From the NCBI GenBank assembly GCA_003151625.1, contig PLYC01000010.1, forward strand, positions 133,515 to 197,514: a stretch of 64,000 nucleotides of DNA, in the 5' to 3' direction. This DNA comes from Candidatus Doudnabacteria bacterium (GTDB taxonomy: Bacteria > Patescibacteriota > Doudnabacteria > UBA920). The notes under the pieces are model-generated. The model saw only the letters and a list, made by a program, of their open reading frames with translations, did not search any database and was not told the DNA's origin. The position numbers were made by a program, and so were the translations under genes. This document shows, piece after piece, positions 1 to 64,000 of the stretch (position 1 is the stretch's first letter; each line of letters starts with the position of its first letter).

Positions 1-498
1 CACGCCAAGGTTAAATATAAAACCATAAGCCACAAGGTGGTTTATACGGCTCATGATGCGGCGCAGACGACTAAGAAGAAACTTTCGGAAATAGCTAAGG
101 TAGTTTTGGTTAAGGCTGATAAAGATTTTGTGCTGATAGTTTTACCGGCGGGGAAATACGTGGATTTAAAAGCAGTACAAAAAGCCTTGGCCTCCGCCAA
201 AGGCGGATCCGCCTCCGGCGGAAAAAAAGTCAGTATGGCTTCAGAAAAGGACATTACCAAATATCTTAAGACGAAAGTCGGCTTACTCCATCCTTTTGGC
301 TCCGAATACCCCGCACCAGTCGCTTCGCTCCGGTACGGGGCAAGTAATCTTCAAACACTTCTTGATAAAGGGATGGCGAGATCTAAAAAAATGATTGCAT
401 CTGCCGGAACTTTTACAGACAGCGTGGAAGTAGGGCTAAAAGATTTTCAAAAAATAGTGAAACCGATGCTGGGAAATTTTGCAAAGTCAAAAAAATAA
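1..498 (+). CDS. YbaK/ProX-like aminoacyl-tRNA deacylase (5' end outside window), with two in-frame palindromic insertions
   Basis: Frame open from base 1; TAHDAA..IAKVVLVK..VLP..VDLK..ASE..G..HPFG pattern typical of YbaK/EbsC. Confidence 0.8.
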   Translation, partial: HAKVKYKTISHKVVYTAHDAAQTTKKKLSEIAKVVLVKADKDFVLIVLPAGKYVDLKAVQKALASAKGGSASGGKKVSMASEKDITKYLKTKVGLLHPFGSEYPAPVASLRYGASNLQTLLDKGMARSKKMIASAGTFTDSVEVGLKDFQKIVKPMLGNFAKSKK

Positions 499-501
499 CA
501 A

Positions 502-1224
502 ATGCTCCAAGCCAAAGTAAAACAATTTGAAGGTCCGCTTGATTTACTGCTCAACTTAATCGAGCAGAGACAGCTGGATATTACAACTATTGCCTTGGCC
601 GAAGTGACCGAGCAATTTTTGCAGTATTTAAAACAATTGGAAAAAATTGACCCGACGGTTTTAGCGGATTATTTGTCCATTGCCGCAAAACTTTTAGTAA
701 TAAAGTCTAAAGCAATTCTGCCCACCCTTGAACTGGAAGTTGAGGAAGAAGACGCCGGTTTTGATTTGGAAGCCAGGTTAATTTTGTACAAACAATTCAA
801 AGAAGCCGCTAAGTATTTTAAAAAACTGGACAATAAGAGAAGGCAGGCCTTTTTACGCTCCGTGACCTTCGAGCAAAAAGTCAGCTTTTATCCCGACCCT
901 TCCGTTACCACAAAAGAACTTCACACTGCGATTTTAACGGTTTTAAGCGGACTTAAAGAGCTAGACAATCTGCCTAAGGCCAAACTAAAAGAAGCCATAT
1001 CCATTCAGGAAAAAATTGACCATTTAAGGGATCTCTTAAGCTCCAAAATAGAAACCCGTCTTAGCGATTTAATAAAAACCGCCAAAAATAAAGGCGAAAT
1101 AATTGTGACTTTTTTGGCGTTGCTCGAATTAATTAAACAAAAAGTCTTTGTGGCCGACCAGGAAGCCATGTTTGCCGACGTGGTAATAAAAAAATATGAA
1201 AACAGACCTGTAACAAATGAGTAA
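502..1224 (+). CDS. scpA: Segregation/condensation protein A
   Basis: FEGPLDLLL..I N-terminus and IVTFLALLELIK C-terminus. Confidence 0.95.
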   Translation: MLQAKVKQFEGPLDLLLNLIEQRQLDITTIALAEVTEQFLQYLKQLEKIDPTVLADYLSIAAKLLVIKSKAILPTLELEVEEEDAGFDLEARLILYKQFKEAAKYFKKLDNKRRQAFLRSVTFEQKVSFYPDPSVTTKELHTAILTVLSGLKELDNLPKAKLKEAISIQEKIDHLRDLLSSKIETRLSDLIKTAKNKGEIIVTFLALLELIKQKVFVADQEAMFADVVIKKYENRPVTNE

Positions 1225-1456
1225 AACACTTATTGGGTTGATATTTATATTAGCCGGGGTGATTTACGGAGCCATGGCCGTGGACGGAATTTACAACCAC
1301 ACGCTCGGCTGGCTGCTCGCTAATGATTGGATAAAACCGCCGCAACCGGGCAAAAATAACGCGAGCAATTTTTTGGGTCGCAAGCCGCTAATTTTATTAT
1401 ATTCAGCTATTTTAATTATTATTGGCCTATTTATTTTATGGAACAGGAACAACTAA
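1217..1456 (+). CDS. Small two-TM membrane protein
   Basis: Two hydrophobic segments; overlaps scpA stop and scpB start. Confidence 0.6.
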   Translation: MSKTLIGLIFILAGVIYGAMAVDGIYNHTLGWLLANDWIKPPQPGKNNASNFLGRKPLILLYSAILIIIGLFILWNRNN

Positions 1457-2304
1457 ACACGGTTGGCAAAACTAATGATCAATCGGTTGGCAATCAGGAT
1501 GTGGATAGTAAACAAATACTAAAAGAAAAAGCTCCCAAGCTGACCGCAAACGGCGTGAAAAAAATATTAGAGGCGGTACTTTTTGTGGCCAGCAAGCCTT
1601 TTAAGGCGAAAGATTTTGCCAAAATATTTGAATTGGAGGAATCTGCGGTAAAACTGGCGCTCGATGCTTTGGCCGAAGAAAAAAAAGATTCCGGGATTGT
1701 GCTTTTAGAAAATAGGGGTGAGTATCAGCTTTCCACAAACAGCGCCTGCTCAACACAGGTGAAAAATTTTCTTAACGCGGAATTGCGGGAAAAATTAACA
1801 GACGCGACAGTGGAAGTATTAGCTATTATTGCCTATCGCCAGCCTATTTCCAAAGCAGAAATAGAAGCTATTAGAGGTGTAAACTCCCAATACAGCCTAA
1901 GGCATTTACTTATGCGCGGGTTGATAGAAAAAATTAACAACCCGGCCGATGCCCGTAGCTTTTTATACCAAACCACAACGGAATTCTTAATGCACATGGG
2001 CATGATTTCTGTCAGCGAATTGCCGGAATTCGCAAAACTGGTGGAAAACATTAAGCTTCCCCAAACAGCCGGTTTAAACCAGCAAGCTTCCCCTGTGGAG
2101 GCAAATGATAATAACCCGATTGAAGAATTAGAAGTCCTAACTACAAAAATGGGATCACAAGATTCCGTAAAAACGGAAAACAATTTGGAAAAAACACAAA
2201 CCGAAAGTTCAAATATCACGCCGCAGGAGCCTGCTACAGAGGTCATACCTAACAAACAAACAGAAGAAGATGATGATGCTGAAGACGACGATGAAGAAGA
2301 ATAG
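1438..2304 (+). CDS. scpB: SMC-Scp complex subunit ScpB with acidic tail
   Basis: LEAVLFV, EVLAIIAYRQPISKAEIEAIRGV, YQTTTEFL. Confidence 0.95.
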   Translation: MEQEQLNTVGKTNDQSVGNQDVDSKQILKEKAPKLTANGVKKILEAVLFVASKPFKAKDFAKIFELEESAVKLALDALAEEKKDSGIVLLENRGEYQLSTNSACSTQVKNFLNAELREKLTDATVEVLAIIAYRQPISKAEIEAIRGVNSQYSLRHLLMRGLIEKINNPADARSFLYQTTTEFLMHMGMISVSELPEFAKLVENIKLPQTAGLNQQASPVEANDNNPIEELEVLTTKMGSQDSVKTENNLEKTQTESSNITPQEPATEVIPNKQTEEDDDAEDDDEEE

Positions 2305-2310
2305 CCAAAT

Positions 2311-2445
2311 CTATTGCGGCAACTGCTCGTAAGATTCTTTTGGCGATGTGGGGATTTCCTGTTTAAGCTGAACCTTAGCACATCCGACAGCCAATAAGGC
2401 AAGCAAGCTCAAAAGTAAAATAAATCTTTTTTTGTTTGTTATCAT
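2311..2445 (-). CDS. 44-aa putative lipoprotein (MITNKKRFILLLSLLALLAVGC...)
   Basis: Manually translated; basic n-region, hydrophobic h-region and lipobox-like AVGC; below ORF-track cutoff. Confidence 0.55.
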   Translation of the reverse strand: MITNKKRFILLLSLLALLAVGCAKVQLKQEIPTSPKESYEQLPQ

Positions 2446-2491
2446 AAATTTCCTGCATATAATAAATTGCGTGGCCGCGTAATTTATTATA

Positions 2492-3250
2492 TCACCTTAT
2501 TAGCAATGCCGCGCCCAAGGCGCCGGCGTTTTTTAATTTGGAAACCACAATACGAGGTTTTACTCTATAAGTTGAAAACATATTGGCGCAAATTGTTTCG
2601 GCATTTTTCACAAATTTGCGTTTACTATCGGTTGAGACTCCCCCGCCCAAAACTATAATATCCGGATCAAGCATGCGGCAAATATTCCACAATAAGAGGC
2701 TTACGATTTGTGACAGCTGCCTGTTATTATGGGAGTCGCGGGCTTTTTGAAAAAGACTTTCAAAAGTGTGCTTGCCGTCGTAAAGCATCCGGCCTACTTC
2801 TCCGGCTCCATAATGCCCTCCGGTATAAACTTTTCCGTCTAAAACAAAACCGCTGCCTACGCCGGTTCCTAAGATTACACCGACAACACTGTTATAATTC
2901 TTTCCTTGCCCTAATTTTGCTTCGGCGTAAGCAAAACACTTGGCATCGTTTGCGACCTCGAGTTTGAATTTATTCCCAAATAATTTTTTAAAATTAAAAT
3001 TGTTAATATACTTAATGTTCGGCGAATAAACGGCCGTTTGCTTTTTTATATTTATCACTCCTGCCATGCCTATGCCAATGCCGGTAATTTTCCGTCCGAC
3101 CGATAAAAAAGCCACCAAATGTTTTAGGCCATATGCAAAATCAGCCGCTGTTTTTGGAGTGACGATGGTCAGTTCTTTAATAACTTTTTTCCCGTCAAAC
3201 AAAATACCGGCGATTTTTGTCCCCCCAATATCTATTCCAATAATGTACAT
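2492..3250 (-). CDS. ROK family sugar kinase
   Basis: GIDIGGTKI, NDA, GTGVGSG, GAGEVG, LGGG, AGALGAA. Confidence 0.9.
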   Translation of the reverse strand: MYIIGIDIGGTKIAGILFDGKKVIKELTIVTPKTAADFAYGLKHLVAFLSVGRKITGIGIGMAGVINIKKQTAVYSPNIKYINNFNFKKLFGNKFKLEVANDAKCFAYAEAKLGQGKNYNSVVGVILGTGVGSGFVLDGKVYTGGHYGAGEVGRMLYDGKHTFESLFQKARDSHNNRQLSQIVSLLLWNICRMLDPDIIVLGGGVSTDSKRKFVKNAETICANMFSTYRVKPRIVVSKLKNAGALGAALLIR

Positions 3251-3338
3251 AGTACTAAATAAAATTGACCAAAATTAAATAAAATTAAATAAAATTTGGA
3301 GATGTCTCTCAATTTTACTTATTTTTACTTAATTTTAT

Positions 3339-4328
3339 TTAATTCTTAAATAACTCTCTTGCCCTGTCCCAAAACTCCGGATGCCCGTGTTGCTGCATCC
3401 AATACCACCATTCTACACCCCATAGGTACTGCGGCGAAAACCCGGTTCCCGCGGCATGGGAAATAATTGTATTAAAATTATACATACTCATTGTTTTAAA
3501 CTGCTGGTCTATGGGCGTATTTGGAATGCCGGCGGTTGTCCATGGCTCTGCCTCAAGCTCGACTATCATTACTGGCTTGCCCGGATGAAGCACTCTTAAC
3601 AGCCCTGCTTTGAAACGGTAAAACCACGAAAAAAAATAAAAGTTTGTCCAATAGCGGTGCAGCACATCGGAATAAACATACCGGTAGTATGTTGTGCCAA
3701 ATTCATCTCCTCTGTCGCCCGCTTTAACCCACCAGTTTAGCTCACCGCTGTCGGTAATTAAAACCGAGCGGGACGGATCTAAATTTTTTACCAAAGCAAT
3801 TTCCTTATCAAAAAAGTTGACATCGAGCGGCGGACAGGGGCCAAATGAAGATAAAAATGGTTCGTTTTCCACCTGCCAAGTAGTTACAGAGCTGTCACCC
3901 TGGTATTTTTGTACCACAGTTTCTACATAAGACAACTGGGCATTTTGTTCGTCGGCAATTGATAATTTTGATGCCCATCCAGGTTCGTGACACTCCGGCC
4001 AACGCGGCAGGCGCTTACCAACAGCTAGAACTACCTGGACATGATTTTGCTTAGCCAAATCCAGCATATAATTTATATCATCAAAATTATATTGGTCGCG
4101 AGTATTTTCTACCTCGTCCCAATAAACCGGAATGCGGATTAATTTTACGCCGAGATCTTGGGTTGTGGACGCGTATGCCGCTTTCCAATCTATGCCCAAA
4201 CCCTGGGCGTAAGGCACGCTAAAAGTCACTCCGTACTGGATTTTTTTTGCTTTGGTACCGGCATTAAGCGTTACACACCAAATCGCCAGAACAATTAAAA
4301 TTACGGCAATTAATATTTTTCTTAACAT
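3339..4328 (-). CDS. Secreted/anchored clan GH-A glycoside hydrolase (beta-galactosidase-like)
   Basis: N-terminal signal; RIPVYWDEVE, RWPECH, WQVENEP acid/base motif, ELEAEPW. Confidence 0.75.
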   Translation of the reverse strand: MLRKILIAVILIVLAIWCVTLNAGTKAKKIQYGVTFSVPYAQGLGIDWKAAYASTTQDLGVKLIRIPVYWDEVENTRDQYNFDDINYMLDLAKQNHVQVVLAVGKRLPRWPECHEPGWASKLSIADEQNAQLSYVETVVQKYQGDSSVTTWQVENEPFLSSFGPCPPLDVNFFDKEIALVKNLDPSRSVLITDSGELNWWVKAGDRGDEFGTTYYRYVYSDVLHRYWTNFYFFSWFYRFKAGLLRVLHPGKPVMIVELEAEPWTTAGIPNTPIDQQFKTMSMYNFNTIISHAAGTGFSPQYLWGVEWWYWMQQHGHPEFWDRARELFKN

Positions 4329-4331
4329 AAT

Positions 4332-5216
4332 TTATATAAACAAAAATATTGTTCCCAAAAAAATCAAAATTACGCCAAAACTTTTCTGTGTAAAAATGTG
4401 CCGGCCGGAATCTTCTTCTATTAAATGCCGGCGCTTTTTGCTTAAAAACAAACTAAACAGCAGCAAAAATATGTATCTAAAACCCTGTAGGCCGTTTACT
4501 ATGGCAATTTTGCCTAATACCAATAAAAAGCTAAAAAAAACAAAGTTTAAACCGCCTAACAACTGCTTGAATAAAAACATTATCGACGTTCCGGTCTTAT
4601 TTTTTATGGCTTCGGTGGCAAAAACTTTTTTCTTGAACGAGGGAAGAATTAACAGCGCCAATAAAACCAAAGCCGCGCCTAGCCGGTTCCACATTAGATT
4701 ATTTAAAACCGGCCCCACTTGGGAGCTGTATTGCCATAGCGCGTAATAAACGCTAAATAAAAAAGCGCTTAAAACTTTGAGGCTGACATGTTTGCCCCAG
4801 CCGCTGGATTGTTGATGTGAAATTAGCAGAGCGCCGGGAATAAGCAAAAACATCGCCGCCACCTCGTTTACCCGCAAAATGTTCCTGCCGGTTAAAACTG
4901 AAATTAAAATATCAAAAACCGGAACAAGACCAAACACAAATGGTACCACCCGGGAAACTTCTCCTTGTGACAGGGCTTTAAAAAAGACATAAATCGCCAA
5001 CGAAAACATGGCGCCGGAAAGCATGCACAGAAAAATTAAATGCGCCGGGAGGCTGTAGTAACTCCAAGGCCACGCGGCCAACAAAACCAAACCGGTAACC
5101 ACTGTGTAAAAAGTGTATTTAACCGGCTCCAGTTTGCGCGCGGTAATCAAAAACTTATCCATTAAGTCGACAACGGCCTGGATAAGGTACTGAAAAATTG
5201 TAAGAAAAATAATCAT
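4332..5216 (-). CDS. EamA/DMT-like membrane transporter
   Basis: About 10 TM segments; KAL..GEVSRVVP motif. Confidence 0.75.
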   Translation of the reverse strand: MIIFLTIFQYLIQAVVDLMDKFLITARKLEPVKYTFYTVVTGLVLLAAWPWSYYSLPAHLIFLCMLSGAMFSLAIYVFFKALSQGEVSRVVPFVFGLVPVFDILISVLTGRNILRVNEVAAMFLLIPGALLISHQQSSGWGKHVSLKVLSAFLFSVYYALWQYSSQVGPVLNNLMWNRLGAALVLLALLILPSFKKKVFATEAIKNKTGTSIMFLFKQLLGGLNFVFFSFLLVLGKIAIVNGLQGFRYIFLLLFSLFLSKKRRHLIEEDSGRHIFTQKSFGVILIFLGTIFLFI

Positions 5217-6448
5217 GCGGGTTTTGTTTCTACTTCGTATTCAAACTGATTATTTTTACATATCTCCGCGTATTTTAAAGCGCTATAGCGGACTTTGCGG
5301 CGCAATAAATCATTCCTGTCAATTTCTATAAGTCCGAATTTTGGCCCGTGCCCTTCCTCCCATTCAAAATTATCAGTTAACGACCAGTGCAAATAGCCCC
5401 GGACATCCGCGCCGCGTGAAATGGCCTTATAGACATAATACAAGTTGTCTTTTATATATTTCTCCCGCCGGCTGTCTTTGGCGTCTGCCAGCCCATTTTC
5501 CAAAATATATATTGGTTTGCCAAAATCTTTTAATCCCATTAATACAGGCTCCATACCTTCGGGATGAATGCCCCATCCGCGGTCGGTTAATTCGTGTTTG
5601 TGGGCGCTATGTCTCCGCCATCCTAAAATACTTAAGTGGTGATGAAAATAATAATTTACGCCAATAAAGTCGCAAAATTTAATCGTTCTCGACAAAATAT
5701 AACTGTTGGCAAAGTATCGGACTATTCGAACCGCGAACTCGCCCAAAAACCCGCTCGGCTCCAGGTCCACCTGGTTAAAAGCCATACTTACAGGGGCGGG
5801 ATAATTCTGTTTAATGTAAACACTTAACTCGTTATGTGCGGAAATTAAATTATTTACGGTTCGCAAAGTTAAAAATAGGTTCTTTTTTTGGGGAGGAAAA
5901 GTTCCCACCAAATAGGACTGCATTGCGTAAAGCTCTGGCTCGTTAATAGTTACCCAAAAATCCACATATTGGGAATACCGCGCCACCATTTTTTTTGCGT
6001 AATTTAAAAAGTGTATCAAATTTTGTTTTTTACTAAAACCGCCTTTTTTGGCGAACCAAAGAGGGTTGGTATAATGATGCAGGGTTAAAAACACCGTCAA
6101 CCCATGGTATTTAGCCGACTGGAATATTTTTTCATAATGATCCATTACCGCTTCATCGAACACCCCTTCTTTGGGCTGAATTCTCGACCATTCTATGCCA
6201 AACCTTATGGCATTATGGTTTAAATGCTGGGCAAGTGAGAAATCTTCGTCAAAACGGTGGTAAAAATCGCAGGCCTCGCCGGAACAAAAACCGGCAGGAT
6301 CAAGACCCTTAGCTCTAAGCTCCATTTCTCTTTTTTGGCTGTGCTCCCAAGTCCACCAATCGGCATTGGTGTTTCCGCCTTCCGTTTGATACGAACTTGA
6401 GGCCGCGCCCCACAAAAAATCTTTTGGGAATTTTAGTATTTGTTTCAT
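5213..6448 (-). CDS. Glycoside hydrolase family 1
   Basis: FPKDFLWGAASSSYQTEG, TINEP, ILENG, DNFEW. Confidence 0.95.
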   Translation of the reverse strand: MKQILKFPKDFLWGAASSSYQTEGGNTNADWWTWEHSQKREMELRAKGLDPAGFCSGEACDFYHRFDEDFSLAQHLNHNAIRFGIEWSRIQPKEGVFDEAVMDHYEKIFQSAKYHGLTVFLTLHHYTNPLWFAKKGGFSKKQNLIHFLNYAKKMVARYSQYVDFWVTINEPELYAMQSYLVGTFPPQKKNLFLTLRTVNNLISAHNELSVYIKQNYPAPVSMAFNQVDLEPSGFLGEFAVRIVRYFANSYILSRTIKFCDFIGVNYYFHHHLSILGWRRHSAHKHELTDRGWGIHPEGMEPVLMGLKDFGKPIYILENGLADAKDSRREKYIKDNLYYVYKAISRGADVRGYLHWSLTDNFEWEEGHGPKFGLIEIDRNDLLRRKVRYSALKYAEICKNNQFEYEVETKPA

Positions 6449-6690
6449 TGGTTTGTTTATAAGCTTTTACCGAACACCAACCAGGCTAGAAAACTACATT
6501 GGGGTAGAAAATTTTATTTTAGTACTTTTAGTTTCTTTGGCATTCAGTAGAAATATACCTATATATTATGCCACACTTGGCTAAATTATCAAAATCTGAT
6601 AAGATTGGTAAGACCTATAGGTCATATAGGACAAATAAAGACTTTGATTTGCAATCTTAAATCTAAAATCTTTAACCTAATATCAAACAC

Positions 6691-6765
6691 GGCGCTATCA
6701 TCTAATGGTTAGGATAAGTGGTTCTCATCCACTAAATCCGGGTCCGATTCCCGGTAGCGCTACCA
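6691..6765 (+). tRNA. tRNA-Glu(CUC)
   Basis: Acceptor GGCGCTA/TAGCGCT, anticodon loop TTCTCAT, encoded CCA; T-loop reads TCCGATT. Confidence 0.9.
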
Positions 6766-6803
6766 AAATTAAAATACCGCAATGCATGCGGTATTTTAAT
6801 TTT
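6765..6803. terminator. Bidirectional intrinsic terminator
   Basis: aaaattaaaataccgca-atgca-tgcggtattttaatttt hairpin. Confidence 0.7.
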
Positions 6804-6939
6804 ATCCCGAGCGAGTCCTGCAAAGCAGGACTAGTCGAGAGGCAAAACTAAATTAATTGTATCGGACAATTTTTCTTAGACCAAATGTCGCTGATGGCCA
6901 GTAAATAGACACGCTACGCTTAATATACGCGGCCGGCCA

Positions 6940-7143
6940 CTAAATTCTAGGCCATAAAACTCCCTTAAACTGACTGTTCACGATTAGTGGGACTCCGCGC
7001 AGGGATTGGACGCGCAGAGAGATTTCCCTTACCGGACAGCGGTGTTGGCGGTTTGAACCGGATGAGCAATGAGCACATAGGCCGGAAAGCTGGGAAAGAA
7101 TATTTTGTTTTATTTTCATCATTTCTGACATATAGTTAAACAT
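6940..7143 (-). CDS. Small Cys/His-containing hypothetical protein
   Basis: CAHC..HRCP motif; co-oriented downstream of lexA. Confidence 0.55.
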   Translation of the reverse strand: MFNYMSEMMKIKQNILSQLSGLCAHCSSGSNRQHRCPVREISLRVQSLRGVPLIVNSQFKGVLWPRI

Positions 7144-7184
7144 TTAGCAGTTAGCAATTAGCCCTTAGCCAACCACTTATTAGT

Positions 7185-7535
7185 TTATCTGTTTATTAAA
7201 AGCACGCTAAGTATTTTCATCACCTCTTCTAGCAAAGAATCAACTTTGGTAAAATTTAAATTTTTTCCCAATGGAAGTTTTTTTGCAATTTCAATTTGAG
7301 TTTCAAGCCCCGCTCCCGAACCAAACGCTATGGATAAAAAATGATAGAATTCTTTATCGGAGCCGCGTCGTCTCCCCTCAGCAATATTTGAAGGCATTGA
7401 TACTCCGCATCGTCTCGACTGAGAAACCAATCCGTACAACTCACTCCTAGGGTAATTCTCTGTAAGTAGATAAACTTCTAATACCAACTCCATCGATTTC
7501 TGCCAGACTATTAAATTTTTATAATTGGGCTGCAT
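7185..7535 (-). CDS. Four-helix-bundle protein (23S rRNA IVP-like family)
   Basis: YKNLIVWQKSMEL, ELYGLVSQ.RR..VS.PSNIAEG, GS..LETQ; flanked by TTAGCAG-type heptamer repeats. Confidence 0.9.
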   Translation of the reverse strand: MQPNYKNLIVWQKSMELVLEVYLLTENYPRSELYGLVSQSRRCGVSMPSNIAEGRRRGSDKEFYHFLSIAFGSGAGLETQIEIAKKLPLGKNLNFTKVDSLLEEVMKILSVLLINR

Positions 7536-7582
7536 GTGTTTGTTTGGCTGAACGCTACCAGCTAAATGCTAACTGCTAGCAA

Positions 7583-8200
7583 CTACTCTAAGCTTCTAAT
7601 TACACCGACCACTTTACCCTGCACCATCCATTCTTCTTTGGGGTAAATATTTTTGTAGTCCGGGTTTTCCGCTTTTAGATAGGCGCGATTCTTTATTTGA
7701 ATAAAGCGTTTAACCGTGGCTTCGTCGTGGAGCAAGGCTACGACAATGTCATTATTTTTTACATCGTGGGTTGGGCGGACAATAACTAAATCTCCCTCAA
7801 AAATTCCGGCGTTTATCATACTGTCGCCTCTGACTTTTAACAAAAAAACGTCACGGCGGCTTTTAATTAATGTTTGCGGCAAATTAATCCATTCCTCTAT
7901 ATTTTCTTCGGCTAGATGAGGAGTACCGGCCTGAATATTCCCGAGCAGAGGAACTGCCACCAAACCTTTTTGCAAACTTTGGCCAAGGGAATTTAAAACT
8001 TCTATTCCTCTGGCCTTGCCCGTAGTTTTAACAAACCCCTGATCTTCCAAAGCGTTTAACAGCTTTGCAACACCATTTTTGGATTTAACCTTTAAAAAGG
8101 TTGCCATTTCGGAAATACTTGGCGGCAAACTATGATTTCTAATTTGCTCTATAATAAAATGCAACAACTCCTTTTGTCGGTCTGTAATTTCTTTTGGCAT
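7583..8200 (-). CDS. lexA: LexA repressor
   Basis: TDRQKELL..PPSISEMA wHTH, IQAG cleavage site, VRGDSMINAGI (Ser), ATVKRF (Lys). Confidence 0.93.
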   Translation of the reverse strand: MPKEITDRQKELLHFIIEQIRNHSLPPSISEMATFLKVKSKNGVAKLLNALEDQGFVKTTGKARGIEVLNSLGQSLQKGLVAVPLLGNIQAGTPHLAEENIEEWINLPQTLIKSRRDVFLLKVRGDSMINAGIFEGDLVIVRPTHDVKNNDIVVALLHDEATVKRFIQIKNRAYLKAENPDYKNIYPKEEWMVQGKVVGVIRSLE

Positions 8201-8408
8201 ATATTTATTTATTAATGTTTACTTCTAAATAATATACGAACGTTCACCGAGTGTCAAATGCCCATAAACATTGTACATTTGTACACCTGAATTGAGTTAT
8301 CCACAGCACCTAGCGATTTGCCCTTAGCATTTAGCCAAACAAAAACCAGCACTTTACTCGTGCTGGCTAACTGCTAAACGCTAATTGCTAAATACTAACT
8401 ACTAAAGC

Positions 8409-8651
8409 CTACTTCGTATTCAGCAAAAACTTAATAAACACAACCAGAGCCTCCCAAACATTTTGCAGAATAGATTTACTTGCCGGCAAAAGAATAACTA
8501 AGGCAATAAGGAAAATCCAGTCCTTTTTTAAGACTTTAAATATAGAGTAAACAATTAACACAGCCAAACCAATGGAAATTAGCGGCCGTAGATTAACCGG
8601 AAAATTATTTAAGAATTGCAAGTATAGATTTTGGATATCGGCTAACGACAT
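8409..8651 (-). CDS. Small membrane protein
   Basis: 80-aa ORF with two hydrophobic segments. Confidence 0.65.
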   Translation of the reverse strand: MSLADIQNLYLQFLNNFPVNLRPLISIGLAVLIVYSIFKVLKKDWIFLIALVILLPASKSILQNVWEALVVFIKFLLNTK

Positions 8652-8695
8652 ATCTTTAATTCTGGATTATTTTAGGGCTTAAGTCCCATATTCTA

Positions 8696-9262
8696 CTATT
8701 TTTTCTTGCTTAATTCGTCTGTAACCACCAGATGCCTGTAATCAAACACATCTTTAATAAATTTGTCAAAAGTATTGCGGCGCTGTAAAAATTCGTCTAC
8801 CGTCATTACGCTATAATTAATTTCCTGCCCCATCATTTTTTCCGCTGCTTTTAGGAAATCCGATAATTTCTTTAAATTTATTTTACCGACCAGTAAAACG
8901 TCTACCGGTAAATTAGGGTAGCCGGTAAAAATACCGCTCAAAAAAGCCGCGCGAACATCGCCCAGGCGTTTTATCGCGGAGAATAACTCGTCTTTACCCT
9001 TTTGCGAATTTTTTGCCCAAAAATTTTTAATTTCCGGCAGGAGTTTATAGTGCGAGTTAATATAATAATATTTTTTGCTTTTTTTGGAAAAAACAGCCAA
9101 GAGCCCGACACTCGCCAATTTAGCCAGACTATGAGCAGTCTTTAAATACGGGGTATGCAGTCTCCTGGAGACCTCTAAAACCGAGAAGCTCCTTTCAGGC
9201 ATACTAAGAAAAAAACTTAAAATACCGGAATCTGTTTTAGAGTCTATAATTTCTTCAAGCAT
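8696..9262 (-). CDS. wHTH plus nucleotidyltransferase-like domain protein
   Basis: N-terminal wHTH; LSGIF..VDVLLVG; INYSVMT.DEF..R; ATG at 9262 preferred. Confidence 0.7.
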   Translation of the reverse strand: MLEEIIDSKTDSGILSFFLSMPERSFSVLEVSRRLHTPYLKTAHSLAKLASVGLLAVFSKKSKKYYYINSHYKLLPEIKNFWAKNSQKGKDELFSAIKRLGDVRAAFLSGIFTGYPNLPVDVLLVGKINLKKLSDFLKAAEKMMGQEINYSVMTVDEFLQRRNTFDKFIKDVFDYRHLVVTDELSKKK

Positions 9263-9613
9263 AAAATAATTGACAAAAATGACATAATTGAACAAAATTG
9301 ACAAAAATGGGGTGCTACATAATTATGTCAATTTTTTAAATTTTACTTAATTTTGCTCAATTCATTTTATTATACCATATCTATGGAGATTATCCCAGGG
9401 CAAATTTTGAATTTGGGTATAAATGTGGTATAATCAGATTAAAGATTTTCCGCCAGCCTAGGCTGGCGGATCCGCCTCCCTTCGAGGGTCTGAGGACCAC
9501 TCAGGGTCTCGAACGACCGGCGGAAAGTACAGAAAGATCAAAGTTAAGGATAAAAAAGCATTTTTACTCGGTTTTAATCTTAAATCCTTAATCCTAAATC
9601 TGTTAACTGACTT

Positions 9614-11668
9614 ATGGAAGCCCTGGAATCACAAATTGCTAAAATCCTGCTTGGAAACAATAAATCTTCCCAGACTTATGTTTACGTAATGGCGGAAAAG
9701 GCTCCAATTGGCGAAGCGGAGCTCTATTTAGTCGCGGAACTCCCCCTGTTTAACCCCGCGGCCGAGGAAGCCTGCGAGAGAATTTGCCTGGCCATTGCCT
9801 CCACCTTAAAACGCAGTTACAGGAGAATGCCTTCCGCCGAAAGTAATTTTGAAAATGCCATAAGCCAAATTAACGAGGAGCTTGGCAAACTGGCGGCTAT
9901 GGGCCAAACGCAATGGATAGATAAATTAAACTGCATTATTGGCGTAAAGGAGACTGCGGATTTAAGCATTGCCAGCTGTGGTAAAATTTCCGCATACCTT
10001 TTAAGAAACGGGGAACTAACAGACATTTCCTGTTCCCAGACAAAAAGCCATCCGCTCAAAACCTTTGAAAATTTCGCCGTCGGCAAAATTCGCCTTGGCG
10101 ATTTAATTTTGCTTTCCACCTCCCAGCTGTTTAACTACGTTTCCATGGATCGCCTGCTTGGCATTTTTGGCCACATGGACTTTTTAACGGCGACACAAAC
10201 CGTAATCCAGCTTTTAAAAGAAAACGCAGAGCCGCAAATTAGTTTTGGCACTTTGCTTAATTTGCAAGTCCCGGAGGGCGAAACCCCGGACGCGGAAATG
10301 GATTTGGAAAATTATGTGGTGGAAAAACCTAGCGGTCAGCCTAATGCGCTTAATAAAGTTTTAAGTTACATTAAGAGCGCCTTTGCCATCGGGGGTGTGT
10401 CCCCCGCGCGGATACCAAAAGTCGGCTTACCGGGAATTTCCTTTGGCCAAAAACTAAAAAACTTTTCCGGCAACACCAAAAACTTTTTTTACCGCTTGCC
10501 CCATTGGTGGAATTCTCTAACGGGATTTACCAAGTCTCAAGCAAAAACGGTTAAAGCAAACGCCAATCTTGAAAATTTTAAACAATTAAGCTCAACAAAA
10601 AAATTCTTTTTGGCTTCCGCAATAATTTTATTTATCGCGGTTATCGCCAACATTGGCGTGGCGATCCATTTAAAAAAAATCCGAACAAGCCAAAGCCAAA
10701 CTTTGGGACAACTAACTCAAATTCAGACCCTGTTGTCTAACGCCCAGTCTTCACATTTATATAAAGATGACGCTTCAGCTTCCAATTTTTTGCAGGAAGC
10801 CAAAAGTAAATTGCCCGGTGCAAAAACAATAAATTCCGCGGATCTGGCTCTTTACAATAAACTGGTCAGTCAAATGTCCGATTTAGACACCCAACTGCAA
10901 AAAGTTTTTAAGCCCCAAGTAACTAACCTCGGCAGTTTGGGAGCGGGCACTAATTTAATTAAACTGCCCGATTACGATGCCATCCAGGTAAATTCCACAA
11001 TTATTAGTTACCAAAAAAGCACCGGGCAAATTCAGGATAACGGCCTTAAACTTACCCTGGCCGCACTGGCCAACGCATATATAAGCGGCAACACTGCGGC
11101 TGTTTACGATGGCAGTAATTTATACCTTTGGGATTTTTCCGCCGGCAAAATTCTGGGAGCGGGCTTTGCGCAAGACTTGCCGGCTAAAGATGATTTTGCC
11201 GGGATTGCCCAATACCCTGTAAACGGCCGGGTTTATGTGGCTGACAAAAAAGCTGATCAAATAATAAGTTATTTGCCCGGAAAAATAACCTTTTCCAAAC
11301 TTGTTGTGGCGGTGCGCGACCCAAGCCTTGGACAGGCCGTGGACATTACTATAGACACCAATATTTACGTACTGACTAAAAATGGGGTCAGCAAGTTCCA
11401 GGCAGGCAAGCTGGCCGATTTTTCTCTGCAGAGTTTGCCCACTCCCCTTTCCGGCAGCGGTAAAATTTATACCCAAAAAGATTTTAGCCATATTTATATT
11501 TTAGATGCCGGCAACAACCGCATTTTAATTTTTGACAAAAGCGGTAATCTGGTAAACACTTTGCTGTCCGACAGCTTTACAAACATGAAAGATTTTCAGG
11601 TGGATGAAAAAAATAAAACTGTTTACGTTTTGAATGATGGGAGTTTATTGAAGATATTATTGCCATGA
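9614..11668 (+). CDS. Single-pass membrane protein with PP2C-like N-domain and beta-propeller-like C-domain
   Basis: AYLLRNGEL..I and GDLILLST (PP2C-like); TM near residue 335; YVAD, IYILDAGNNRILIFD repeats. Confidence 0.65.
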   Translation: MEALESQIAKILLGNNKSSQTYVYVMAEKAPIGEAELYLVAELPLFNPAAEEACERICLAIASTLKRSYRRMPSAESNFENAISQINEELGKLAAMGQTQWIDKLNCIIGVKETADLSIASCGKISAYLLRNGELTDISCSQTKSHPLKTFENFAVGKIRLGDLILLSTSQLFNYVSMDRLLGIFGHMDFLTATQTVIQLLKENAEPQISFGTLLNLQVPEGETPDAEMDLENYVVEKPSGQPNALNKVLSYIKSAFAIGGVSPARIPKVGLPGISFGQKLKNFSGNTKNFFYRLPHWWNSLTGFTKSQAKTVKANANLENFKQLSSTKKFFLASAIILFIAVIANIGVAIHLKKIRTSQSQTLGQLTQIQTLLSNAQSSHLYKDDASASNFLQEAKSKLPGAKTINSADLALYNKLVSQMSDLDTQLQKVFKPQVTNLGSLGAGTNLIKLPDYDAIQVNSTIISYQKSTGQIQDNGLKLTLAALANAYISGNTAAVYDGSNLYLWDFSAGKILGAGFAQDLPAKDDFAGIAQYPVNGRVYVADKKADQIISYLPGKITFSKLVVAVRDPSLGQAVDITIDTNIYVLTKNGVSKFQAGKLADFSLQSLPTPLSGSGKIYTQKDFSHIYILDAGNNRILIFDKSGNLVNTLLSDSFTNMKDFQVDEKNKTVYVLNDGSLLKILLP

Positions 11669-11731
11669 TATTAATTGATATTAGGATATTAGGATATTCT
11701 TGATAATATCAGCCAATATCTATAATATCTA

Positions 11732-12982
11732 TTAATATCTTTCCAGGTATCCCAAGACTATATCTTCCGCTTCTTCCAAATCTTTTGCGTTTAAAAGTTT
11801 GGCGCGGAGTTCGTGGGCGCCATTAAAACCACTGCAATAGGTTTTAAACTGTTTGCGCATTATAAAAAAAGATTTATGCTCGCCCAAGGTGTCTTGGAAT
11901 AGTTTGGCATGTTCGAGCATTGCCCGAAATCTCTCATTTAAACCAGGATGATAATCATCGGCGAGGAATAGCCACGGATTGCCAAACGCTCCCCTGCCTA
12001 TCATAACCCCGTCGCATCCGGTTTGCGCCACCCGTTCCAAGCCTTCTTGGCGTGACTTAATATCGCCGTTGCCTATAATTAGCGGCCGCAGGCCAACTTC
12101 TTTCCCTCTCCCTCTGGGAGAGGGTGAAGGGTGAGGGTTCATCGGAAACATTTCATCCCTAATCTCAACCGCCTCTTTAATGGCTTCCCAATGCGCCGGG
12201 GCTTTGGATTTTTCCTGCTTGGTGCGGGCGTGCAAAGTTAAAGCCGCAATGTTGGTTTCCAATAAATTTCTAACCCAATCGCCCATTTCATCGGTTTTAC
12301 TGTATCCCAATCTGGTTTTGACCGATACCGGTAAAAAACCGGCGGCTTTTTTTGTGGCGCTAATAATTTCCTGCGCCAATTTTGGCTCACGAATTAACGC
12401 GGCACAAGCGCCAATGCCGATTTCTTTGTCCTGCGGACAGCCCATATTTATGTCTATTCCGTCAAAACCCAAATCCACAATAATTTTGGCCGCCTCCTCA
12501 AACTTGGCCGGAGAATTTCCCCAAATTTGAGCGACTATCGGCCGCTGGATTTCCGAGTACTTTAAATCTATGGCCAAATTTTTCCTGCCCTCCGGATGCG
12601 TTAACCCGTCTACATTTATAAATTCCGTATACATTACGAAGCTATTACCACCTCCCCCCGCTGCGCGGGGTACTCCTCCTATGATAGGAGGAGATCTCCG
12701 CGTGTCATTCTGGGATAACTGCGGAGCGTTCCCCTCCTTGCTTAGGAGGGGTGGCTCGCGCAGCGAGACGGGGTGGTGACCGCTATAGCGGGCAAACATT
12801 TCCCGAAACGCAAAATCCGTTACCTCCTCCATGGGAGCAAGACAGAAAATCGGTTTACCCAGCACCTTCCAAAAATTATGCCCACCAGCTTCACCCAAAG
12901 CAAAAACCTCTGATTTTACATCAGATTTTCCATTTTGAAAGAAGGTGCTGGGCTTGTTAAGTTTTTGCCAGAAGCTGGACAT
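11732..12982 (-). CDS. dus: tRNA-dihydrouridine synthase with three in-frame palindromic insertions
   Basis: LAPMEEVTD, DINMGCP, SVKTRLG, HART, GNGDI, DGVMIGRG. Confidence 0.92.
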   Translation of the reverse strand: MSSFWQKLNKPSTFFQNGKSDVKSEVFALGEAGGHNFWKVLGKPIFCLAPMEEVTDFAFREMFARYSGHHPVSLREPPLLSKEGNAPQLSQNDTRRSPPIIGGVPRAAGGGGNSFVMYTEFINVDGLTHPEGRKNLAIDLKYSEIQRPIVAQIWGNSPAKFEEAAKIIVDLGFDGIDINMGCPQDKEIGIGACAALIREPKLAQEIISATKKAAGFLPVSVKTRLGYSKTDEMGDWVRNLLETNIAALTLHARTKQEKSKAPAHWEAIKEAVEIRDEMFPMNPHPSPSPRGRGKEVGLRPLIIGNGDIKSRQEGLERVAQTGCDGVMIGRGAFGNPWLFLADDYHPGLNERFRAMLEHAKLFQDTLGEHKSFFIMRKQFKTYCSGFNGAHELRAKLLNAKDLEEAEDIVLGYLERY

Positions 12983-12999
12983 ATAGCTAAGTTTAATCA

Positions 13000-13032
13000 A
13001 AATACCGCTCCCGTGCAACGGGAGCGGTATTT
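13000..13032 (-). terminator. Terminator of rplJL
   Basis: aaataccgctcccgt-gca-acgggagcggtattt hairpin. Confidence 0.6.
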
Positions 13033-13131
13033 GAATATTCGATGATAATCAATATTGCCTTAGAAGGGATCCTTCGCCCTCGGATGCACTCGGGCTCAGG
13101 ATGACCCTCAAATAATTTTATTGCTGAAAAA

Positions 13132-13527
13132 TTATTTGAGGGTCACTTTGCCACCAGCCTCTTCCAATTTCTTTTTTAAGGCTTCGGCATCGGCTTTCGG
13201 CATGTTTTCTTTGATAATTTTAGGAGCGCCGTCTACCATATCTTTGGCTTCCTTAAGACCGACCTGGGTAACTTCGCGGACAACTTTAATAACGTTAATT
13301 TTGCTGGCACCGGCTTCGGTTAATTCAACCGAGAATTCGGTTTTCTCTTCCGCAACGGCGGCGGCCGGACCTGCGGCCATCATCATAGGAGCGGCGGCAG
13401 AAACGCCAAACTTGCCTTCCAAAACTTTTACCAATTCAGCCAACTCCATAACGGAGAGCTTTTCTACCTGTTCCACGAGAGTTTTAAACTTCTCGGGCAC
13501 AACTACGGATTCTTTTTCTTCACTCAT
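13132..13527 (-). CDS. rplL: 50S ribosomal protein L7/L12
   Basis: [30 protein letters not shown]. Confidence 0.98.
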
Positions 13528-13570
13528 AATTTACCTTTCTATTAAAATCAATTAATAATTTACCTTTCCC

Positions 13571-13710
13571 GCTGATTAGTTGCTGATATGTACGCTGACT
13601 TTACGCTGAGCCTCAATACCTTCCTCGTGGATGATAGTTTAGATTCAGCGACTTATCAGCGTCCGCCTCGGCTCGAGTCGAGACGGGTCCCTATCGGCGT
13701 AGGTTCAGCG
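13571..13710. repeat. CGCTGA / TCAGCG short-unit inverted repeat array with a nested palindrome; related copy at 62312-62432
   Basis: Repeated cgctga units followed by tcagcg units. Confidence 0.7.
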
Positions 13711-13712
13711 GC

Positions 13713-14222
13713 CTATACTGCAACAGGTACGCTTTCTCCAAGTTTTTTGGAACGCGCATCCAAAACTCTGACAAACGCGGATATGGTGCCGTTTAAAACA
13801 GACATAAACTGGGCACGCAACTGGTCTTTGGACGGCAGACTGCCCAAATCTTCCACCTGGATTTTGGAAAACAGTTTGCCTTCTACAAAACCTTCCAGAA
13901 TAGAAATAGTCTTAACCTCTTTGGTAAGATTTTTAACAATTCTGGCCGGAGCAACTTCGTCTTCGTTGGAAATTGACAGAATTACCGGGGTTTTATAATC
14001 GGCGATTTCAACCATAAGGCCGGCGTCCTTAATGGCTTTTTTTACCAAAGTCAGTTTATAAACTTTGGAAAAAACTTTTTCGGCGCGCAGGACTTTGCGG
14101 ATTTTATCCATATCTTTTACCGTTGTTCCGCGGTAATCGGTAAACACCACGGCTTTGGCCTCTTTAAGCTTGGCCGTGAGCTCTTTAAGGTCTTCTGTTT
14201 TTTGTGATTTTCCTTTTGGCAT
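13713..14222 (-). CDS. rplJ: 50S ribosomal protein L10
   Basis: VVFTDYRGTTV, LPSKDQL; directly upstream of rplL. Confidence 0.95.
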   Translation of the reverse strand: MPKGKSQKTEDLKELTAKLKEAKAVVFTDYRGTTVKDMDKIRKVLRAEKVFSKVYKLTLVKKAIKDAGLMVEIADYKTPVILSISNEDEVAPARIVKNLTKEVKTISILEGFVEGKLFSKIQVEDLGSLPSKDQLRAQFMSVLNGTISAFVRVLDARSKKLGESVPVAV

Positions 14223-14287
14223 AAATTAGTAGTTAGTAGTTAGTATCTAGCTTTTCGACCTTTAATTGTAAATATCTCAAAAATAAA

Positions 14288-14428
14288 ACTCGGGCTTACC
14301 CGAGTGGTTGTAGTTGCCCGATTCATCAGGCCATAAAGCTTCATAAATGAAGCAACTACATATTCCTCGGTGGGCAACCATCTTGCGATGATAATTATGA
14401 CCCTACGGGTCACCAACTGTCTTTGGAT
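14288..14428 (-). promoter_or_regulatory. L10 ribosomal-protein leader RNA
   Basis: Minus strand CCAAAGACAGTTGG...CCCACCGAGG matches the AAGACAG...CCGAGG core of L10 leaders, followed by hairpins before rplJ. Confidence 0.7.
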
Positions 14429-14535
14429 ATTTTCCCGCAGAGCGGGATCCGCCTTTGGCGGAAACTTTTGTTATTATACCAAAACCCTCAAAACCCGTCA
14501 AACGCTGTATTATCCAGATCGGTAATCCGTAGACA

Positions 14536-15111
14536 CTATCCAAAAATAAATTTGGGAATATAATCTATCATCGCGAACATTTCGCGCATAAAATAGAAGG
14601 CCAGTTCGGGCTTGGTGTAGTAGAAGGGATTTGGGGAGCTCCAATAAATTGGACCAAAGCCTTCGCGCTTGGCCATTAAGACGGCGCGGGCTAAATGGAA
14701 ATCATCACTCACTATAATAAGACTTTTTGCTCCGGGTATTAAGACTTTGGAGTTTACGATATTTCCGTAGGTGGAGTTGGCGTTTTTCTCCAAAATTAAC
14801 GGCGGAACCGTTGAGGCGTTTTGTCTAATTACATTTTGCATATACACAGCCTCCGGTATGGATTTAGGATAATCCACGCCGCCCGTAAGCACTAAGACAT
14901 TGGCCTTTCCCTGATTGTAAAGCTCCAGCCCCTCCAAAGTCCGGTTATACAAAGCCGGCGTATTTATTGCCGCTCCTAAAACCACTATAGCGTCGGCTTT
15001 CTGTATGGGTGGCCGATAGACGCTAAAAAAGACCACCACGGCCAGGTCTATTAATAAAAAACTGATAACGGTGTATGCTAAGTACTTTAAAATTTTTAAC
15101 AGCTTTTTCAT
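14536..15111 (-). CDS. YdcF/ElyC (DUF218) family protein
   Basis: ADAIVVLGAA, LTGG, EA..M, STYGN, VSDDFHLARA. Confidence 0.88.
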   Translation of the reverse strand: MKKLLKILKYLAYTVISFLLIDLAVVVFFSVYRPPIQKADAIVVLGAAINTPALYNRTLEGLELYNQGKANVLVLTGGVDYPKSIPEAVYMQNVIRQNASTVPPLILEKNANSTYGNIVNSKVLIPGAKSLIIVSDDFHLARAVLMAKREGFGPIYWSSPNPFYYTKPELAFYFMREMFAMIDYIPKFIFG

Positions 15112-15132
15112 GCCAACTAATTATAACATCTT

Positions 15133-15849
15133 TTGTTCAGAGATGGGCACGTTCTCGCAGCGAGAAGGTGCCCATCTCTTTTGCGTGATATAATAAGACT
15201 AACTGCCGACGGCCGAGGGATCGGCAACGGAGAATTTAAGAATAAAAAGGAGACCATAGGAGGTGCTTTATGCCCCTTCAGCAAGGGCGAAAACGTTTTA
15301 GGCAACGGCAAAGAGCTCGGGGGTCGCTTTAGCGGTCTTCTGCAAAACGCCGCGGTGCGATGGATAATTTTGTTTGGTCTGCCAATGTTGTTTTCATCAG
15401 TTGGTACAATTTTTGCCTCCGGGTGGACAAACGGCTGGAAGAACGACTTTGCCATCGTACTCGCCGAATTAATGGTAGAAAATGCCGTGTTTTACCCGGT
15501 AGCCTGGGTATGCTGGCGGTTTCTGCCGAAACAGAAAACAAACAAACAACACGAAAATCTTTTGGAGGGACTGGTTCTCGTGGAAGTATTGGACATAATC
15601 CTCCGACTTGCCTGTTTTTTGTGGGCCTTAAAATTCCCCAGCGTTAAAGGGTGGCTCACGGGATCCGGCAGTCTGCTGTTGGATGGGGTGTTTTTGATCT
15701 CTTTGAGCCAAAGCCATCGGCTCGTGGAGATTGTCCGCTGCTCAAGACAGCGTTTCAGTGTTTCCGGTACGATTATCAAGGCGCGTTGCAAAGCCGCTTT
15801 AGATCGTCCTTATATCTCAGCATGGGTTTTTTCTCGCCCAGCCTGCTGA
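15133..15849 (+). CDS. Hypothetical membrane protein (start uncertain)
   Basis: Several hydrophobic segments and a terminator after the stop; the best RBS+ATG (about 15269) is out of frame. Confidence 0.4.
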   Translation: MFRDGHVLAARRCPSLLRDIIRLTADGRGIGNGEFKNKKETIGGALCPFSKGENVLGNGKELGGRFSGLLQNAAVRWIILFGLPMLFSSVGTIFASGWTNGWKNDFAIVLAELMVENAVFYPVAWVCWRFLPKQKTNKQHENLLEGLVLVEVLDIILRLACFLWALKFPSVKGWLTGSGSLLLDGVFLISLSQSHRLVEIVRCSRQRFSVSGTIIKARCKAALDRPYISAWVFSRPAC

Positions 15850-15925
15850 AGTTCTAAGCCGGAAAACTTTTGGGCGGTTTGCGAAGCGAACCGCCCCTTT
15901 TTTATTTTGGGGAACCTCTCAACCG

Positions 15926-15968
15926 AATCAATGGGCACCATTGTGCAGCACAATGGTGCCCATTGATT
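15926..15968. repeat. Perfect 43-bp palindrome
   Basis: aatcaatgggcaccattgtgc-a-gcacaatggtgcccattgatt. Confidence 0.9.
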
Positions 15969-16007
15969 ACAAAAATGGCTTATTCATAAGCTTTTATTAT
16001 ACAACGC

Positions 16008-16036
16008 TTGACGAAAATATCAAAAAGTGATATAAT
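16008..16036 (+). promoter_or_regulatory. Sigma70-type promoter of the DEAD-box helicase
   Basis: TTGACG-17 nt-TATAAT. Confidence 0.75.
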
Positions 16037-16307
16037 TATTTTTTATAAAGTCATTTTGACTTTGCTTCGGATCTTGTTTTTAAAGAATACCGCAAGCACC
16101 TTGCTGCACTTGTAGCTTTTCGAAATGACAAGGGTTTGTTGCCAAATGTGCTTTTGAGATGAAATTTCAGAATTTTGAGCAGATTGACGCAAATAAATTT
16201 TGACGTTTACCTAAAAGGTAAGCGGATAAATTTTTTGCGGCAAGATGCCAAAGTTATGAAATTTCGGTCAAAATGACATTTGGCAACAAACCCAACAAAG
16301 GAAACAC

Positions 16308-17627
16308 ATGACACCAATCACCATACACACATCTTTTAGCGGGCTGGGACTTGCCCCGCGTCTTTTGGAAATTCTCCAAAAAAAAGGCTTTACAATTCCT
16401 ACGCCAATTCAAAGCCAAGCCATTCCCGTTGCCATTTCCGGCAAAGACGTAATGGGCATAGCGCAGACCGGCACGGGAAAAACCTTGGCTTTTGGTTTGC
16501 CAATGATTCAAAGCATTGCCGCCACCAAAAAAATGGGGCTGATTGTTTTGCCGACCCGCGAACTGGCTTTGCAGGTTAACGAAGCTCTGGATAACATCGG
16601 CCGCTCCTTTGGCCTAAAAACCGCGGTGCTAATTGGCGGCGAAAGTATAAACCGCCAGCTTATGGCTTTGCGCAGACAGCCGCACATTATTATTGCCACT
16701 CCCGGAAGATTAATTGACCACCTTGAACAAAGAACTGTCCGTCTTGATAAAGTGGGTATTTTGGTTTTGGACGAAGCCGACCGTATGCTTGATATGGGTT
16801 TTGCCCCCCAGCTTAAACAAATTATGAAAACCGTTCCGGCCGTTCGCCAGACAATGCTTTTTTCCGCGACTATGCCTTCGGAGATTATCAACATCGCCAA
16901 CTCTTATATGAAACTCCCGATAAGAGTGGAAGTCGCTCCGTCCGGAACCACCGTAAACAAAATTACGCAGGAAATTATTTTTGTGGAGAAACACCAAAAG
17001 CCCGAACAGCTAATGAAAATTTTAGCGGAATATAAAGGCAGCACTTTAATTTTTACCCGCACCAAATTTGGCGCAAAAAAACTTGCGCAAATTATCCGCA
17101 ATGCCGGACATTCATCGTCCGAAATCCACAGTAACCGCTCCCTAAACCAGCGCATAGAAGCTTTGCAGGGATTTAAAATGGGCAAATACCGCGTGCTGGT
17201 TGCCACCGACATTGCGGCCAGAGGGATAGACGTTACCGGAATTGAGTTAGTTTTAAACTACGATTTGCCGGAAAACCCCGAAGATTACGTTCACCGCATT
17301 GGCAGGACCGGCCGCGCGGGACTCGAAGGCCACGCCATTTCTTTAGCCACTTCCGACCAGCGCCGCGATGTTATGGATATTGAAAGGCTGATAAAAAAAC
17401 AGCTTCCGGTTTCCAAAGTCGCCTACTCCCCCGCTCCGCCGAGAAGCGCCGCGGATAACGCCCGTCCGCCCTTTGGCCAACGAAGTTCGTTCGCCCGCCG
17501 CAATCCTTTTGCTTCCAGGCCGCCTTCGGAATCCGGCCAACATCGCGGTTTCGGCCACAGCCGTCCCTTTTCTCCCAACCCTCAAGGCCGCGGCAAATTC
17601 AGCCGCCACAGAAGCCAGTCATACTAA
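16308..17627 (+). CDS. DEAD-box RNA helicase (RhlE-like)
   Basis: Q motif, AQTGTGKT, PTRELA, LDEAD, SAT, HRIGRTGRAG; Arg-rich tail. Confidence 0.96.
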   Translation: MTPITIHTSFSGLGLAPRLLEILQKKGFTIPTPIQSQAIPVAISGKDVMGIAQTGTGKTLAFGLPMIQSIAATKKMGLIVLPTRELALQVNEALDNIGRSFGLKTAVLIGGESINRQLMALRRQPHIIIATPGRLIDHLEQRTVRLDKVGILVLDEADRMLDMGFAPQLKQIMKTVPAVRQTMLFSATMPSEIINIANSYMKLPIRVEVAPSGTTVNKITQEIIFVEKHQKPEQLMKILAEYKGSTLIFTRTKFGAKKLAQIIRNAGHSSSEIHSNRSLNQRIEALQGFKMGKYRVLVATDIAARGIDVTGIELVLNYDLPENPEDYVHRIGRTGRAGLEGHAISLATSDQRRDVMDIERLIKKQLPVSKVAYSPAPPRSAADNARPPFGQRSSFARRNPFASRPPSESGQHRGFGHSRPFSPNPQGRGKFSRHRSQSY

Positions 17628-17711
17628 CAAAACAAATTAACACAAATTATAGACGAATTAACACAAAACACGAATCGTGCGATTCGTGTTTTTTCGTTTG
17701 CGGTATTTGTG

Positions 17712-18149
17712 TTAATTTGTTTGTATTTCCAATATTTCCTTCATTTTTCCCAAAACCATTTTCCAGTTGTCGCCAGAGTGTTCGGCGGATTCGGCGGTGG
17801 GGTTATTTTCCTGGGTGATTTTTAAAGTAGTTTGTCCATCTTTTTCTTCCAGTTCGTAGCTGACTTTTTGGTAATTTTCCGGAACATCAGGCTTCCCGGC
17901 AAAGCCGCTCCAATAGGTGCTTACCAATTTCTTATTTGGAACAAACTCCAAAATCACACCCTTGTCCTCATAAGCTTTGCCTTCCCACACGCCTTTATAA
18001 GTAATTGGGCTCCCAACTTTCCAATCCGATTTTGCTTCAGTGCCGAATAAATACTTCTTAATTAATTCCGGCTTGGTCAACGCCTCCCAAACTTTGGCCG
18101 CAGGAACGTTTATGGTTATTTGGCTGTTGGCAATTAAGTTGCTCTCCAT
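17712..18149 (-). CDS. SRPBCC/AHSA1 domain protein
   Basis: INVPAAKVWEALTKPELIKKY.FGT..SDWKVGSPI. Confidence 0.88.
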   Translation of the reverse strand: MESNLIANSQITINVPAAKVWEALTKPELIKKYLFGTEAKSDWKVGSPITYKGVWEGKAYEDKGVILEFVPNKKLVSTYWSGFAGKPDVPENYQKVSYELEEKDGQTTLKITQENNPTAESAEHSGDNWKMVLGKMKEILEIQTN

Positions 18150-18163
18150 AATTACTCCTTTTA

Positions 18164-18328
18164 TTAATTATTATTATTTTTTGCTTCCACTGCTTTTTTG
18201 AGCTTTTCAAATTTTTTCATAAGACTTTCCATTACATTCAAATCTAAATTTTCACCTTCTAAAACCAAAACTTCCAGCTCGTCCAGCGCCGTTTGCAAAG
18301 CTTTTACTATGTTTGATTGTTTTTCCAT
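18164..18328 (-). CDS. 54-aa helical hypothetical protein
   Basis: Manually translated MEKQSNIVKALQTALDELEVLVLEGENLDL...; fills the gap in a co-oriented operon. Confidence 0.5.
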   Translation of the reverse strand: MEKQSNIVKALQTALDELEVLVLEGENLDLNVMESLMKKFEKLKKAVEAKNNNN

Positions 18329-18332
18329 ATAT

Positions 18333-19127
18333 TTATTGGTTTAATGCTAAATAATAACCGGGATAATAGAAGCCGGTTTTGCGTTTTTGGATGTTGGTAA
18401 AATCCAGGTGGCCGTTTGGACCGCCGGAATAAATTTTGCGGTTTAAGGCTTTTGCCGCGTGCAGCGCCACTGTGGCGTCGTAAACATTCAGGTCTTCGGC
18501 GTAAAACCCAGCTGTTTGTTTTAAAATAAACATAGACTGCTCATCGGCATCATCCATGCTGTTTCCCCAGTTAATAAACTTAATACCTTTGTCGGTAAGC
18601 TCTTTATAAATATCCCCTAAGGCTGTTTTGGGGTTGCCTTTATAATAAAGAACCGCATTTTTTTCCGCCAATGTAGATTCAAATTTTGGCTGGATTCCCA
18701 CAGTTGAATAGGTGTTTTTAATAATTTTTATGGTCCAGTCCAAAACCGGAAAATGTTTAAAAGTATAAAGCAGATTTTTTCCATCGTGCAGAGAAACAAT
18801 AACATTAAAAAATTTGCCTCCTCTGGCATAAATAGCCGTCCCATCAATGGGATCAATTGCCAGGTAGTAACCGTTTGTACCGGTAAATTTTGAAACCAAA
18901 GGCGTGTCTTCTTCGGCCAGCAAACGGCAATTAACCAAATCCGTCTTCACCATCTCCCCCAACAAAAATTCCTGCACAGCCAAATCCGCTTCCGTCACAA
19001 TATCAACCACATTTAACCCCGTGTTAGTTTTGTTGTGATGTTTTGCCGTGCTTTGCATTCTGCAAGCTATTTGCCCTGCTTGCATAAACACAGGTTCCAA
19101 TTCAATTAAAGTTTCAATTAAATTCAT
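18333..19127 (-). CDS. Inositol monophosphatase family protein
   Basis: VTEAD, LAEE, IDPIDGT, YD motifs. Confidence 0.85.
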   Translation of the reverse strand: MNLIETLIELEPVFMQAGQIACRMQSTAKHHNKTNTGLNVVDIVTEADLAVQEFLLGEMVKTDLVNCRLLAEEDTPLVSKFTGTNGYYLAIDPIDGTAIYARGGKFFNVIVSLHDGKNLLYTFKHFPVLDWTIKIIKNTYSTVGIQPKFESTLAEKNAVLYYKGNPKTALGDIYKELTDKGIKFINWGNSMDDADEQSMFILKQTAGFYAEDLNVYDATVALHAAKALNRKIYSGGPNGHLDFTNIQKRKTGFYYPGYYLALNQ

Positions 19128-19245
19128 ATTCCTGTTTATTATAGCACGATTAAGCAGGCTTTTCTTTTTCCCTGTTTTATCTTATAATATACCTTAGTTG
19201 TCTTGTTTCGGATTTCGATTTTCGACATTCGAATTTTTAATACCT

Positions 19246-19315
19246 TGGGGCGTCGCCAAGCGGCCCGTCTCGGCCGAGGTTATCCGAATTAGCCGAGCCG
19301 AGGTGGATAAGGCAG
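19246..19315 (+). pseudogene. 5' half of tRNA-Gln with a 44-nt hairpin inserted in the D-loop
   Basis: TGGGGCGTCGCCAAGCGG-[insert 19264-19307]-TAAGGCAG, then runs into the GIY-YIG start. Confidence 0.8.
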
Positions 19316-19327
19316 CACAAAAAAACT

Positions 19328-19582
19328 ATGCCAGGCTATATTTATGTCCTTTTTAGTAACAAGGACAGTAAAACTTATTTGGGCTCAACCGATAATCTTC
19401 AAAGAAGACTGGACGAACATTTTGCGGGAAAAGTAAAAGCAACAAAAAATAGAAGGCCTTTAAAATTAATTTATACTGAAGAATATATGCTTTTGGGAGA
19501 AGCCAGAAAGAGAGAAATGTACTTAAAAACCCACGCCGGAAGAAAAAGATTAAAGGAATTGCTAAAGAATTTTACAAAATAA
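19328..19582 (+). CDS. Stand-alone GIY-YIG nuclease
   Basis: YIYVLFS..YLGSTDNLQRRLDEH..TKNRRP.KLIYTE..ARKRE..LK. Confidence 0.92.
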   Translation: MPGYIYVLFSNKDSKTYLGSTDNLQRRLDEHFAGKVKATKNRRPLKLIYTEEYMLLGEARKREMYLKTHAGRKRLKELLKNFTK

Positions 19583-19598
19583 ATTTTTTACTAACGAT

Positions 19599-19673
19599 TG
19601 GGGTGTCGCCAAGCGGTAAGGCAGGGGCCTTTGAAGCCCCCATTCGTAGGTCCGAATCCTACCACCCCAGCCA
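19599..19673 (+). tRNA. tRNA-Gln(UUG), intact
   Basis: TGGGGTG/CACCCCA acceptor, GGGGC-CTTTGAA-GCCCC anticodon arm, encoded CCA; T-loop TCCGAAT. Confidence 0.93.
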
Positions 19674-19694
19674 TTAGTAAATAATTTATAAAGC

Positions 19695-19845
19695 ATTGGC
19701 GTCGCTCGTCTCGGCTTCGCCGAGCCGAAGTCGGACCAAGCAGCCCGTCTCGGCCGAGGCTATCCGAATTAGCCGAGCCGAGGTCGGATAAGGCAGGGGC
19801 CTTTGAAGCCCCCATTCGTAGGTTCGAATCCTACCGCCCCAGCCA
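19695..19845 (+). pseudogene. tRNA-Gln(UUG) copy with two hairpin insertions in the D-arm and an intact 3' half
   Basis: Inserts at about 19705-19735 and 19744-19788; TAAGGCAGGGGCCTTTGAAGCCCC...GGTTCGAATCCTACCGCCCCAGCCA. Confidence 0.8.
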
Positions 19846-19909
19846 ACAACTCTCTCATAATACCGGAGACCGAAGAGTATCAGCGTTTCAAGAGACAGTC
19901 AATGATTTT

Positions 19910-20584
19910 ATGCCGTCAGATAAATTCGAAAAAACAATAGCTGCAATAGTCTGCTGCTACAACGAGGCTCGAACGATTGAACGAGTAATATCCGATTTAC
20001 TCAAAATCCCATTTTTATCGCAAATTATTGTTGTGGATGATGGTTCCTCTGACAATAGCCGGCAAATATTACAAAAATATAAAGAAGAAGTTACTATTCT
20101 TTTCAATGCATCTAATAAAGGAAAAGGTTGTAGTGTTGCCCGTGCATTGGAGATTGCAAATTGCGATATCATCCTACTATTAGACGCTGACATCATTAAC
20201 TATACTGCTGCTGATTTAAAGTTGCTTGTAGAGCCAGTTATGCAGTGGAAGTTCGACTTTAGTGTAAAAGTTCCTGATAGTTATTTTTTTCTTTATGTAA
20301 ACGTTAGCGGAATCCGATGTTATTGGCGTAAAGATTTATTGCCTCTTGCTACCGCTTTTACGCGAACCAGCAAATACGGTATAGAGTTGTTTTTAAACAA
20401 AGCAATGCGGCAAAAAAGCGGGGTATTTATAAAACTAAGCGATTACCGGCACACTGATAAATTCCAGAAGTATCCTTTTTTCAGAGCTGTTTGGGAATAT
20501 GGCAAAGAGGCCGGGAGCCTATTGTATCAGATAATTCTTACTTCCGACCGAGGGGCGTTATACAGTATTAAAAAGAATCCCTAA
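19910..20584 (+). CDS. Glycosyltransferase family 2
   Basis: CCYNEA, VVDDGSSD, NKGKG, LLDAD. Confidence 0.9.
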   Translation: MPSDKFEKTIAAIVCCYNEARTIERVISDLLKIPFLSQIIVVDDGSSDNSRQILQKYKEEVTILFNASNKGKGCSVARALEIANCDIILLLDADIINYTAADLKLLVEPVMQWKFDFSVKVPDSYFFLYVNVSGIRCYWRKDLLPLATAFTRTSKYGIELFLNKAMRQKSGVFIKLSDYRHTDKFQKYPFFRAVWEYGKEAGSLLYQIILTSDRGALYSIKKNP

Positions 20585-20649
20585 AAACCCTTTGAAGGCC
20601 GCTAAAATGGTGGTTCTAAACCGGGTTACACAGCCAGTAATTTTATAAA

Positions 20650-21141
20650 ATGGAAGCTACTCAAAATTCATTACCCGAAATTGCCATTAGGGAATATAGA
20701 CTCGATGACTCTTTACAAATAAAAGAGTGTTTGCTTGTATTGCAGGATTTTGTTCACCTTTTGGAGCCAAAAATTGTTGCCACCGGCTCAAAGGTTTTTG
20801 ACAGTTATTTTGAATATTTGATAAATGAAATAAATAAAAAGGATGGTAAAATTTTTGTTGTTGAATCAAGGAATGCAATTGTTGGTTTTGTTGGATTATT
20901 TGTTACACAGGAAGAATGGGAATCGGAAAAATCTTTGTACATTTCCGATCTTGTCGTGTTAGAAAAATACCGTGGTCTAGGCTTAGGAACTAAACTTTTG
21001 GAATATGTTGAAGATTATGCAAAACAACAGGGTGCAAAATTCATAAAAATCGGGGCGCTCGAAAAAAATCACGGCGCACTAGATTTGTATCGCAAAATGG
21101 GTTTTGCTGATTATTTGGTTGTCTTGCTAAAAACGCTATAA
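20650..21141 (+). CDS. GNAT N-acetyltransferase
   Basis: LVVLEKYRGLGLGTKLL, N.GAL.LYRKMGF. Confidence 0.92.
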   Translation: MEATQNSLPEIAIREYRLDDSLQIKECLLVLQDFVHLLEPKIVATGSKVFDSYFEYLINEINKKDGKIFVVESRNAIVGFVGLFVTQEEWESEKSLYISDLVVLEKYRGLGLGTKLLEYVEDYAKQQGAKFIKIGALEKNHGALDLYRKMGFADYLVVLLKTL

Positions 21142-21282
21142 TTTTATAACAAAATTGTTCTAATTTGGTCAAATAAAGCCAGCCAACGTTTTTCACCAAT
21201 GTTTATTGGTGATTTTTTGTAAGGCCATATAGTACTTTGGAACCGTGGTATAATAAACTTGTTGACTAATTAAAATGTAATT

Positions 21283-21708
21283 ATGCAAACAAACAATTTT
21301 TGGATTTTGGTTTTAATAATTTTATTTATCGTTGCCTATTATTACGGAGGCGCATATTTGATTTATTCTCGGATGAAAGCAAGGAATGACAAAATGGAGA
21401 AACTGGCCTTGGAGTATGGCTTAAAGTTTGAAAATAAAATGCCTCCTTATAATCGGTCGCACTACAGAAACTTTAAGCAGTTAGTCGCCAACTGGGTATC
21501 TGGTAATATAGGCCAGCACTCTATCGAAATCAGCGATGTATATCACGACGAGCTACACCAGGACTTGAAAGATTACTTAAGATTTACACGCACTATCTTT
21601 AAAATCGACGACAAAGAAAAAATGGAAATTAAAGACCAATTGACTCTCCGCTCCTCAAGATTGACCACAATCAATGAACTTCGTTCAGATTTAAAAAAGT
21701 TGTTTTAG
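21283..21708 (+). CDS. Hypothetical protein with N-terminal TM
   Basis: ORF preceded by TGGTATAAT extended -10. Confidence 0.65.
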   Translation: MQTNNFWILVLIILFIVAYYYGGAYLIYSRMKARNDKMEKLALEYGLKFENKMPPYNRSHYRNFKQLVANWVSGNIGQHSIEISDVYHDELHQDLKDYLRFTRTIFKIDDKEKMEIKDQLTLRSSRLTTINELRSDLKKLF

Positions 21709-21918
21709 GAAGCAAGCAGTCGCATCTTTGCTCAATTTTTGTTCGAACATCGTCCCACAGCCCCAGCCAACAATTTTGGTTCCTACAGACCTACCAACCC
21801 TGAACCAAAGTTACAAGTCTTAAGAAAATAAGAGCATGGATTTTGCATCCATGCTCTTATTTTTTTCTACATTCAGTAAAAATATGCTAAAATAAGGTCA
21901 TAATTTCAATAGAATTCT

Positions 21919-22914
21919 ATGAACAAAATATATCCGGAAAAATTAAAAGTTGGAGATGAAGTTAGAATTATAGCGCCTTCAAGATCGCTCGGCATTATCT
22001 CAAATAATTTAAGAGAGATAGCCAACCGCCGATTTAGGGATTTAGGGCTTAAAGTCAGTTTTGGCAAGCATGTTGAAGAAAAAGACGAGCTTGATTCTTC
22101 CGGTATAGAATCTCGCATTGAGGACTTGCATGAAGCGTTTGCCGACAAAAACATCAAAGCAATTTTTACCGTCATTGGCGGGTATAATTCCAACCAGTTG
22201 TTGAAGCATATTGATTGGCAATTGATAAAAAATAACCCAAAAATACTTTGTGGCTATTCTGATATTACAATCTTAAATAATGCTATTTACGCCAAGACCG
22301 GATTGATAAGCTACTACGGCCCGCATTATTCCACTTTCGGGCAGGAAAAGCACTTTGACTATACTTTGGATTACTGTAAAAAATGTTTGTTTTCTGACGA
22401 ACCGTTTGAAATTAAACCCAGCGAAAATTGGAGTGATGATTTTTGGTTTAAAGATCAAAACAACCGCACCTTCATTCCTAACGAAGGGTGGTTGGCAGTA
22501 AACGAAGGCGAAGCTGAGGGAACTATCCTCGGAGGTAATCTTTGCACTTTTAATTTGATACAAGGCACGGAATTTTTTCCAGATTTGAACGACAGTATTT
22601 TATGTTTGGAAGACGATGATTTACCAAAAGAAAATTCCGCTGTGGAATTTGACCGCAATCTGCAATCCTTAATTCAGCAACCAAATTTTGAAAAAGTCCA
22701 AGGTTTGGTCATTGGCAGATTCCAAAAAGGCAGCCAAATTACGAACGAAAAGATAAAACAAATTATAAAATCAAAAAAAGAGCTGGCTAATATGCCCATA
22801 ATTGCCAATGTCGATTTTGGCCACACCGATCCCAAAATAACCCTTCCAATTGGCGGAGAAATTCAGATTAAAGCGCATTTTCAGAATTCCCAAATAAACA
22901 TAACTAAACATTAA
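21919..22914 (+). CDS. S66 peptidase (MccF/LD-carboxypeptidase family)
   Basis: IIAPS, IGGYNS, GYSDIT (Ser), GGNL, LEDD, DFGHTDP (His); Trp-containing loop WSDDFW. Confidence 0.92.
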   Translation: MNKIYPEKLKVGDEVRIIAPSRSLGIISNNLREIANRRFRDLGLKVSFGKHVEEKDELDSSGIESRIEDLHEAFADKNIKAIFTVIGGYNSNQLLKHIDWQLIKNNPKILCGYSDITILNNAIYAKTGLISYYGPHYSTFGQEKHFDYTLDYCKKCLFSDEPFEIKPSENWSDDFWFKDQNNRTFIPNEGWLAVNEGEAEGTILGGNLCTFNLIQGTEFFPDLNDSILCLEDDDLPKENSAVEFDRNLQSLIQQPNFEKVQGLVIGRFQKGSQITNEKIKQIIKSKKELANMPIIANVDFGHTDPKITLPIGGEIQIKAHFQNSQINITKH

Positions 22915-23055
22915 AGTTACCATTCAAGCAAAAAAATAAGGGCATGGACAAAAAATCCAAGCTCTTTTTTATCTAATGTTATTCCAAGTCTTTAAAATAT
23001 AGGACAATAGGGGTCGACGAGAGCCGGCCCCTATTTGGTTTGAGCGCCATTGCGC

Positions 23056-23508
23056 TCAGTTGATGGTGACGGGACGCAGCTCGAGGGGTTCCTGTTCGTA
23101 GGGAACGAAGAACGCTTTGGATCCCGCCACAGCTACGCCCTTTCCGGAAGTCCCGTCCGCCAAGGCGAGACCGATGTTGCAGCGGCAGCCTAATCCTGGA
23201 GTGGTGATGAGTTCGTGATACTGCTGAAAGGCCTCGCTCCACCTCTCCAGGACGATATGGTGACCGTGGTCGTCAGTGTAGACATTGACACCCTCTTCGT
23301 GCAGGAGGCGGAGAACGGCGTTCTCCACAACCTTGCCCGAGAAGGGCTTGTCCGCATTGATTACCAGGTGAAACAGGCGGCCGGTCATCCGGGCGCCGTT
23401 CATGATGATGGTTTCTGGGTTGCCGACAACGAACTTCGTATCCGGTTGGCCGGATCGTAAATGCATTGCCAGCGTTTCCGCAATCTGCCCTTGACGTTCT
23501 GTGAACAT
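23056..23508 (-). CDS. Hypothetical protein
   Basis: AAGGAG RBS before ATG; GC-rich block. Confidence 0.55.
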   Translation of the reverse strand: MFTERQGQIAETLAMHLRSGQPDTKFVVGNPETIIMNGARMTGRLFHLVINADKPFSGKVVENAVLRLLHEEGVNVYTDDHGHHIVLERWSEAFQQYHELITTPGLGCRCNIGLALADGTSGKGVAVAGSKAFFVPYEQEPLELRPVTIN

Positions 23509-23544
23509 ACACGCTCCTTGGTTGGTTGTCGGTAACTTTCGGTA

Positions 23545-23754
23545 TTAGGCCGAGTGAACGCAGGTGCCGTCGGAATTGTAGGCATAAACTTCAATGCCGA
23601 CGCCGCGGTTGGTGTGAGCGATGTCATCGATCTCCCGTTGGCTTAACGGTGCGTTGTAGTCGCCAATAAAGAAATCTTCGCCATGCTCGTGCCCGATGAA
23701 ACGGATCTTACCATCCGGAGCCTTGGGCTCCGTATCTGACTTTCGGAATAGCAT
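23545..23754 (-). CDS. Small hypothetical protein
   Basis: GGAGG RBS before ATG. Confidence 0.55.
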   Translation of the reverse strand: MLFRKSDTEPKAPDGKIRFIGHEHGEDFFIGDYNAPLSQREIDDIAHTNRGVGIEVYAYNSDGTCVHSA

Positions 23755-23959
23755 GATTCCTCCCCCTTTGCAAATTTATATCGCACGTTTCAAAACATAT
23801 TTATAAACTCTGTGAACCGTAAAATAATGAAAATACTACTTACTGAGAAAATGATCTTGGTTTGAAATAATTATATACCTATTCAATAAATAAAAACAAC
23901 CTGAAAAAATCAACCCGGCGCGTCCTCCTTTGCGCCGGGCGTGGTTGAAGAACAACAAC

Positions 23960-25285
23960 TTAAACCTCCTGGAGCACCTGCCCCAGGGCATTCCGGACAT
24001 CGGCCTCGAAAGCGGAGCGGCATTCGAGGGCGTGGGTGAGGGTGGCTTCTTTGCCGCTGACGCAGACCACCAACTGGCATCCGCGGAGTTTGGCCTGTTC
24101 TACCGCTCCCGCGGAGGAAAGCGGGTCGTAGCTCAGGTCAACGTTGATGCCAGCATTGCGAAGCTGCTGGGCGAATCGGAAAGCCATGGCTGTACTGTCG
24201 TTATTGCCGCAGTACGCTACCAGGACTTTATCCGGAAGGACAAGCTCGGATTTGAGCATGTCCAATTCCTTCATGACTGCAAGGATGCGGTCGAGGCCGA
24301 AGGCCATGCCGACCGCCGGTTCAGGCGGAGCGCCGAAAGCGCCCACCAGATTGTCGAATCGGCCACCGCCGAGTACCGCGCCGATTGGCACGCCGGGAAT
24401 CACTCCTTCCAGAATGAAACCGGTGTAATAGTCGGCGCCGCGAGCCAACGTAAGGTCGATTCTGACGTGAGATAGCACTTCGTCGGGCAGATAAGAGAAA
24501 ATCTCCCGGAGCTCAGCGATGCCGGTTAATCCGGCCGGCTGGTCGTGAAGATTGTCTTGAAGGTGTTGAAGCATGTCTTCGAGCGAGCCGGAAATAGCGA
24601 TGACGCCCATAATGCTTTCTATCAGGGCGCTGCCAACCCGGCGGCGTTTCAGGTCTTCGCGAATCCCTTCCAGGCCTGCCTTGGTCACCTTGTCGGCGTA
24701 ATCCATAGCGCGTTGCACCTTGAGGATGCCGTCTTTGCCGGTGATACCGGCGCGGGCAGCAATGGCCTGGATGATCATGCGATGATTGACGCGGATGACG
24801 AACTGCCGGAAACCGAGGTCGCAAAGGCCGCGGTATGCTACGGAGATAATATCAGCGTCAGCCAGAAGGCTGGAAGCGCCAATGATGTCCCCATCGCATT
24901 GCATAAACTCGCGGAAGTGCCCCTTGTCCGGTTTGTCATCGCGAAACACATAGCCGAACTGATACCGCTTGTAGGGGCGGGGCAGGTCGGGGTGCATGCT
25001 GGCTACGCGAGCCAGCGGTACCGTTAGGTCGTAGCGGAGAACGAGACGGTGTTTCTTGTTGTCTCCCAGGCGGAAGATGAGCTTCTCGCCCTCGCCGTGG
25101 TGGCCGTCAAATACGACCTCGTTCTCGATGGTGGGGGTATCGTGGGGAGTGAAACCGCTCTTCTCGTAGACAGAACGGAGAATACGGATAACGTAATCAC
25201 GCACCCGCATTCCAAGCCCCAGCTTGTCAGTAGTGCCCGGAGGGACGGCGTTCTTAAGCCGAGACCGGGTCTGTGGATGACCCAT
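23960..25285 (-). CDS. Divergent histidyl-tRNA synthetase paralog
   Basis: LRYDLTVPLAR, FRDDKPDKGHFREFMQCDGD, LARGADYYTG, GGGRFD, AFGLDRI; eroded C-terminal domain. Confidence 0.85.
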   Translation of the reverse strand: MGHPQTRSRLKNAVPPGTTDKLGLGMRVRDYVIRILRSVYEKSGFTPHDTPTIENEVVFDGHHGEGEKLIFRLGDNKKHRLVLRYDLTVPLARVASMHPDLPRPYKRYQFGYVFRDDKPDKGHFREFMQCDGDIIGASSLLADADIISVAYRGLCDLGFRQFVIRVNHRMIIQAIAARAGITGKDGILKVQRAMDYADKVTKAGLEGIREDLKRRRVGSALIESIMGVIAISGSLEDMLQHLQDNLHDQPAGLTGIAELREIFSYLPDEVLSHVRIDLTLARGADYYTGFILEGVIPGVPIGAVLGGGRFDNLVGAFGAPPEPAVGMAFGLDRILAVMKELDMLKSELVLPDKVLVAYCGNNDSTAMAFRFAQQLRNAGINVDLSYDPLSSAGAVEQAKLRGCQLVVCVSGKEATLTHALECRSAFEADVRNALGQVLQEV

Positions 25286-26621
25286 TGTTTGCGCTCTCCT
25301 TGGCGCGGATGAGGCTAATAGCCTCTTTGGTGCTCACGTTGCTGGTTTGTCCTGTGGACATATCCTTGAGGGAAACATAGCCGCCGGCGACTTCGTCGTC
25401 GCCGATCACGATGATGAAAGGAATTCCCAGCCGGCTGGCGTAGGTTACCTTTTTTTTCAGCTTGGCATCATCGAAGTATACGGCCGTAGGTATGCCGCCT
25501 TCGCGCAACTCGGTAGCTGCCTGCAAAGGAACGCGGAGATCGGAAGTTTGCGGAATGACCAGCACTATAGCGGGCGTTGCGGATTTGGGAGTAATGATGC
25601 CCGCTTCGCGAAGCTGGTAAAACAGCCTGGTCAGGCCAATGGAAATTCCGACGCCGGGCAACTGTTTGTTGGTATAGTACCCAGCCAGGTCGTCGTAACG
25701 TCCGCCCGAACAGACACTGCCGATGCCGGGGTAGTCATTCAGCACCGTTTCGTACACGGTGCCCGTGTAATAGTCGAGGCCGCGGGCGATTGTCAGGTCA
25801 ATAGCGTAATTCTGCCCGGGAACCCCAAGCGCCGAGACGTAGGAAATTACCTTCTCCAATTCGTCGACGCCGGTATGGAAAGTGCCGTTGCTGATCTGCA
25901 TCTGCTTGAGCTGGGAGAGGATGGCGGCCGTGTCGCCTGTCAATCCGATGAACGCAAGAACTTCGCGCGCCGCATTGGGTGGCGCTCCTAGACCGGCCAA
26001 CTCCTGCTGAACTGCTTCCTGCCCGGCTTTCTCCAGCCTGTCGACCGAACGGAGGATGTCCGCGGCCTGGCTGGCAAGTCCGAGCGATTCGAAGAAGCCG
26101 TTCAGAATCTTGCGATTGTTGATTTTGATGGTGAAGCGGGAAAAGCCGAGCGCCGTAAAGGTTGCGTAGATGACGCTGGGAATTTCCGCGTCGTTTAGCA
26201 AACTCAAAGCGCCGTCGCCGATGATGTCGATGTCGCACTGGTAGAATTCCCGGAAACGGCCTCTCTGCGGCCGCTCTCCGCGGAACACTTTTCCGATGTG
26301 GTAGCGCCGGAAAGGAAACGCGAGGTCCGGATAGTGCTGCGCTACATAGCGGGCCAACGGAACCGTGAGATCAAACCTCAAGGCCAAATCGCTGTCGCCC
26401 TTGGTGAAGCGGTAAATCTGCTTTTCGGTCTCACCGCCCGCCTTGGCCAAAAGCACTTCGGCCAATTCGATGACGGGGGTATCTAGCGGAATGAACCCGA
26501 ACCGTTCATAGCTTTTCTGGATTACTCCCAACATGCCGTTGAACAGCATTTGGTCTGCCGGGAGCAGTTCCATAAAGCCGGAAAGGATCCGGGGGGTGAC
26601 TTTACTTGGATTGTTGTTCAT
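25254..26621 (-). CDS. hisS: Histidyl-tRNA synthetase (second copy, canonical motifs)
   Basis: LRFDLTVPLARY, FRGERPQRGRFREFYQCDID, RGLDYYTG, GGRYD, anticodon-binding domain. Confidence 0.93.
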   Translation of the reverse strand: MNNNPSKVTPRILSGFMELLPADQMLFNGMLGVIQKSYERFGFIPLDTPVIELAEVLLAKAGGETEKQIYRFTKGDSDLALRFDLTVPLARYVAQHYPDLAFPFRRYHIGKVFRGERPQRGRFREFYQCDIDIIGDGALSLLNDAEIPSVIYATFTALGFSRFTIKINNRKILNGFFESLGLASQAADILRSVDRLEKAGQEAVQQELAGLGAPPNAAREVLAFIGLTGDTAAILSQLKQMQISNGTFHTGVDELEKVISYVSALGVPGQNYAIDLTIARGLDYYTGTVYETVLNDYPGIGSVCSGGRYDDLAGYYTNKQLPGVGISIGLTRLFYQLREAGIITPKSATPAIVLVIPQTSDLRVPLQAATELREGGIPTAVYFDDAKLKKKVTYASRLGIPFIIVIGDDEVAGGYVSLKDMSTGQTSNVSTKEAISLIRAKESANNGSSTDPVSA

Positions 26622-26874
26622 AATATTTGATCAATCCTCCTGCATGGTACAAACTACGGAATGACTGGCTCCATAATTCTGCCAATCGATGGTAAAGAAC
26701 AAACAAGCTCATCCTTATTGCACGGATAAACTTATCGTATTACTATAAATCAATTTAGCTTATATTGTCAAGGAGATTGGGTTTGGCCAGAGAAGCCCCT
26801 GACAAAATTTTTTAACTTGATTTTATTGGATAAATAATATATATAAAAGTCGAGTGAACTGTAAAAAAAGATAT

Positions 26875-26903
26875 CCGGGCAGCTCCTAAGAGGAACTGCC
26901 CGG
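26875..26903 (-). terminator. Hairpin downstream of the ammonia-lyase gene
   Basis: ccgggcagctcc-taaga-ggaactgcccgg followed by a T-run on the minus strand. Confidence 0.6.
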
Positions 26904-26933
26904 AAGATAAAACCTTTGCCAAACGGCTCGGGT

Positions 26934-28589
26934 CTAAGTGGTCAACGCGTTGCAGGCTGACTGCATCAGACTTCCGTCTGCCAGCATGCCCTCGACTGCG
27001 TCCAACTCGGCCTTGAGATACCGGTCATCAAACCAGGTCTGGTGGCCTTTTGCCGTTTCCTTCTGGAATACGCCGCGGATGTGGCCGTAAGCCTCGCTCG
27101 TTCCGAGCCCGAGCTGCTGGAGGTTTTCCGGCAGCAAATGCTGAGTGAGGGTGATCCCTTGCGACGCCATGAACAGTTCGGCGGCAAGCACGCGACGGAT
27201 GATCGGCAGCATGGAGCGAACTTTGAGAGCGCTGTTCATTCCCATGCTCACCCAGTCTTCCTGGTCTGCCGAGGTCGTGATCGAATGAGTCGAGCAGGGA
27301 TTGGCCAGAAGCGCAATCTGATTCACCAAGGAGGCAACCCCATATTGCACGATCATCAGGCCGGTATTGGCCGTATTGGGACCGGCAAGATCCGCAGGCA
27401 AACCGTAGCTTAACCTGGGAGTAGTCAGAGCGAAACCTCGCCGGTCACTGGCGCCGGCAAGCGGCGTCAGGGCTATTGCGAGGTAATCCAGCGGCGCCGC
27501 CAAAGGCTGACCGTGAAAATTGCCGCCTGAAATGGCTATGTATTGCGCGCCGTTCTCATCATCCTCGAACACCAGAGGATTGTCGGTTGCCGAGTTGAGT
27601 TCGACTTCGAGAATCGATTCCAGATGAGAAAGTGCTTGGTATGCCGCCGCATGAATCTGGGGCGCACAGCGGAACGAGTAAGCGTCCTGAACGCGGGGAA
27701 CCTGCTTGCCGTGGCTAAACTTCTTCTGTTCGTCCGGAAAGGCTACGGATCTGGCTTCTTCCGTAATTCTCCTGGATCCTTCGGTAAACTTCCTGATGCG
27801 CGCCGCGGAATGAACCTGACCGGGTAATGGCCTGGCTTCATGGATGCGGGCATCGAAAGCGTTCTGTTCTCCGCGAATAGCCTCTAAAGACAAGGCCGTA
27901 GCGAGGTCGGCGGTTTCCAAGAGAATCCAGCCGTCCACTACCGCAAGACACGCAATTGCCGCAATGAAGTTGGCGCCGTTTGTCAGTGCCATGGCTTCTT
28001 TGGCCGCAAGCGTGAGGGGTTTGAGGCCGTGGTTTTCAAGAACTGTTCTGGCCGGTTGAATTTCGCCCGCCACGAACATTTGACCTTCCTCAAGGCCGAT
28101 TATGCCCGCGGACATGTGAGCCAAGGGAATTAAATCTCCCGAGGCGCCCACCGATCCGAACTCAGGGACTACCGGGGTAAGCCCCAAATTCAGGCAATCG
28201 CGGAGCCTTTCAATCAGGCAAGGTCGCACGCCGGAGTGACCCTTCAAAAAGTTGTTCAGCCGAACAAGCATGGCTGCTCGGGTGACTTCGGGTGAAAGCG
28301 GGTTCCCATAGCCGCAGCAATGGGCCGGGATATAACGCATCTGGTAATCGGACAGTTCGTCCGACGGCAACACTTGGTTCTTGCGGGAGCCACAGCCGGT
28401 ATTGACACCGTACATGATGTCTCCACGGATAGCGGCGGCTTCGAGTCCTTGACGGAAACGTTCGATTTTCGCAAACGTCTCGGGGTTGATCTGAACCTCG
28501 TGATGATGTCTGGCCACGGCTATAACCTGTTCAGTGGTTAAGCTGTGACCGTCTACCTCCACGATTCTCTGCGTAAGCATAGATTTCAC
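26934..28589 (-). CDS. hutH: MIO-dependent aromatic amino acid lyase, histidine ammonia-lyase-like
   Basis: YGVNTG, GSVGASGDL (MIO-forming ASG), QDAYSFRCAPQ, NSATDNPL, GGNFHG, QEDWVSMG. Confidence 0.85.
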   Translation of the reverse strand: MKSMLTQRIVEVDGHSLTTEQVIAVARHHHEVQINPETFAKIERFRQGLEAAAIRGDIMYGVNTGCGSRKNQVLPSDELSDYQMRYIPAHCCGYGNPLSPEVTRAAMLVRLNNFLKGHSGVRPCLIERLRDCLNLGLTPVVPEFGSVGASGDLIPLAHMSAGIIGLEEGQMFVAGEIQPARTVLENHGLKPLTLAAKEAMALTNGANFIAAIACLAVVDGWILLETADLATALSLEAIRGEQNAFDARIHEARPLPGQVHSAARIRKFTEGSRRITEEARSVAFPDEQKKFSHGKQVPRVQDAYSFRCAPQIHAAAYQALSHLESILEVELNSATDNPLVFEDDENGAQYIAISGGNFHGQPLAAPLDYLAIALTPLAGASDRRGFALTTPRLSYGLPADLAGPNTANTGLMIVQYGVASLVNQIALLANPCSTHSITTSADQEDWVSMGMNSALKVRSMLPIIRRVLAAELFMASQGITLTQHLLPENLQQLGLGTSEAYGHIRGVFQKETAKGHQTWFDDRYLKAELDAVEGMLADGSLMQSACNALTT

Positions 28590-28774
28590 TCCTAAACCGA
28601 GATTTCAACTGTACTGAGACTTAGAACAGACAACCCAAAAATAGGTGCGTTGATGTTATTTTTCCTCCAAATTCAAGGCAAAACAAACAACTCAACCCTT
28701 TGAGCGGTCTGGTCTGTGCTATATGCATATACCTTTTAACACCCTTCTGTCAAGGGCTTAAATAAAAGAGTTTT

Positions 28775-29374
28775 TTATCTACGCTTACCGACTTCGTCCG
28801 TAATATTTTTAAAAGAGATATCTTTTTCTGCCAGTAAAACGAACAGGTGGTAAATTAAATCCACAGTTTCCTCAATTAATCTGGGTTTGGTTTGTTTTTG
28901 CGCTGCGTGTACAACTTCGAGTGCTTCCTCGGCCACTTTTAGGGAAATTTTGTCCAAACCAGCTTTGAATAAAGAGGCTGTATAGGATTTTTTTGGCATC
29001 TTTAATTTTCGCTCCTGGATTACGCTGAACAACTCCAATAATTTGTTGGGGTCAAAATTTTCTTTAAAACAGGAATAAGCACCCGTATGGCACGTCGGAC
29101 CTACCGGTTTGGCTTTAATTAGTATTGCGTCGTTATCACAGTCTAACTTTATATCAACAAGGTTTAAGATGTTCTTGCTGGTTTCGCCTTTCATCCAGAG
29201 CCGCTGTTTGCTTCGGCTATAAAACCAAACTTTTTTTGTCTTTAAAGTTTTGGCGAAAGATTCCTTATTCATATAACCCAGCATCAAAACAGCGGACGTG
29301 TCGGCATCTTGAATGACGGCCGGTACCAGACCTTGACTTTTTGTCCAATTTATTTTTTTGATTAAATTTTTCAT
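28775..29374 (-). CDS. hisIE: Bifunctional PR-AMP cyclohydrolase / PR-ATP pyrophosphatase
   Basis: [37 protein letters not shown]. Confidence 0.95.
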
Positions 29375-30846
29375 AAGCGTATTGGTATGTTATTAGTTGA
29401 TAAATAATTTTTAACCTGGCTGACGCTAAATTGTCCATAATGGAACAAACTTGCTACCAATGCCGCGTCTGCCTTGCCCTCGGTAAAAGCCAATTTTAAA
29501 TCTTCCAAAGATCCGGCGCCGCCTGATGCGATAACAGGGATTTTTACCGCTTCCGAAACTTTTTTCAAAAGCTCTAAATCATAACCTGATTTTGTGCCGT
29601 CCTTATCCATAGAGGTCAATAAAATTTCTCCCGCTCCTCTTTTTTCAGCTTCTTTGGCCCAGTCGATTGCGTTTAATGAAGTTTCATCGCGGCCGCCCTT
29701 TAGAAATACTTTATATACGCCATCCTTCTTTTTTGCGTCAATTGCTACCACCACGCATTGCCGGCCAAAAGCAAGCGCTGCTTCGGAAATAAATTCGGGG
29801 TTAAGCACGGCCGTGGTATTAATGGAAATTTTGTCAGCGCCTAATTGCAATAATTTGCGAATATCATCAACGGTCTTAATTCCGCCCCCAACGGTGAAAG
29901 GTATAAAGACCTCTTTGGCCACCTGGGCTACCATGTCAAATAACGTCTGCCGATTCTCATGCGACGCGGTAATGTCAAGAAAGACCAGCTCGTCAGCGCC
30001 TTCTTCAGAATACCTGCGACCCAAGGCTACCGGGTCGCCCGCATCCCTCAGGTTTACAAAAGATACGCCCTTAACCACCCTGCCGTCTTTAACGTCCAAG
30101 CAGGGAATAATTCGTTTGGTTAAGTTTGATACAGGTGTTTGAAAATTTAAAGCCTCAGCCAACGTTAGCCTATTTTCATACAAAGCTTTGCCCAAAATGG
30201 CGCCAAAGGCACCCAATGTATTTATTTTTTTCAGAGATTTTAAATCGGAAATTCCTCCGGACGCTATAACATTAAACCCCAAATTTATCAGTTCTTTTAA
30301 AACTATAAAATTTGGCTCGGTTAGGCTGCCGTCTTTTTCCACGTCCGTAAACAAGATTTCGGTTATCCCAAGGGTTTTAAGTTCTTTGGCAAAATCCAAA
30401 TAATTTTTATCAACGGTTTCCTGCCACCCTTTTATCGCAATTTTGCCTTTTTTAATTTCCAGCGCTACTACTATTCGCTTGCTGCCGAACTCTTTAATTA
30501 AAGATGATAATAGGCCAAAATCCGTTAATGCTTTGGTGCCTAAAACAGCACGCCGCACGCCGGAATTTAAATATTTTTGCGCGGTACTTATATCGCGGAT
30601 CCCTCCGCCGACTTCTATGGGAATTTTGACAGCCTTACAAATTTTGGTAATCAGTTCCTGGTTGACCGGCACTCCTGTTTTAGCCGCATCCAAATCAATA
30701 ATATGAAGCATGGCCGCCCCTTGCCGCTCAAAGTCTTGGGCCACGCCTAAAGGATCGGAAGAATAAATTTTTTTCGTGGAAAATTCTCCCTTAGTTAACC
30801 TTACACATTTGCCGTCAATAATGTCTATCGCGGGAATAATTAACAT
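29371..30846 (-). CDS. hisAF: Fused HisA (ProFAR isomerase) - HisF (IGP synthase cyclase)
   Basis: [15 protein letters not shown] (HisA) continues without a stop into [19 protein letters not shown] (HisF). Confidence 0.9.
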
Positions 30847-31430
30847 AAATCGCAAAAGTTAGATAATAATTTCATTCCCCATTGTCCGGATTTTTCCGGA
30901 TGGAATTGAGTAGCGTAAAAGTTATCTTTCTGTGCGATGGCCGCAAAATCAACATCATAAGCGGTTTGACCGATAACGTATTTTAAGTCCGTTGCCAAAT
31001 AATACGAGTGCACAAAGTAAAAGAAACTACCTGTCGGAATTTCTGTCGTAAGCTTGGATTCTTTAATTAGCTCAACTTTATTCCAGCCCATATGCGGGAC
31101 TTTTAAGTCTGTTTGGAATCTTACTACCCGGCCGGGAATTATAGATAAACATTCGGTGTTATCTTCTTCCGAAAATTCCGCCATCAACTGCATGCCTAGA
31201 CATATCCCTAAAGTAGGAACTTTAAGTTTAGGTAAAACTTTGGCAAAGCCGCTTCCTATTAGTTTCTCCATAGCGCTTCCCGCCGCGCCAACCCCGGGCA
31301 AAATAACCTTATCAAAAGCAGCCAAGCTTTCCGGTTTGTTTACAATCTCAAAAGACTTGCCAAGCGAAGTTAACGCGTTGGCTACGCTTTGTAAGTTACT
31401 CGCGCCATAATCTATAATCGCGATTTTCAT
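30840..31430 (-). CDS. hisH: IGP synthase glutaminase subunit
   Basis: [27 protein letters not shown]. Confidence 0.96.
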
Positions 31431-32489
31431 TTATAATGACCCTTTCGTGGAAGGCAGTATATCCTTTTGCCGGAAGTCCTTATCAACCGCCATACGCAAA
31501 GCCTTGGCAAAAGCTTTGAAGATTGCCTCTATTTTGTGATGTTCATTCCGGCTATATTTAACATTAATGTGAATATTGGCCTTCATTGTTTCGGCAACTG
31601 AACGGAAAAAGTGTTCTACCATTTCCGTTGGCAGGTCTCCGACCTTCTCTCTTTTAAAATCACAGTTAAACACTAAATACGGTCTGCCGCCCAAGTCTAT
31701 CGCAACCTCCACAAGCGTATCGTCCATTGGCAATAAGAATCCATAACGTTTTATGCCTTTTCTTTCGCCCAATGCCTGTAATAGAGTCTGCCCCAATGTT
31801 AGCCCCACATCTTCTATTGTGTGGTGGTCATCTATCTGTAAATCGCCCTTGGCTTTAATTGTTAAATCAATCAGCGAGTGTTTGGAAAGCTGTTCCAGCA
31901 TGTGGTTGAAAAAATTGATTCCCGTATCAACGCTAAAATTCCCTTGTCCATCCAGATTGCACAAAATAAAAACTTCGGTTTCTTTTGTGCCGCGCTCCAA
32001 GCTTGCGATTCTCGGAAATATTGAATTGGTTTGCATGCCAAAAAACTTCACTCCGATATTTTTGGCAAATCCCGCATCGCTTTCCCTGTCTCCGACCATA
32101 AAAGATTTTTCAAAGTCTATAAGTTCTTTTTGCAAGAAACTTTTCAATAATCCGGCTTTCGGCTTCCTGCAATTGCATTTATCTTTAGCAAAATGAGGGC
32201 AGGTAAATATTCCGTAAAATTCTACCCCTTCCTTTTTTAGCAGTTTCAAAAAAGCATTTTGTACTATTTCAAAATCTTTTTTTGGAAAGGACATTGTACC
32301 CAGGCCGTCCTGATTGGAAACCATAACCAGTTTATAGTTTTGATTTGTCAGATTCTGTAGAACTAAAATTACCCCAGGCAAAATTTTAAGTTTGTCCAGG
32401 CTGTCTACCTGCTCGGTAACCGGCGGTTCAATAATTAGTGTGCCGTCCCTGTCCAAAAAGGCAATTTTTAACAGTTGTCCGGAATTCAT
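31431..32489 (-). CDS. hisB: Bifunctional histidinol-phosphatase / IGP dehydratase
   Basis: FLDRDGTLI, CNCRKP, DDHHTIED, NEHHKIEAIFKAF. Confidence 0.96.
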   Translation of the reverse strand: MNSGQLLKIAFLDRDGTLIIEPPVTEQVDSLDKLKILPGVILVLQNLTNQNYKLVMVSNQDGLGTMSFPKKDFEIVQNAFLKLLKKEGVEFYGIFTCPHFAKDKCNCRKPKAGLLKSFLQKELIDFEKSFMVGDRESDAGFAKNIGVKFFGMQTNSIFPRIASLERGTKETEVFILCNLDGQGNFSVDTGINFFNHMLEQLSKHSLIDLTIKAKGDLQIDDHHTIEDVGLTLGQTLLQALGERKGIKRYGFLLPMDDTLVEVAIDLGGRPYLVFNCDFKREKVGDLPTEMVEHFFRSVAETMKANIHINVKYSRNEHHKIEAIFKAFAKALRMAVDKDFRQKDILPSTKGSL

Positions 32490-33526
32490 ATAATTGATGA
32501 TAAATTTTTAATTAATAATTGATTTTGCTCCGGTGTGCCAATGGAAATCCTAATGCAGTTTTCGAGTTTGGGTTTGGAATTAAAATCTCTTACGATAATT
32601 CCAAAATCTTCGGCTAATTTTTTCGCTATCAGCGATGCGTTAGGATAACGAACCAGTAAAAAATTGGCTTCGCTGGGAAAAACTTTAAATCCTAATTTAG
32701 TTAATTCCAAAGCCAATTTTTCTCTTTCCCTGAGTATTAAGGTTTTAAATTCCAACATCTTTGGGTATTGCTGCAAGGCCTGTATAGCTATCTTGCTGGA
32801 AACACGGTTTAAATTATATGGCGGCTTAATTTTGTTTAAATATTCAATAGGAGCCTCCTGCGCTACGGCATAACCTACCCGAATACCGGCTAATCCCCAG
32901 GCTTTGGAAAAAGTTCTAAGTATAATCAAATTTTCCAAACTTGATATTTTGCCGATTAAAGACGGCTTTGAAGCAAACTCAACGTAAGCCTCATCAACCA
33001 CTACAATGCCGCGGAAATTGCCGCAAATCTTTTCCAATTCTTCCGGCTTAATTAAAGTTCCGGTAGGGTTGTTTGGGGAGCAACAAAAAATAATCTTTGT
33101 TTTGCTGTTTATTTGGGAAAGCAGGTTTGGAACATCCACTTGGAAATCTGAAGTCAAAGAAATATTTTTTACTGCCACCCCGGCAACTTCGGCCGCAACT
33201 TTGTACATCCCGTATGTGGGTTCCATTATTATAATTTCTTCGTCTGGCTCTACAAAAAGACGAATAAGCAAATCTATGGCCTCGTCCGAACCGTTACCCA
33301 CAAAAATGTTTTTTTCCGAAATTCCCAAAAATTTTCCCAATGCTTTGCGCAAATCAAGGGAGTAGGGATCGGGATAACGGTTAAGTTCGTTGTCGATTGA
33401 TTCGTTAATGACACTGCCAAGCGAGTTTTCGTTGGCGTCCATAAAGACGCCTTTTTGATAAAGGCTGCGGGCCGAACTATAAGGTTTAAAGCCTCTTAAA
33501 TTGGAACGTATTAAATCGGTAATCAT
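32486..33526 (-). CDS. hisC: Histidinol-phosphate aminotransferase
   Basis: DANEN, NRYPDP, SPNNPTG, DEAY, RTFSKAWGLAGIRVGY. Confidence 0.96.
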   Translation of the reverse strand: MITDLIRSNLRGFKPYSSARSLYQKGVFMDANENSLGSVINESIDNELNRYPDPYSLDLRKALGKFLGISEKNIFVGNGSDEAIDLLIRLFVEPDEEIIIMEPTYGMYKVAAEVAGVAVKNISLTSDFQVDVPNLLSQINSKTKIIFCCSPNNPTGTLIKPEELEKICGNFRGIVVVDEAYVEFASKPSLIGKISSLENLIILRTFSKAWGLAGIRVGYAVAQEAPIEYLNKIKPPYNLNRVSSKIAIQALQQYPKMLEFKTLILREREKLALELTKLGFKVFPSEANFLLVRYPNASLIAKKLAEDFGIIVRDFNSKPKLENCIRISIGTPEQNQLLIKNLSSII

Positions 33527-34818
33527 AAATTTTTCTTGAATCTTATACTTACGGCATTTTTGTGGGCATCAAGGCCTTCTTTTGCAGCCAGGACTTCAAC
33601 CGTGGTTCTTAAATTTTTAATTCCTTCTTTGGTGACTTGTTGAATTTGCATTTTCTTTCCAAAAGATTCTACGGAAAGCGCCGAGAACATTTTAGCATAA
33701 CCGGAGGTAGGCAAGGTGTGATTACTGCCTGTGGCGTAATCTCCCAAAGGCTCGCTGGAATAATTTCCCAAAAATACCGAACCCGCGTTGTTTATTCTTT
33801 TCAGTATGGCATTCTCGTTCTTACAAACTATTTCCAAGTGCTCGGGAGCATAATCGTTAATTAAATCACAAGCTTCCGTTATGGTTTTTGTGATAATAAT
33901 AAAGCTGTTTTTTAAAGACTGCCGCACAATCTGCAACCGGAAAAGTTGCTCGGCCTGTTTTAAAACTTGATCGTAAACCTGTTTTGCCAAAGTTTCGGAT
34001 AAAGTAACCAAAATCGCCTGAGAGTCTTCGCCGTGTTCTAACTGCGAAAGCAGATCCGCGGCAATCCAATCCGGGTCAGCGCTTTCGTCCGCTAAGGCTA
34101 AAACCTCGGAAGGGCCAGCCGGCATATCTATATCCACCTCTCCATATACCATCATTTTTGCAGTGGTAACGTATTGATTCCCGGGACCAAAAATTTTTGA
34201 TACTTTAGGTATGGACTCTGTACCGTAAGCCATGGCCGCAACAGCCTGTGCCCCGCCTACTTTAAAAATTTTTGATATACCGCACAAATCAGCTGCTATC
34301 AGTACCGCGCTTGGAACCTTTCCTTCTTTGTTCGGAGGCACGCAAAGCACAATTTCTTTACAACCGGCAATTTTTGCGGGAATGGCTAACATTAAAACCG
34401 TGGAAGGATAAGCCGCCTTTCCGCCGGGAATATAAAGGCCAACCTTTTCAATCGGGCGAAATTCCCGCCAGATTTGGACGCCTTTGGCGGTTGTGACTTT
34501 TTGTTCCTTAATTTGCACGTTGCTTTTGTGAAATTTTTCAATGTTAGTTTTAGCTACTTTTAGCGCCTTAACCAATTCCTTACTTTCTTGTTTATAAGCC
34601 GTAGCTATTTCTTGTTTAGAGACCGCTAGGACTTTTAAATCCGCCCCTTCAAATTTTTTAGTAAAAGCAAAAAGCGCTTTGTCTTTATTTTTTCGGACAT
34701 CGCCAATTATTTTACTTACTACCGCCTCTACATTTGTTTTTTTGCTTTGCCTTTCCCGGATCAAATTCAGTATAGTTTGAAAGGAATATTGCTTTGTAGA
34801 TATAATTTTCATAAACAT
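33523..34818 (-). CDS. hisD: Histidinol dehydrogenase
   Basis: [40 protein letters not shown]. Confidence 0.97.
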
Positions 34819-35438
34819 TAATTAATACCGCACTTGGATAAGAATTTTGCTTTGGCCTGCTTATTAATCGGGCTTTCGATTAATACGGCTTGGGATTCTA
34901 ATATCGTGAATAACGGCACCAAATTATGCGCTTTTAAAGTAGTGCCGGTTTGCACTATATCGCAAATAGCGTCTGCCAGGTTCAAATCTGGCGTTATTTC
35001 CACGGAACCGGAAATGGGAATTATGGCCGCCTCAAGCTTCTCTTTTTTTAAATAGTCGGTAAGCAGTTTTGGATAGGAAGTGGCGATTCTTTCTCCTTCC
35101 AAATCCTTGGAGGTTTTTATAACGGAGTCTGCCGGAGCCGCTATCATCAGCCTGCATTTGCCAAAATCAAACTTTTTTAATATTTTCGGTTCAAATTCTT
35201 TTTCCGCGAGGACATTTTGTCCCACAATGCCAAAATCCGCCACGCCCCGGCTCACGTATTCCGGAATATCATCGTCCCTAAGATATAATACATCAAGGTC
35301 AAAATTTTGACAGGGCAGAATTAGCGAATGCCCGTTTGGAGCAAAAGTCAGCCCGCAAGAAACAAGGAAGTCCATACTGCCCTGATTCAGCCGGCCGCTT
35401 TTTTGAACGGCAATTCTTAGTCTTTCCGGAGTTTTCAT
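34818..35438 (-). CDS. hisG: ATP phosphoribosyltransferase, 206 aa, lacking the C-terminal regulatory domain
   Basis: RLRIAVQKSGRL, LRDDDIP, IATSYP, SGSVE, DIVQTGTTL. Confidence 0.93.
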   Translation of the reverse strand: MKTPERLRIAVQKSGRLNQGSMDFLVSCGLTFAPNGHSLILPCQNFDLDVLYLRDDDIPEYVSRGVADFGIVGQNVLAEKEFEPKILKKFDFGKCRLMIAAPADSVIKTSKDLEGERIATSYPKLLTDYLKKEKLEAAIIPISGSVEITPDLNLADAICDIVQTGTTLKAHNLVPLFTILESQAVLIESPINKQAKAKFLSKCGIN

Positions 35439-36727
35439 AATGAGCTATATCCTTTAAAGTAATTAATAATCTGGTCCTGCGGTATAGTTTTTTGCTTGCC
35501 GGTCTTCATCATTTTAATGGTTACCTCGCCGCGTTCCTTTTCGTCCGATCCGCACATAACAACAAAAGGTATGCTTTTTTTGTCCGCGTATTTTAATTGT
35601 TTCGCAATTTTGGCCGGTTCAAAATAAATTTCCGCTTTTAACCCAGCCGTCTGTATATCACCCAAAATTTTAAGTGAATCCGGCAAGGTGTCCGCGTCAA
35701 AATATGCTACTAATGCCTGCGAATTTAAGCTTATTTCGTCAAGCAGTTTAAGTTGTTCCATCGCTACAATAATACGGTCAAATCCAAAGGCAACGCCCAC
35801 CCCGCTGAATTTTTCAGGGCAAAAAAGTGAGCACAGGTCGTCATACCTGCCTCCGGCGCAAACGGCTCCAATGTCCACTTCCGGTATGTAAACTTCAAAA
35901 ATAACGCCGGTATAATAATCCAGACCCCGCGCCAGACTGGGATCAAAAACCAAAACTTCATCCGGAATTCCAAACCCCTTTGCAATTTTTAAAAACTCCT
36001 GGATTTCAGTAATGTTATATTTTTGAAATAAGTTTAATCTTTCGTTTGAACTGCCTTCTACGCACACTAATTCCAATAATTTTGAAACCTCGGAGTCAGA
36101 AGCTAAAGACTTAAGCTCCTGTTTGATTTCGGCAGGGCTTAACTTATCCATTTTATCCAATATCCTAATCATCCCTGCCTGATTCTCGGCCGGGATTTTT
36201 AGGTCGTTCAAAATACTGTTAATCAATCTGCGGCTGTTAAATTTAATTTTAAACTTGGAAAAGCCCAAGGTAGTAAAAACTTCGGCCATTACTTTGGCGA
36301 TTTCGGCTTCAGCCACCAGGCTCTGTGTGCCGATAATATCTATGTCGCACTGGTAAAATTCCCTATATCTGCCTTTTGCCGGCCTGTCAGCCCGCCAAAC
36401 TCTTCCAATCTGGTACCGCTTAAAAGGCATTGGTAAAGTTTTGTAGTTGGCGGCCACCACTCTGGCAAAGGGGACGGTTTGATCATAACGCAGGCAAATA
36501 TCTCTGTCGCCATTATCCTTAAAACGGTAAACTAGTTTGGATCCCTCTTCGCCATACTTGCCTAATATTGTTTCCGCGTATTCAATTGCCGGAGTTTCGA
36601 TGGCATCGTAGCCAAACTTTGTAAACACAGTTTTAATTTTTTCCAAAACATAATCTCTCTTTGCCATTTGTTCGGGCAAAAAGTCCCTTGTTCCCTGTAA
36701 TATTTTTGGTTCAATAAATTGGTTCAT
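35435..36727 (-). CDS. hisS: Histidyl-tRNA synthetase (his-operon copy)
   Basis: GTRDFLP, GRYREFYQCDID, RGLDYYTG, GGRYD, QLKYADKK anticodon domain. Confidence 0.93.
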   Translation of the reverse strand: MNQFIEPKILQGTRDFLPEQMAKRDYVLEKIKTVFTKFGYDAIETPAIEYAETILGKYGEEGSKLVYRFKDNGDRDICLRYDQTVPFARVVAANYKTLPMPFKRYQIGRVWRADRPAKGRYREFYQCDIDIIGTQSLVAEAEIAKVMAEVFTTLGFSKFKIKFNSRRLINSILNDLKIPAENQAGMIRILDKMDKLSPAEIKQELKSLASDSEVSKLLELVCVEGSSNERLNLFQKYNITEIQEFLKIAKGFGIPDEVLVFDPSLARGLDYYTGVIFEVYIPEVDIGAVCAGGRYDDLCSLFCPEKFSGVGVAFGFDRIIVAMEQLKLLDEISLNSQALVAYFDADTLPDSLKILGDIQTAGLKAEIYFEPAKIAKQLKYADKKSIPFVVMCGSDEKERGEVTIKMMKTGKQKTIPQDQIINYFKGYSSL

Positions 36728-36785
36728 AAAAAAAATGTTAATTAAAAATCCACCCTGCTAATTTAGGGTGGGCGGTTTAAGAGCT

Positions 36786-37085
36786 TTAATTCGTCTTAAC
36801 GCCGAGACGTTTAAGCACCAAACCATACCCACCCATGCCATGATGCAGCCAGTGGGCAACACGAGTGATAGTAGCGGTGCTGGAACCGGTTTGTTTGCAA
36901 ATTTCTCTATAAGATTCCTGATTGGAAACTTTCTTGGCTACCTGAAAACGTTCTGCCATAGCTTCAAGCTCGGCAATCGTGCATAAATCTCTAAAGAATT
37001 GTTTGCATTCTTTGGTATTTTTGAGTTTAAGAATACCTAAAAACAACTCCTCAAATTCTTTGGTATTTAACAACTTGTCTTCCAT
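36786..37085 (-). CDS. YerC/YecD TrpR-like regulator (probable his repressor)
   Basis: FFRDLCTIAEL.AMAERFQVA..YREI..TGSSTATITRV. Confidence 0.92.
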   Translation of the reverse strand: MEDKLLNTKEFEELFLGILKLKNTKECKQFFRDLCTIAELEAMAERFQVAKKVSNQESYREICKQTGSSTATITRVAHWLHHGMGGYGLVLKRLGVKTN

Positions 37086-37102
37086 AAATATAACTGTTTT
37101 AA

Positions 37103-37154
37103 CGTGTTAATACACTAACACGATTATATTAGCAGGGTGCTAAAAATTTGTCAA
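37103..37154 (-). promoter_or_regulatory. his operon promoter with palindromic operator
   Basis: TTGACA (37154-37149), 17 nt, TAATAT; operator CGTGTTA-N6-TAACACG at 37103-37122. Confidence 0.6.
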
Positions 37155-37220
37155 TAGTTTATCGGCTGTCATTGGCTGGCTCTTAGGACTGGCCCTGAAA
37201 CAATTTAGGAACCGGCGGTA

Positions 37221-37925
37221 TTAAAATTGGCATTGGTTTCTTTCGTAAATTTTGATTTCATTTGTTTCCATATCCTGCACCACGTTTTCAATCCTTCTCT
37301 TATCGCCGTTGGTGGATACAGTATCGTCCAGAGAATATGCTTGTAGCGGTTTTAAACCCCAGCCGCTGTATTCTAATGTTCTAAACAAATAACCGATAAA
37401 CGTTCCTGTGAACCGGTATAGTCGGATGCAGGATTTTATTTTGTCTTCTACGTCATCGCCGTAACCTTTCCACTTCCGTAGCCTCGGCGATAATTCAATC
37501 CACTGGTCAACCATAAAGCGCAACAGTGGTATAAGTTCCTGCTGCGCTTTTATATTACCTTTTTGAGCAAGCCGAACCAAGGCAATACTTATGGCATCAC
37601 GAAACATTCGGTCGTCCGGATCTGCCGGCGCGATAAAAATATACAGCTTTTCTTGGAATGGTTTTAGCACCGCCCGAACTTCCCGGATATTTCTGTACGG
37701 CTTAACTTTTTTCGGTCTGCGCTGCGTCCAGCGCTTTTGAAACTCCCGGTCCAACTTGCGAACCACTGCATCCCAATCAATGTCGCCAAGCGGAGTTTTT
37801 ACCTTTCTCCAGACGTAATGGTAGACCTGCGGGGTTTGGTAATATATCCAAGAACTGCTAAATAAGGCCGGTTGTTGCTTTTGGAGGGTGGTGTTTAGTA
37901 GTTGGATAGCTTCGTTAATATCCAT
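37221..37925 (-). CDS. Hypothetical protein with sigma-70 region-2-like C-terminal half
   Basis: LVRLAQKGNIKAQQELI...FIGYLF...YSLDD resembles sigma regions 1.2-3; no region-4 HTH evident. Confidence 0.5.
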   Translation of the reverse strand: MDINEAIQLLNTTLQKQQPALFSSSWIYYQTPQVYHYVWRKVKTPLGDIDWDAVVRKLDREFQKRWTQRRPKKVKPYRNIREVRAVLKPFQEKLYIFIAPADPDDRMFRDAISIALVRLAQKGNIKAQQELIPLLRFMVDQWIELSPRLRKWKGYGDDVEDKIKSCIRLYRFTGTFIGYLFRTLEYSGWGLKPLQAYSLDDTVSTNGDKRRIENVVQDMETNEIKIYERNQCQF

Positions 37926-38071
37926 GGTATAATTACACCATAGAGACAGCGGAACAGCCAAGTTTGGACACGTGACGCAGGCTTATGATCTGTACCCCGA
38001 AAAGTAGACACTCGTGTCTCTTTTTTTGTATCCGTCTACAATAAGTACAGATCAACTAATTCATACTAACC

Positions 38072-38443
38072 ATGAGCAGAAAACAAGCATTCACCAGCGA
38101 CCAAATCAGACAACTGTCCAAGAACCCCAACATCTCCCGTTGCGGCAGCAATACGGTCCGTTACAGCAGGGCGTTCAAGCAAGAGGCCATGAGGCAGTAC
38201 GAGGCAGGATTATCCGCAGTGGAGATATTCCAAAATGCCGGAATTGATTTGGATACCATCGGCAAGTACGCCCCCAACCACTTAATGCACCAATGGCGGG
38301 CATCACTTCGGGCCAAGTCCGGAGAAAAGGTCGATCCCTTAACAAGGCCAAACAACAACCTGGAAATGCTGAAGGCCCAGGTGGCCTACCTGAAGGCGGA
38401 AAACGATTTTTTAGCCAAGCTCCGGGCACGGAAAAGAAAATAG
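38072..38443 (+). CDS. IS3 transposase OrfA
   Basis: YSRAFKQEA HTH and LKAQVAYLKAENDFLAKL zipper. Confidence 0.85.
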   Translation: MSRKQAFTSDQIRQLSKNPNISRCGSNTVRYSRAFKQEAMRQYEAGLSAVEIFQNAGIDLDTIGKYAPNHLMHQWRASLRAKSGEKVDPLTRPNNNLEMLKAQVAYLKAENDFLAKLRARKRK

Positions 38444-39315
38444 GCTTAAGGCCTTGCCAGCAGTTTGCCATTATCAAAAAGCTTGGCGGAAACCTCAAGC
38501 TCCTCTGCGGGATCGCCCGGGTCTCGCGGGCCGGTTACTACAAATGGCTCAAGGGGCAAGGCAAGCAGCCCAAAGATTATGAGGATTATCTGCTGGTTAA
38601 GAAAATCTTTGACCAAGGCAAGGGCAAGTGGGGCTGGAGAACCATCCAGATGCATTTAAAGGATGATTACGGTATAATTATGAACCACAAGAAGATTGAG
38701 AGGATCAAAAATGACTACGGCTTAATTACCAAAATCAGGAGGAAAAATCCGTACAAGGCCATGCTCAAAAAGACTCTTGAGCACCGGGTGTACCCCAATA
38801 TCTTAAATCGGCAGTTCCGGCAAACTCAGCCCAAGACGGTTTTTTGCACGGACATTACCTATTTGCCTTTTAGCGACAAGCTGACCTACCTTTCTGCGGT
38901 CAAAGACATCGCCAGCCGGGAAATCGTAGGCTGGAGCATGTCACAAAATATCCAGATGGATTTAGTCTTAAACACCTTGGACAATTTAAAACAAAACATG
39001 CCTGGAAAAGAGGTACTCCTGCATTCGGATCAAGGTTCTCATTACACCAGCCCGGACTTCGCCTTAAAGGCCAAGGCGCTTAATCTGATCCAGTCCATGT
39101 CCCGGAAAGGCAACTGCACGGATAACGGTCCCATGGAATCGTTCTTCGGCCACTTCAAGGACGAGGTGGATTTTAAGGACTGCAAAACCTTCGCGGAGCT
39201 GGAAGAGTTGACCGCCGCCTACATGGACTATTACAATACCAAAAGGAAGCAGTGGAACTTAAACAAAATGACGCCGGAACAATACCGGCAATACCTGATA
39301 GAAAAAAGCGGCTAA
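38293..39315 (+). CDS. IS3 transposase OrfB (DDE), probably reached by -1 frameshift near 38430-38440
   Basis: TDITY, LHSDQGSHYTS, SMSRKGNCTDN..MESFFGHFKDE. Confidence 0.93.
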   Translation: MAGITSGQVRRKGRSLNKAKQQPGNAEGPGGLPEGGKRFFSQAPGTEKKIGLRPCQQFAIIKKLGGNLKLLCGIARVSRAGYYKWLKGQGKQPKDYEDYLLVKKIFDQGKGKWGWRTIQMHLKDDYGIIMNHKKIERIKNDYGLITKIRRKNPYKAMLKKTLEHRVYPNILNRQFRQTQPKTVFCTDITYLPFSDKLTYLSAVKDIASREIVGWSMSQNIQMDLVLNTLDNLKQNMPGKEVLLHSDQGSHYTSPDFALKAKALNLIQSMSRKGNCTDNGPMESFFGHFKDEVDFKDCKTFAELEELTAAYMDYYNTKRKQWNLNKMTPEQYRQYLIEKSG

Positions 39316-39894
39316 AACCAGGCCGCCGATCGTGTCTACTAAATGGGGTACGCATCACATTAAGGCGTGTTCCAAGTGTTCCAAAACGGTCCAGCGCGGC
39401 GCGACCTACCAACCCTGGCCGCCATTGGTCAAGACTCCAAAAACCCCTTATAATGGTTGTAACGGACGGGTACTAGACCTGTACGTTCAGCCAACACTTT
39501 TCACCAATGTCTATTGGTGTTTTTTGTTAGGCCACAAATTACTTTGGAACTATGGTATAATACAATTACAAAATATTAAGTCTTAAAACTAACATGTCAG
39601 CAGAAAAATCAACAAACTCTGAATACTCAAGGGCCCAGGATGAAGCTCGAGAGGTCAGGGCGGACATCATTCCATAAGGCCAGCCAACAACTTTTTTTAT
39701 CGTAGAGACCGAGGAGCATTGTAGATAAGCCAGATTTTTAGTTCTTATCCTAGGTGCGTGACTGCTCCCCCATTTAGGATTCGAACCAAAATAACACTAA
39801 AATAATCATATGATTTAATAGTTTGCGATCAAAACTTGCGTTGTTTAGGAATAATTACAAATAATTCTTTATTTAAATTAATTTCAATGGCCTT

Positions 39895-41376
39895 ATGAAG
39901 CTAAACGAACCGTTAAAAATTCTGTTTGTCGGATCCGAAGCGTCACCTTTTGTAAAAATCGGAGGGTTGGGCGAGTTTCTTTATACTTTGCCAAAAGCGC
40001 TTCGGGAGCTGAATCATGACGTTCGCGTGATAATTCCCAAATACGCGAGCGTTGATGCGGAAAAATTTCCCATGACCACCGTGATCGAAGGATTAATAGT
40101 TCCCAATCCGGGGCACGAGGACATCGTTTGCAACATTAAAAAATATAATAACGACAACCCGCTGGATCCGATCAATTATTTTTTGGAAAATGAAGAATAT
40201 TACGAGAAACGCGGTAGTGTTTATGGCTACGACGATGATGCTGACCGTTGGGCTCTTCTGTCCCGCGGTACGATAGAATTTATTCGAAACCAGAACGAGT
40301 GGCGGCCGGATATTATTGTAGCCAACGATTGGCAGGGGGGACTTCTCCCTAATTATATGAAAACTGAATATAAGGATGATCCGGTAATTTCCAAAATTGC
40401 GACCGTGTTTGTAATTCACAATTTATACTTCCAGGGAATGTTTGACCACCATCACATCAGTGAGCTTAATTATGACGATGGCAAGTCAGATGTCCCACCG
40501 ATCACCGACCCGAGGCTGTTAAAGACAAATTTCATGAGCCGCGGCATACGTTTTGCGGATGTGGTTAGCACTGTCTCAGCCAACTACGCCCGTGAAATTA
40601 CCACTCCTGAGTACGGCGAGCGCCTCGACACTTTGTTGCAGGAGCGAAGGTCCCATCTGTATGGGATACTTAACGGTATCAGCTATCAGCGGTATAACCC
40701 CGAAACTAACCCTTATGTTGAATTTAAATACAACGCCGAAAGTTTAAACGAACGGAGCAGAAATAAAAAGATTCTTCAACAAAAATTCAATTTGGCGGAG
40801 CAGGGCGATGTTTTTGTGGTCGCGATTGTTTCCCGATTGAATGATCAAAAGGGATTGGATTTGGTGACCGGGACGATTGAGCCTCTCTTGGATAATTTTG
40901 ATTTTCAATTTGTGGTGGTGGGGTCGGGCGAGTCCAAGTATCTTACATTTTTCGAAGACCTCGACAAAAAGTACCCGCAAGTGGCGACTCATCTTTCGTA
41001 TGACGAAATTTTACCCCAAGTAATTTATTCCGGCGCTGATATGATTCTTATCCCATCCAAGTTTGAGCCGTCGGGTTTAACCCAAATGGAGGCCATGCGC
41101 TATGGCATGATTCCTTTGGTGCGCAAAACCGGAGGGCTGGCCGACAGTGTCGAGGATTACAATCCGATTACTCAGACCGGAACCGGTTTCGTGTTTGAAA
41201 AATATGAGCAATACGCCTTCTTCGGGACATTCGTTCGCGCGCTTGAGACATATAAATATCATAACATTTGGCAGGGTATCCAAAAACGCGCCATGGCCGC
41301 CAATTTTTCCTGGGAAAAATCCGCTAAAGAATACGTCAAGCTTTTCAAACGCGCACTGGACCAATTTAACCTGTAA
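39895..41376 (+). CDS. glgA: Glycogen synthase
   Basis: SEASPFVKIGGLG, NDWQ, IHNL, GILNG, PSKFEPSGLTQM, TGGLADSV. Confidence 0.93.
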   Translation: MKLNEPLKILFVGSEASPFVKIGGLGEFLYTLPKALRELNHDVRVIIPKYASVDAEKFPMTTVIEGLIVPNPGHEDIVCNIKKYNNDNPLDPINYFLENEEYYEKRGSVYGYDDDADRWALLSRGTIEFIRNQNEWRPDIIVANDWQGGLLPNYMKTEYKDDPVISKIATVFVIHNLYFQGMFDHHHISELNYDDGKSDVPPITDPRLLKTNFMSRGIRFADVVSTVSANYAREITTPEYGERLDTLLQERRSHLYGILNGISYQRYNPETNPYVEFKYNAESLNERSRNKKILQQKFNLAEQGDVFVVAIVSRLNDQKGLDLVTGTIEPLLDNFDFQFVVVGSGESKYLTFFEDLDKKYPQVATHLSYDEILPQVIYSGADMILIPSKFEPSGLTQMEAMRYGMIPLVRKTGGLADSVEDYNPITQTGTGFVFEKYEQYAFFGTFVRALETYKYHNIWQGIQKRAMAANFSWEKSAKEYVKLFKRALDQFNL

Positions 41377-41394
41377 TCATTAAGACTAATATGT

Positions 41395-42888
41395 ATGCGG
41401 TGGGCAAATTTTTTGCACATGTACCAGCCGGCAGAACAGCAGCCGGATATTCTGGAGGCGATTGTCGTCCAAAGCTACCGGCCAATTATCGAAGGCTTGC
41501 TTAAGCATAAGCAGGTACGTCTGACGCTGAACATCAACGGCGCTTTATTGGAATTATTGGATAAGTATAATCATCGCGATATTATCGACAATCTTCGAGA
41601 GCTTGGGTCACAAAAGCGGATTGAGTTTACATCCTCGGCCAAATACCATGCTTTGCTGCCTTTTTTAAATGGCCAGGAAATCGACCGTCAAATTAGGCTT
41701 AATAATGAATCACTGGAATTTTTTCTCGGGAAAGATGTCAAACCCCAAGGTTTTTTTGCGCCAGAAATGGCCTATGATGAAAAAATTCTGTCGATTGTCG
41801 AAAGTTTGGGTTTTAAATGGCTGATCTTGGACGAAATTTCCTGCGGAGGGGAAGTCGGCCATGTCGATTATAATAAAATTTACAAGATTACTGGCACCAA
41901 CCTGAGCGTCTTTTTCCGCGACCGGAGGTTGAGCAATTTAATTATGAGCGCGGTGGTACGGTCCAGGGAGACTCTGCTTGAAGCCATGCGCGACAACCTC
42001 AACAGCGGCCGCTACATTGTGACTGCCATGGATATGGAAACCTTTGGCCACCATCGCCCAGGCCTGGAAAAAATGCTGTTTGAAGTATTTGACACTCCCG
42101 AATTCGAGCTAATTCAAATTTCGGATATTGCCGGGTATTACAAAGAAACCAAAGAAATAATTCCTGCCAAAGCGACCTGGGCCTCAAGCAAGCAGGACAT
42201 TGATAATGGAAGCCAATTCCTCTCGTGGTCGGATCCGGAAAATATTATCCATAAATGGCAGTGGGCATTCACTGGCATGGTGCTCAAAGAAGTATACGCA
42301 ATGGATAAAATCCATCCAAGATATAATTTGGTCCGTAAAAAAATGGATATTGCCCTAGCCTCAGACCAATTTTGGTGGGCCTCAGCCAAGCCATGGTGGA
42401 GCTTGGAAATGATTGAGGATGGGGCTTACCGTCTCCTTGATACGTTGCGCTACATTCCTGATGTCGGGAAAGAGAAACTTGAGCAAGGGCGTGATTTTTA
42501 TGAGCATATTATCGCTACCGCCTTCAATTGGCAAAGAACCGGAAAAATCCGTCAGATGATGGCGGAGCAGGGAGCCATTTTGCGCATACCGTTTAAGGAC
42601 CGAACCATCGGCCGGGGCGGCGCGGAAGAAGGGGTATACTGGGCGTTTATTGATATAATGAAGCGGCTGGAAAAAACGGCCGCTTCAAGTGGCGAGTACG
42701 AGAAAGCGATTCTTTGGCGCGATGCGATCTACAAGCTTGAAAATAAACTGGATATTTACGACACCATCAACGCCATCGATCTTTTGCGCGTTGAAATCCC
42801 TCATAATGAAGTCGAAGCCACGATTGAAAAATACAAGGCGAAATATTACGCCATTCGTGGCGGCCAGCCGGAACAGCGCGGCACGTAA
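41395..42888 (+). CDS. Glycoside hydrolase family 57
   Basis: LHMYQP, SAKYHALLP, FFAPEMAY, AMDMETFGHH, SDQFWW. Confidence 0.88.
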   Translation: MRWANFLHMYQPAEQQPDILEAIVVQSYRPIIEGLLKHKQVRLTLNINGALLELLDKYNHRDIIDNLRELGSQKRIEFTSSAKYHALLPFLNGQEIDRQIRLNNESLEFFLGKDVKPQGFFAPEMAYDEKILSIVESLGFKWLILDEISCGGEVGHVDYNKIYKITGTNLSVFFRDRRLSNLIMSAVVRSRETLLEAMRDNLNSGRYIVTAMDMETFGHHRPGLEKMLFEVFDTPEFELIQISDIAGYYKETKEIIPAKATWASSKQDIDNGSQFLSWSDPENIIHKWQWAFTGMVLKEVYAMDKIHPRYNLVRKKMDIALASDQFWWASAKPWWSLEMIEDGAYRLLDTLRYIPDVGKEKLEQGRDFYEHIIATAFNWQRTGKIRQMMAEQGAILRIPFKDRTIGRGGAEEGVYWAFIDIMKRLEKTAASSGEYEKAILWRDAIYKLENKLDIYDTINAIDLLRVEIPHNEVEATIEKYKAKYYAIRGGQPEQRGT

Positions 42889-42896
42889 TTCCATTT

Positions 42897-44600
42897 ATGA
42901 ATATATCAACTGATTATAAGACTTGGTTTGATGGTTTTAAAACCAGACAGGAGTACGGGGATTTTTTAAAAAAACCGGTGGCTTACTTTTGCGCAGAGTA
43001 CGAGCTGTTTGCCTATCTGCCTACTTATGCCGGAGGATTGGGAATCCTGGCCGGAGATTATGCCAGGGAAGCCGGAATTCGAAAATTCCCTCTGCTCTTT
43101 GTCGGTCTTTACTATCGCAACGCGCAAAATAGCCTAACCCCATCAAGCAGTTCACGCGGGGATTTTTTAGAGGAAGCCGGGCTTAAATTGGTGACAAACA
43201 GGCACAATGAGCGCCTGCTCATCAGCCTCCCCATCCACGATCGCGTAATTCATGCACAGGCCTGGGCGTGGACCAGGGAGGGGGCCACAGTGTATCTGCT
43301 GGATACCAATATAGAAGAAAACCAGCCGCACGACCGCGTTATCACCGCCCGCCTTTACACAGACGACCGTGAAATGCGCCTAAAGCAGGAAATACTTCTT
43401 GGCATAGGGGGCTTCCGCCTGCTGGAGCAGCTTGATTATCACTGTTCCGTTTACCACTTAAATGAGGGGCATTCAGCGTTTTTGGCTTTGGAATTAATCC
43501 ATCATGAAATGAAGCACCAGCGCGTTGATTTTCAGACCGCTGTCGTATACGCACGCCAGCATATTGTTTTTACCAACCACACCCTGATTGCTGCCGGGCA
43601 AGAGCAATTTACCACCGAGCTGATCTCGGCAATGATGATTGAATACGCCAAAGAAATGGAAGTTAGCGTGGCTGACATCATTTCTTTGGGCACGATTGAA
43701 GGTTCAAATCTTTTTTCTATGACTGTGCTGTCTTTCCGTCTGGCCAGCAGAATAAGCGGTGTGAGCAAACTTCACGCCGCTAAAGCGCATGAAATTTGGC
43801 CCCAGCACCCGATGAATTACGTGACCAACGGCATTTTTTTGCCGCATTGGGACAAAATCGGCAGTCGGGATGGCGCAAATTTTTGGGAACAGCACCAGGA
43901 AAATAAAAAAAGGCTTCTCTCTCATATCAAAGATAAAACAGGCGAGGTCTGGGACGAAAACATTTTGCTTTTCGGCTGGGCGCGGCGCGTCGTTCCTTAT
44001 AAACGGCCGTTGGTGTTTTTGGAACCGCTCGAACAGTTTTTGGCGCTTGCAAAAGATGCAAGTAAACCGCTCAGAGTTGTCTTTGCCGGACCCACTGATA
44101 ATGACAACGGATTAAATAACGAGCTGTTAGTTAAGCTTAAAAAAATTATTGAAGAAAAATTAAAAGGCATCGGAGTATTTTTACCGAACTACAATGTGGA
44201 ACTGGCGAAACTGATGACTGCCGGCTCGGATGTTTGGCTCAATACTCCAGTGGTCGGTTCTGAAGCGTGCGGCACCAGCGGCATGAAGGCATTACTCAAC
44301 GGCGTACTTCCGCTGTCCACTCGCGACGGCTGGGTTGACGAGGTTGACCTCTCGGCTATCGGTTGGGTTGTTGATGAACCAAATGTCGGGGTAAAGATGC
44401 TTGATGTCGCGGCCAAGGAAATTATCCCGGCCTATTACGGGCATCGTGCCAACCCCAATGGATCAAAGTGGCTAAATCGCATGCAAAATGGCCGTCGGAT
44501 CATTATTGAGCAATTTTCAACCTCGCGCGTGCTTAAACAATATATTGAGGAACTGTATATCCCTACTCTGGCCCAAAAGCACGAGCATAAGTATGAATAA
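42897..44600 (+). CDS. glgP: Alpha-glucan phosphorylase
   Basis: YAGGLGILAGD, RLKQEILLGIGG, HLNEGH, EACGTSGMK. Confidence 0.93.
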   Translation: MNISTDYKTWFDGFKTRQEYGDFLKKPVAYFCAEYELFAYLPTYAGGLGILAGDYAREAGIRKFPLLFVGLYYRNAQNSLTPSSSSRGDFLEEAGLKLVTNRHNERLLISLPIHDRVIHAQAWAWTREGATVYLLDTNIEENQPHDRVITARLYTDDREMRLKQEILLGIGGFRLLEQLDYHCSVYHLNEGHSAFLALELIHHEMKHQRVDFQTAVVYARQHIVFTNHTLIAAGQEQFTTELISAMMIEYAKEMEVSVADIISLGTIEGSNLFSMTVLSFRLASRISGVSKLHAAKAHEIWPQHPMNYVTNGIFLPHWDKIGSRDGANFWEQHQENKKRLLSHIKDKTGEVWDENILLFGWARRVVPYKRPLVFLEPLEQFLALAKDASKPLRVVFAGPTDNDNGLNNELLVKLKKIIEEKLKGIGVFLPNYNVELAKLMTAGSDVWLNTPVVGSEACGTSGMKALLNGVLPLSTRDGWVDEVDLSAIGWVVDEPNVGVKMLDVAAKEIIPAYYGHRANPNGSKWLNRMQNGRRIIIEQFSTSRVLKQYIEELYIPTLAQKHEHKYE

Positions 44601-45210
44601 AGAGTCTCTTTATAATTTTCCTGCTAGGGTTCGAACCAATTTTTTGATAATTGGTAGAAAGCATTCCGCATATTTAAGACAATTTAGATTCTGAACCGAG
44701 CAGGGTTCGAATACTAGCGCCGCAGCCATCAACACTTTTTATCGAGTGACCGAGGTGCGTCTCAAAAAGTCCACATCCGAGACGCGTCACCACACAGTGA
44801 TGCGTGCAATCGTACCGAGAGGTGTCAGCCCCGCGTGGCCAAATTTTTACACCCCGACAGGGATGGAGCCACAAAGATAGAGAATAAAAAAAATCCGGAT
44901 GCCCCGGATTTTTTTGTTGAGAAGTTTTAGTTAGTCATCCCCGCGATGCTGAGTAAATAATCTTTTTAAATAATAAATACATCCCTCCTTTAAGTAACAC
45001 TGCTTGAATTCCCTGATGCTACGGCCGTAAGGCCGTAGTACTTCACTTTCTTAAATCTTGAACGCAAAATAAACAGAAAGCTCCTAATAAGTGCATAACT
45101 TACCTTTGGGCTATATACTGTATCTAAAATAGGGAGTATGCTTAAAGCCGATGGTATGAATAGTTAAATTATTAGCCAATCGTTTAATTAGTGTGCTTAA
45201 TTATAATTAT

Positions 45211-45810
45211 ATGAACAATTCAAAACTGGAGTTATTAACTCCAAAAAACAGCCTCTTGCTGTTGGTTGATTACCAGTCCGCCATGTTTAACGGCGTCGGT
45301 TCGGGAGACCGGACAAACATCAAAAATAACGCCGTAGCAACAGCCAAGGCCGCCAGTATATTAAGCGTGCCAACAGTGTTTACTTCCATTTACCCTAAAG
45401 GGAATGGAGAATTTATTAAAGAACTTACCGATATCTTTCCCAAACTCAAAGTCATTGCCCGTAAATTGCCCGGCTTTGATGCCTTGGAAGATAAGGCGGT
45501 GCTTTCAGCCGTCAAAGCTACCGGACATAAAAAATTGGTTATTTCGGGTTTATGGACCAGTATGTGTTTTGCCTTCACGGCTCTGCATGGTTTGAGCGAG
45601 GGAATGGATGTTTATGGTCTTATGGACGCTGCCGGGGACGCGACACGGGACGCCCACAAGTACGGCATTAAGCGGATGATGCAGGCGGGCGTAATACCCA
45701 TTACTTGGGAGACAGTAACTTCCGAATGGATGCATGACTGGAATAATCCTAAAGCGTCGCGGTTGAAAAAGGAAGTCTATGGAAAATATGATGTGATGTT
45801 GGGAATATAA
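45211..45810 (+). CDS. Isochorismatase-like (YcaC-type) hydrolase
   Basis: LVDYQ, GLWTSMC, DAAGD..AH..RMMQAG. Confidence 0.88.
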   Translation: MNNSKLELLTPKNSLLLLVDYQSAMFNGVGSGDRTNIKNNAVATAKAASILSVPTVFTSIYPKGNGEFIKELTDIFPKLKVIARKLPGFDALEDKAVLSAVKATGHKKLVISGLWTSMCFAFTALHGLSEGMDVYGLMDAAGDATRDAHKYGIKRMMQAGVIPITWETVTSEWMHDWNNPKASRLKKEVYGKYDVMLGI

Positions 45811-45870
45811 TTTTTAGCGTGAAGAAGTAATAAAATAGGATAGAGCAGCGACATTATTAATTCAAAAATT

Positions 45871-46926
45871 ATGACCAAAAAAATTAAAGGCTACGCGGCG
45901 ATTGGCGCGGATAAACCGCTGGAGTTCTACGAATTCGAACGCCGCGAACTGCGCCCTCATGATATTGAATTCGACATACTCTATTGTGGTGTATGTCATT
46001 CAGACGTTCATCAGGCGCGTAATGAATGGGGTATTTCGGTATATCCGATGGTGCCGGGTCACGAACTGGTCGGACACGTAACGCGTATTGGCAAAGAGGT
46101 ATCAAAATTCAAAGTTGACGACATGGCGGGTGTCGGCTGCATGGTGGATTCATGCCGTAAGTGCGCTGCGTGTCTGGCCGGTCTTGAACAATATTGTGAA
46201 CACGACATGCTGCAAACCTACAATGCCGTTGATCCGATTGACGGCATGAAAATCCAGGGAGGTTATTCACAGACAGAAGTTGTTGATGAAAATTACGCGT
46301 TGCATATTCCGAAATCAATAGATCCCGCCAAGGCCGCGCCGTTGCTTTGCGCCGGCATCACAACGTATTCTCCGCTCCGGCATTGGAAAGTCGGCTCGGG
46401 CCATAAAGTCGGTGTTGTCGGCATCGGCGGTCTTGGTCATATGGCGGTGCAATACGCAAAATCTTTCGGTGCTGAGGTTTATATGATTACGACGACTTCC
46501 GGAAAAGCTTCCGATGCCGCAGAGCTTGGCGCGGACGGCGCCATTATTGCAACTGATATGGCTGCCATGGAAGCGCAGGCAAAGAGCTTTGATTTTCTTT
46601 TAAGCACCATTCCGCAAAGCCATGACTTGCAGCTTTATCTTAATCTCTTGAAGCAAGGCGGTACTCTGATCATTGTCGGTGCGCTGACGCAGATAGAGCC
46701 GGGAATCAACGGTATGAATATGGCAGCCAGGCGCTTGAGCATCGGTACTTCGCTCATTGGAGGTATTAAAGAAACTCAGGAAATGCTTGATTACAGTGCA
46801 AAAAATAATATTGCTCCCGCAATCGAACTTATCAAAATAGAAGATATTAATAAAGCCTTTGATCGTATGGTAAATAAAGATGTGCGCTACCGTTTTGTTA
46901 TCGACCTCAAGGCTTCGTTTAAATAA
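45871..46926 (+). CDS. Zn-dependent NAD(P) alcohol dehydrogenase (CAD-like)
   Basis: CGVCHSD, PGHE, C..C..C...C, GIGGLG, YRFVID. Confidence 0.95.
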   Translation: MTKKIKGYAAIGADKPLEFYEFERRELRPHDIEFDILYCGVCHSDVHQARNEWGISVYPMVPGHELVGHVTRIGKEVSKFKVDDMAGVGCMVDSCRKCAACLAGLEQYCEHDMLQTYNAVDPIDGMKIQGGYSQTEVVDENYALHIPKSIDPAKAAPLLCAGITTYSPLRHWKVGSGHKVGVVGIGGLGHMAVQYAKSFGAEVYMITTTSGKASDAAELGADGAIIATDMAAMEAQAKSFDFLLSTIPQSHDLQLYLNLLKQGGTLIIVGALTQIEPGINGMNMAARRLSIGTSLIGGIKETQEMLDYSAKNNIAPAIELIKIEDINKAFDRMVNKDVRYRFVIDLKASFK

Positions 46927-47085
46927 TATGAAATTGACCAGTCCGCGACTTTTATATTTGCCGTTGTTTGCGCACTACTTTCGCTGATAATATTTGCCGG
47001 CATTAAAACCAATAGCCCAAAGTCCTATTAGGACACGGGTGCTATAATTTAATAAGAAAACTTGCTAATAATTAAACTTAATTTT

Positions 47086-47490
47086 ATGAAAGGATTTAAC
47101 ACCAATATCGAAAAAGCGACTTTAGAAAATAATAATTTTCGTAAAGTCTTGTATACGGCTAAACATAGCCAATTAGTACTAATGAGCCTTTTACCAAACG
47201 AGGAGATTGGTATGGAGGTACACAAGGATAATGACCAATTCTTCCGTTTTGAACAGGGCCAAGGCAAGTGCATTATTGACGGCAATGAATATCAAGTTAC
47301 GGATGGCTCGGCCATAATAGTTCCGGCCGGAGCGGAGCATAATGTAATTAATACCTCCGAAACCGAGGAGCTAAAGCTCTACACCATTTATTCCCCGGCT
47401 CACCATAGAGACGGAGTGGTGCGGATGACTAAAGAACAGGCCGAAGCAAAAGAAAATGAAGAAGAGTTTGATGGGGTGACGACGGAATAA
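47086..47490 (+). CDS. Cupin domain protein (copy 1)
   Basis: NNFRKVLYT, EIGMEVH..DQFFRFE, VPAG..HNVIN, TIYSPAHH. Confidence 0.9.
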   Translation: MKGFNTNIEKATLENNNFRKVLYTAKHSQLVLMSLLPNEEIGMEVHKDNDQFFRFEQGQGKCIIDGNEYQVTDGSAIIVPAGAEHNVINTSETEELKLYTIYSPAHHRDGVVRMTKEQAEAKENEEEFDGVTTE

Positions 47491-47605
47491 GCGATTTATA
47501 GTCCTATTTTGCCTTAATCAAACAATGAGCCCCGTGAATCTCCCCGAAGATACCGTGAGTCCGGTATGGGGGCTCAAATAAGAGCAATTTTGTTATCCTT
47601 TAATT

Positions 47606-48739
47606 ATGGTAAAAATCGCAAAAGAAAAGGAAATAATAAGCCAACTGCTGGCCTTTGGCAATATCACCCCCAATGGCAATAAGCCGTGGGATATTACCAT
47701 TCATAATGAAGCATTTTACGGCAGGGTTTTAAGCCGGGGCAGTTTGGGCTTGGGTGAATCTTACATGGAAGGCTGGTGGGATTGCCGGGAGCTGGACCAA
47801 TTTTTTTATCAGCTTATGCACGGAAGCCTAAACCATAAGTTAAAGCTTAACTTAACCATGGTGGCTCATTATTTAAAAAACCGAATCCTAAATTTGGAAA
47901 AGAAAAGCCGCGCTTTTAACCTTAAGCACTATGACATAGGCAATAACCTTTATGTCAAAATGTTGGATAAACGAATGACCTATACCTGCGGCTGTTGGGA
48001 GAATGCGGAAAATTTGGATCAAGCCCAGGAAGCAAAATTGGAACTGGTTTGCCGTAAAATCGGATTAAAACCCGGAATGAAAATTTTGGACATTGGTTGT
48101 GGTTGGGGTAGTTTTATGAAATATGCCGCGGAAAGGTACGGGGTTACCTGCGTAGGCATTACCATTTCTCAATCGCAAATTGATTTAGGCAAGCAAATGT
48201 GCCAAGGTCTCCCTATTGAATTTAGGTTACAAGATTATAGGGATACGCAAGGGCAATACGACGCTGTGGTTTCTTTGGGTATGTTTGAGCATGTAGGTTT
48301 TAAAAATTACCGGACATATATGAAGCTGGTGCATAAATGTTTAAAGGATGACGGACTATTTTTGCTCCAGACTATTGGCAGTAACAGCTCAAACCCGGCT
48401 CATACCTCCGATCCGTGGATTAAAAAGTATGTTTTTACTACCGGCGCACTGCCTTCCGCTAAGCAAATTTCCGGCTCCGTGGAAAATTTGTTCATTATGG
48501 AAGACTGGCATAATTTCGGCGCGGATTATGATAAAACTTTAATGGCTTGGTGCCGTAATTTTGAAACTCACTGGCCGGAGTTTGAAAAAGATTATGGGGC
48601 TGTTTTTTATAGGATGTGGAGGTATTACCTGCTGTCCTGCGCCGGATCATTCCGCAACCGGTCTATCCAATTGGGGCAGGTCGTGTTTTCCAAAACAGGG
48701 GTGCCTGGAGGGTATAAATTGGTCAGGTCTTTAAACTAA
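47606..48739 (+). CDS. cfa: Cyclopropane fatty acyl phospholipid synthase
   Basis: LGLGESYMEGWW, HYDIGN, LDIGCGWG, GMFEHVG, RMWRYYL. Confidence 0.93.
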   Translation: MVKIAKEKEIISQLLAFGNITPNGNKPWDITIHNEAFYGRVLSRGSLGLGESYMEGWWDCRELDQFFYQLMHGSLNHKLKLNLTMVAHYLKNRILNLEKKSRAFNLKHYDIGNNLYVKMLDKRMTYTCGCWENAENLDQAQEAKLELVCRKIGLKPGMKILDIGCGWGSFMKYAAERYGVTCVGITISQSQIDLGKQMCQGLPIEFRLQDYRDTQGQYDAVVSLGMFEHVGFKNYRTYMKLVHKCLKDDGLFLLQTIGSNSSNPAHTSDPWIKKYVFTTGALPSAKQISGSVENLFIMEDWHNFGADYDKTLMAWCRNFETHWPEFEKDYGAVFYRMWRYYLLSCAGSFRNRSIQLGQVVFSKTGVPGGYKLVRSLN

Positions 48740-48768
48740 AATTATTAATAATTAATTTAGATAAAAAT

Positions 48769-49050
48769 ATGCTTTCAAAAACGCCAATGGATTTTAAGAA
48801 TATAAATATAAAAGATGCCGATAAAGAGATTTTGCGACTGGGGATAATCTCCGAGTTGGATGCAATCAACCTGTATGAACAGTTGTCCGCAACAACAAAA
48901 AACAAAAATCTAAAGGTAATACTTTTGGATATAGCGAAAGAGGAAAAAACCCACATGGGAGAATTTCAGGCGCTGCTGTTAAAACTGGATAAGGAACAAG
49001 TTGAAGAACTGGAAGCGGGCAAAAAAGAGGTTGAAGAAAAAACGGAATAA
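48769..49050 (+). CDS. Short ferritin-like/rubrerythrin family protein
   Basis: ELDAINLYEQ and EEKTHMGEF diiron motifs. Confidence 0.85.
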   Translation: MLSKTPMDFKNINIKDADKEILRLGIISELDAINLYEQLSATTKNKNLKVILLDIAKEEKTHMGEFQALLLKLDKEQVEELEAGKKEVEEKTE

Positions 49051-49070
49051 GGTTTTGAATTAAATCATTT

Positions 49071-49750
49071 ATGCTTCCTCGAGCTATGGTCAAAGAGTTG
49101 GCCGATTTGCCAATAGAAAATTTGGACGAATTTAATTCGTCGGTGCAGTATTTTAAAAAAACAAATAAATTGTTTTTTAATTACTGGTTAATTTATTTCA
49201 ATTTATGCCCATTCCTTAATAAGGAAACCATCAACAAAATTGTTGATTTTGGAACGGGAATCGGCGACTTGCCAGTTTATTTAGCGGAAAAGTTGGAGCA
49301 AAAGAAAATAAATTATTTTATAACTGGCATAGATACTAATGTCCAAGTCATTTCATTGGCAAAAAATGAAGTGAAAAATTACCGAAATATAAAAGTTGTT
49401 TGTTGTAATCTAAATGATTTGGTTGAACGGTTTGATATCGCATTGCCTCGCAGGTTTTTCATCATTTATCGCCAGAAGAAGCCGTTGATTTTTTAAAAAC
49501 AGCTTATACAAAAGTTAACAATGTTTTAATTATTTCGGATTTAATTAGAAGCAAGTTAGTTTATTGGCTGGTCAAAGGGTTTGTTTTCTTGACAACCACA
49601 AATAAAATCAACAGATATGACGGTGCTATTTCGGTTTTACGGTGCTACAATGATGGTGAAATTAAGCAGTTACTACACCAAGCAGACATAAAAAATTTTA
49701 AAATCCGTAATATATTTTTTAGAAAATTCATCATCATCCCAAAACAATAG
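49071..49750 (+). pseudogene. SAM-dependent methyltransferase with a 1-nt frameshift near 49445
   Basis: VDFGTGIGD in frame 1; SQVFHHL..ISDLIRS..DGAISVLR continues in another frame to TAG at 49750. Confidence 0.75.
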
Positions 49751-50425
49751 TGGACGGCAGGGTGGGCACCCGTGCCACACAGCCACCTACTTTTGTTATC
49801 GTACAGACCGAGAGGCGTTGTAGATAAGACATAAATTCGAGTTCTAATCCGAGAGGGATCATAAGGATCCTGCTAGGGTTCGAACCAAAATCAGACGATT
49901 AAAAAGTTGATTCCCGTCCCCGGTAGTTAATAAAATATTGTTTTTTATAGATAAAAAGTTGCAGACGTTTCGTCTGTAATTTTTTTTGGCTATGTTCTTT
50001 AAATGTCCTGCCAATTCGTAACAGGTGGAAAACTTATCTGGCTTTGGTTAAAGAAATTTTTGAATGCTTTAGCGATGGCTACTGTTCTATGCGCTTTGTA
50101 CTGAAAAACTTGCATGAAGAAAAGAACAATAAAAAACCCCAGGGTTGCGCCCCGAATTTTTGTTTTGCATAAATGCCTAATCTTTTGAAGAATTACCCCA
50201 AACCCTTACATCCTGCATATGGAAAAAATGCGTATTAAAACATTACAGCCAGAGCTAAGCCTTAAGAAATGTTTAACGCCGTAGTTAAGCTTTTAAATAG
50301 TTATTTAATTAAAATATCGAACATAAAAGAGCTAAAAACTTCATAATTAAGTGCATAACCCCCCCAGCTATATACTATATTCACAATAAGGAACATACTT
50401 AGGGCTATAGTAATAAAATAAAAAT

Positions 50426-50734
50426 ATGCTCACTGATAAACAAATAACAAACATCCGCGAAGCGTTTAACGGTACCGACCAAAGAGTAATTCTTAAGGCT
50501 CTCGGCGACACCAACCGTTATCGCATTTTTGAAATGCTGGGCAAGCTGCCAAGATTGGCCGTCAGCGATATTGCCAAAGTCCTAAAAATCTCCGTACTTT
50601 TGGCATCGCAGCATCTTAAAATTTTAGAGCAAGGCAAAATGCTAGAAAAAGAAGAACAAGGCCAAAAAATTTATTATAAACTCAAGGCCGATAGGATTGT
50701 CCAATCTTTTATTCCAGTACTCAAAATTAAATAA
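50426..50734 (+). CDS. ArsR/SmtB family regulator
   Basis: KALGDTNRYRIF, SQHLKIL, G..IYY.L. Confidence 0.9.
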   Translation: MLTDKQITNIREAFNGTDQRVILKALGDTNRYRIFEMLGKLPRLAVSDIAKVLKISVLLASQHLKILEQGKMLEKEEQGQKIYYKLKADRIVQSFIPVLKIK

Positions 50735-50742
50735 TTCTTTTT

Positions 50743-51060
50743 ATGCTTTCAAGCCAAGAAATAAAAAAAGTGCAGAGCTATCTCGAAGATGGGGATGTGG
50801 ATACGGCATTGACCAAGATTTTTAAAAGCCTGAGCGACATAAATCGCTGCAAAATTTTTAGAATGCTCGCGGTCCAGCCCCAGCTCTCTGTTAGCAGTGT
50901 GGCCAAGGTACTTAATATTTCCACGCCTTTGGCATCGCAGCATCTTAAAATTCTTATGCAAAACGGACTATTGACCAAAGAAAAGGTGGGGATAAGGGTC
51001 TACTATAAATTAAAAGACAAAAATCCAATTATAGCCACCATTCTTAAAGTAATTAAATAA
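50743..51060 (+). CDS. ArsR/SmtB family regulator (tandem paralog)
   Basis: FKSLSDINRCKIF, SQHLKIL, G.RVYY.L. Confidence 0.9.
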   Translation: MLSSQEIKKVQSYLEDGDVDTALTKIFKSLSDINRCKIFRMLAVQPQLSVSSVAKVLNISTPLASQHLKILMQNGLLTKEKVGIRVYYKLKDKNPIIATILKVIK

Positions 51061-51087
51061 TTTTTTTATAACTGAAACTCCACCGGT

Positions 51088-51483
51088 ATGAAAACACAAA
51101 AAATAATATTGGTGGTTGAAGATGAAAAAAGTCTGCGTGAAGCCATTGTGGATATTCTTCGCCGCAAAAACTACAACCCTCTTGAAGCAAAAAACGGCAG
51201 AGAAGGCGTAGAGATAGCGCTCTCTAAACATCCCGACCTTATTTTGCTTGACCTTATTATGCCGGAGATGGACGGCATGACTGCTCTTAAAAAGATTCGG
51301 CAAGACGTTTGGGGGGCAAAAGTTCCCATTATTATTCTGACGAATTTAAGCATGAACAACAAACAGCTGGCGGACGATATGGCAAAGCATAAGCCAATAT
51401 TTTATTTAATAAAATCAGACTGGAAGATCCATGATGTCGTAGATAAGGTTGCAAAGATATTAGAAGAAACAAATTCTTTATGA
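51088..51483 (+). CDS. Single-domain response regulator
   Basis: VVEDE, LLDLIMPEMDG, ILTN, IKSD. Confidence 0.92.
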   Translation: MKTQKIILVVEDEKSLREAIVDILRRKNYNPLEAKNGREGVEIALSKHPDLILLDLIMPEMDGMTALKKIRQDVWGAKVPIIILTNLSMNNKQLADDMAKHKPIFYLIKSDWKIHDVVDKVAKILEETNSL

Positions 51484-53118
51484 ATAAAAAAAATGTTAAA
51501 TCTTCATCCTATAACATAACCTTTAAGCTAAAAGCTTTGGCTAAGGAAAAGGAAGAAGTCAGACACAGGCTGGTAATAACCGCAAAAAACCTCAGCCTCA
51601 AAGCTAAACAACTGGTTAAGATAGCCAAGGAAAAAGAAGACGTTAGGCTCAGGCTGGCGGTAACGGCCAAAAACCTTAGCCTTAAAGCCAAACAACTCGT
51701 GGTAACGGCCAAGGAAAAGGAAGAAGTCAGACGCAGGTTGGTAGTAACGGCAAAGAACCTCAGCCTTTAAAGCTAAGCAGCTACTTGTGATAGCCAAGGA
51801 AAAAGAAGACGTTAGGCTCAAGCTGGCGGTAACGGCAAATGAATTGAAAAAGTCGCGCGAAACGCTCGAGAAAAAAGTTCTTGAACGGACCAAAAACCTT
51901 GAGCGGATTACAGCCAGAAACGAAGCCATGCTTGCGAGTGTTGGCGATGGTTTGGTGGTGGTGGATAAAGAAGGTAAAATAACTTATATTAACAAATCTT
52001 TTGAGGAGACGCTTGGTTTGAAAGTGCAGGAAGTAATCGGCAGGAGCATGGTTAAAGTGGTGCCCAGGGAAGACCAGAGCGGGACAGAGGTGCAATTTAA
52101 AGAAAGAATTTTAACTCAAGTCTTGCTGGGAAAAAAGTTTGTAGCCGATTTAACCAACCCTTTTTATTATATCCGTAAAGATAAAAGCAGATTCCCTGTC
52201 AGTAGTATTATAACGCCTGTCGTTCTGGACGGAAAAATTATTGGGGCGGTAGAAACGTTTAGAGATATTACCAAAGAAAAAGATATTGACAAAGCCAAAT
52301 CGGAATTCGTCTCGCTGGCTTCGCACCAGCTCCGTACCCCGCTTTCTACCATTAATTGGTATACGGAGATGCTTCTGGCGGAAGACGTCGGCAAAATCAT
52401 GCCTGAACAGAAAAAATATCTGGACGAGGTCTACCGCGGTACTCAAAGAATGACTGAGCTGGTCAACGCTCTTTTGAATATTTCCAGCATTGAATTAGGG
52501 ACATTTGTTGTTGACCCGGAACCAACAGACATAATCAAACTCGCGCAAGGCGAAATTGAGGAACAAAAACTGCAAATTGACGCCAAGCGTATAAAATTTT
52601 CTTCCTCATTCAAAAAGGATATTCCCGTGATTCTCGCCGATCCGAAACTCCTGCATATGGTCATGCAAAATCTTTTGACTAACGTCGTGAAATATACTCC
52701 CGAAGGGGGCAAGGTTACGCTTGAGATTGTCTTATCAGATGACCAAGGACGAACGACTCTCCCGAGTAAAATTAAAAGGTCACATGTCCTGATTAAAGTT
52801 TCCGATACGGGTTATGGCATTCCAAAGAACCAACAGGACAAAATTTTTACCAAGCTGTTCCGTGCCGATAACGTGCGGGACAAAGATACCGAAGGAACAG
52901 GCCTCGGGCTTTACATTGTAAAATCAATTATTGAACATTCCGGCGGCAAGATTTGGTTTGAGTCTCCGGGAGATGCACCTGTGGGAGGGAAGGATTTAGC
53001 CTTGGAGGGCAACCCCGGCACCACTTTTTATGCAACGCTTCCTTTGAATTCGGTGAAAAAGTCCGTCGAACGTGGATCTGTCTCTGATAAAAAAGAAGCC
53101 GCCAAGACAAATGATTAA
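51480..53118 (+). pseudogene. PAS sensor histidine kinase with N-terminal 28-aa tandem repeats, split by a +1 frameshift at about 51767
   Basis: 84-nt repeats continue across the stop; PAS domain, SHQLRTPL H-box, N/G1/F/G2 boxes; 51787-53118 may be expressed alone. Confidence 0.75.
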
Positions 53119-53151
53119 TAAACGCTCCAAAGGTGTAGTATACTAAAACAT

Positions 53152-53553
53152 ATGATAAACGAATCTACAAAAGATAAAATGCAAATATTAGTCATTGAAG
53201 ACGAGCTTCCTCTAATGGAAGCAATAAAGGCAAAACTTGAAAAAAATGGCTTTGAGGTTATTACTGCACGTAGTATCACATTCAGCTCTCTTCTGGATTT
53301 GGGGCAGGTTGACGCAATCTGGCTGGATCACTATCTCTTGGGAAAAGAAAATGGCCTTGATTTTGTAAAAAAATTAAAAGCTAAAGGCAGCCGATTGAAT
53401 AAGACTCCTATCTTTGTTGTCTCCAATACGGCATCTCCTGCTGAAATAAAATCATACAAACGGTTGGGAATAACTAAATACTACGTTAAAGCCGAACATC
53501 GAATTGCCGCGATTGTCGACGAAATAAAATTGTTTCTGGATCGTAGTAAATAA
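53152..53553 (+). CDS. Single-domain response regulator
   Basis: VIEDE, WLDHYL, VVSN, VKAE. Confidence 0.88.
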   Translation: MINESTKDKMQILVIEDELPLMEAIKAKLEKNGFEVITARSITFSSLLDLGQVDAIWLDHYLLGKENGLDFVKKLKAKGSRLNKTPIFVVSNTASPAEIKSYKRLGITKYYVKAEHRIAAIVDEIKLFLDRSK

Positions 53554-53831
53554 ATAACCGGACACGACCATTTATTTTAACATCTAGATCATTAACCAAA
53601 AATTATGCAAAAACCTCCACTCAAACTTTATGTAATTGCGGTAATCATCCTTTGGACGCTTAACTAAATCAATAAATAAAAAAACTGCGGACATTTGCTC
53701 ATAGTTTTTTTATTTTTATTTTTGGCTATCATATTTTTGCAGGCTTATCACTTTGTGGGGCTATTTACCCATTTAGGATTAGAACCACAATAAAAGAAGC
53801 CGCTCCGCATAATTAAGATAAAGTTGTGGTG

Positions 53832-53900
53832 GGGTCAAGTCTGAATATTCAACAAATTATTTCAACATAAACCAAAATGTCAAAAATTCAGACTTGACCC
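53832..53900. repeat. Miniature element with 15-bp terminal inverted repeats
   Basis: gggtcaagtctgaat ... attcagacttgaccc. Confidence 0.7.
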
Positions 53901-54001
53901 TCTGTTTTGTTTTTTGTTCGAACATCGTCCCACAAGTCCAGCCAGAAAATACTCAAGCAAAAGCTTGAGTATTTTGTTTTAAAGTATGTTAAAATTTATG
54001 T

Positions 54002-54679
54002 ATGATTGAATTAAACAAAAAAGCCTTTGGGGGATTATTTTTCTTGATTGTTGCCTTGGCGCTGCTCATATTCCTTCCGGCGTGGACGGTTTATTACTGG
54101 CAGGCTTGGATTTTTTTGGCTGTGTTTTCGGTAACGGTGCTGGCAATTACTTTTTATTTAATGAAAAAAGACCCCAAACTGTTGGAGCGCAGGGTAAATG
54201 CGGGGGCGGCGGCAGAGAAGGAAAAGAGCCAAAAAGTAATTCAGTTTGTGGCTCAATTAGCTTTTATAACCGTTATTGTTTTCCCGCCCGTAGATCACCG
54301 CTTTAACTGGTCGCTTGTGTCCCCTTTTGTATCTGTTATTGGAGACGTTATGGTCTTTTTGGGACTCCTGTTTGTATTTTTTGTTTTTAAGGAAAATTCC
54401 TTTACCTCGGCTATTATTGAAGTCGCCAAAGAACAAAAAATTATCACCACCGGCCCATACGCGTTGGTGCGGCACCCCATGTATTTGGGGGCTTTAGTAA
54501 TGCTGTTTGGAGTACCTTTGGCGCTTGGTTCATACTGGGGATTACTGGCTGTCATCCCTATCGATCTAGTGATTGTCTGGAGGCTGCTTGATGAGGAAAA
54601 ATTTTTAGCAAAGAACCTGCCGGGATATTTGGAGTATAAAAATAAAGTGAGATGCCGCTTAATACCTTTCATCTGGTAA
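54002..54679 (+). CDS. Isoprenylcysteine carboxyl methyltransferase/PEMT family membrane protein
   Basis: ENSFTS, TTGPYALVRHPMY, EEKFL..LPGY.EY. Confidence 0.9.
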   Translation: MIELNKKAFGGLFFLIVALALLIFLPAWTVYYWQAWIFLAVFSVTVLAITFYLMKKDPKLLERRVNAGAAAEKEKSQKVIQFVAQLAFITVIVFPPVDHRFNWSLVSPFVSVIGDVMVFLGLLFVFFVFKENSFTSAIIEVAKEQKIITTGPYALVRHPMYLGALVMLFGVPLALGSYWGLLAVIPIDLVIVWRLLDEEKFLAKNLPGYLEYKNKVRCRLIPFIW

Positions 54680-54682
54680 CTT

Positions 54683-54922
54683 TTACTCTACGCCGGTATT
54701 AGCATCTTTCTCGGTGGCGCTGTATATTTCTTCCGCCAGTTGTATGGGATCTGTGGTCCGGTCGTAAGGAAGGTTATTGTCATCGGCTAATCCGCGCAAG
54801 CGCTCCAAGGATTCTGAAGTACCGGCCTGCGCAAGCTCTTGTAACTCTTTGTAATTTATCTGCCCATGGTCACTAAGCCAGTCATTAGCATTACTAATTT
54901 GTTTTTGGTCTGAATTGGGCAT
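54683..54922 (-). CDS. Small acidic hypothetical protein
   Basis: ORF co-oriented with the cupin cluster. Confidence 0.55.
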   Translation of the reverse strand: MPNSDQKQISNANDWLSDHGQINYKELQELAQAGTSESLERLRGLADDNNLPYDRTTDPIQLAEEIYSATEKDANTGVE

Positions 54923-54944
54923 AATATTTTTTTAAATAAACTAC

Positions 54945-55157
54945 CTAATCCACCTTTGGCTTACGCATTCTTTGGGTGGCTTTTGTCCTGTATTTTCCTT
55001 GTTTCAAATTTTTCAACTGGAGCTGGGCGACATTAATAATATCTTCAAGCCGGTTGCGGTTATCTTCCGGATTTTCTATTATTGTCCTGGCGCTTCTGAC
55101 AATATTTTCCAGCCCCTTAGCCAAATCATTTACCGCTTTGTCGTCCATTGTATACAT
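54945..55157 (-). CDS. Small hypothetical protein
   Basis: ORF co-oriented with the cupin cluster. Confidence 0.55.
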   Translation of the reverse strand: MYTMDDKAVNDLAKGLENIVRSARTIIENPEDNRNRLEDIINVAQLQLKNLKQGKYRTKATQRMRKPKVD

Positions 55158-55172
55158 AAAATTTTTTATTAT

Positions 55173-55577
55173 TTATTCAGTTGTAACACCGTCAAACTCT
55201 TCGTCATTTTCCTTTGCTTCAGCTTGTTGTTTGGTCGTACGTACAATGCTGTCTTTATGATGGGGCGGAGAATAAAGGGTGTACATTTTAAGATCTTCTT
55301 TTTTTGAAGTGTTAATAATATTGTGTTGCGATCCAGCAGGCACAATAACAGCTGACCCGTCAGCAATCGGGTATTCGTTGCCGTCAATAACGCATTTGCC
55401 CTGACCCTGTTCAAAACGGAAAAACTGGTCGTTGTCTTCATGGACCTCCATGCCGATTTCCTCTTGCGGCTTCAAACACATCAATACCAGCTGGCTGCGT
55501 TTAGCTGTATAAAGCACTTTGCGGAAATTATTGTTTCCCAAAGTATTTTTTTCAATGTCCGTTTTAAATCCCTTCAT
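55173..55577 (-). CDS. Cupin domain protein (copy 2)
   Basis: Close paralog of 47086-47490 including the EEFDGVTTE end. Confidence 0.9.
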   Translation of the reverse strand: MKGFKTDIEKNTLGNNNFRKVLYTAKRSQLVLMCLKPQEEIGMEVHEDNDQFFRFEQGQGKCVIDGNEYPIADGSAVIVPAGSQHNIINTSKKEDLKMYTLYSPPHHKDSIVRTTKQQAEAKENDEEFDGVTTE

Positions 55578-56037
55578 AAAAAATTTAATTTATTATACTT
55601 CCACGCAATAAGTTTGTTCACAAAATTATTATTTTATATTAATATAGTTTTAGTTTTCGGCCTTTGCTTTTACCGGTATAAGTTTTCTGTAGCCGCTCCA
55701 TCGTGTTGGAAATGATTTTAAATCCAATAGCCATTTTTTAATTTTCGTAAAGTTTTTTTCCTTGGCTCCTTAAGCATAGAATTTATTATAACTTCTGTAT
55801 ACGGCAAAAATCTGTATTACAACATTAAAGCCTCAGCTAAGCCTTAAGAAATATTTAATAGCCTAGTTAAATAACTTATTAATTGTTTAACTGAAGATAT
55901 TACCCATAAAATAGGTAGAAGGTTCACAACAAGTGGATAATTAACCTTGTAGCTATATCTATCCTCCATAATAGAGAGTACGCTTAAGGCTCTGGATATA
56001 AAGCAACAAAGGTCGAAAATAATAAGGAGAAAAATAT

Positions 56038-56244
56038 ATGGATTCCAAAAAATCAATACTACCCGCCAAAAAAAGGCAACACAAAATATCTTTTCATGAA
56101 GGCGGATTGCACGCCTCTACCGGTACTCCTTTGTCAAAAAAGATTTCACCCGCAAAGCACGCCTCGGCAAAATCCGGAAAACTAGGTTCAAAGGCCCAAA
56201 AACAGGAAATGTTTTATGAAAATGTTTTAAAACGCCGAAAATAA
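56038..56244 (+). CDS. Small Lys-rich basic protein
   Basis: AAGGAG RBS; GGLHASTGTP..KKI..K..AKSGKLG. Confidence 0.65.
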   Translation: MDSKKSILPAKKRQHKISFHEGGLHASTGTPLSKKISPAKHASAKSGKLGSKAQKQEMFYENVLKRRK

Positions 56245-56250
56245 AGGTTT

Positions 56251-56320
56251 CCCCGCCGCAAGCAGCGGAGTATTACCGCAAGGACATTTCTGTAAATTCG
56301 CGGCAAGCCGCGGGGTATTA
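56251..56320. repeat. IS200/IS605-like end hairpin pair without transposase; another such hairpin at about 45019-45047
   Basis: ccccgccgcaagcagcggagtatt and gcggcaagccgcggggtatt. Confidence 0.5.
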
Positions 56321-56681
56321 AACCTTTCTTAGCTCCTCGGCTCGCAAAGTAATGCCTTAAGGCATTACTTTGTCTCGCCTACGTCGCGAATAACAAAGAA
56401 TTAAAGCACACACAATCGGCATAAAACTATGGGCATTTGAGCAATCCGACGGCTTTATAAAAGCTTTTGCCTTAGGTTTTACGCTAGTTAAACTTTTCTG
56501 CCGATATCTCCGTACCAGATTTAACCACCGGTTGCTGGAATTACAATAAATTTTGGGTACGCACATTCCAATTTTATCAAATAGAGCCAGCCAAACAAAA
56601 ATCGCAAGTGGCGGTTTTTTTAGTTTTACAAAACTATGCCCGCTCTATTTATGATATAATGTAGTAAATTAATCCAACAAA

Positions 56682-57230
56682 ATGAAACAAAATAATATTG
56701 AATTTTTAGAGCCTCCGTTTTCACGGTTTTTGTTTGCTAATACAAAAATGGCTTGGTTATGGCTAATTATTCGTCTTTATGTGGGATGGCAATGGGTGGA
56801 AGCCGGCTGGGGCAAGGTGCATAGCAATTTATGGGTGGGTAGCCAGGCCGGCGTAGCTTTACGGGGGTTTTTACAAAGCTCACTGGTTAAGGCCGCGGGC
56901 GCGCATCCGGACGTACAGGGGTGGTACGCAGGATACATCCAAAACTTTGTAATGCCCCATGCCGCGGGTTTTGGCTATTTGGTGGCCTATGGCGAGCTTT
57001 TGGTGGGTATTGCCCTAATTTTGGGCATTTTTACGGGTATTGCGGCATTTTTTGGCACCTTTATGAACCTTAATTATCTGTTAGCCGGAGCTGTGAGCAT
57101 AAACCCCATTTTACTGTTATTACAATTATTTTTAATACTGGCCTGGCGGGTGGCCGGCTGGTATGGATTTGACCGTTGGGCACTCCCCGCTCTCGGGACG
57201 CCCTGGCAAAAAGGAAGTGTGTTTAAATAA
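56682..57230 (+). CDS. DoxX/TQO small subunit family membrane protein
   Basis: RLYVGWQWVEAGWGK, GELLVGIALILG, MNLNYLLAG, AGWYGFD. Confidence 0.9.
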   Translation: MKQNNIEFLEPPFSRFLFANTKMAWLWLIIRLYVGWQWVEAGWGKVHSNLWVGSQAGVALRGFLQSSLVKAAGAHPDVQGWYAGYIQNFVMPHAAGFGYLVAYGELLVGIALILGIFTGIAAFFGTFMNLNYLLAGAVSINPILLLLQLFLILAWRVAGWYGFDRWALPALGTPWQKGSVFK

Positions 57231-57256
57231 AGAGATTAGAGATTAAAGATTAAAGT

Positions 57257-57634
57257 ATGGATCAGGACAAAGATTTAGAAAAAAAAATAAATTTATATCA
57301 AGATGTGGCAAAAGACAACCCCAATGTGGATGTAGGGATGTTAATGTTAAATGCTCTGCAGAATGAAGATAAAAACAAAGTTTCGTCTAAAATGAAACGC
57401 TGGTCGTATTTAATTTCCCTGAGCGCGCCGCCTTTTGGTCTGCTGTTTGCTTTAAAACTTTATTTTAGCGACGAGGACGATGCCAAAGATGTGGCCTGGA
57501 TGTGCGTAACTTTAACAGCGGTATCTATATTGCTGTTTGCCATTGGCGCCAAAATGTTGTTTTCCAGTTCCGGTGCCAGCGTCAGCCAAATTGAAAAAAT
57601 TACTCCCCAGCAAATTCAGGAGCTGGGACAATAA
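57257..57634 (+). CDS. Hypothetical membrane protein
   Basis: Two hydrophobic segments. Confidence 0.65.
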   Translation: MDQDKDLEKKINLYQDVAKDNPNVDVGMLMLNALQNEDKNKVSSKMKRWSYLISLSAPPFGLLFALKLYFSDEDDAKDVAWMCVTLTAVSILLFAIGAKMLFSSSGASVSQIEKITPQQIQELGQ

Positions 57635-57741
57635 AAAGTATTAAGTAAAATTGACCATAATTAAGTAAAATTAAATAAAATTTACTTCAGCCCAATTTTA
57701 CTTAATTTTATTTATTTTTATTTATTTTTAATTAATACTCT

Positions 57742-59475
57742 TTATTTTCCCGCCGTTCGTGTGGGAGCTACCTGCATATAATTTAAAATAAATTGCGCCA
57801 ATTGGCCCCAGGGCGGCACAGCCGTGCTTTCGGCAAAGTTGGCGTCACGCGGATGGTCCACCCGAATAAGCATGACAAACTGGGGATTTTCCACCGGCGC
57901 GAAACCAATAAAAGATCCGATGTTGTCGTTGACAATATATTTACCGTTTTGAACAACTTGAGCGGTGCCGGTTTTCCCCGCCACATAATAACCCGGCACT
58001 GCGGCTTTTTTTCCAAAACCGTTTTCCACTACATCCACCAGCATCGCGTCTATTGTGGCGGCAGTTTGAGGCGAAATTACCTGGCTAACAACCTGGGCTT
58101 GGGTGTTTTTGATAGTTCCATCGGGATAAATTTTAGACTGAACAATATACGGCTTCATCATTTTCCCGCCGTTGGCCAGGGCTCCGTAAGCCTGAAGCAT
58201 TTGGATTGGCGTAGCGGAAATCCCCTGCCCAAAACTCGCCGTGTCATAATTTACCGCAACATTGCCGTTAAGCCCGCTTAAGTCGCCTCTGGTCTCCGGC
58301 AGTTCAATGCCGGTGGGTTTGCCAAACCCGAACTTTTGTACATATTTTAAAAAGTCCGGGTTGCCCAATTGATTTTCCGTGTAAATCGCGCCAGTGTTAA
58401 GCGACCAATCCAAAACCTGGGTCATAGTTTGTACGCCACGCGCGCCGGGTTCCGCATTTTTAATTACATAATTATCCACCGCGACCTTCCCGGTATCGGT
58501 GTAAGTGGTGTCCGGGGTAATTTTCCCCTCGTCCAAAGCCGCGGCCATAGTAATGGCTTTAAAAGTTGAGCCCGGCTCGTAAGCCCCGGTTACAGCCTGG
58601 TTGTTGAACACCGAGGGGTCAGTAACTTTTCCGTAATTATTAGGGTCAAAATCGGGATAACTGGCAATGGCTAAAATCGCTCCGGTTTTGGGATTCATAA
58701 CAATAACATCACCGCTGTCCGCGCCGTTTTTGGTTACCATATCTTTAAGCACGCTCTCGGCCTGAAACTGGATGGTCTTGTCCACGGTCAAAATTAAATT
58801 CACACCGTCTTCGGCCGGTTTTTCGTTATTCGTCGCTCCAAAAATTTGCGCTCCGGATGGATCTTGCTCCGCTACCAGTTCACCGGGCGTGCCGGCTAGC
58901 TCTTTATCAAAATATCTTTCCAGCCCGTACAAACCCGATTTTTGCCCCGCGGCGTTAAAGCCCACAAAACCCAAAGTCTGGCTTAGCAACGTGTTTTGCG
59001 GGTATATTCTGGTGTCCTCGGAATCAAAATAAATTCCCGGGAGAGCCAAATCTTTTATTTTTTGCTGTTCGCTGTCCGTGAGCTGTTTTTTTAACGGGAC
59101 ATATTTTTTGTCCGTTTGAATAATTTTTGCCAGAACATCTTTTGAATTTAAATTTAAAACCGATGCCAAACTGCTGGCGGCTAAATTGGGATTTAAAATG
59201 TCGTTTGGCACAGCGTAAACTAAATAGCTTTTGGTATTGGTGGCCACCGGAACGGTTTGCTCGGAAAATTTGTCCGCCAATTTAATTTCGCCGCGGCTGG
59301 GAAATAATTTTAAATATATGCTGTGTTGTTGGTTGGCTTCCAGCCTGGCCTGGGCGCCGCGAATCACCTGCAAATAAAATAATCTATAAACTATAACGGC
59401 AAAAAACAGCAATAAAAAAGCAGTCAAAAGGCTGCTTCTGTGGTTAAAGGAACTTTGAACTATTTTACGAGCCAT
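57742..59475 (-). CDS. ftsI: Class B penicillin-binding protein (FtsI/PBP3-like)
   Basis: EPGSTFK (SxxK), SLN (SxN), KTGTAQ; position after mraZ-rsmH-ftsL. Confidence 0.9.
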   Translation of the reverse strand: MARKIVQSSFNHRSSLLTAFLLLFFAVIVYRLFYLQVIRGAQARLEANQQHSIYLKLFPSRGEIKLADKFSEQTVPVATNTKSYLVYAVPNDILNPNLAASSLASVLNLNSKDVLAKIIQTDKKYVPLKKQLTDSEQQKIKDLALPGIYFDSEDTRIYPQNTLLSQTLGFVGFNAAGQKSGLYGLERYFDKELAGTPGELVAEQDPSGAQIFGATNNEKPAEDGVNLILTVDKTIQFQAESVLKDMVTKNGADSGDVIVMNPKTGAILAIASYPDFDPNNYGKVTDPSVFNNQAVTGAYEPGSTFKAITMAAALDEGKITPDTTYTDTGKVAVDNYVIKNAEPGARGVQTMTQVLDWSLNTGAIYTENQLGNPDFLKYVQKFGFGKPTGIELPETRGDLSGLNGNVAVNYDTASFGQGISATPIQMLQAYGALANGGKMMKPYIVQSKIYPDGTIKNTQAQVVSQVISPQTAATIDAMLVDVVENGFGKKAAVPGYYVAGKTGTAQVVQNGKYIVNDNIGSFIGFAPVENPQFVMLIRVDHPRDANFAESTAVPPWGQLAQFILNYMQVAPTRTAGK

Positions 59476-59623
59476 GGTGTTACATAGTTAAGACTTCCGG
59501 GCGATCGGGTTGTAGCGGAGGGCATTGCCCTCCATTATGTGACGGCCAGCGGTGGCCGCCGCTACATCGCCAATAAATCCACCTCGGCTTCGCGAGAGCG
59601 AGACGGGTCGGCATGCTACATGC

Positions 59624-59995
59624 TTATCTCTCCGCCACCCGCGTTGCCTGTAAAAATTTTGGCGTGCCGGCCGGAACAAAATTTGCGGCTGTAAAATCGT
59701 TTTGGATTTGCACCATAGAAGAGGCTTCGGAGACCTGCAAGTTAATAGATTTATTACTGCTGTTTAAAACATTCAACTGTTTTTGCATAATGGCTATTTG
59801 ATACCCGGTGTCCGCAAACTGGTTTACCCCGTAAATGTAACTCATTAGCAAAACCGCGTTTACGGCAATTAGTGAAATGGAAAACCAAAATTTTAAATTG
59901 CTTTGGGTTTCGACTTTTTTAATTACGCGTATCCCGGGAGCTTTACGGGCGGAAAACGACTGCCAAAAATTATCTAGAACTAAGGCTTTTAACAT
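59624..59995 (-). CDS. FtsL-like cell division protein
   Basis: Single TM plus coiled coil; lies between rsmH and ftsI. Confidence 0.65.
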   Translation of the reverse strand: MLKALVLDNFWQSFSARKAPGIRVIKKVETQSNLKFWFSISLIAVNAVLLMSYIYGVNQFADTGYQIAIMQKQLNVLNSSNKSINLQVSEASSMVQIQNDFTAANFVPAGTPKFLQATRVAER

Positions 59996-60121
59996 AGACT
60001 CATTTGCTGACGATTTTAATTTTTATTTTTTGTTTTGAGCTTTTGGCTTGTTTTATTTTTATTTTTCCGGCGGAGCCGGATCCCGTTCCGCGGGACATAT
60101 CCATAATCATTTATTTGCGTG

Positions 60122-61153
60122 TTAAAGTTTTGTAATCGCTCTTAGCTTTGCCGGTTTGCTTTTACTATTCAGTGCTAATTCGTGCGAATTAGCACTCACC
60201 GGTTTTTTTGTTAAAATTCTGCCCCTAGGGTCTCGCCCGCAAATACATTGGGGGAAATCTGGAGGGCAAACACAGCCTTTGGTTAACCCAACAAAAAATT
60301 GTTTAACAATTCTGTCTTCCAGAGAATGAAAGCTTACCACCACAAGCCTACCGCCGGGAACTAACAAATCAAAGGCTTTGGGCAAAAATTCCTGCAAATT
60401 TTCCAACTCGTGATTAACCTCTATCCTCAAGGCCTGGAAAATTCTCCTGGCACTGTCATCGGCCTTATGCTTTACCGGCTTTGGCAGCGCCTCTTCGATA
60501 ATCTGATAAAGTTGGTCTGTGTGCGTTATTTGGTTCCTGGTTCTTGAGTCTTGAATCTTCCGGCCTATTTGCCGGGCAAACTTCTCCTCGCCGTAATCTT
60601 CAAAAATTTTTATCAGCCGTTTTTCGTCGTAACTATTTAAAATAAACTTTGCATCTTCCGGCTGGCTTTGGTTAAACCTCATATCCAGCGGCTGGTTTGT
60701 CTGGAAGCTAATTCCGCGATGTTCTAATTCGTACGATGACAGTCCGAGATCTGCGACAATCCCGTCAGGAGCGGGAAAATTATGATTCTTTACTATGTGA
60801 TCTATCTTGGCAAAATTCCCCTGGATTATCATCGCGTTTCCACCCTCCCCTAGCCCCTCCCCTGAAGGGAGGGGAAAAGAACCCCCTAGATGTTCTGCAG
60901 TTTCCTCTCCCTTTAGGGGGGAGGTTAGGTGGGGGTGATTTTTGATATTTAAAATTTGAAGTTTAAAATTTTCTACCGCATCTTTATCCAAATCAATGGC
61001 CAGTAATTTCCCAGTTTTACCAATTTCTTTTAATATCGCTTTACTGTATCCCCCACCTCCTAAAGTCGCGTCCACGATATTCTGACCAGAACCGGGACTA
61101 AGATACTCCAAAACCTCGTTAAGTAGGACTGGAATGTGTTCATAGGTGTTCAT
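60122..61153 (-). CDS. rsmH: 16S rRNA m4C1402 methyltransferase with an in-frame palindromic insertion
   Basis: HIPVLLNEV, DATLGGGG, DLGLSS, PLDMR, FQALRIEVN.EL, SFHSLEDRIVK. Confidence 0.96.
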   Translation of the reverse strand: MNTYEHIPVLLNEVLEYLSPGSGQNIVDATLGGGGYSKAILKEIGKTGKLLAIDLDKDAVENFKLQILNIKNHPHLTSPLKGEETAEHLGGSFPLPSGEGLGEGGNAMIIQGNFAKIDHIVKNHNFPAPDGIVADLGLSSYELEHRGISFQTNQPLDMRFNQSQPEDAKFILNSYDEKRLIKIFEDYGEEKFARQIGRKIQDSRTRNQITHTDQLYQIIEEALPKPVKHKADDSARRIFQALRIEVNHELENLQEFLPKAFDLLVPGGRLVVVSFHSLEDRIVKQFFVGLTKGCVCPPDFPQCICGRDPRGRILTKKPVSANSHELALNSKSKPAKLRAITKL

Positions 61154-61160
61154 TATGATA

Positions 61161-61370
61161 TTAACCAAAGCATGAAGATGTTTGTAAAATAAACTTCCAA
61201 TTTAAACTTGGAATCCAAATTCCTTTATAATTACACACTGATGCATAGCCTTCTCCTGATTTTAGGGTATCGGTAGTATTCCAGGAAAAGCGAATTCTAT
61301 TTGTCCAAACCAACGCTATTAAAAAAATCAAAATGATTATCGTACCGGTTATCTTTGTAGATTTTTTCAT
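61161..61370 (-). CDS. Small membrane-anchored hypothetical protein
   Basis: N-terminal TM; inserted between mraZ and rsmH. Confidence 0.55.
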   Translation of the reverse strand: MKKSTKITGTIIILIFLIALVWTNRIRFSWNTTDTLKSGEGYASVCNYKGIWIPSLNWKFILQTSSCFG

Positions 61371-61484
61371 TTTTGTTTTTCCCTGTCATTCCGGAATTTG
61401 GAGTGCGCCCGACAAATATCCGGAATCCAGGTATCCCAGAACGTCGCTAAATAAAACCGGAATGTGGCCATAGTTGTTCATTAC

Positions 61485-61697
61485 TTAAACATTAGTTTTT
61501 TTATTGCCCCGATTTAAAAGGATAAAAACTGCTCCCAAAATACCAGTTATGGGCACAAAGATAGCGATACCAATCCATCCGCTTCCTTGTGTAGAAGGCC
61601 GAAATAATATCACGATAGACCATAACAAATACCCCAAACTAACAATAAAAAAAAGTAGTACTATGATTCTTAAAACTTTTTTAATTTTTTGCCACAT
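61485..61697 (-). CDS. Small two-TM hypothetical protein
   Basis: Two hydrophobic segments. Confidence 0.55.
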   Translation of the reverse strand: MWQKIKKVLRIIVLLFFIVSLGYLLWSIVILFRPSTQGSGWIGIAIFVPITGILGAVFILLNRGNKKTNV

Positions 61698-61719
61698 TAT
61701 TTTTATTTTTTTGTTTATT

Positions 61720-61835
61720 TGTCATCCCGCCCGAGTGCATCCGAGAGCCGGGATCTAGTTCAAGCAAGAATCTGGATCCCGGATATTTTTTACGGCTGAC
61801 GATGTGCTTTGGCGTAAAAAATTCCGGGATGACAC
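61720..61835. repeat. GTCATCCCG...GGGATGAC REP-like element; half copy at 61385-61431, relative at 13067-13105
   Basis: gtcatcccg..gggatctag..ctggatcccgg..ccgggatgac. Confidence 0.7.
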
Positions 61836-61854
61836 ACCTTTTTTTAAAAAACGG

Positions 61855-62286
61855 CTAAACTCCTAAAGACCCCAACTGTTCCGCTATCTGGTTTGAAGCC
61901 GCTTCGGTTTGCGCTTTGTAGGCTGTCCAGAGTTCTTCGCTCCAAATTTCTATACGGTTGTAGAGGCCGACCACAATAACTTTTTTGTTGATTTTGGCGA
62001 ATGTTTTTAAATAGCCGGGAATGATTATGCGCCCCTGCTTGTCAATTTCACAATCCATGGCGCCGGCCAACATGAGCCTGGAAAAAGCGCGGGTATTGGC
62101 GGTAGAAATTGGGAGACTAGCCAACTTTTCCGCAAGCTTTTTCCACTCATCCATACTATACAAAAAAAGTGAATTGTCTAACCCCCTGGTAACAACAATT
62201 TTTGATTTCAAACTCGGGCGAAACTTTGCCGGAATGGAAATTCTGCCTTTGTCGTCAATACTGGCTTGATATTCGCCGATGAACAT
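61855..62286 (-). CDS. mraZ: Transcriptional regulator MraZ
   Basis: MFIGEY..IDDKGRISIPAKFR, DKQGRIIIP, RIEIW. Confidence 0.97.
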   Translation of the reverse strand: MFIGEYQASIDDKGRISIPAKFRPSLKSKIVVTRGLDNSLFLYSMDEWKKLAEKLASLPISTANTRAFSRLMLAGAMDCEIDKQGRIIIPGYLKTFAKINKKVIVVGLYNRIEIWSEELWTAYKAQTEAASNQIAEQLGSLGV

Positions 62287-62456
62287 TTTTCTAGTTTAGT
62301 TCTTGTTAGACCGCTGATTGGTCGCTGATAGGTACGCTGATCTTGCCGCTGAATTTTACCACCCTACTCGGGGAGAATGCTTAGACTCAGCGACTTTTCA
62401 GCGGTTACAGTCATTCAGCGGCTATTTCAGCGGAGTAGGGATATCCACAAGTCACA

Positions 62457-62490
62457 CCACTTATCCCCACTTTTATCCACTTTTTACCAT
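62457..62490 (-). promoter_or_regulatory. MraZ-binding direct repeats
   Basis: Four (G/A)TGG boxes at 10-nt period upstream of mraZ. Confidence 0.75.
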
Positions 62491-62646
62491 TGCTTATACA
62501 TTATATACCACAAAGACCCATAAGTCAAAGCTCGTAAAACTTTGTCAAACAATTAAAATACCCCTTAATTAAGGAGTATCTTAATACTTTTATAATTGTC
62601 TCTAAACTATATCCACAGCTATAAAAAAATTACTTGTTTTATGTCT

Positions 62647-63129
62647 TTATCCACTGATTATTTTGTAAGCCGCGATGCCAAAGGCCACGGAAACATTTAG
62701 GCTTTCCTTTTTACCGAGCATCGGGATTTCCACTACCGCATCGCAAAGCTTAAGCAATGACTTCTGTATCCCCTCCCGTTCCTCGCCTAAGATTAAAGCC
62801 AACGGAGACTTTGGTTTAAATTTATTTAGCGCCTTGGCTTTTACATTATTTTCCAAGCCGATGACTGTAAGTTTTGGGTATTGCTTGCGAAGTGACCTAA
62901 TAACCGCAAAAGCCGTGGGACTTTTTTCCCATGGTATCCAGGTTTCCGCTCCCAGCGCCACTTTGGATATTTTTGCAAGATGCGCGGGGTTTACAGGCGT
63001 ACCGGTATAGCCGGTTAAATAAATTTTATTGACATTAAAAGCGTCGGCAGTGCGAAAAATTGAGCCGACATTGTATAAAGATCTAATATTATTGGCAATT
63101 ACAAAAAATTCTTTGCCTGATTTTGGCAT
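62647..63129 (-). CDS. SpoU/TrmH family RNA methyltransferase
   Basis: NIRSLYNVGSIFRTADAF, ILGEEREGI, IPMLGKKESLNVSVA. Confidence 0.93.
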   Translation of the reverse strand: MPKSGKEFFVIANNIRSLYNVGSIFRTADAFNVNKIYLTGYTGTPVNPAHLAKISKVALGAETWIPWEKSPTAFAVIRSLRKQYPKLTVIGLENNVKAKALNKFKPKSPLALILGEEREGIQKSLLKLCDAVVEIPMLGKKESLNVSVAFGIAAYKIISG

Positions 63130-63325
63130 TTTTGTATTAGTAGGAATTACGCGCTTGGCCGAGTACGAGGCATTTTGGGAGGATTTTTGGAGGCGTAGTT
63201 CGACTACGTCGGCAAAAACCGCAGCAAAATAACGAAGTAATCGGCCAAGTCCTTGTGGTTTGAGGCAACAAGATATAATTTTTGTTCATTTTTGCCTCAA
63301 ACGCGTAAGTCCTAATTAGGACAAA

Positions 63326-63724
63326 CTATTTTTGAGAAGACCCGGCGTTACAAATTCTGTCAATTCGTTTTGTTAAGATCCCCATTGTGACATCGGACTT
63401 CATAAAATAAGCTTCAACTTTGTATTTAGTGACCTTCTCAATGCTTTCATTATCGCTCAAGTTACTGACCACTAACACGGGAGTTTTTGCCAAAACCTGC
63501 TCCGGCATGGCTCGCAATTTTTCCAGGAACTTGAAACCATCAAGTTTAGGCAAAAGCAAATCCAATACTATTAAGTCCGGCCGACTGGCCTCCACTTGAT
63601 GCAGGGCTTCTTCCCCGTCTTTGGCCGGCACTACCAAATATCTGCCGATTAATTGGCTAAGAATTACGTTTCTTAACATATCATCGTCCTCCACTACTAA
63701 AATTTTTTTATCTGAATAGCTCAT
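63326..63724 (-). CDS. Single-domain response regulator
   Basis: VVEDD, VLDLLLPKLDG, VVSN, MKSD. Confidence 0.9.
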   Translation of the reverse strand: MSYSDKKILVVEDDDMLRNVILSQLIGRYLVVPAKDGEEALHQVEASRPDLIVLDLLLPKLDGFKFLEKLRAMPEQVLAKTPVLVVSNLSDNESIEKVTKYKVEAYFMKSDVTMGILTKRIDRICNAGSSQK

Positions 63725-63742
63725 ATTTAAGGTCGATTATTT

Positions 63743-64000
63743 TTATACCAATAAACTTAAATTAACTCCGTCGTCCAACCTGCGGTCAAGCGTGCCATCC
63801 ATTTGAGTTAGAAAAATTTCACAGGTAATTGAAACTGCCATTTTAGATACATGGCCTCCGATGGTGGAAAAATCGGTTCGACCAAACATACCGTGGGAAT
63901 GTAGCACCGGCTGTCCGTCTTTTAAACCGCCGTTGCCGCTGAACGAAATAATTTCCAAATCTTCCACAAAAGGTTTTGTGCGCCAATTTTTTATATGGGT
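63743..64000 (-). CDS. PPC/DUF296 domain protein (5' end outside window)
   Basis: EIISFSGN..HSHG..GGHV..TCEIF. Confidence 0.85.
   Translation of the reverse strand, partial: THIKNWRTKPFVEDLEIISFSGNGGLKDGQPVLHSHGMFGRTDFSTIGGHVSKMAVSITCEIFLTQMDGTLDRRLDDGVNLSLLV

Follow-up and report, generated by a model that had tools for sequence, protein, structure and literature searches.

In an ultra-small (CPR) bacterium, accessory gene blocks are stacked behind a tRNA-Gln gene, which raises the question of how such a stack is built. Within the window analysed here (64,000 nucleotides), the 37 kb from tRNA-Gln(TTG) to DoxX are a genomic island, and the ten same-strand joints that punctuate it (J1–J10; Table 1) are real. 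A sequence-only reading had taken the joints for eroded tRNA ends and the island for an integron-like, tRNA-templated array of 1–5 gene cassettes. We find that accretion of units at same-strand sites ending in a tRNA tail is supported, with breakpoints against relatives at the site cores, and that the absent enzyme is likely to be a large serine recombinase (LSR).

Joints behind tRNA-Gln

The anchor tRNA carries its B arm as GTTCGAAT/GTCCGAAT, followed after 10 nt by CA|GCCA. At the far end, conserved genes resume after the last site, as had been proposed: DoxX (76% nucleotide identity to G002, its flank kept in relatives), hyp125 and PBP come next, and hyp125/PBP likewise follow the array end in four relatives (G015, G012, G018 and G022). 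From tRNA-Gln to hyp125/PBP the island spans about 6–14 kb in G018 (6.35 kb, measured), G015 and G012 (both by subtraction of coordinates) versus 37 kb here; at the position equivalent to J10, G018 has a site scoring 24.4 with a terminator, adjoining hyp125/PBP.

Table 1. Features of the tRNA-Gln island and its flanks (window coordinates)
Feature	Position	Strand	Evidence
tRNA-Gln 5′ fragment, GC-rich hairpin insert in D-loop, ends at anticodon stem	19246..19320	+	
Small GIY-YIG nuclease, 84 aa	19328..19582	+	Pfam PF01541, E 8.8e-17
Intact tRNA-Gln(TTG), island anchor	19599..19673	+	ARAGORN; Rfam 60.4 bits
J1, second tRNA-Gln copy, two hairpin insertions in D arm, 3′ end intact	19697..19845	+	
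Family-2 glycosyltransferase (GT2; 19910-20584) unit	19846..20587	+	Pfam
J2, decayed tRNA-Gln 3′ half from anticodon loop on	20588..20636	+	alignment to tRNA
GNAT acetyltransferase (20650-21141) unit	20637..21156	+	Pfam
J3, P-type motif (21157-21185), terminator hairpin, TGnTATAAT-like box	21157..21260	+	matrix 31.1
141-aa protein unit	21283..21708	+	Pfam search without match
J4, P-type motif, exact left breakpoint of block common to G002/G008	21741..21769	+	matrix 35.5
Block D: right arm/terminator, LD-carboxypeptidase, high-GC segment, his operon, TrpR	21770..37162	.	Pfam
IS3-family insertion sequence, 26-nt inverted ends, just left of J5	37986..39357	+	Pfam rve/HTH
J5, 134-nt stretch to CAGCCA (39488-39493), then terminator-type right arm	39360..39560	+	
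J6, P-type motif closing 193-nt mini unit	39658..39686	+	matrix 27.8; right arm 9.7e-5
Glycogen-gene unit: GlgA-like, GH57, phosphorylase	39687..44682	+	Pfam
J7, decayed tRNA-Gln(CTG)-like 3′ half from anticodon loop, tRNA spacing	44683..44728	+	
Isochorismatase, Zn-ADH, cupin, cyclopropane-fatty-acid synthase, rubrerythrin-like, methyltransferase unit	44729..49779	+	Pfam
J8, CAGCCA and conserved right arm	49780..49837	+	nhmmer E 1.3e-3
Two ArsR-type regulators, response regulator, PAS histidine kinase, response regulator unit	49838..53915	+	Pfam
J9, P-type motif then strong terminator hairpin	53916..53944	+	matrix 42.0
Phospholipid methyltransferase-like, cupin (− strand), small frames unit	53945..56564	.	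Pfam
J10, terminal P-type site then terminator (folded), island's distal end	56565..56593	+	matrix 21.1
DoxX, first conserved-flank gene, then hyp125, PBP, dcw cluster	56682..57230	+	Pfam

All ten tRNA-tail sites are intergenic + strand sites, and none is supported by the six bases CAGCCA alone. That hexamer is itself above background on the + strand of 19246–56593 (26 copies, and 13 on the − strand, with 13.45 expected per strand), where CAGCCAAC occurs seven times against 0.79 expected and not once on the − strand (Poisson estimate about 2e-5); four of the 18 genome copies of CAGCCAACA fall within the island stretch.

For J1, J2 and J7 the description as eroded tRNA ends holds, these being decayed tRNA-Gln 3′ halves. 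J1 includes 57 nt 96% identical to tRNA-Gln (Rfam tRNA, 35.5 bits at 19776–19834), and the site listed earlier at 19822–19845 is its 3′ end. J2, spanned by an X7 contig (20494–20681), does retain the anticodon loop, at which it starts, and keeps the tRNA spacing (GTTCTAAA, 10 nt, CAGCCA), and J7 matches the tRNA end at 22 of 25 positions. When the 60 nt upstream of each of the 1082 CAGCCA sites in the genome were aligned to the tRNA, 20588–20636 and 44704–44728 scored 28 each, tied 4th–6th.

The same description fails for the five sites of a conserved 29-nt motif (P-type: J3, J4, J6, J9 and J10), which reads GTTCSAAC, 15 nt, then CAGCCA; an eroded tRNA end is ruled out here, GTTCSAAC lying 5 nt farther from CAGCCA than in the tRNA. 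The scoring matrix was trained on 15 sites, all outside the window, and its maxima in five shuffled genomes were 20.7, 16.0, 16.0, 14.9 and 14.0, so that J10 (21.1 versus 20.7) appears borderline by matrix score. A hairpin and U-run follow within about 10 nt of every P-type site examined. J3, with a terminator at 21193–21212 (terminator call and fold) and a −10-like box seen by eye only, is 98–100% identical over 41–52 nt to C13:52476 and C13:54703, behind tRNA-Gln(CTG). J4, spanned by X1 and X3 contigs, has gttcgaacatcgtcccaca in common with J9, as had been noticed (24 nt identical); J9 differs from the C13 copies by one mismatch, and its hairpin folds at −16.9 kcal/mol (z −6.2). The mini unit that ends at J6 has a 27-codon frame as its sole content.

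The left arm of J5 fits neither motif class and that of J8 shows no recognisable motif. The J5 stretch (fold computed) is 90% identical to G010:C50:8131–8264, and 64 nt of its right arm are 87–92% identical to 21180 and to C13 sequence behind tRNA-Gln(CTG) and its array; 49 nt of J8 are 86% identical to 39681–39729. A right-arm profile built from relatives only gave five genome matches in an nhmmer search (E < 0.01), four of which are at 21764 (9.5e-10), 44723 (5.5e-5), 39681 (9.7e-5) and 49780 (1.3e-3).

Beyond this island, six 29-nt motif sites (C13:53967–58739) lie between tRNA-Gln(CTG) and RecO, dividing that array into one- or two-gene units, and the motif arm stands with other tRNA tails behind tRNA-Tyr, tRNA-Ala, tRNA-Leu and tRNA-Arg; the C5:148650 site keeps the tRNA spacing. 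With an arm-only matrix, the 7 nt after the arm were compared with the tail of the nearest upstream tRNA on the same strand. They matched at 7/7 positions in four window tRNA-Gln(TTG) sites, the tRNA-Ala(tgc) site and the tRNA-Tyr site, at 6/7 in five of the six C13 tRNA-Gln(CTG) sites and the tRNA-Arg(tct) site, and at 5/7 in two tRNA-Leu(cag) sites. Records titled Doudnabacteria and Saccharibacteria contain the arm with CCAGCCA and a terminator, and further CPR groups contain it with different tails; in the pattern scan, 4 of 17 matched stretches were in records titled outside CPR, without a CCA tail. This commonest joint motif, kept across CPR lineages, appears to come with the elements and not from the tRNA, so 'tRNA-templated' applies loosely at most.

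Breakpoints and recombinases in related genomes

The units between joints do not bear out cassettes of 1–5 genes, one of them measuring 17.7 kb. Its block D includes a high-GC segment (GC 0.50–0.59 at 23–28 kb) with two HisRS paralogues and an aromatic ammonia-lyase, and a his operon with a HisRS/HisZ-like gene. Positions 21734–37162 are 96% identical in nucleotides to G002 (a 15.4-kb block, LD-carboxypeptidase to his operon) versus 67–80% for flanking core genes, and block D is 86–93% identical to G008, which points to recent exchange between species. Synteny breaks coincide exactly with CAGCCA cores, a check that the sequence-only reading had proposed. At J4, the left arms of this genome and G002 differ (10/29 nt) and identity begins at the core; the order in G002 is tRNA-Gln, LSR element, P site, block D. 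Block D directly abuts tRNA-Gln in G008, and three small units lie between them here. In an X6 contig, 19900–20637 (the GT2 unit, 738 nt, with 21 differences) is followed by 21771, core to core, a joint seen in one contig with 42 nt on its short side, the X data being contigs only, in which circles or excision could not show. Where the 96% block ends on the right (37163) there is no site, and this end looks specific to G002.

A Pfam search found no tyrosine recombinase within the window, and the island yielded no LSR gene or relic; there is indeed no integrase in view. The genome-wide search suggested earlier found four tyrosine recombinase genes (five matches, two within one gene) and seven LSRs, four of whose frames overlap the 3′ ends of tRNA-Glu, tRNA-Lys, tmRNA and tRNA-Asn on the opposite strand. 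Among relatives, 8 of 20 tRNA-Gln loci (6 of 15 genomes) have an LSR no more than 2.5 kb downstream of the tRNA; six of these eight frames overlap the tRNA or a tRNA fragment, and Resolvase, Recombinase and Zn_ribbon_recom domains were found in each of the three relatives' LSRs that were scanned. With these enzymes and the seven LSRs at home, capture, which had been called unexplained, has a likely agent. A 31-codon C-terminal relic of a tRNA-Gln LSR sits beside the C13:58017 joint (E 2e-9 to 2e-8). Identity between the resident LSRs and the relatives' tRNA-Gln LSRs does not exceed 54%, and with neither gene nor relic in the island there is therefore no sign of array activity here.

Probable serial insertion and its alternatives

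We consider it probable that LSRs specific for tRNA-Gln built the island, inserting elements site-specifically in succession. Strands would then cross over near the CA of CA|GCCA, and the 29-nt motif would represent the element's own (P) half-site fused to the tRNA tail. GTTCSAAC is separated from CA by 15 nt in the motif and by 10 nt in the tRNA, a 5-bp offset that Rutherford et al. (PMC3783163) also give for the zinc-ribbon motifs of attP versus attB (positions 16–24 versus 11–19). The GTTCGAAC motif was not seen in inverted orientation at the expected distance in the right arms, so the half-site reading is one of the left arm alone. Each joint would be an attR or a P-core-P′ junction, the latter formed when a newcomer inserts between the tRNA and a resident unit and pushes the resident outward. 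The right arms, of terminator or GACCGAG/GACCTAC type, would be the left ends of the next unit, and a terminator there would keep the tRNA terminated. The three tRNA-spaced joints that begin at the anticodon loop may be displaced native 3′ halves, which resemble the remains left by tyrosine-integrase elements. Units that lack a recombinase may be decayed elements, or may be served by a recombinase in trans.

It is unlikely that the platform is live and integron-like. In that case the one-gene units, each equipped with a terminator and −10-like box, would be autonomous cassettes that form P-core-P′ circles and are at present reshuffled by an LSR whose gene lies at another place in the genome, and not dead relics of larger elements. 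A left end of about 95 nt (core, terminator, TGGTATAAT) does precede unrelated cargo at several loci (window 21186, C5:148632, C13:52482/53996/54711), the 29-nt motif shows 0–1 mismatches between loci and between species, X6 holds a variant of the GT2 unit and seven LSR genes are available; but no circular junction was seen in the X contigs (which could not show one), none of the LSRs at home closely resembles the tRNA-Gln type, at least one small C13 unit is visibly a decayed LSR element, and the large island units are without cassette signs. 'Integron-like' fits loosely at most, since neither a shared palindrome of attC type nor, in the window, a tyrosine recombinase was found. Were all joints instead attR remnants of phage-type tyrosine integrases crossing over inside the tRNA, the motif would be a diverged tRNA end. 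Class-I tyrosine-integrase sites start at the anticodon loop, as do J2 and J7, which share the tRNA spacing with C5:148650, and the genome has four such recombinase genes. Against this, none lies in the window or was found at the relatives' 20 tRNA-Gln loci (scanned with this genome's proteins), and the motif exceeds the tRNA end by 5 nt, recurs identically at independent loci and is joined to unrelated tRNA tails, so that decay of a tRNA cannot yield it; we hold this origin highly improbable.

There is a very slim chance that motif and hairpin form a selected signal for tRNA-like 3′ processing or termination, unrelated to recombination. The regular hairpin and U-run would suit such a role, but the hairpin sequences differ, the sites are found only in arrays that follow a tRNA with the copied tail, the core is where synteny is lost, no T-stem is possible around GTTCGAAC (by eye) and an Rfam search returned no family at the sites. 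Scarcely credible is capture by homing-like repair after the small GIY-YIG nuclease cuts the tRNA gene, even though a tRNA gene or fragment lies no more than about 200 nt from six of the genome's eight small GIY-YIG genes (the count included tRNA genes and a tRNA-Lys-like fragment) and this one sits between the intact tRNA and the tRNA-Gln 5′ fragment (18 nt 94% identical to the tRNA-Gln 5′ end; 61 nt 95% to 19736–19796). The gene is upstream of the tRNA and all joints are downstream; the joints show recombinase-site anatomy, with LSR partners in relatives; and gene and fragment are a 361-nt insertion/deletion variant of their own, an X6 contig joining 19236 to 19598 without either. The GIY-YIG gene is a separate insertion, outside the cassette mechanism, and is absent in one related population.

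To our knowledge, attL and attR are not targets of canonical LSRs, so stacking by tRNA-Gln-specific LSRs would need a putative relaxed, Ccr-like behaviour. The closest precedent is the ssrA islands of Dehalococcoides. Serial LSR insertion, of which we found no description for this group (CPR), is a known route to gene islands.

The joints of the island and their relatives elsewhere

The island at 19246-56593 belongs to a genome of 1.5 Mb in 34 contigs with a GC content of 43%, and an intact tRNA-Gln(TTG) gene, called by ARAGORN in agreement with Rfam, anchors one of its boundaries. Behind this gene lies a mosaic of accessory functions, after which DoxX and the dcw cluster come next. Ten joints, J1 to J10, divide the mosaic; all ten CAGCCA cores are on the forward strand and intergenic relative to the called genes. 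Many of the units are single-gene and 0.2-1.5 kb in size, and the largest reaches 17.7 kb.

Anchor, joints and cargo of the island, with scores from a class P matrix trained on sites outside the window
Feature	Position	Matrix score	Description
tRNA-Gln(TTG)	19599-19673		intact anchor gene
J1	19697-19845		class B; whole second tRNA-Gln copy, interrupted by two GC-rich hairpin inserts
J2	20588-20636		class B
J3	21157	31.1	class P
J4	21741-21769	35.5	class P
J5	39360-39560
J6	39658	27.8	class P
J7	44683-44728		class B; begins at CTG-type anticodon loop
J8	49780
J9	53916	42.0	class P
J10	56565	21.1	class P
Cargo	19246-56593		GT2 glycosyltransferase, GNAT acetyltransferase, orphan protein
Cargo	19246-56593		LD-carboxypeptidase
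Cargo	19246-56593		high-GC block with two HisRS paralogues and aromatic ammonia-lyase
Cargo	19246-56593		full his operon and TrpR
Cargo	19246-56593		IS3 element
Cargo	19246-56593		glycogen genes
Cargo	19246-56593		redox and lipid set
Cargo	19246-56593		two-component set
Cargo	19246-56593		methyltransferase and cupin

On its forward strand the island holds 26 copies of CAGCCA against 13.45 expected per strand (1.9-fold), and 13 on the reverse strand; CAGCCAAC occurs seven times in the region against 0.79 expected, with none on the reverse strand. When all 1082 CAGCCA sites of the genome were ranked by aligning the 60 nt upstream of each to tRNA-Gln, tRNA-Gln, its second copy and tRNA-Gln(CTG) took the top places, followed by C5:148632 and window positions 44723 and 20631, all with a score of 28, and with 21764 in eighth place. 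A short-word BLAST of the tRNA against the genome, too insensitive for decayed sites, returned only the duplicates, J7 and one C5 site, and a 22-nt Hamming scan with all 44 tRNA and tmRNA tails gave mainly tRNA-to-tRNA cross-matches. The enrichment anticipated by the sequence-only reading is thus present, and the ten sites are real on the ranking, matrix, profile and BLAST comparisons.

That reading had taken the sites for eroded 3' ends of tRNA-Gln, a description that stands for J1, J2 and J7 and falls for five others. The first three (class B) keep the spacing of the tRNA (GTTCnAAn, 10 nt, CAGCCA) and are decayed tRNA-Gln 3' parts. The five class P joints carry a conserved 29-nt motif (GTTCSAAC, 15 nt, CAGCCA), in which the arm preceding CAGCCA measures 23 nt and exceeds that of the tRNA by 5 nt; this element-derived motif does not align with the anchor. 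Because the same 5-nt-longer sequence stands at separate loci, as independent tRNA decay could not produce, class P is a conserved element and not a product of erosion. Copies with 0-3 mismatches are found at C13:53967, C13:54682, window 53916, C5:148222 and window 21741, and a second variant (GTTCCAACTTGGTCAAACAAGG...) at C13:57178, C13:58017 and, more weakly, window 21157 and 56565. A scan allowing up to 8 mismatches gave 12 matches in the genome and none in three shuffled genomes. The matrix, its 15 training sites (7 from this genome, 8 from relatives) all lying outside the window as a guard against circularity, gave maxima of 20.7, 16.0, 16.0, 14.9 and 14.0 in five shuffled genomes, to be compared with the scores in the table.

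The sequence downstream of CAGCCA also groups into families. One consists of ACGTTTTTCACCAATGTTTATTGGTGA, then a T-run, then a TGGTATAAT box, and is present directly after tRNA-Gln(CTG) and at C13:53967, C13:54682, C5:148632 and window 21185 and 39493; this right arm is a predicted terminator by the caller and folds as one. The other (...TTTTTATCG...GACCGAG or ...GGTTCCT...GACCTAC) follows immediately on intact tRNA-Gln genes in three relatives (G010, G017 and G018). A profile built from six right-arm sequences, all from relatives, made five matches to this genome at E<0.01, four of them at window 21764, 44723, 39681 and 49780, all on the forward strand; 39681 and 49780, listed earlier as bare CAGCCA sites, are therefore confirmed as real joints. 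The right arm of J1 had no match to this profile. The terminator hairpins after the joints differ in sequence, each with a U-run end, and the TGGTATAAT box is visible by eye after J3 and J5, unflagged by the promoter scan. Inspection by eye found no mirror copy of GTTCGAAC at symmetric-site distance in the right arms.

Several smaller features accompany the joints. A 193-nt mini unit (39494-39686) between two of them has no content beyond an arm of the terminator type, a TGGTATAAT box and a frame of 27 codons that stops inside the P arm. An inverted T-loop-like GGATTCGAACC at 39775-39787, about 90 nt into the J6 right arm, may be what is left of a recombinase end once overlapping a tRNA. GC-rich hairpin repeats sit within the D arm of tRNA-Gln copies at 19256-19315, 19706-19735 and 19743-19788, one tRNA duplicate being disabled, and a dispersed repeat of about 155 nt occurs at 56239-56393 and C16:105018-105175 (94% between both copies; 77-91% in several relatives).

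BLAST of the ten sites with their flanks revealed repeat families common to two further loci, one on C13 behind tRNA-Gln(CTG) (52476, 53967-54051, 54680-54754 and 57177), the other at C5:148185-148650. The C13 locus (C13:52408-58767) is a cleaner sister array, with tRNA-Gln(CTG) followed by six one- or two-gene units and ending ahead of RecO. Six P-type sites act as separators; five of the six units are without a Pfam family, and one encodes a PMT-type glycosyltransferase.

Arms of this kind are also found behind other tRNA genes. An arm-only matrix (22 nt, tail excluded) gave 27 matches at a score of at least 13, against 4-13 in shuffled genomes, and the 7 nt after each arm were compared with the tail of the closest tRNA lying upstream on the same strand. 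The tails agree at 7/7 positions for four window tRNA-Gln(TTG) sites, a tRNA-Ala(TGC) site and a tRNA-Tyr site, at 6/7 for five of the six C13 tRNA-Gln(CTG) sites and a tRNA-Arg(TCT) site, and at 5/7 for two tRNA-Leu(CAG) sites; the scan with the 29-nt class P matrix also found three copies of a weaker motif variant behind tRNA-Gly(CCC). About 30 nt downstream of tRNA-Ser(GGA), tRNA-Leu(TAG) and tRNA-Leu(CAA) (C22:26742, C18:16671 and C7:64413, all on the reverse strand) stands a conserved hairpin-forming stretch of about 40 nt that terminates in GCAGCCA or ACAGCCA; it may represent a further type of site, or else a processing element.

Across a collection of species-representative genomes, a degenerate 22-letter arm pattern matched 17 stretches, 13 of them in CPR-titled records (Doudnabacteria, Saccharibacteria, Paceibacteria, Kaiserbacteria, Azambacteria and Magasanikiibacteriota). 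CCAGCCA or TCAGCCA follows the arm in six of these 13 (L080, L087, L088, L090, L091 and L094), with a clear hairpin and T-run after the tail in three of the six (L080, L087 and L094). The four matches outside CPR are without a CCA tail and may be due to chance.

Large serine recombinases and a proposed model of insertion

A search for recombinases showed that the genome encodes seven large serine recombinases (LSRs) and four tyrosine recombinases, the latter on other contigs, with no PF00589 match among the 58 window proteins. No LSR lies at either tRNA-Gln gene of this genome, and neither the window proteins nor a relic search yielded an LSR gene beside attL in the island. Four LSR frames (C5:40207-41742, C1:85924-87495, C9:22047-23645 and C21:22769-24268), each on the strand opposite to the RNA gene, overlap by 41-78 nt the 3' ends of tRNA-Glu(TTC), tRNA-Lys(CTT), the tmRNA and tRNA-Asn. 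The C-termini of these LSRs are a reverse-strand reading of the T-arm and acceptor end (for example, ...GIEP... and ...WLGSWDSNP...). Excision would change the C-terminus of such an LSR.

The capture mechanism, previously considered unexplained, acquires a candidate enzyme from the relatives. Among 20 tRNA-Gln loci in 15 genomes of the genus and family, eight, in six genomes, have an LSR on the opposite strand no more than 2.5 kb downstream of the tRNA, and in six of the eight the frame overlaps tRNA-Gln or a fragment of it. One of these types has the C-terminus ...WLG, its WL being CAGCCA read in reverse; Resolvase, Recombinase and Zn_ribbon_recom domains are present in all three that were scanned. 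The distal end of the LSR elements is a P-type site (L055:5812, L061:11150, L051:10077 and 10796), and one element (in G017) carries an AlwI-type restriction-modification set as cargo. In the sister array, a 31-codon relic of the C-terminus of a tRNA-Gln-type LSR (C13:58037-58129) directly follows the joint at C13:58017, showing that an LSR was once present there; the corresponding search of the window island matched only the tRNA-overlap part. The resident LSRs are at most 54% identical to the tRNA-Gln types of relatives.

The geometry of the two site classes bears on how such an enzyme could read them. The CA of CA|GCCA lies 15 nt from GTTCSAAC in the P motif and 10 nt from GTTCGAAT in the tRNA. 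For LI/A118-type integrases, the available text of Rutherford et al. (2013, PMC3783163) places the zinc-ribbon motif at 16-24 in attP half-sites and at 11-19 in attB, a 5-bp shift. With a crossover at the CA dinucleotide ahead of GCCA, the 5-nt shift here would match this geometry exactly. The likeness is a shared outer motif whose distance from the crossover is 5 bp greater in the site of the element than in that of the host (PMC3783163). The present case differs in that the shift is a sequence feature of the left arms only, and in that stacking would need the use of hybrid sites, which canonical A118/LI-type integrases avoid.

We propose that elements bearing P'...P, with or without an LSR, would enter the chromosome at the end of tRNA-Gln and that GCCA from their P' side would restore the tRNA. 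Each newcomer would enter between the tRNA and the previous unit, creating P-core-P' junctions and leaving P-core plus native flank at the far end, as at J10. Recombinase genes would have been lost afterwards, with a relic in C13 and none left in the window. The sites, their distribution, the association with LSRs in relatives and the breakpoints are shown directly; the crossover position, recombination at hybrid sites and activity today, if any, we infer. J2 and J7 match the repeat form of tyrosine-integrase islands, a copy of the tRNA 3' part; five joints do not, and the window has no tyrosine integrase. The class B joints probably go back to native 3' halves that were displaced in another integration, of tyrosine type, or to the duplication behind the broken second tRNA copy. 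That the island is real and was built at recombinase sites is well supported, and the LSR half-site reading replaces both eroded tRNA ends and unexplained capture.

The GIY-YIG gene at the head of the array was rejected as the capture enzyme. In the window it lies within 19246-19598, between a 5' tRNA-Gln fragment and the intact tRNA-Gln, and a contig of one public sequencing run (X6) is without this 361-nt unit of fragment plus GIY-YIG gene. When GIY-YIG places were compared with tRNA places and one tRNA-Lys-like fragment, six of the eight small GIY-YIG genes of the genome (the window gene, C3:34373, C21:22494, C5:203889, C33:10723 and C27:6307) had a tRNA gene, or a fragment of one, no more than about 200 nt away. 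The unit of gene and fragment looks like a separate tRNA-associated selfish element.

Exchange of units between relatives

Where tested (J4 in two relatives, G002 and G008, and J2-to-J4 in an X6 contig), synteny breaks fall at CAGCCA cores, in keeping with the expectation of the sequence-only reading. Window 21734-37162 has 96% nucleotide identity to G002, compared with 67-80% for the flanking core genes (Dus side, DoxX, PBP, RsmH, MraZ and SpoU). At the left end of this stretch, at J4, the P-arm variants of the two genomes differ and identity begins at CCAGCCA. Between tRNA-Gln and the J4 equivalent, G002 has an LSR and three small genes in place of the GT2, GNAT and orphan units, while in G008 the block from 21770 starts right after the CAGCCA of a tRNA-Gln(CTG) gene and is 86-93% identical through the his operon into a 246-aa gene. 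These three states are as predicted by serial insertion between the tRNA and a resident unit.

The block was found in four of 80 other family genomes searched (G002, G008, G001 in a 70-71% version, and G044 in parts), which marks the his operon as accessory cargo, recently exchanged. The island cargo at 21770-37162 comprises a complete his operon together with a HisA-HisF fusion, TrpR, three HisRS-like genes and an aromatic ammonia-lyase, and is unusual as biosynthetic cargo in a CPR genome. At 37163, where the 96% block ends on the right, a search for a site found only an inverted TGGCTGG of irregular spacing; the break there is peculiar to G002, since the G008 sequence runs on into the 246-aa gene. 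With the top three candidates per genome scored, the remaining 19.5 kb (37163-56650) gave only 66-91% matches, scattered across other loci in relatives, and no second recently shared block among them.

Sequencing runs provide further states. A single contig of X6, 982 nt long, matches the GT2 unit with 21 differences (19900-20637) and then jumps from one core to another, resuming at 21771, so that the GNAT and orphan units are missing. Contigs of three other runs (X7, X1 and X3) bridge J2 and J4 without differences, so neither joint is an assembly artefact. Other contig jumps were rejected as deletions: 19835 to 21180, with CGGG between, is the C13 tRNA-Gln(CTG) locus and 19623 to 19813/19819 other tRNAs, both through cross-mapping, and 21217/21218/21255 to 21734/21739 has unknown letters between.

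The distal island end is conserved. In one relative (G018) a P-type site with a terminator adjoins hyp125/PBP 6.35 kb from its tRNA-Gln, and in two others (G015 and G012) hyp125/PBP is reached about 11 and 14 kb after tRNA-Gln, the island spanning 6-14 kb in relatives. In G002 (at C11:65117-66973) the whole tRNA and island segment is inverted relative to its flanks, with DoxX and the dcw cluster upstream of the tRNA, and in G010 (C50) an inverted array adjoins a DEAD helicase. From these two cases, the joint sites seem to mediate inversions as well.

Known systems and significance

In SCC and SCCmec composites at rlmH (orfX), CcrAB or CcrC serine recombinases stack elements at one chromosomal site, and ccr-less pseudo-elements persist between repeated integration-site sequences. 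LSR stacking at one site and recombinase-less elements between repeated sites are thus common to SCC and the present island; the target there is a protein gene and here a tRNA, and the recombinases here are putatively only distant relatives. Composite SCC islands are also described in the available text of PMC3146451, whose main subject for us, the ssrA islands of Dehalococcoides, is the closest precedent in the sources consulted. As far as that text goes, those islands are tandem, lie downstream of a small RNA gene and are bounded by direct repeats of its 3' end, with a conserved motif, unalignable to the RNA gene, just upstream of each repeat; a CcrB-like serine recombinase of about 540 aa lies on the reverse strand next to attL, and some islands, without an integration module, were read as cis-mobilisable or accreted (McMurdie et al. 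2011, PMC3146451). Tandem units, anchor-end repeats, the extra motif beside the repeat, a reverse-strand recombinase at attL (here in relatives) and recombinase-less units are shared on this account. Here, by contrast, the anchor is tRNA-Gln (both isoacceptors), with other tRNAs elsewhere in the genome; neither a second small, DsiA-like recombinase nor a six-gene integration module accompanies the LSRs inspected; many units are single-gene, of 0.2-1.5 kb, with their own predicted terminator and putative -10-like box; the LSR frame runs into the tRNA; one arm serves many tRNA tails; and the host is CPR.

Prochlorococcus tycheposons, according to the portion of the preprint drawn on here (10.1101/2020.12.28.424599), are tRNA-adjacent islands in which repeated integration pushes older elements outward, leaving partial tRNAs and degraded elements, with adaptive cargo; 910 of 937 tycheposons and cryptic elements have tyrosine recombinases, and many carry replication genes. 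Outward growth of tRNA islands by repeated integration, partial tRNAs, degraded elements and adaptive cargo are features in common, whereas here an LSR is the partner, and joints are most often putative half-sites borne by the element instead of partial tRNAs.

The description of the array as integron-like does not survive beyond appearance: like integrons and CALINs it is a row of mainly co-oriented small units with a recurring site, and this genome's array has no recombinase, but IntI, attI and a folded palindrome of the attC type are all absent. The shared part is instead a non-palindromic 29-nt arm plus a tRNA tail with which the site ends, some units have their own putative -10-like box and predicted terminator, and units extend to 17.7 kb. 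A search of the open literature turned up no paper that deals with serine recombinases located at tRNA genes of CPR bacteria, Patescibacteria or Saccharibacteria, and a broader one returned prophage and genomic-island papers only.

CPR bacteria (Patescibacteria) have tiny genomes, and their route of accessory-gene gain is poorly understood. The locus offers a concrete route, in which a conserved recombinase docking arm and a tRNA tail mark the points of addition, and along which a complete histidine operon, extra HisRS genes and an ammonia-lyase were recently exchanged between species. It corrects the view of these repeats as decayed tRNA ends, the 5-bp offset between arm and tRNA provides a testable model for a serine recombinase reading the tRNA T-loop, and the arm-plus-tail signature could serve to map islands across CPR genomes. 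A wider proposal, which we advance tentatively and consider somewhat doubtful, is that of a CPR-wide LSR gene-capture system, in which one recombinase family would read the T-loop of a clade's target tRNA, and small promoter-and-terminator cassettes with a universal 23-nt arm and a tRNA-specific tail would be stacked, swapped and moved between species at tRNA genes, as would whole pathways such as histidine synthesis. If true, small-genome lineages would have in it a functional counterpart to the integron.

Follow-up and report, generated by a model that had tools for sequence, protein, structure and literature searches.

The question raised by this locus is what its repeated 'arms' and 'cores' are, and what stacked modules of unrelated cargo between them. 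The window, the whole stretch of 64,000 nucleotides of Candidatus Doudnabacteria DNA that was analysed, had been read in a preliminary description as carrying one non-autonomous scaffold loaded with different cargo and shuffled by recombination between cores. We conclude that the segment from 19.6 to 54 kb is probably a tandem cargo array behind a tRNA-Gln gene, which would have grown by successive integrations of large serine recombinase (LSR) elements whose LSR genes have since been lost.

Boundary units and cargo behind tRNA-Gln

The array is anchored by an intact tRNA-Gln(UUG) gene at 19599..19673 (+ strand; ARAGORN; Rfam, 60.4 bits), the 3' sequence of which is ...CCCCAGCCA. The hexamer CAGCCA that heads the arms is the tRNA-Gln 3' end, and each repeated arm copies the tRNA-Gln gene end along with a conserved flank; the right flank of the anchor gene itself differs from the arm. 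Nine CAGCCA-type ends, all on the + strand, lie between 19.6 and 54 kb and split the ~34 kb behind the gene into modules with unrelated cargo. The arms, cores, identical 20-mer and 14-mer of the preliminary description were all found where it had placed them, to within a few bases, and shuffles yielded none by chance; what it had missed was that CAGCCA is a tRNA-Gln end and that its 'right arm' comes from the decayed D-arm of a tRNA.

The two main arms (39681-39732 and 49780-49831) share 85% identity over 52 nt and 79.7% over 74 nt, and can be aligned over ~115 nt; the 21-mer TTATCGTAGAGACCGAGGAGC was matched twice with up to three mismatches, against 0.00 expected from 100 shuffles. The shorter copy was confirmed at 44723-44760 (nhmmer E 8.7e-18). 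Of the two weaker copies proposed further upstream, the first was recovered on the + strand at 19829 (E 1.9e-14, a score that comes partly from the tRNA), whereas the one near 21781 is only weak (E 0.31). Another contig of the same genome carries an additional copy (nhmmer).

Eight units, all on the + strand, were delimited behind the anchor. U1 (19771..19877) is a truncated tRNA-Gln copy (tRNA positions 9-75; nhmmer E 2.4e-16; Rfam 35.5 bits over model positions 9-63) with a GC-rich repeat in place of its 5' part, followed by a weak right half-site, ACAACTCTCTCATAATACCGGAGACCGAAGAG. U2 (21180..21255) consists of CCAGCCA and a hairpin-type flank, a type also found after tRNA-Gln(CUG) on another contig; it is 87% identical to U4 (39488..39562), where CAGCCA and a hairpin-type flank are accompanied by the promoter-like TGGTATAAT. 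U3 (21736..21800) has a pseudo-tRNA end, TTCGAACATCGTCCCACAGCCCCAGCCA, with CAGCCA at 21764-21769 and a degenerate right half-site, and its first part (21736-21769) is 91% identical to 53911-53944 in U8. U5 (left arm A, 39681..39825) comprises CAGCCA, a right half-site (39687-39717) and a palindrome, and U7 (arm B, 49780..49925) has the same three parts with an inverted half-site copy downstream (~49893-49908). U6 (44612..44778) contains core b, a decayed D-arm, parts of a pseudo-tRNA-Gln(CUG) and arm C, while U8 (53768..53944) contains core a, a decayed D-arm, a hairpin with a 23-nt stem (53832-53900) and a pseudo-tRNA end whose CAGCCA lies at 53939-53944. After this CAGCCA no right half-site was recognised, so that U8 is, as far as recognised, the outer end of the array.

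The core TAGGRTTCGAACC occurs at 39775, 44625 and 49874, and with one mismatch at 53774. The cores are cross-matched as had been described: 39769-39794 and core a of U8 (53768-53793) are 92% identical over 26 nt, and the 20-mer of core b in U6 (44620-44639) recurs identically at 49869 (two matches with up to three mismatches, 0 expected). Core a of U5 is the right arm of a palindrome (left 39741-39752, right 39775-39786; 10/12 complementary, 22-nt spacer), as is core b of U7 (left 49841-49852, right 49874-49885; 9/12 complementary). These cores are T-arm-like motifs on either side of the CAGCCA core. Their a..b..b..a order would be explained equally well by shuffling and by a composite, nested history.

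The 'right arm', in its version CCGCATAWTTAAGA, belongs to a near full-length pseudo-tRNA-Gln, as its decayed D-arm. It was found as CCGCATATTTAAGA in U6 (44666-44679) and, with one mismatch, as CCGCATAATTAAGA in U8 (53805-53818), against 0.05 matches expected; in U6 it is followed by the anticodon loop, T-arm and acceptor of a pseudo-tRNA-Gln(CUG) (44687-44728, E 2e-4). At several boundaries the left side is a conserved tRNA-Gln look-alike from D-arm through CCA. The CCGCATAWTTAAGA version is kept in four genera yet is unlike real D-arms, which suggests a maintained or element-borne sequence rather than independent decay.

The modules hold three to six genes each, with promoter-like repeats ahead, and the glycogen and two-component genes are present as described (Pfam). 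Module 3 (39895..44600, +) encodes a glycogen synthase, a GH57 enzyme and a glucan phosphorylase. Module 4 (45193..49496, +) encodes an isochorismatase, a Zn-dependent alcohol dehydrogenase, a cupin, a cyclopropane-fatty-acid-synthase-like methyltransferase, a rubrerythrin-like protein and a further methyltransferase. Module 5 (50426..53553, +) encodes two ArsR-type regulators, a response regulator, a repeat protein, a PAS histidine kinase and a second response regulator, the two-component genes spanning 51088-53553. Module 2 ends in an IS3-family transposase in two overlapping frames (38072..39315, +; Pfam rve and HTH_21), which is a passenger and not the array recombinase.

Serine recombinases in the window and in relatives

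No recombinase was found in the window by Pfam on 43 ORFs or by tblastn with 12 LSRs, and the modules are, as the preliminary description had supposed, non-autonomous. The sole LSR trace in the window is a gene-end remnant at 53706..53757 on the - strand, consisting of the terminator and last eight codons (blastn 79% over 52 nt, E 2.7e-8) and reading HKVISLQK against HKVLSLQK in the relative G010 (tblastn 7/8). Elsewhere in the genome the best LSR has 36% identity to that of G010, and no cognate LSR was found in the assembly (34 contigs, 100% complete by marker genes). The tyrosine integrase domain PF00589 is absent from the window, with five matches (four genes) on three contigs genome-wide, and no tyrosine integrase adjoins the unit in the relatives examined.

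In relatives, a right flank of ~27 nt, NCAAC-N6-TTATCG-N4-GACCGAG, lies directly 3' of intact tRNA-Gln genes, and the arm follows an intact tRNA-Gln (UUG or CUG) in ten genomes. The proposed tie of the arms to tRNA ends therefore holds, the tRNA being tRNA-Gln. The scaffold also recurs with different cargo: 24 of the order's 146 genomes contain the unit pattern (38 matches, versus 2 for a reversed-pattern control), and six genomes carry same-strand multi-copy arrays. The outcome that the preliminary description had named as refuting its idea, an arm profile without hits elsewhere or with hits unlinked to tRNA ends or variable cargo, therefore did not occur. Arm C (44729-44778) is identical at 50/50 positions to the flank of tRNA-Gln(CUG) in G010.

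An LSR sits between or adjoining the arms in relatives. In seven genomes, LSRs with 58-100% identity adjoin the unit or lie inside unit-bounded elements, one LSR clade being found beside the 27-nt flank and oriented toward the tRNA. The LSR of G010 combines Resolvase, Recombinase and Zn_ribbon_recom domains, and its stop codon lies ~198 nt from the end of the convergent tRNA-Gln gene. The wider LSR family targets tRNA ends: a tRNA lies within 4 kb past the LSR stop at 34 of 80 loci, convergent in 34/34, and where the sequence runs on for 600 nt or more past the stop (70 loci), a convergent tRNA lies within 600 nt at 14 loci and a same-strand tRNA alone at none.

Other genera also have elements and arrays with direct copies of the unit at their borders. 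In G098, the order is tRNA-Gln end/arm, LSR, EamA transporters, retroelement and second arm copy, with 7.1 kb between the two direct arm copies and the LSR 270 nt from the first. In G104, tRNA-Gln is followed by 5.5 kb, a unit, 1.06 kb, a unit, 15 kb with an LSR, and a unit, that is, by two LSR-less modules and one LSR element (15 kb, units 3-4). An LSR integrative element of the phiC31/Bxb1/Ccr/DsiB type encodes its recombinase, which is the case for the unit-bearing elements of relatives but not in the window; elements bounded by attL and attR with an LSR near one end are present in G098 and G104, and the window modules are bounded by the same units. The copies of tRNA-Gln end and flank are likely to be docking sites of the serine recombinase found beside them in related ultra-small bacteria.

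The proposed crossover site and its rivals

Comparison of two elements from two different genomes, G098 and G093, placed a switch of partner within CAGCCA+1..+4: the left side of the G093 site matches G098 attR (13/14) and its right side G098 attL (26/26). The att sites of LSR integrative elements measure ~40-50 bp and are imperfectly dyad-symmetric about a central dinucleotide. A site of ~50 bp centred on the CCA end would pair C..GGTY at ~-27..-21 with GACCGAG at +21..+27, and its dyad symmetry is slight. On the favoured reading, the LSR would bind such a ~50 bp site centred on the tRNA 3' end, with the tRNA T-arm as left half-site and the 27-nt flank as right half-site, and would cleave 2-4 nt past CCA. 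A tRNA mimic and the 27-nt flank would serve as attP on incoming circles, and each integration would regenerate a usable site, so that arrays could lengthen by accretion. Modules without an LSR (glycogen, redox/lipid and two-component) would now be mobile only through an LSR acting in trans, and the T-arm-like palindromes (the 'cores'), ~90 nt either side of the core, may be accessory or secondary binding sites. Several observations fit this scheme less well. Besides the slight dyad symmetry and the lack of a cognate LSR in the assembly, the left halves of U5, U7, U2 and U4 have little in common past CCAGCCA and so make a poor recombinase half-site, and a 27-nt flank is likewise present behind tRNA-Gln in two genomes with no LSR within the ~9-18 kb fetched downstream, so that it could serve the tRNA gene itself.

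The preliminary description had instead placed exchange at the cores. In that form of the argument the TAGGRTTCGAACC palindromes, not CAGCCA, would be cut at their centre, right-half copies would come to flank the cargo, and exchange would shuffle the modules. The 20/21-mer identity between 44620 and 49869 and the 92% match of 39769 and 53768 agree with this, and the similarity of 44612-44639 to 49861-49888 begins at about the palindrome centre with unrelated left halves, which has the look of hybrid att sites and is the trace expected from palindrome crossover, not from CAGCCA. At ~46 nt with 12-nt arms, the palindrome has the size of a serine-recombinase site, and in three relatives, G010 among them, it lies between tRNA and LSR and matches itself on the opposite strand. 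We nevertheless consider crossover at the palindromes improbable. The G098 and G093 elements have an LSR and direct repeats of CAGCCA plus right flank without a palindrome or core, their sites switch partner within CAGCCA+1..+4, and units of G104 and G023 lack the palindrome as well. The X/R ... L/R order at module 4 is the opposite of that given by insertion into the palindrome, and the suggested excision between the identical 20-mers was not borne out, no contig joining them in eight public runs. Two contig joints that were seen across 39.5-53.9 kb, 39519/39525>53913/53914 (X6) and 39525-39561>53911 (X14), have short sides of 24-34 nt and are ambiguous, as the paralogous units at 21180 and 21736 could have given rise to them.

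A site-specific enzyme would not be needed at all if the units were pure fossils or products of homologous recombination, with foreign tRNA-Gln locus segments, each a tRNA and the genes downstream of it, stacked into a fixed array by exchange inside the conserved tRNA sequence. The near full-length pseudo-tRNA-Gln copies at several boundaries, the 50/50 identity of arm C to a tRNA-Gln(CUG) flank and the missing LSR are consistent with such a history, as are gene-level indels of module 4 in related populations (joints 45203>45864 and 46927>48718), which are not bounded by units. It is an unlikely account of the array, given the tight linkage of one LSR clade to the unit in fixed orientation, the conservation of the CCGCATAWTTAAGA D-arm version across four genera and the LSR tail remnant within the array itself.

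It is very improbable that the arm represents a structured RNA, or some element of regulation or processing transcribed and copied together with tRNA-Gln: the arm directly follows tRNA-Gln in many genomes, some with no LSR in the downstream sequence fetched, the folding of 44722-44915 beats shuffles (z -3.35) and the 115-nt arm of G010 ends in an inverted repeat of the 17 nt after CCA (16/17), but the z-score comes mostly from a terminator hairpin, the consensus fold of four full-length copies is weak (-5.6 kcal/mol, covariation term +0.25), Rfam 15 gave only tRNA matches and none on the arms at gathering threshold or E<=1, and tRNA-detached copies and LSR linkage would be left unexplained.

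Comparison with known arrays

In the composite SCC/SCCmec islands of staphylococci, CcrAB or CcrC act at the 3' end of rlmH. As in the favoured LSR-array explanation, LSRs there have the 3' end of a conserved gene as their target, copies of the integration-site sequence mark off the members of tandem arrays, and recombinase-less pseudo-elements can be moved in trans; the differences are a protein-coding target, a CcrA/CcrB pair, short direct repeats without a long target mimic, another host and drug-resistance cargo. Integrons and CALINs share a row of cassettes with a recurring recombination site and one anchor, and arrays without a nearby integrase exist. In the window there is no IntI tyrosine integrase (no PF00589) and no attI, the sites are a tRNA mimic plus flank and by eye unlike attC, a folded imperfect palindrome that closes mostly promoterless single-gene cassettes, and the cassettes here hold several genes and bring promoter-like sequences of their own. 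A bolder proposal, possible but doubtful, is that CPR bacteria have a serine-recombinase counterpart of the integron, in which whole multi-gene metabolic modules without a recombinase (for glycogen turnover, signalling and perhaps histidine biosynthesis) would circulate and be stacked and exchanged on tRNA platforms by a shared LSR in trans, at a site made of a tRNA mimic and res-like accessory palindromes. If true, the full tRNA mimic with accessory palindromes would amount to an att architecture that has not been described for LSRs.

The ssrA genomic islands (ssrA-GIs) of Dehalococcoides, described in PMC3146451, are a published precedent with the same layout and so support the LSR-array explanation. 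Multiple tandem islands lie downstream of a small stable-RNA gene, edged by a direct repeat of the RNA gene 3' end plus extra conserved bases; a CcrB-like serine integrase, DsiB, is encoded on the reverse strand beside attL, the metabolic cargo is strain-specific, and some islands without an integration module are termed possible cis-mobilizable elements. The target there is tmRNA, cut in the T-loop, whereas here it is tRNA-Gln, both isoacceptors, with the inferred cut just past CCA. Beside the LSR here, neither a second, small serine recombinase nor a 6-gene integration module was seen, the boundary includes a near full-length mimic of the tRNA with palindromes on its flanks, and the integrase of the window is gone.

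Islander-type tRNA islands leave tRNA fragments, which are present, but a tyrosine integrase was found neither in the window nor beside the unit in the relatives examined. Prochlorococcus tycheposons (bioRxiv 10.1101/2020.12.28.424599) are likewise islands beside tRNA genes with repeated integration, scattered partial tRNAs, degraded integrases and metabolic or adaptive cargo. They mostly carry tyrosine recombinases and replication genes, a minority having a large serine recombinase (937 minus 910, 27/937), whereas the enzyme linked to the unit here is an LSR and the boundary unit is longer and more structured.

The array is best read as putative remnants of LSR elements anchored at tRNA-Gln, resembling cis-mobilizable elements. 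In streptococci, integration, decay and further integration into an att site produce tandems, and CIMEs, as defined in PMC5704250, are decayed elements that keep attL and attR and have lost the recombinase. The streptococcal ICEs and IMEs mostly use tyrosine integrases and conjugative transfer, whereas no transfer machinery is evident in the CPR elements. As in CIMEs, modules 3, 4 and 5 of the window lack a recombinase and have att-like units at both sides.

An array of tRNA-Gln ends in the window

CAGCCA is the 3' end of tRNA-Gln, and the tRNA-Gln(UUG) gene at 19599-19673 terminates with ...CCCCAGCCA. Between 19.6 and 54 kb there are nine ends of this type, all on the + strand, with CAGCCA at 19668, 19840, 21180, 21764, 39488, 39681, 44723, 49780 and 53939. 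A second tRNA-Gln copy (19771-19845) is truncated to tRNA positions 9-75 and is followed by the arm, the conserved flank to the right of CAGCCA. The ends at 21180 and 39488 have a different, hairpin-type right flank, which is that found after tRNA-Gln(CUG) on contig C13 of the same genome and which recurs at C13:54710, ~C13:53990 and C5:148627.

All the repeated elements listed in a preliminary description of this DNA are present, at most a few bases from where it had placed them. Over 52 nt the arms at 39681-39732 and 49780-49831 show 85% identity, and they can be aligned out to ~115 nt. A 21-nt piece of the arm occurs twice (0.00 in dinucleotide shuffles), an identical 20-mer lies at 44620 and 49869 (also 0.00), and the 14-mer CCGCATATTTAAGA lies at 44666 and, with one mismatch, at 53805 (0.05). 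The array of repeated arms and cores is real and non-random. A profile built from five arm copies and applied to the whole 1.5-Mb genome matched only at 19829, 39681, 44723 and 49780 and at one place on contig C2; the site near 21781 was weak in this search (E 0.31).

Three other readings of these matches were rejected. The C2 contig is not a strain variant of the window, the common sequence being the 40-nt arm only. The arm is not a known RNA: Rfam gave no match on the arms, either at gathering thresholds or at E<=1, and the consensus fold is weak. Translated in frame, the arm gives QP(T/P)TF(F/V)IV..., and an open frame of 76 codons runs on into the C2 copy. Codon differences and stops argue against a gene under selection, since by-eye reading of the 39681 and 49780 copies gave 5/5 codon differences nonsynonymous and stops at differing places.

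Judged from the gene content of the window, the segments between the nine ends carry unrelated cargo. One holds a glycosyltransferase and an acetyltransferase, while a second, of 17.9 kb, holds an LD-carboxypeptidase, a GC-rich histidine-lyase/HisRS insert, a histidine operon and an IS3 element. The others hold glycogen genes, a redox/lipid set and a two-component set.

The two tRNA-Gln copies differ in detail. In the intact tRNA-Gln(UUG) the T-loop is unusual (TCCGAAT) and the acceptor pairs are TGGGGTG/CACCCCA. Located 172 nt downstream, the truncated copy retains the canonical TTCGAAT and an acceptor like that of the related genome G010; a GC-rich repeat (19736-19796), 95% identical to 19256-19315, takes the place of its 5' part.

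The unit and a linked serine recombinase in related genomes

With a 141-nt arm query, full-length relatives came up in two related genomes (G010 and G021) and partial matches elsewhere in the genus, and a sequence-only arm model matched in 15/95 genomes of the family. In G010, G009 and G007 the arm lies directly 3' of an intact tRNA-Gln, with either anticodon, and the neighbourhood of this tRNA differs between G009 and G010. The gene after the tRNA-Gln in G010, convergent with it and ~198 nt from the tRNA end, encodes a large serine recombinase (LSR) of 449 aa whose domains are Resolvase, Recombinase and zinc ribbon; the gene flanking the tRNA at its opposite side is of the inositol-monophosphatase family and matches the window's neighbour. 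LSRs 73-100% identical to the G010 enzyme adjoin the arm in G010, G076, G098, G093 and G021 (the G021 gene being cut by the contig end), and those accompanying the unit, that is, a tRNA-Gln end with its flank, in G023 and G104 are 58-69% identical.

The arrangement is plainest in two of these genomes. A 7.1-kb element on G098:C75 consists of the tRNA-Gln end joined to the arm, the LSR, two EamA transporters, a diversity-generating retroelement and a second, direct copy of the arm. In G104 the tRNA-Gln(CUG) is followed by 5.5 kb, a unit, 1.06 kb, a unit, 15 kb with an LSR, and a further unit. The strict pattern of CAGCCA plus flank was found in 24/146 genomes of the order, at 38 places against 2 for a reversed-pattern control, ~5 of the 38 looking like chance matches. 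In five or more genera the unit accompanies different cargo (metal-efflux genes, a diversity-generating retroelement, surface proteins). The retroelement on G098:C75 (5223-6971) comprises a bAvd-like gene, a reverse transcriptase and a DUF4352 protein.

Relatives of the LSR were surveyed at 80 loci from named Patescibacteria MAGs, at 50-80% identity. A tRNA lies within 4 kb after the LSR stop in 34 of the 80, the first tRNA being convergent in all 34; for 70 loci the sequence extends 600 nt or more past the stop, and in 14 of these a convergent tRNA falls inside those 600 nt. Just 2/80 loci have a tRNA at the opposite side of the LSR. The target tRNAs are Ser (20), Arg (4), Gln, Asp, Lys and Leu (2 each), and Met and Trp (1 each). 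No LSR gene was found in the window, where a hidden LSR body was also sought, and all seven LSR-like genes of this genome lie elsewhere. Four of the seven abut tRNA-Lys, tmRNA, tRNA-Asn and tRNA-Glu, and all seven are at most 36% identical to the tRNA-Gln-linked clade.

The proposal that different cargo is loaded on one shared scaffold, itself non-autonomous, is largely right, the window being without an LSR and the unit recurring elsewhere with other cargo. On the sequence evidence, the array is best classed under a known kind, that of serine-recombinase islands which stack up behind a stable-RNA gene, at its 3' end; here the stacking site would be the tRNA-Gln of a Doudnabacteria-like CPR genome, with the recombinase lost. 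The ssrA array of Dehalococcoides (PMC3146451), the closest published system among the papers accessible, has tandem islands after tmRNA, with a 20-bp repeat of the tmRNA 3' end and with a CcrB-like serine integrase that is encoded on the reverse strand and adjoins attL; recombinase-less islands are read there as cis-mobilizable elements. The accretion/CIME scheme (PMC5704250) and the Prochlorococcus tRNA islands (bioRxiv 10.1101/2020.12.28.424599) follow the same logic as the tRNA-Gln array. A literature search, mostly outside subscription journals, found no account of such arrays in CPR or Patescibacteria.

CPR bacteria have tiny genomes, and their route of gene gain is poorly understood. 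Here ~34 kb behind one tRNA gene, spanning glycogen metabolism, a two-component system, redox/lipid enzymes and the histidine operon (module 2), is partitioned by copies of a putative recombinase docking site, which, if active, would be a concrete route of metabolic gene flow. The predicted tRNA-end-specific serine integrase family comes with natural target sequences readable from genomes. It would also explain, for annotation, many of the 'pseudo-tRNA' fragments in MAGs of this sort and many of their assembly breaks.

Some LSR genes of the window's own genome have a different setting. Inverted repeats of 61-125 nt, ~2.7-3.7 kb apart, flank the LSR genes at C1:86040-89884, C9:22118-25804 and C3:92071-94804, which are the neighbours of tRNA-Lys and tmRNA and one gene on C3; the repeat partners are 93-100% identical on C1 and C9. 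The arrangement points to small serine-recombinase units, transposon-like or invertible, that are distinct from the tRNA-Gln elements. Five LSR frames (C1, C3, C5, C9, C21) continue antisense into tRNA-like sequence, which in four cases is the adjacent tRNA or tmRNA gene, and end in ...GIEPSTSG, ...ELNPGPG, ...WDSNPGPIG, ...GIEPRFSG and ...GFEPITCS, so that the recombinase C-terminus would change upon excision.

Anatomy of the unit and the candidate crossover site

Every copy has a conserved flank of ~27 nt to the right of CAGCCA (consensus from 12 copies, cCAACttTTgTTATCGTa.AGACCGAggaGC), a second class being one base shorter. To the left, several units have a tRNA-Gln look-alike. In the window unit U6 (44666-44728) this consists of a D-arm remnant, CCGCATATTTAAGA, which had been described as a right arm, an anticodon loop TTCTGAA, a T-arm and an acceptor end. 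The diverged D-arm of U6 is also present in G021, G023 and G104, making four genera, and is therefore taken as element-borne, not independently decayed.

The cross-matched cores, a and b, are T-arm-like motifs, a likeness that is not significant; they were rejected as tRNA fragments, the tRNA-Gln profile touching only their minus strand (E 0.56-4.3). One core is the right arm of a ~46-nt palindrome, 60-105 nt after CAGCCA (arms 10/12 and 9/12 complementary), whose model matches itself on the opposite strand in G076, G021 and the window's genome; the palindrome is absent from the units of G098, G093, G104 and G023. The other core lies 25-35 nt before the D-arm remnant, and in G021 this one too seems, by eye, to have a left partner. 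Beside the core at 53768 is a remnant of an LSR gene end, a terminator plus HKVISLQK, 79% identical to G010 over 52 nt. Reading the P arm as a decayed LSR tail is unsupported beyond 8 codons: tblastn of 19 LSR C-termini against nine boundary left arms gave the HKVISLQK match and only scattered others at E>0.01.

The crossover core probably lies just after the tRNA, to judge from a comparison of att sites. In G098, attL reads ACAACACCTG... after the tRNA, and attR reads ...AGACTGTCCAGCCA up to the boundary and CCAAACTTTT... beyond it. The LSR-adjacent site of G093 mixes the two, its left side being of the G098 attR type (13/14) and its right side of the attL type (26/26), which places the switch within CAGCCA+1..+4. 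A crossover there would leave the tRNA uninterrupted and would explain conservation of the flank as a half-site. Against it, the putative 50-bp site has weak symmetry, several left halves in the window have only CCAGCCA in common, and similarity between the b-type cores sets in precisely at the centre of the palindrome, so that the palindrome stays a second candidate. The cores themselves, proposed as crossover sites in the preliminary description, are not supported in that role.

The cores run in the order a (39769), b (44620), b (49869), a (53768). If the crossover is at CAGCCA, the outer a-a pair would mark both ends of a single composite block of 14 kb, and the inner b-b pair a former junction that received module 4 (the redox/lipid block, U6 to U7); a crossover at the palindrome would give other histories. 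Excision between the identical 20-mers, also proposed, was not borne out, the joint 44620>49869 being found in 0 assembled contigs of eight public sequencing runs, although such contigs drop rare forms. Contigs of two runs from two studies (X6 and X14) join 39519-39561 to 53911-53914, which would remove just the composite block. This 14.4-kb skip is a hint only of excision of the a-to-a block, as the joints have sides of just 24-34 nt and an unread interior, and the paralogous units at 21180/21736 could mimic them.

In related populations, module 4 has gene-level indels that are not bounded by units. The skip 45203-45864 (runs X8 and X15, one extra base at the joint) corresponds to the isochorismatase gene, and the skip 46927-48718 (X8 and X14) to the cupin and methyltransferase genes. 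One low-depth contig has the methyltransferase gene (47620) directly after a U8-type unit.

Further features of the units and modules

A 27-codon ORF at 39595-39678, just before U5, resembles the end of the 76-codon frame that precedes the arm copy on C2 (C2:7138-7365(-); AQDEAREVRADIIP against AFDQLSERVNNYRDGIRF), and may be a small gene or gene remnant travelling with the left arm of the U5/C2 type. The 190 nt after U6 (44729-44915, arm C to a strong terminator) give a better fold than shuffled sequence does (z -3.35), and their first 50 nt are identical to the tRNA-Gln(CUG) flank in G010, whose contig ends there. This segment may be a small RNA gene or an assembly-breaking repeat.

A promoter- or operator-like repeat, GCTATATACT...AATAGGGAGTATGCTTA, occurs at 45110-45144, 50367-50401 and 55952-55986, preceded in at least the first two copies by AAGTGCATAAC. 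The first copy precedes the leading gene of module 4, the second precedes module 5 (the two-component block) and the third lies ~700 nt upstream of a DoxX gene; the repeat may reflect shared regulation of neighbouring modules. Beside the last two, 50213-50358 and 55795-55940 are 73% identical over a 147-nt stretch.

Four tandem 84-nt repeats at 51516-51839, 61-89% identical to a reference copy, encode a repetitive lysine/glutamate-rich segment that extends out of a 96-aa ORF and into the beginning of the PAS histidine kinase. Two cupin genes in inverted orientation, 47062-47490 (+) inside module 4 and 55173-55577 (-) beyond the last unit, have 73% DNA identity over 427 nt, and a third cupin, with an alcohol dehydrogenase, adjoins the arm copy on C2.
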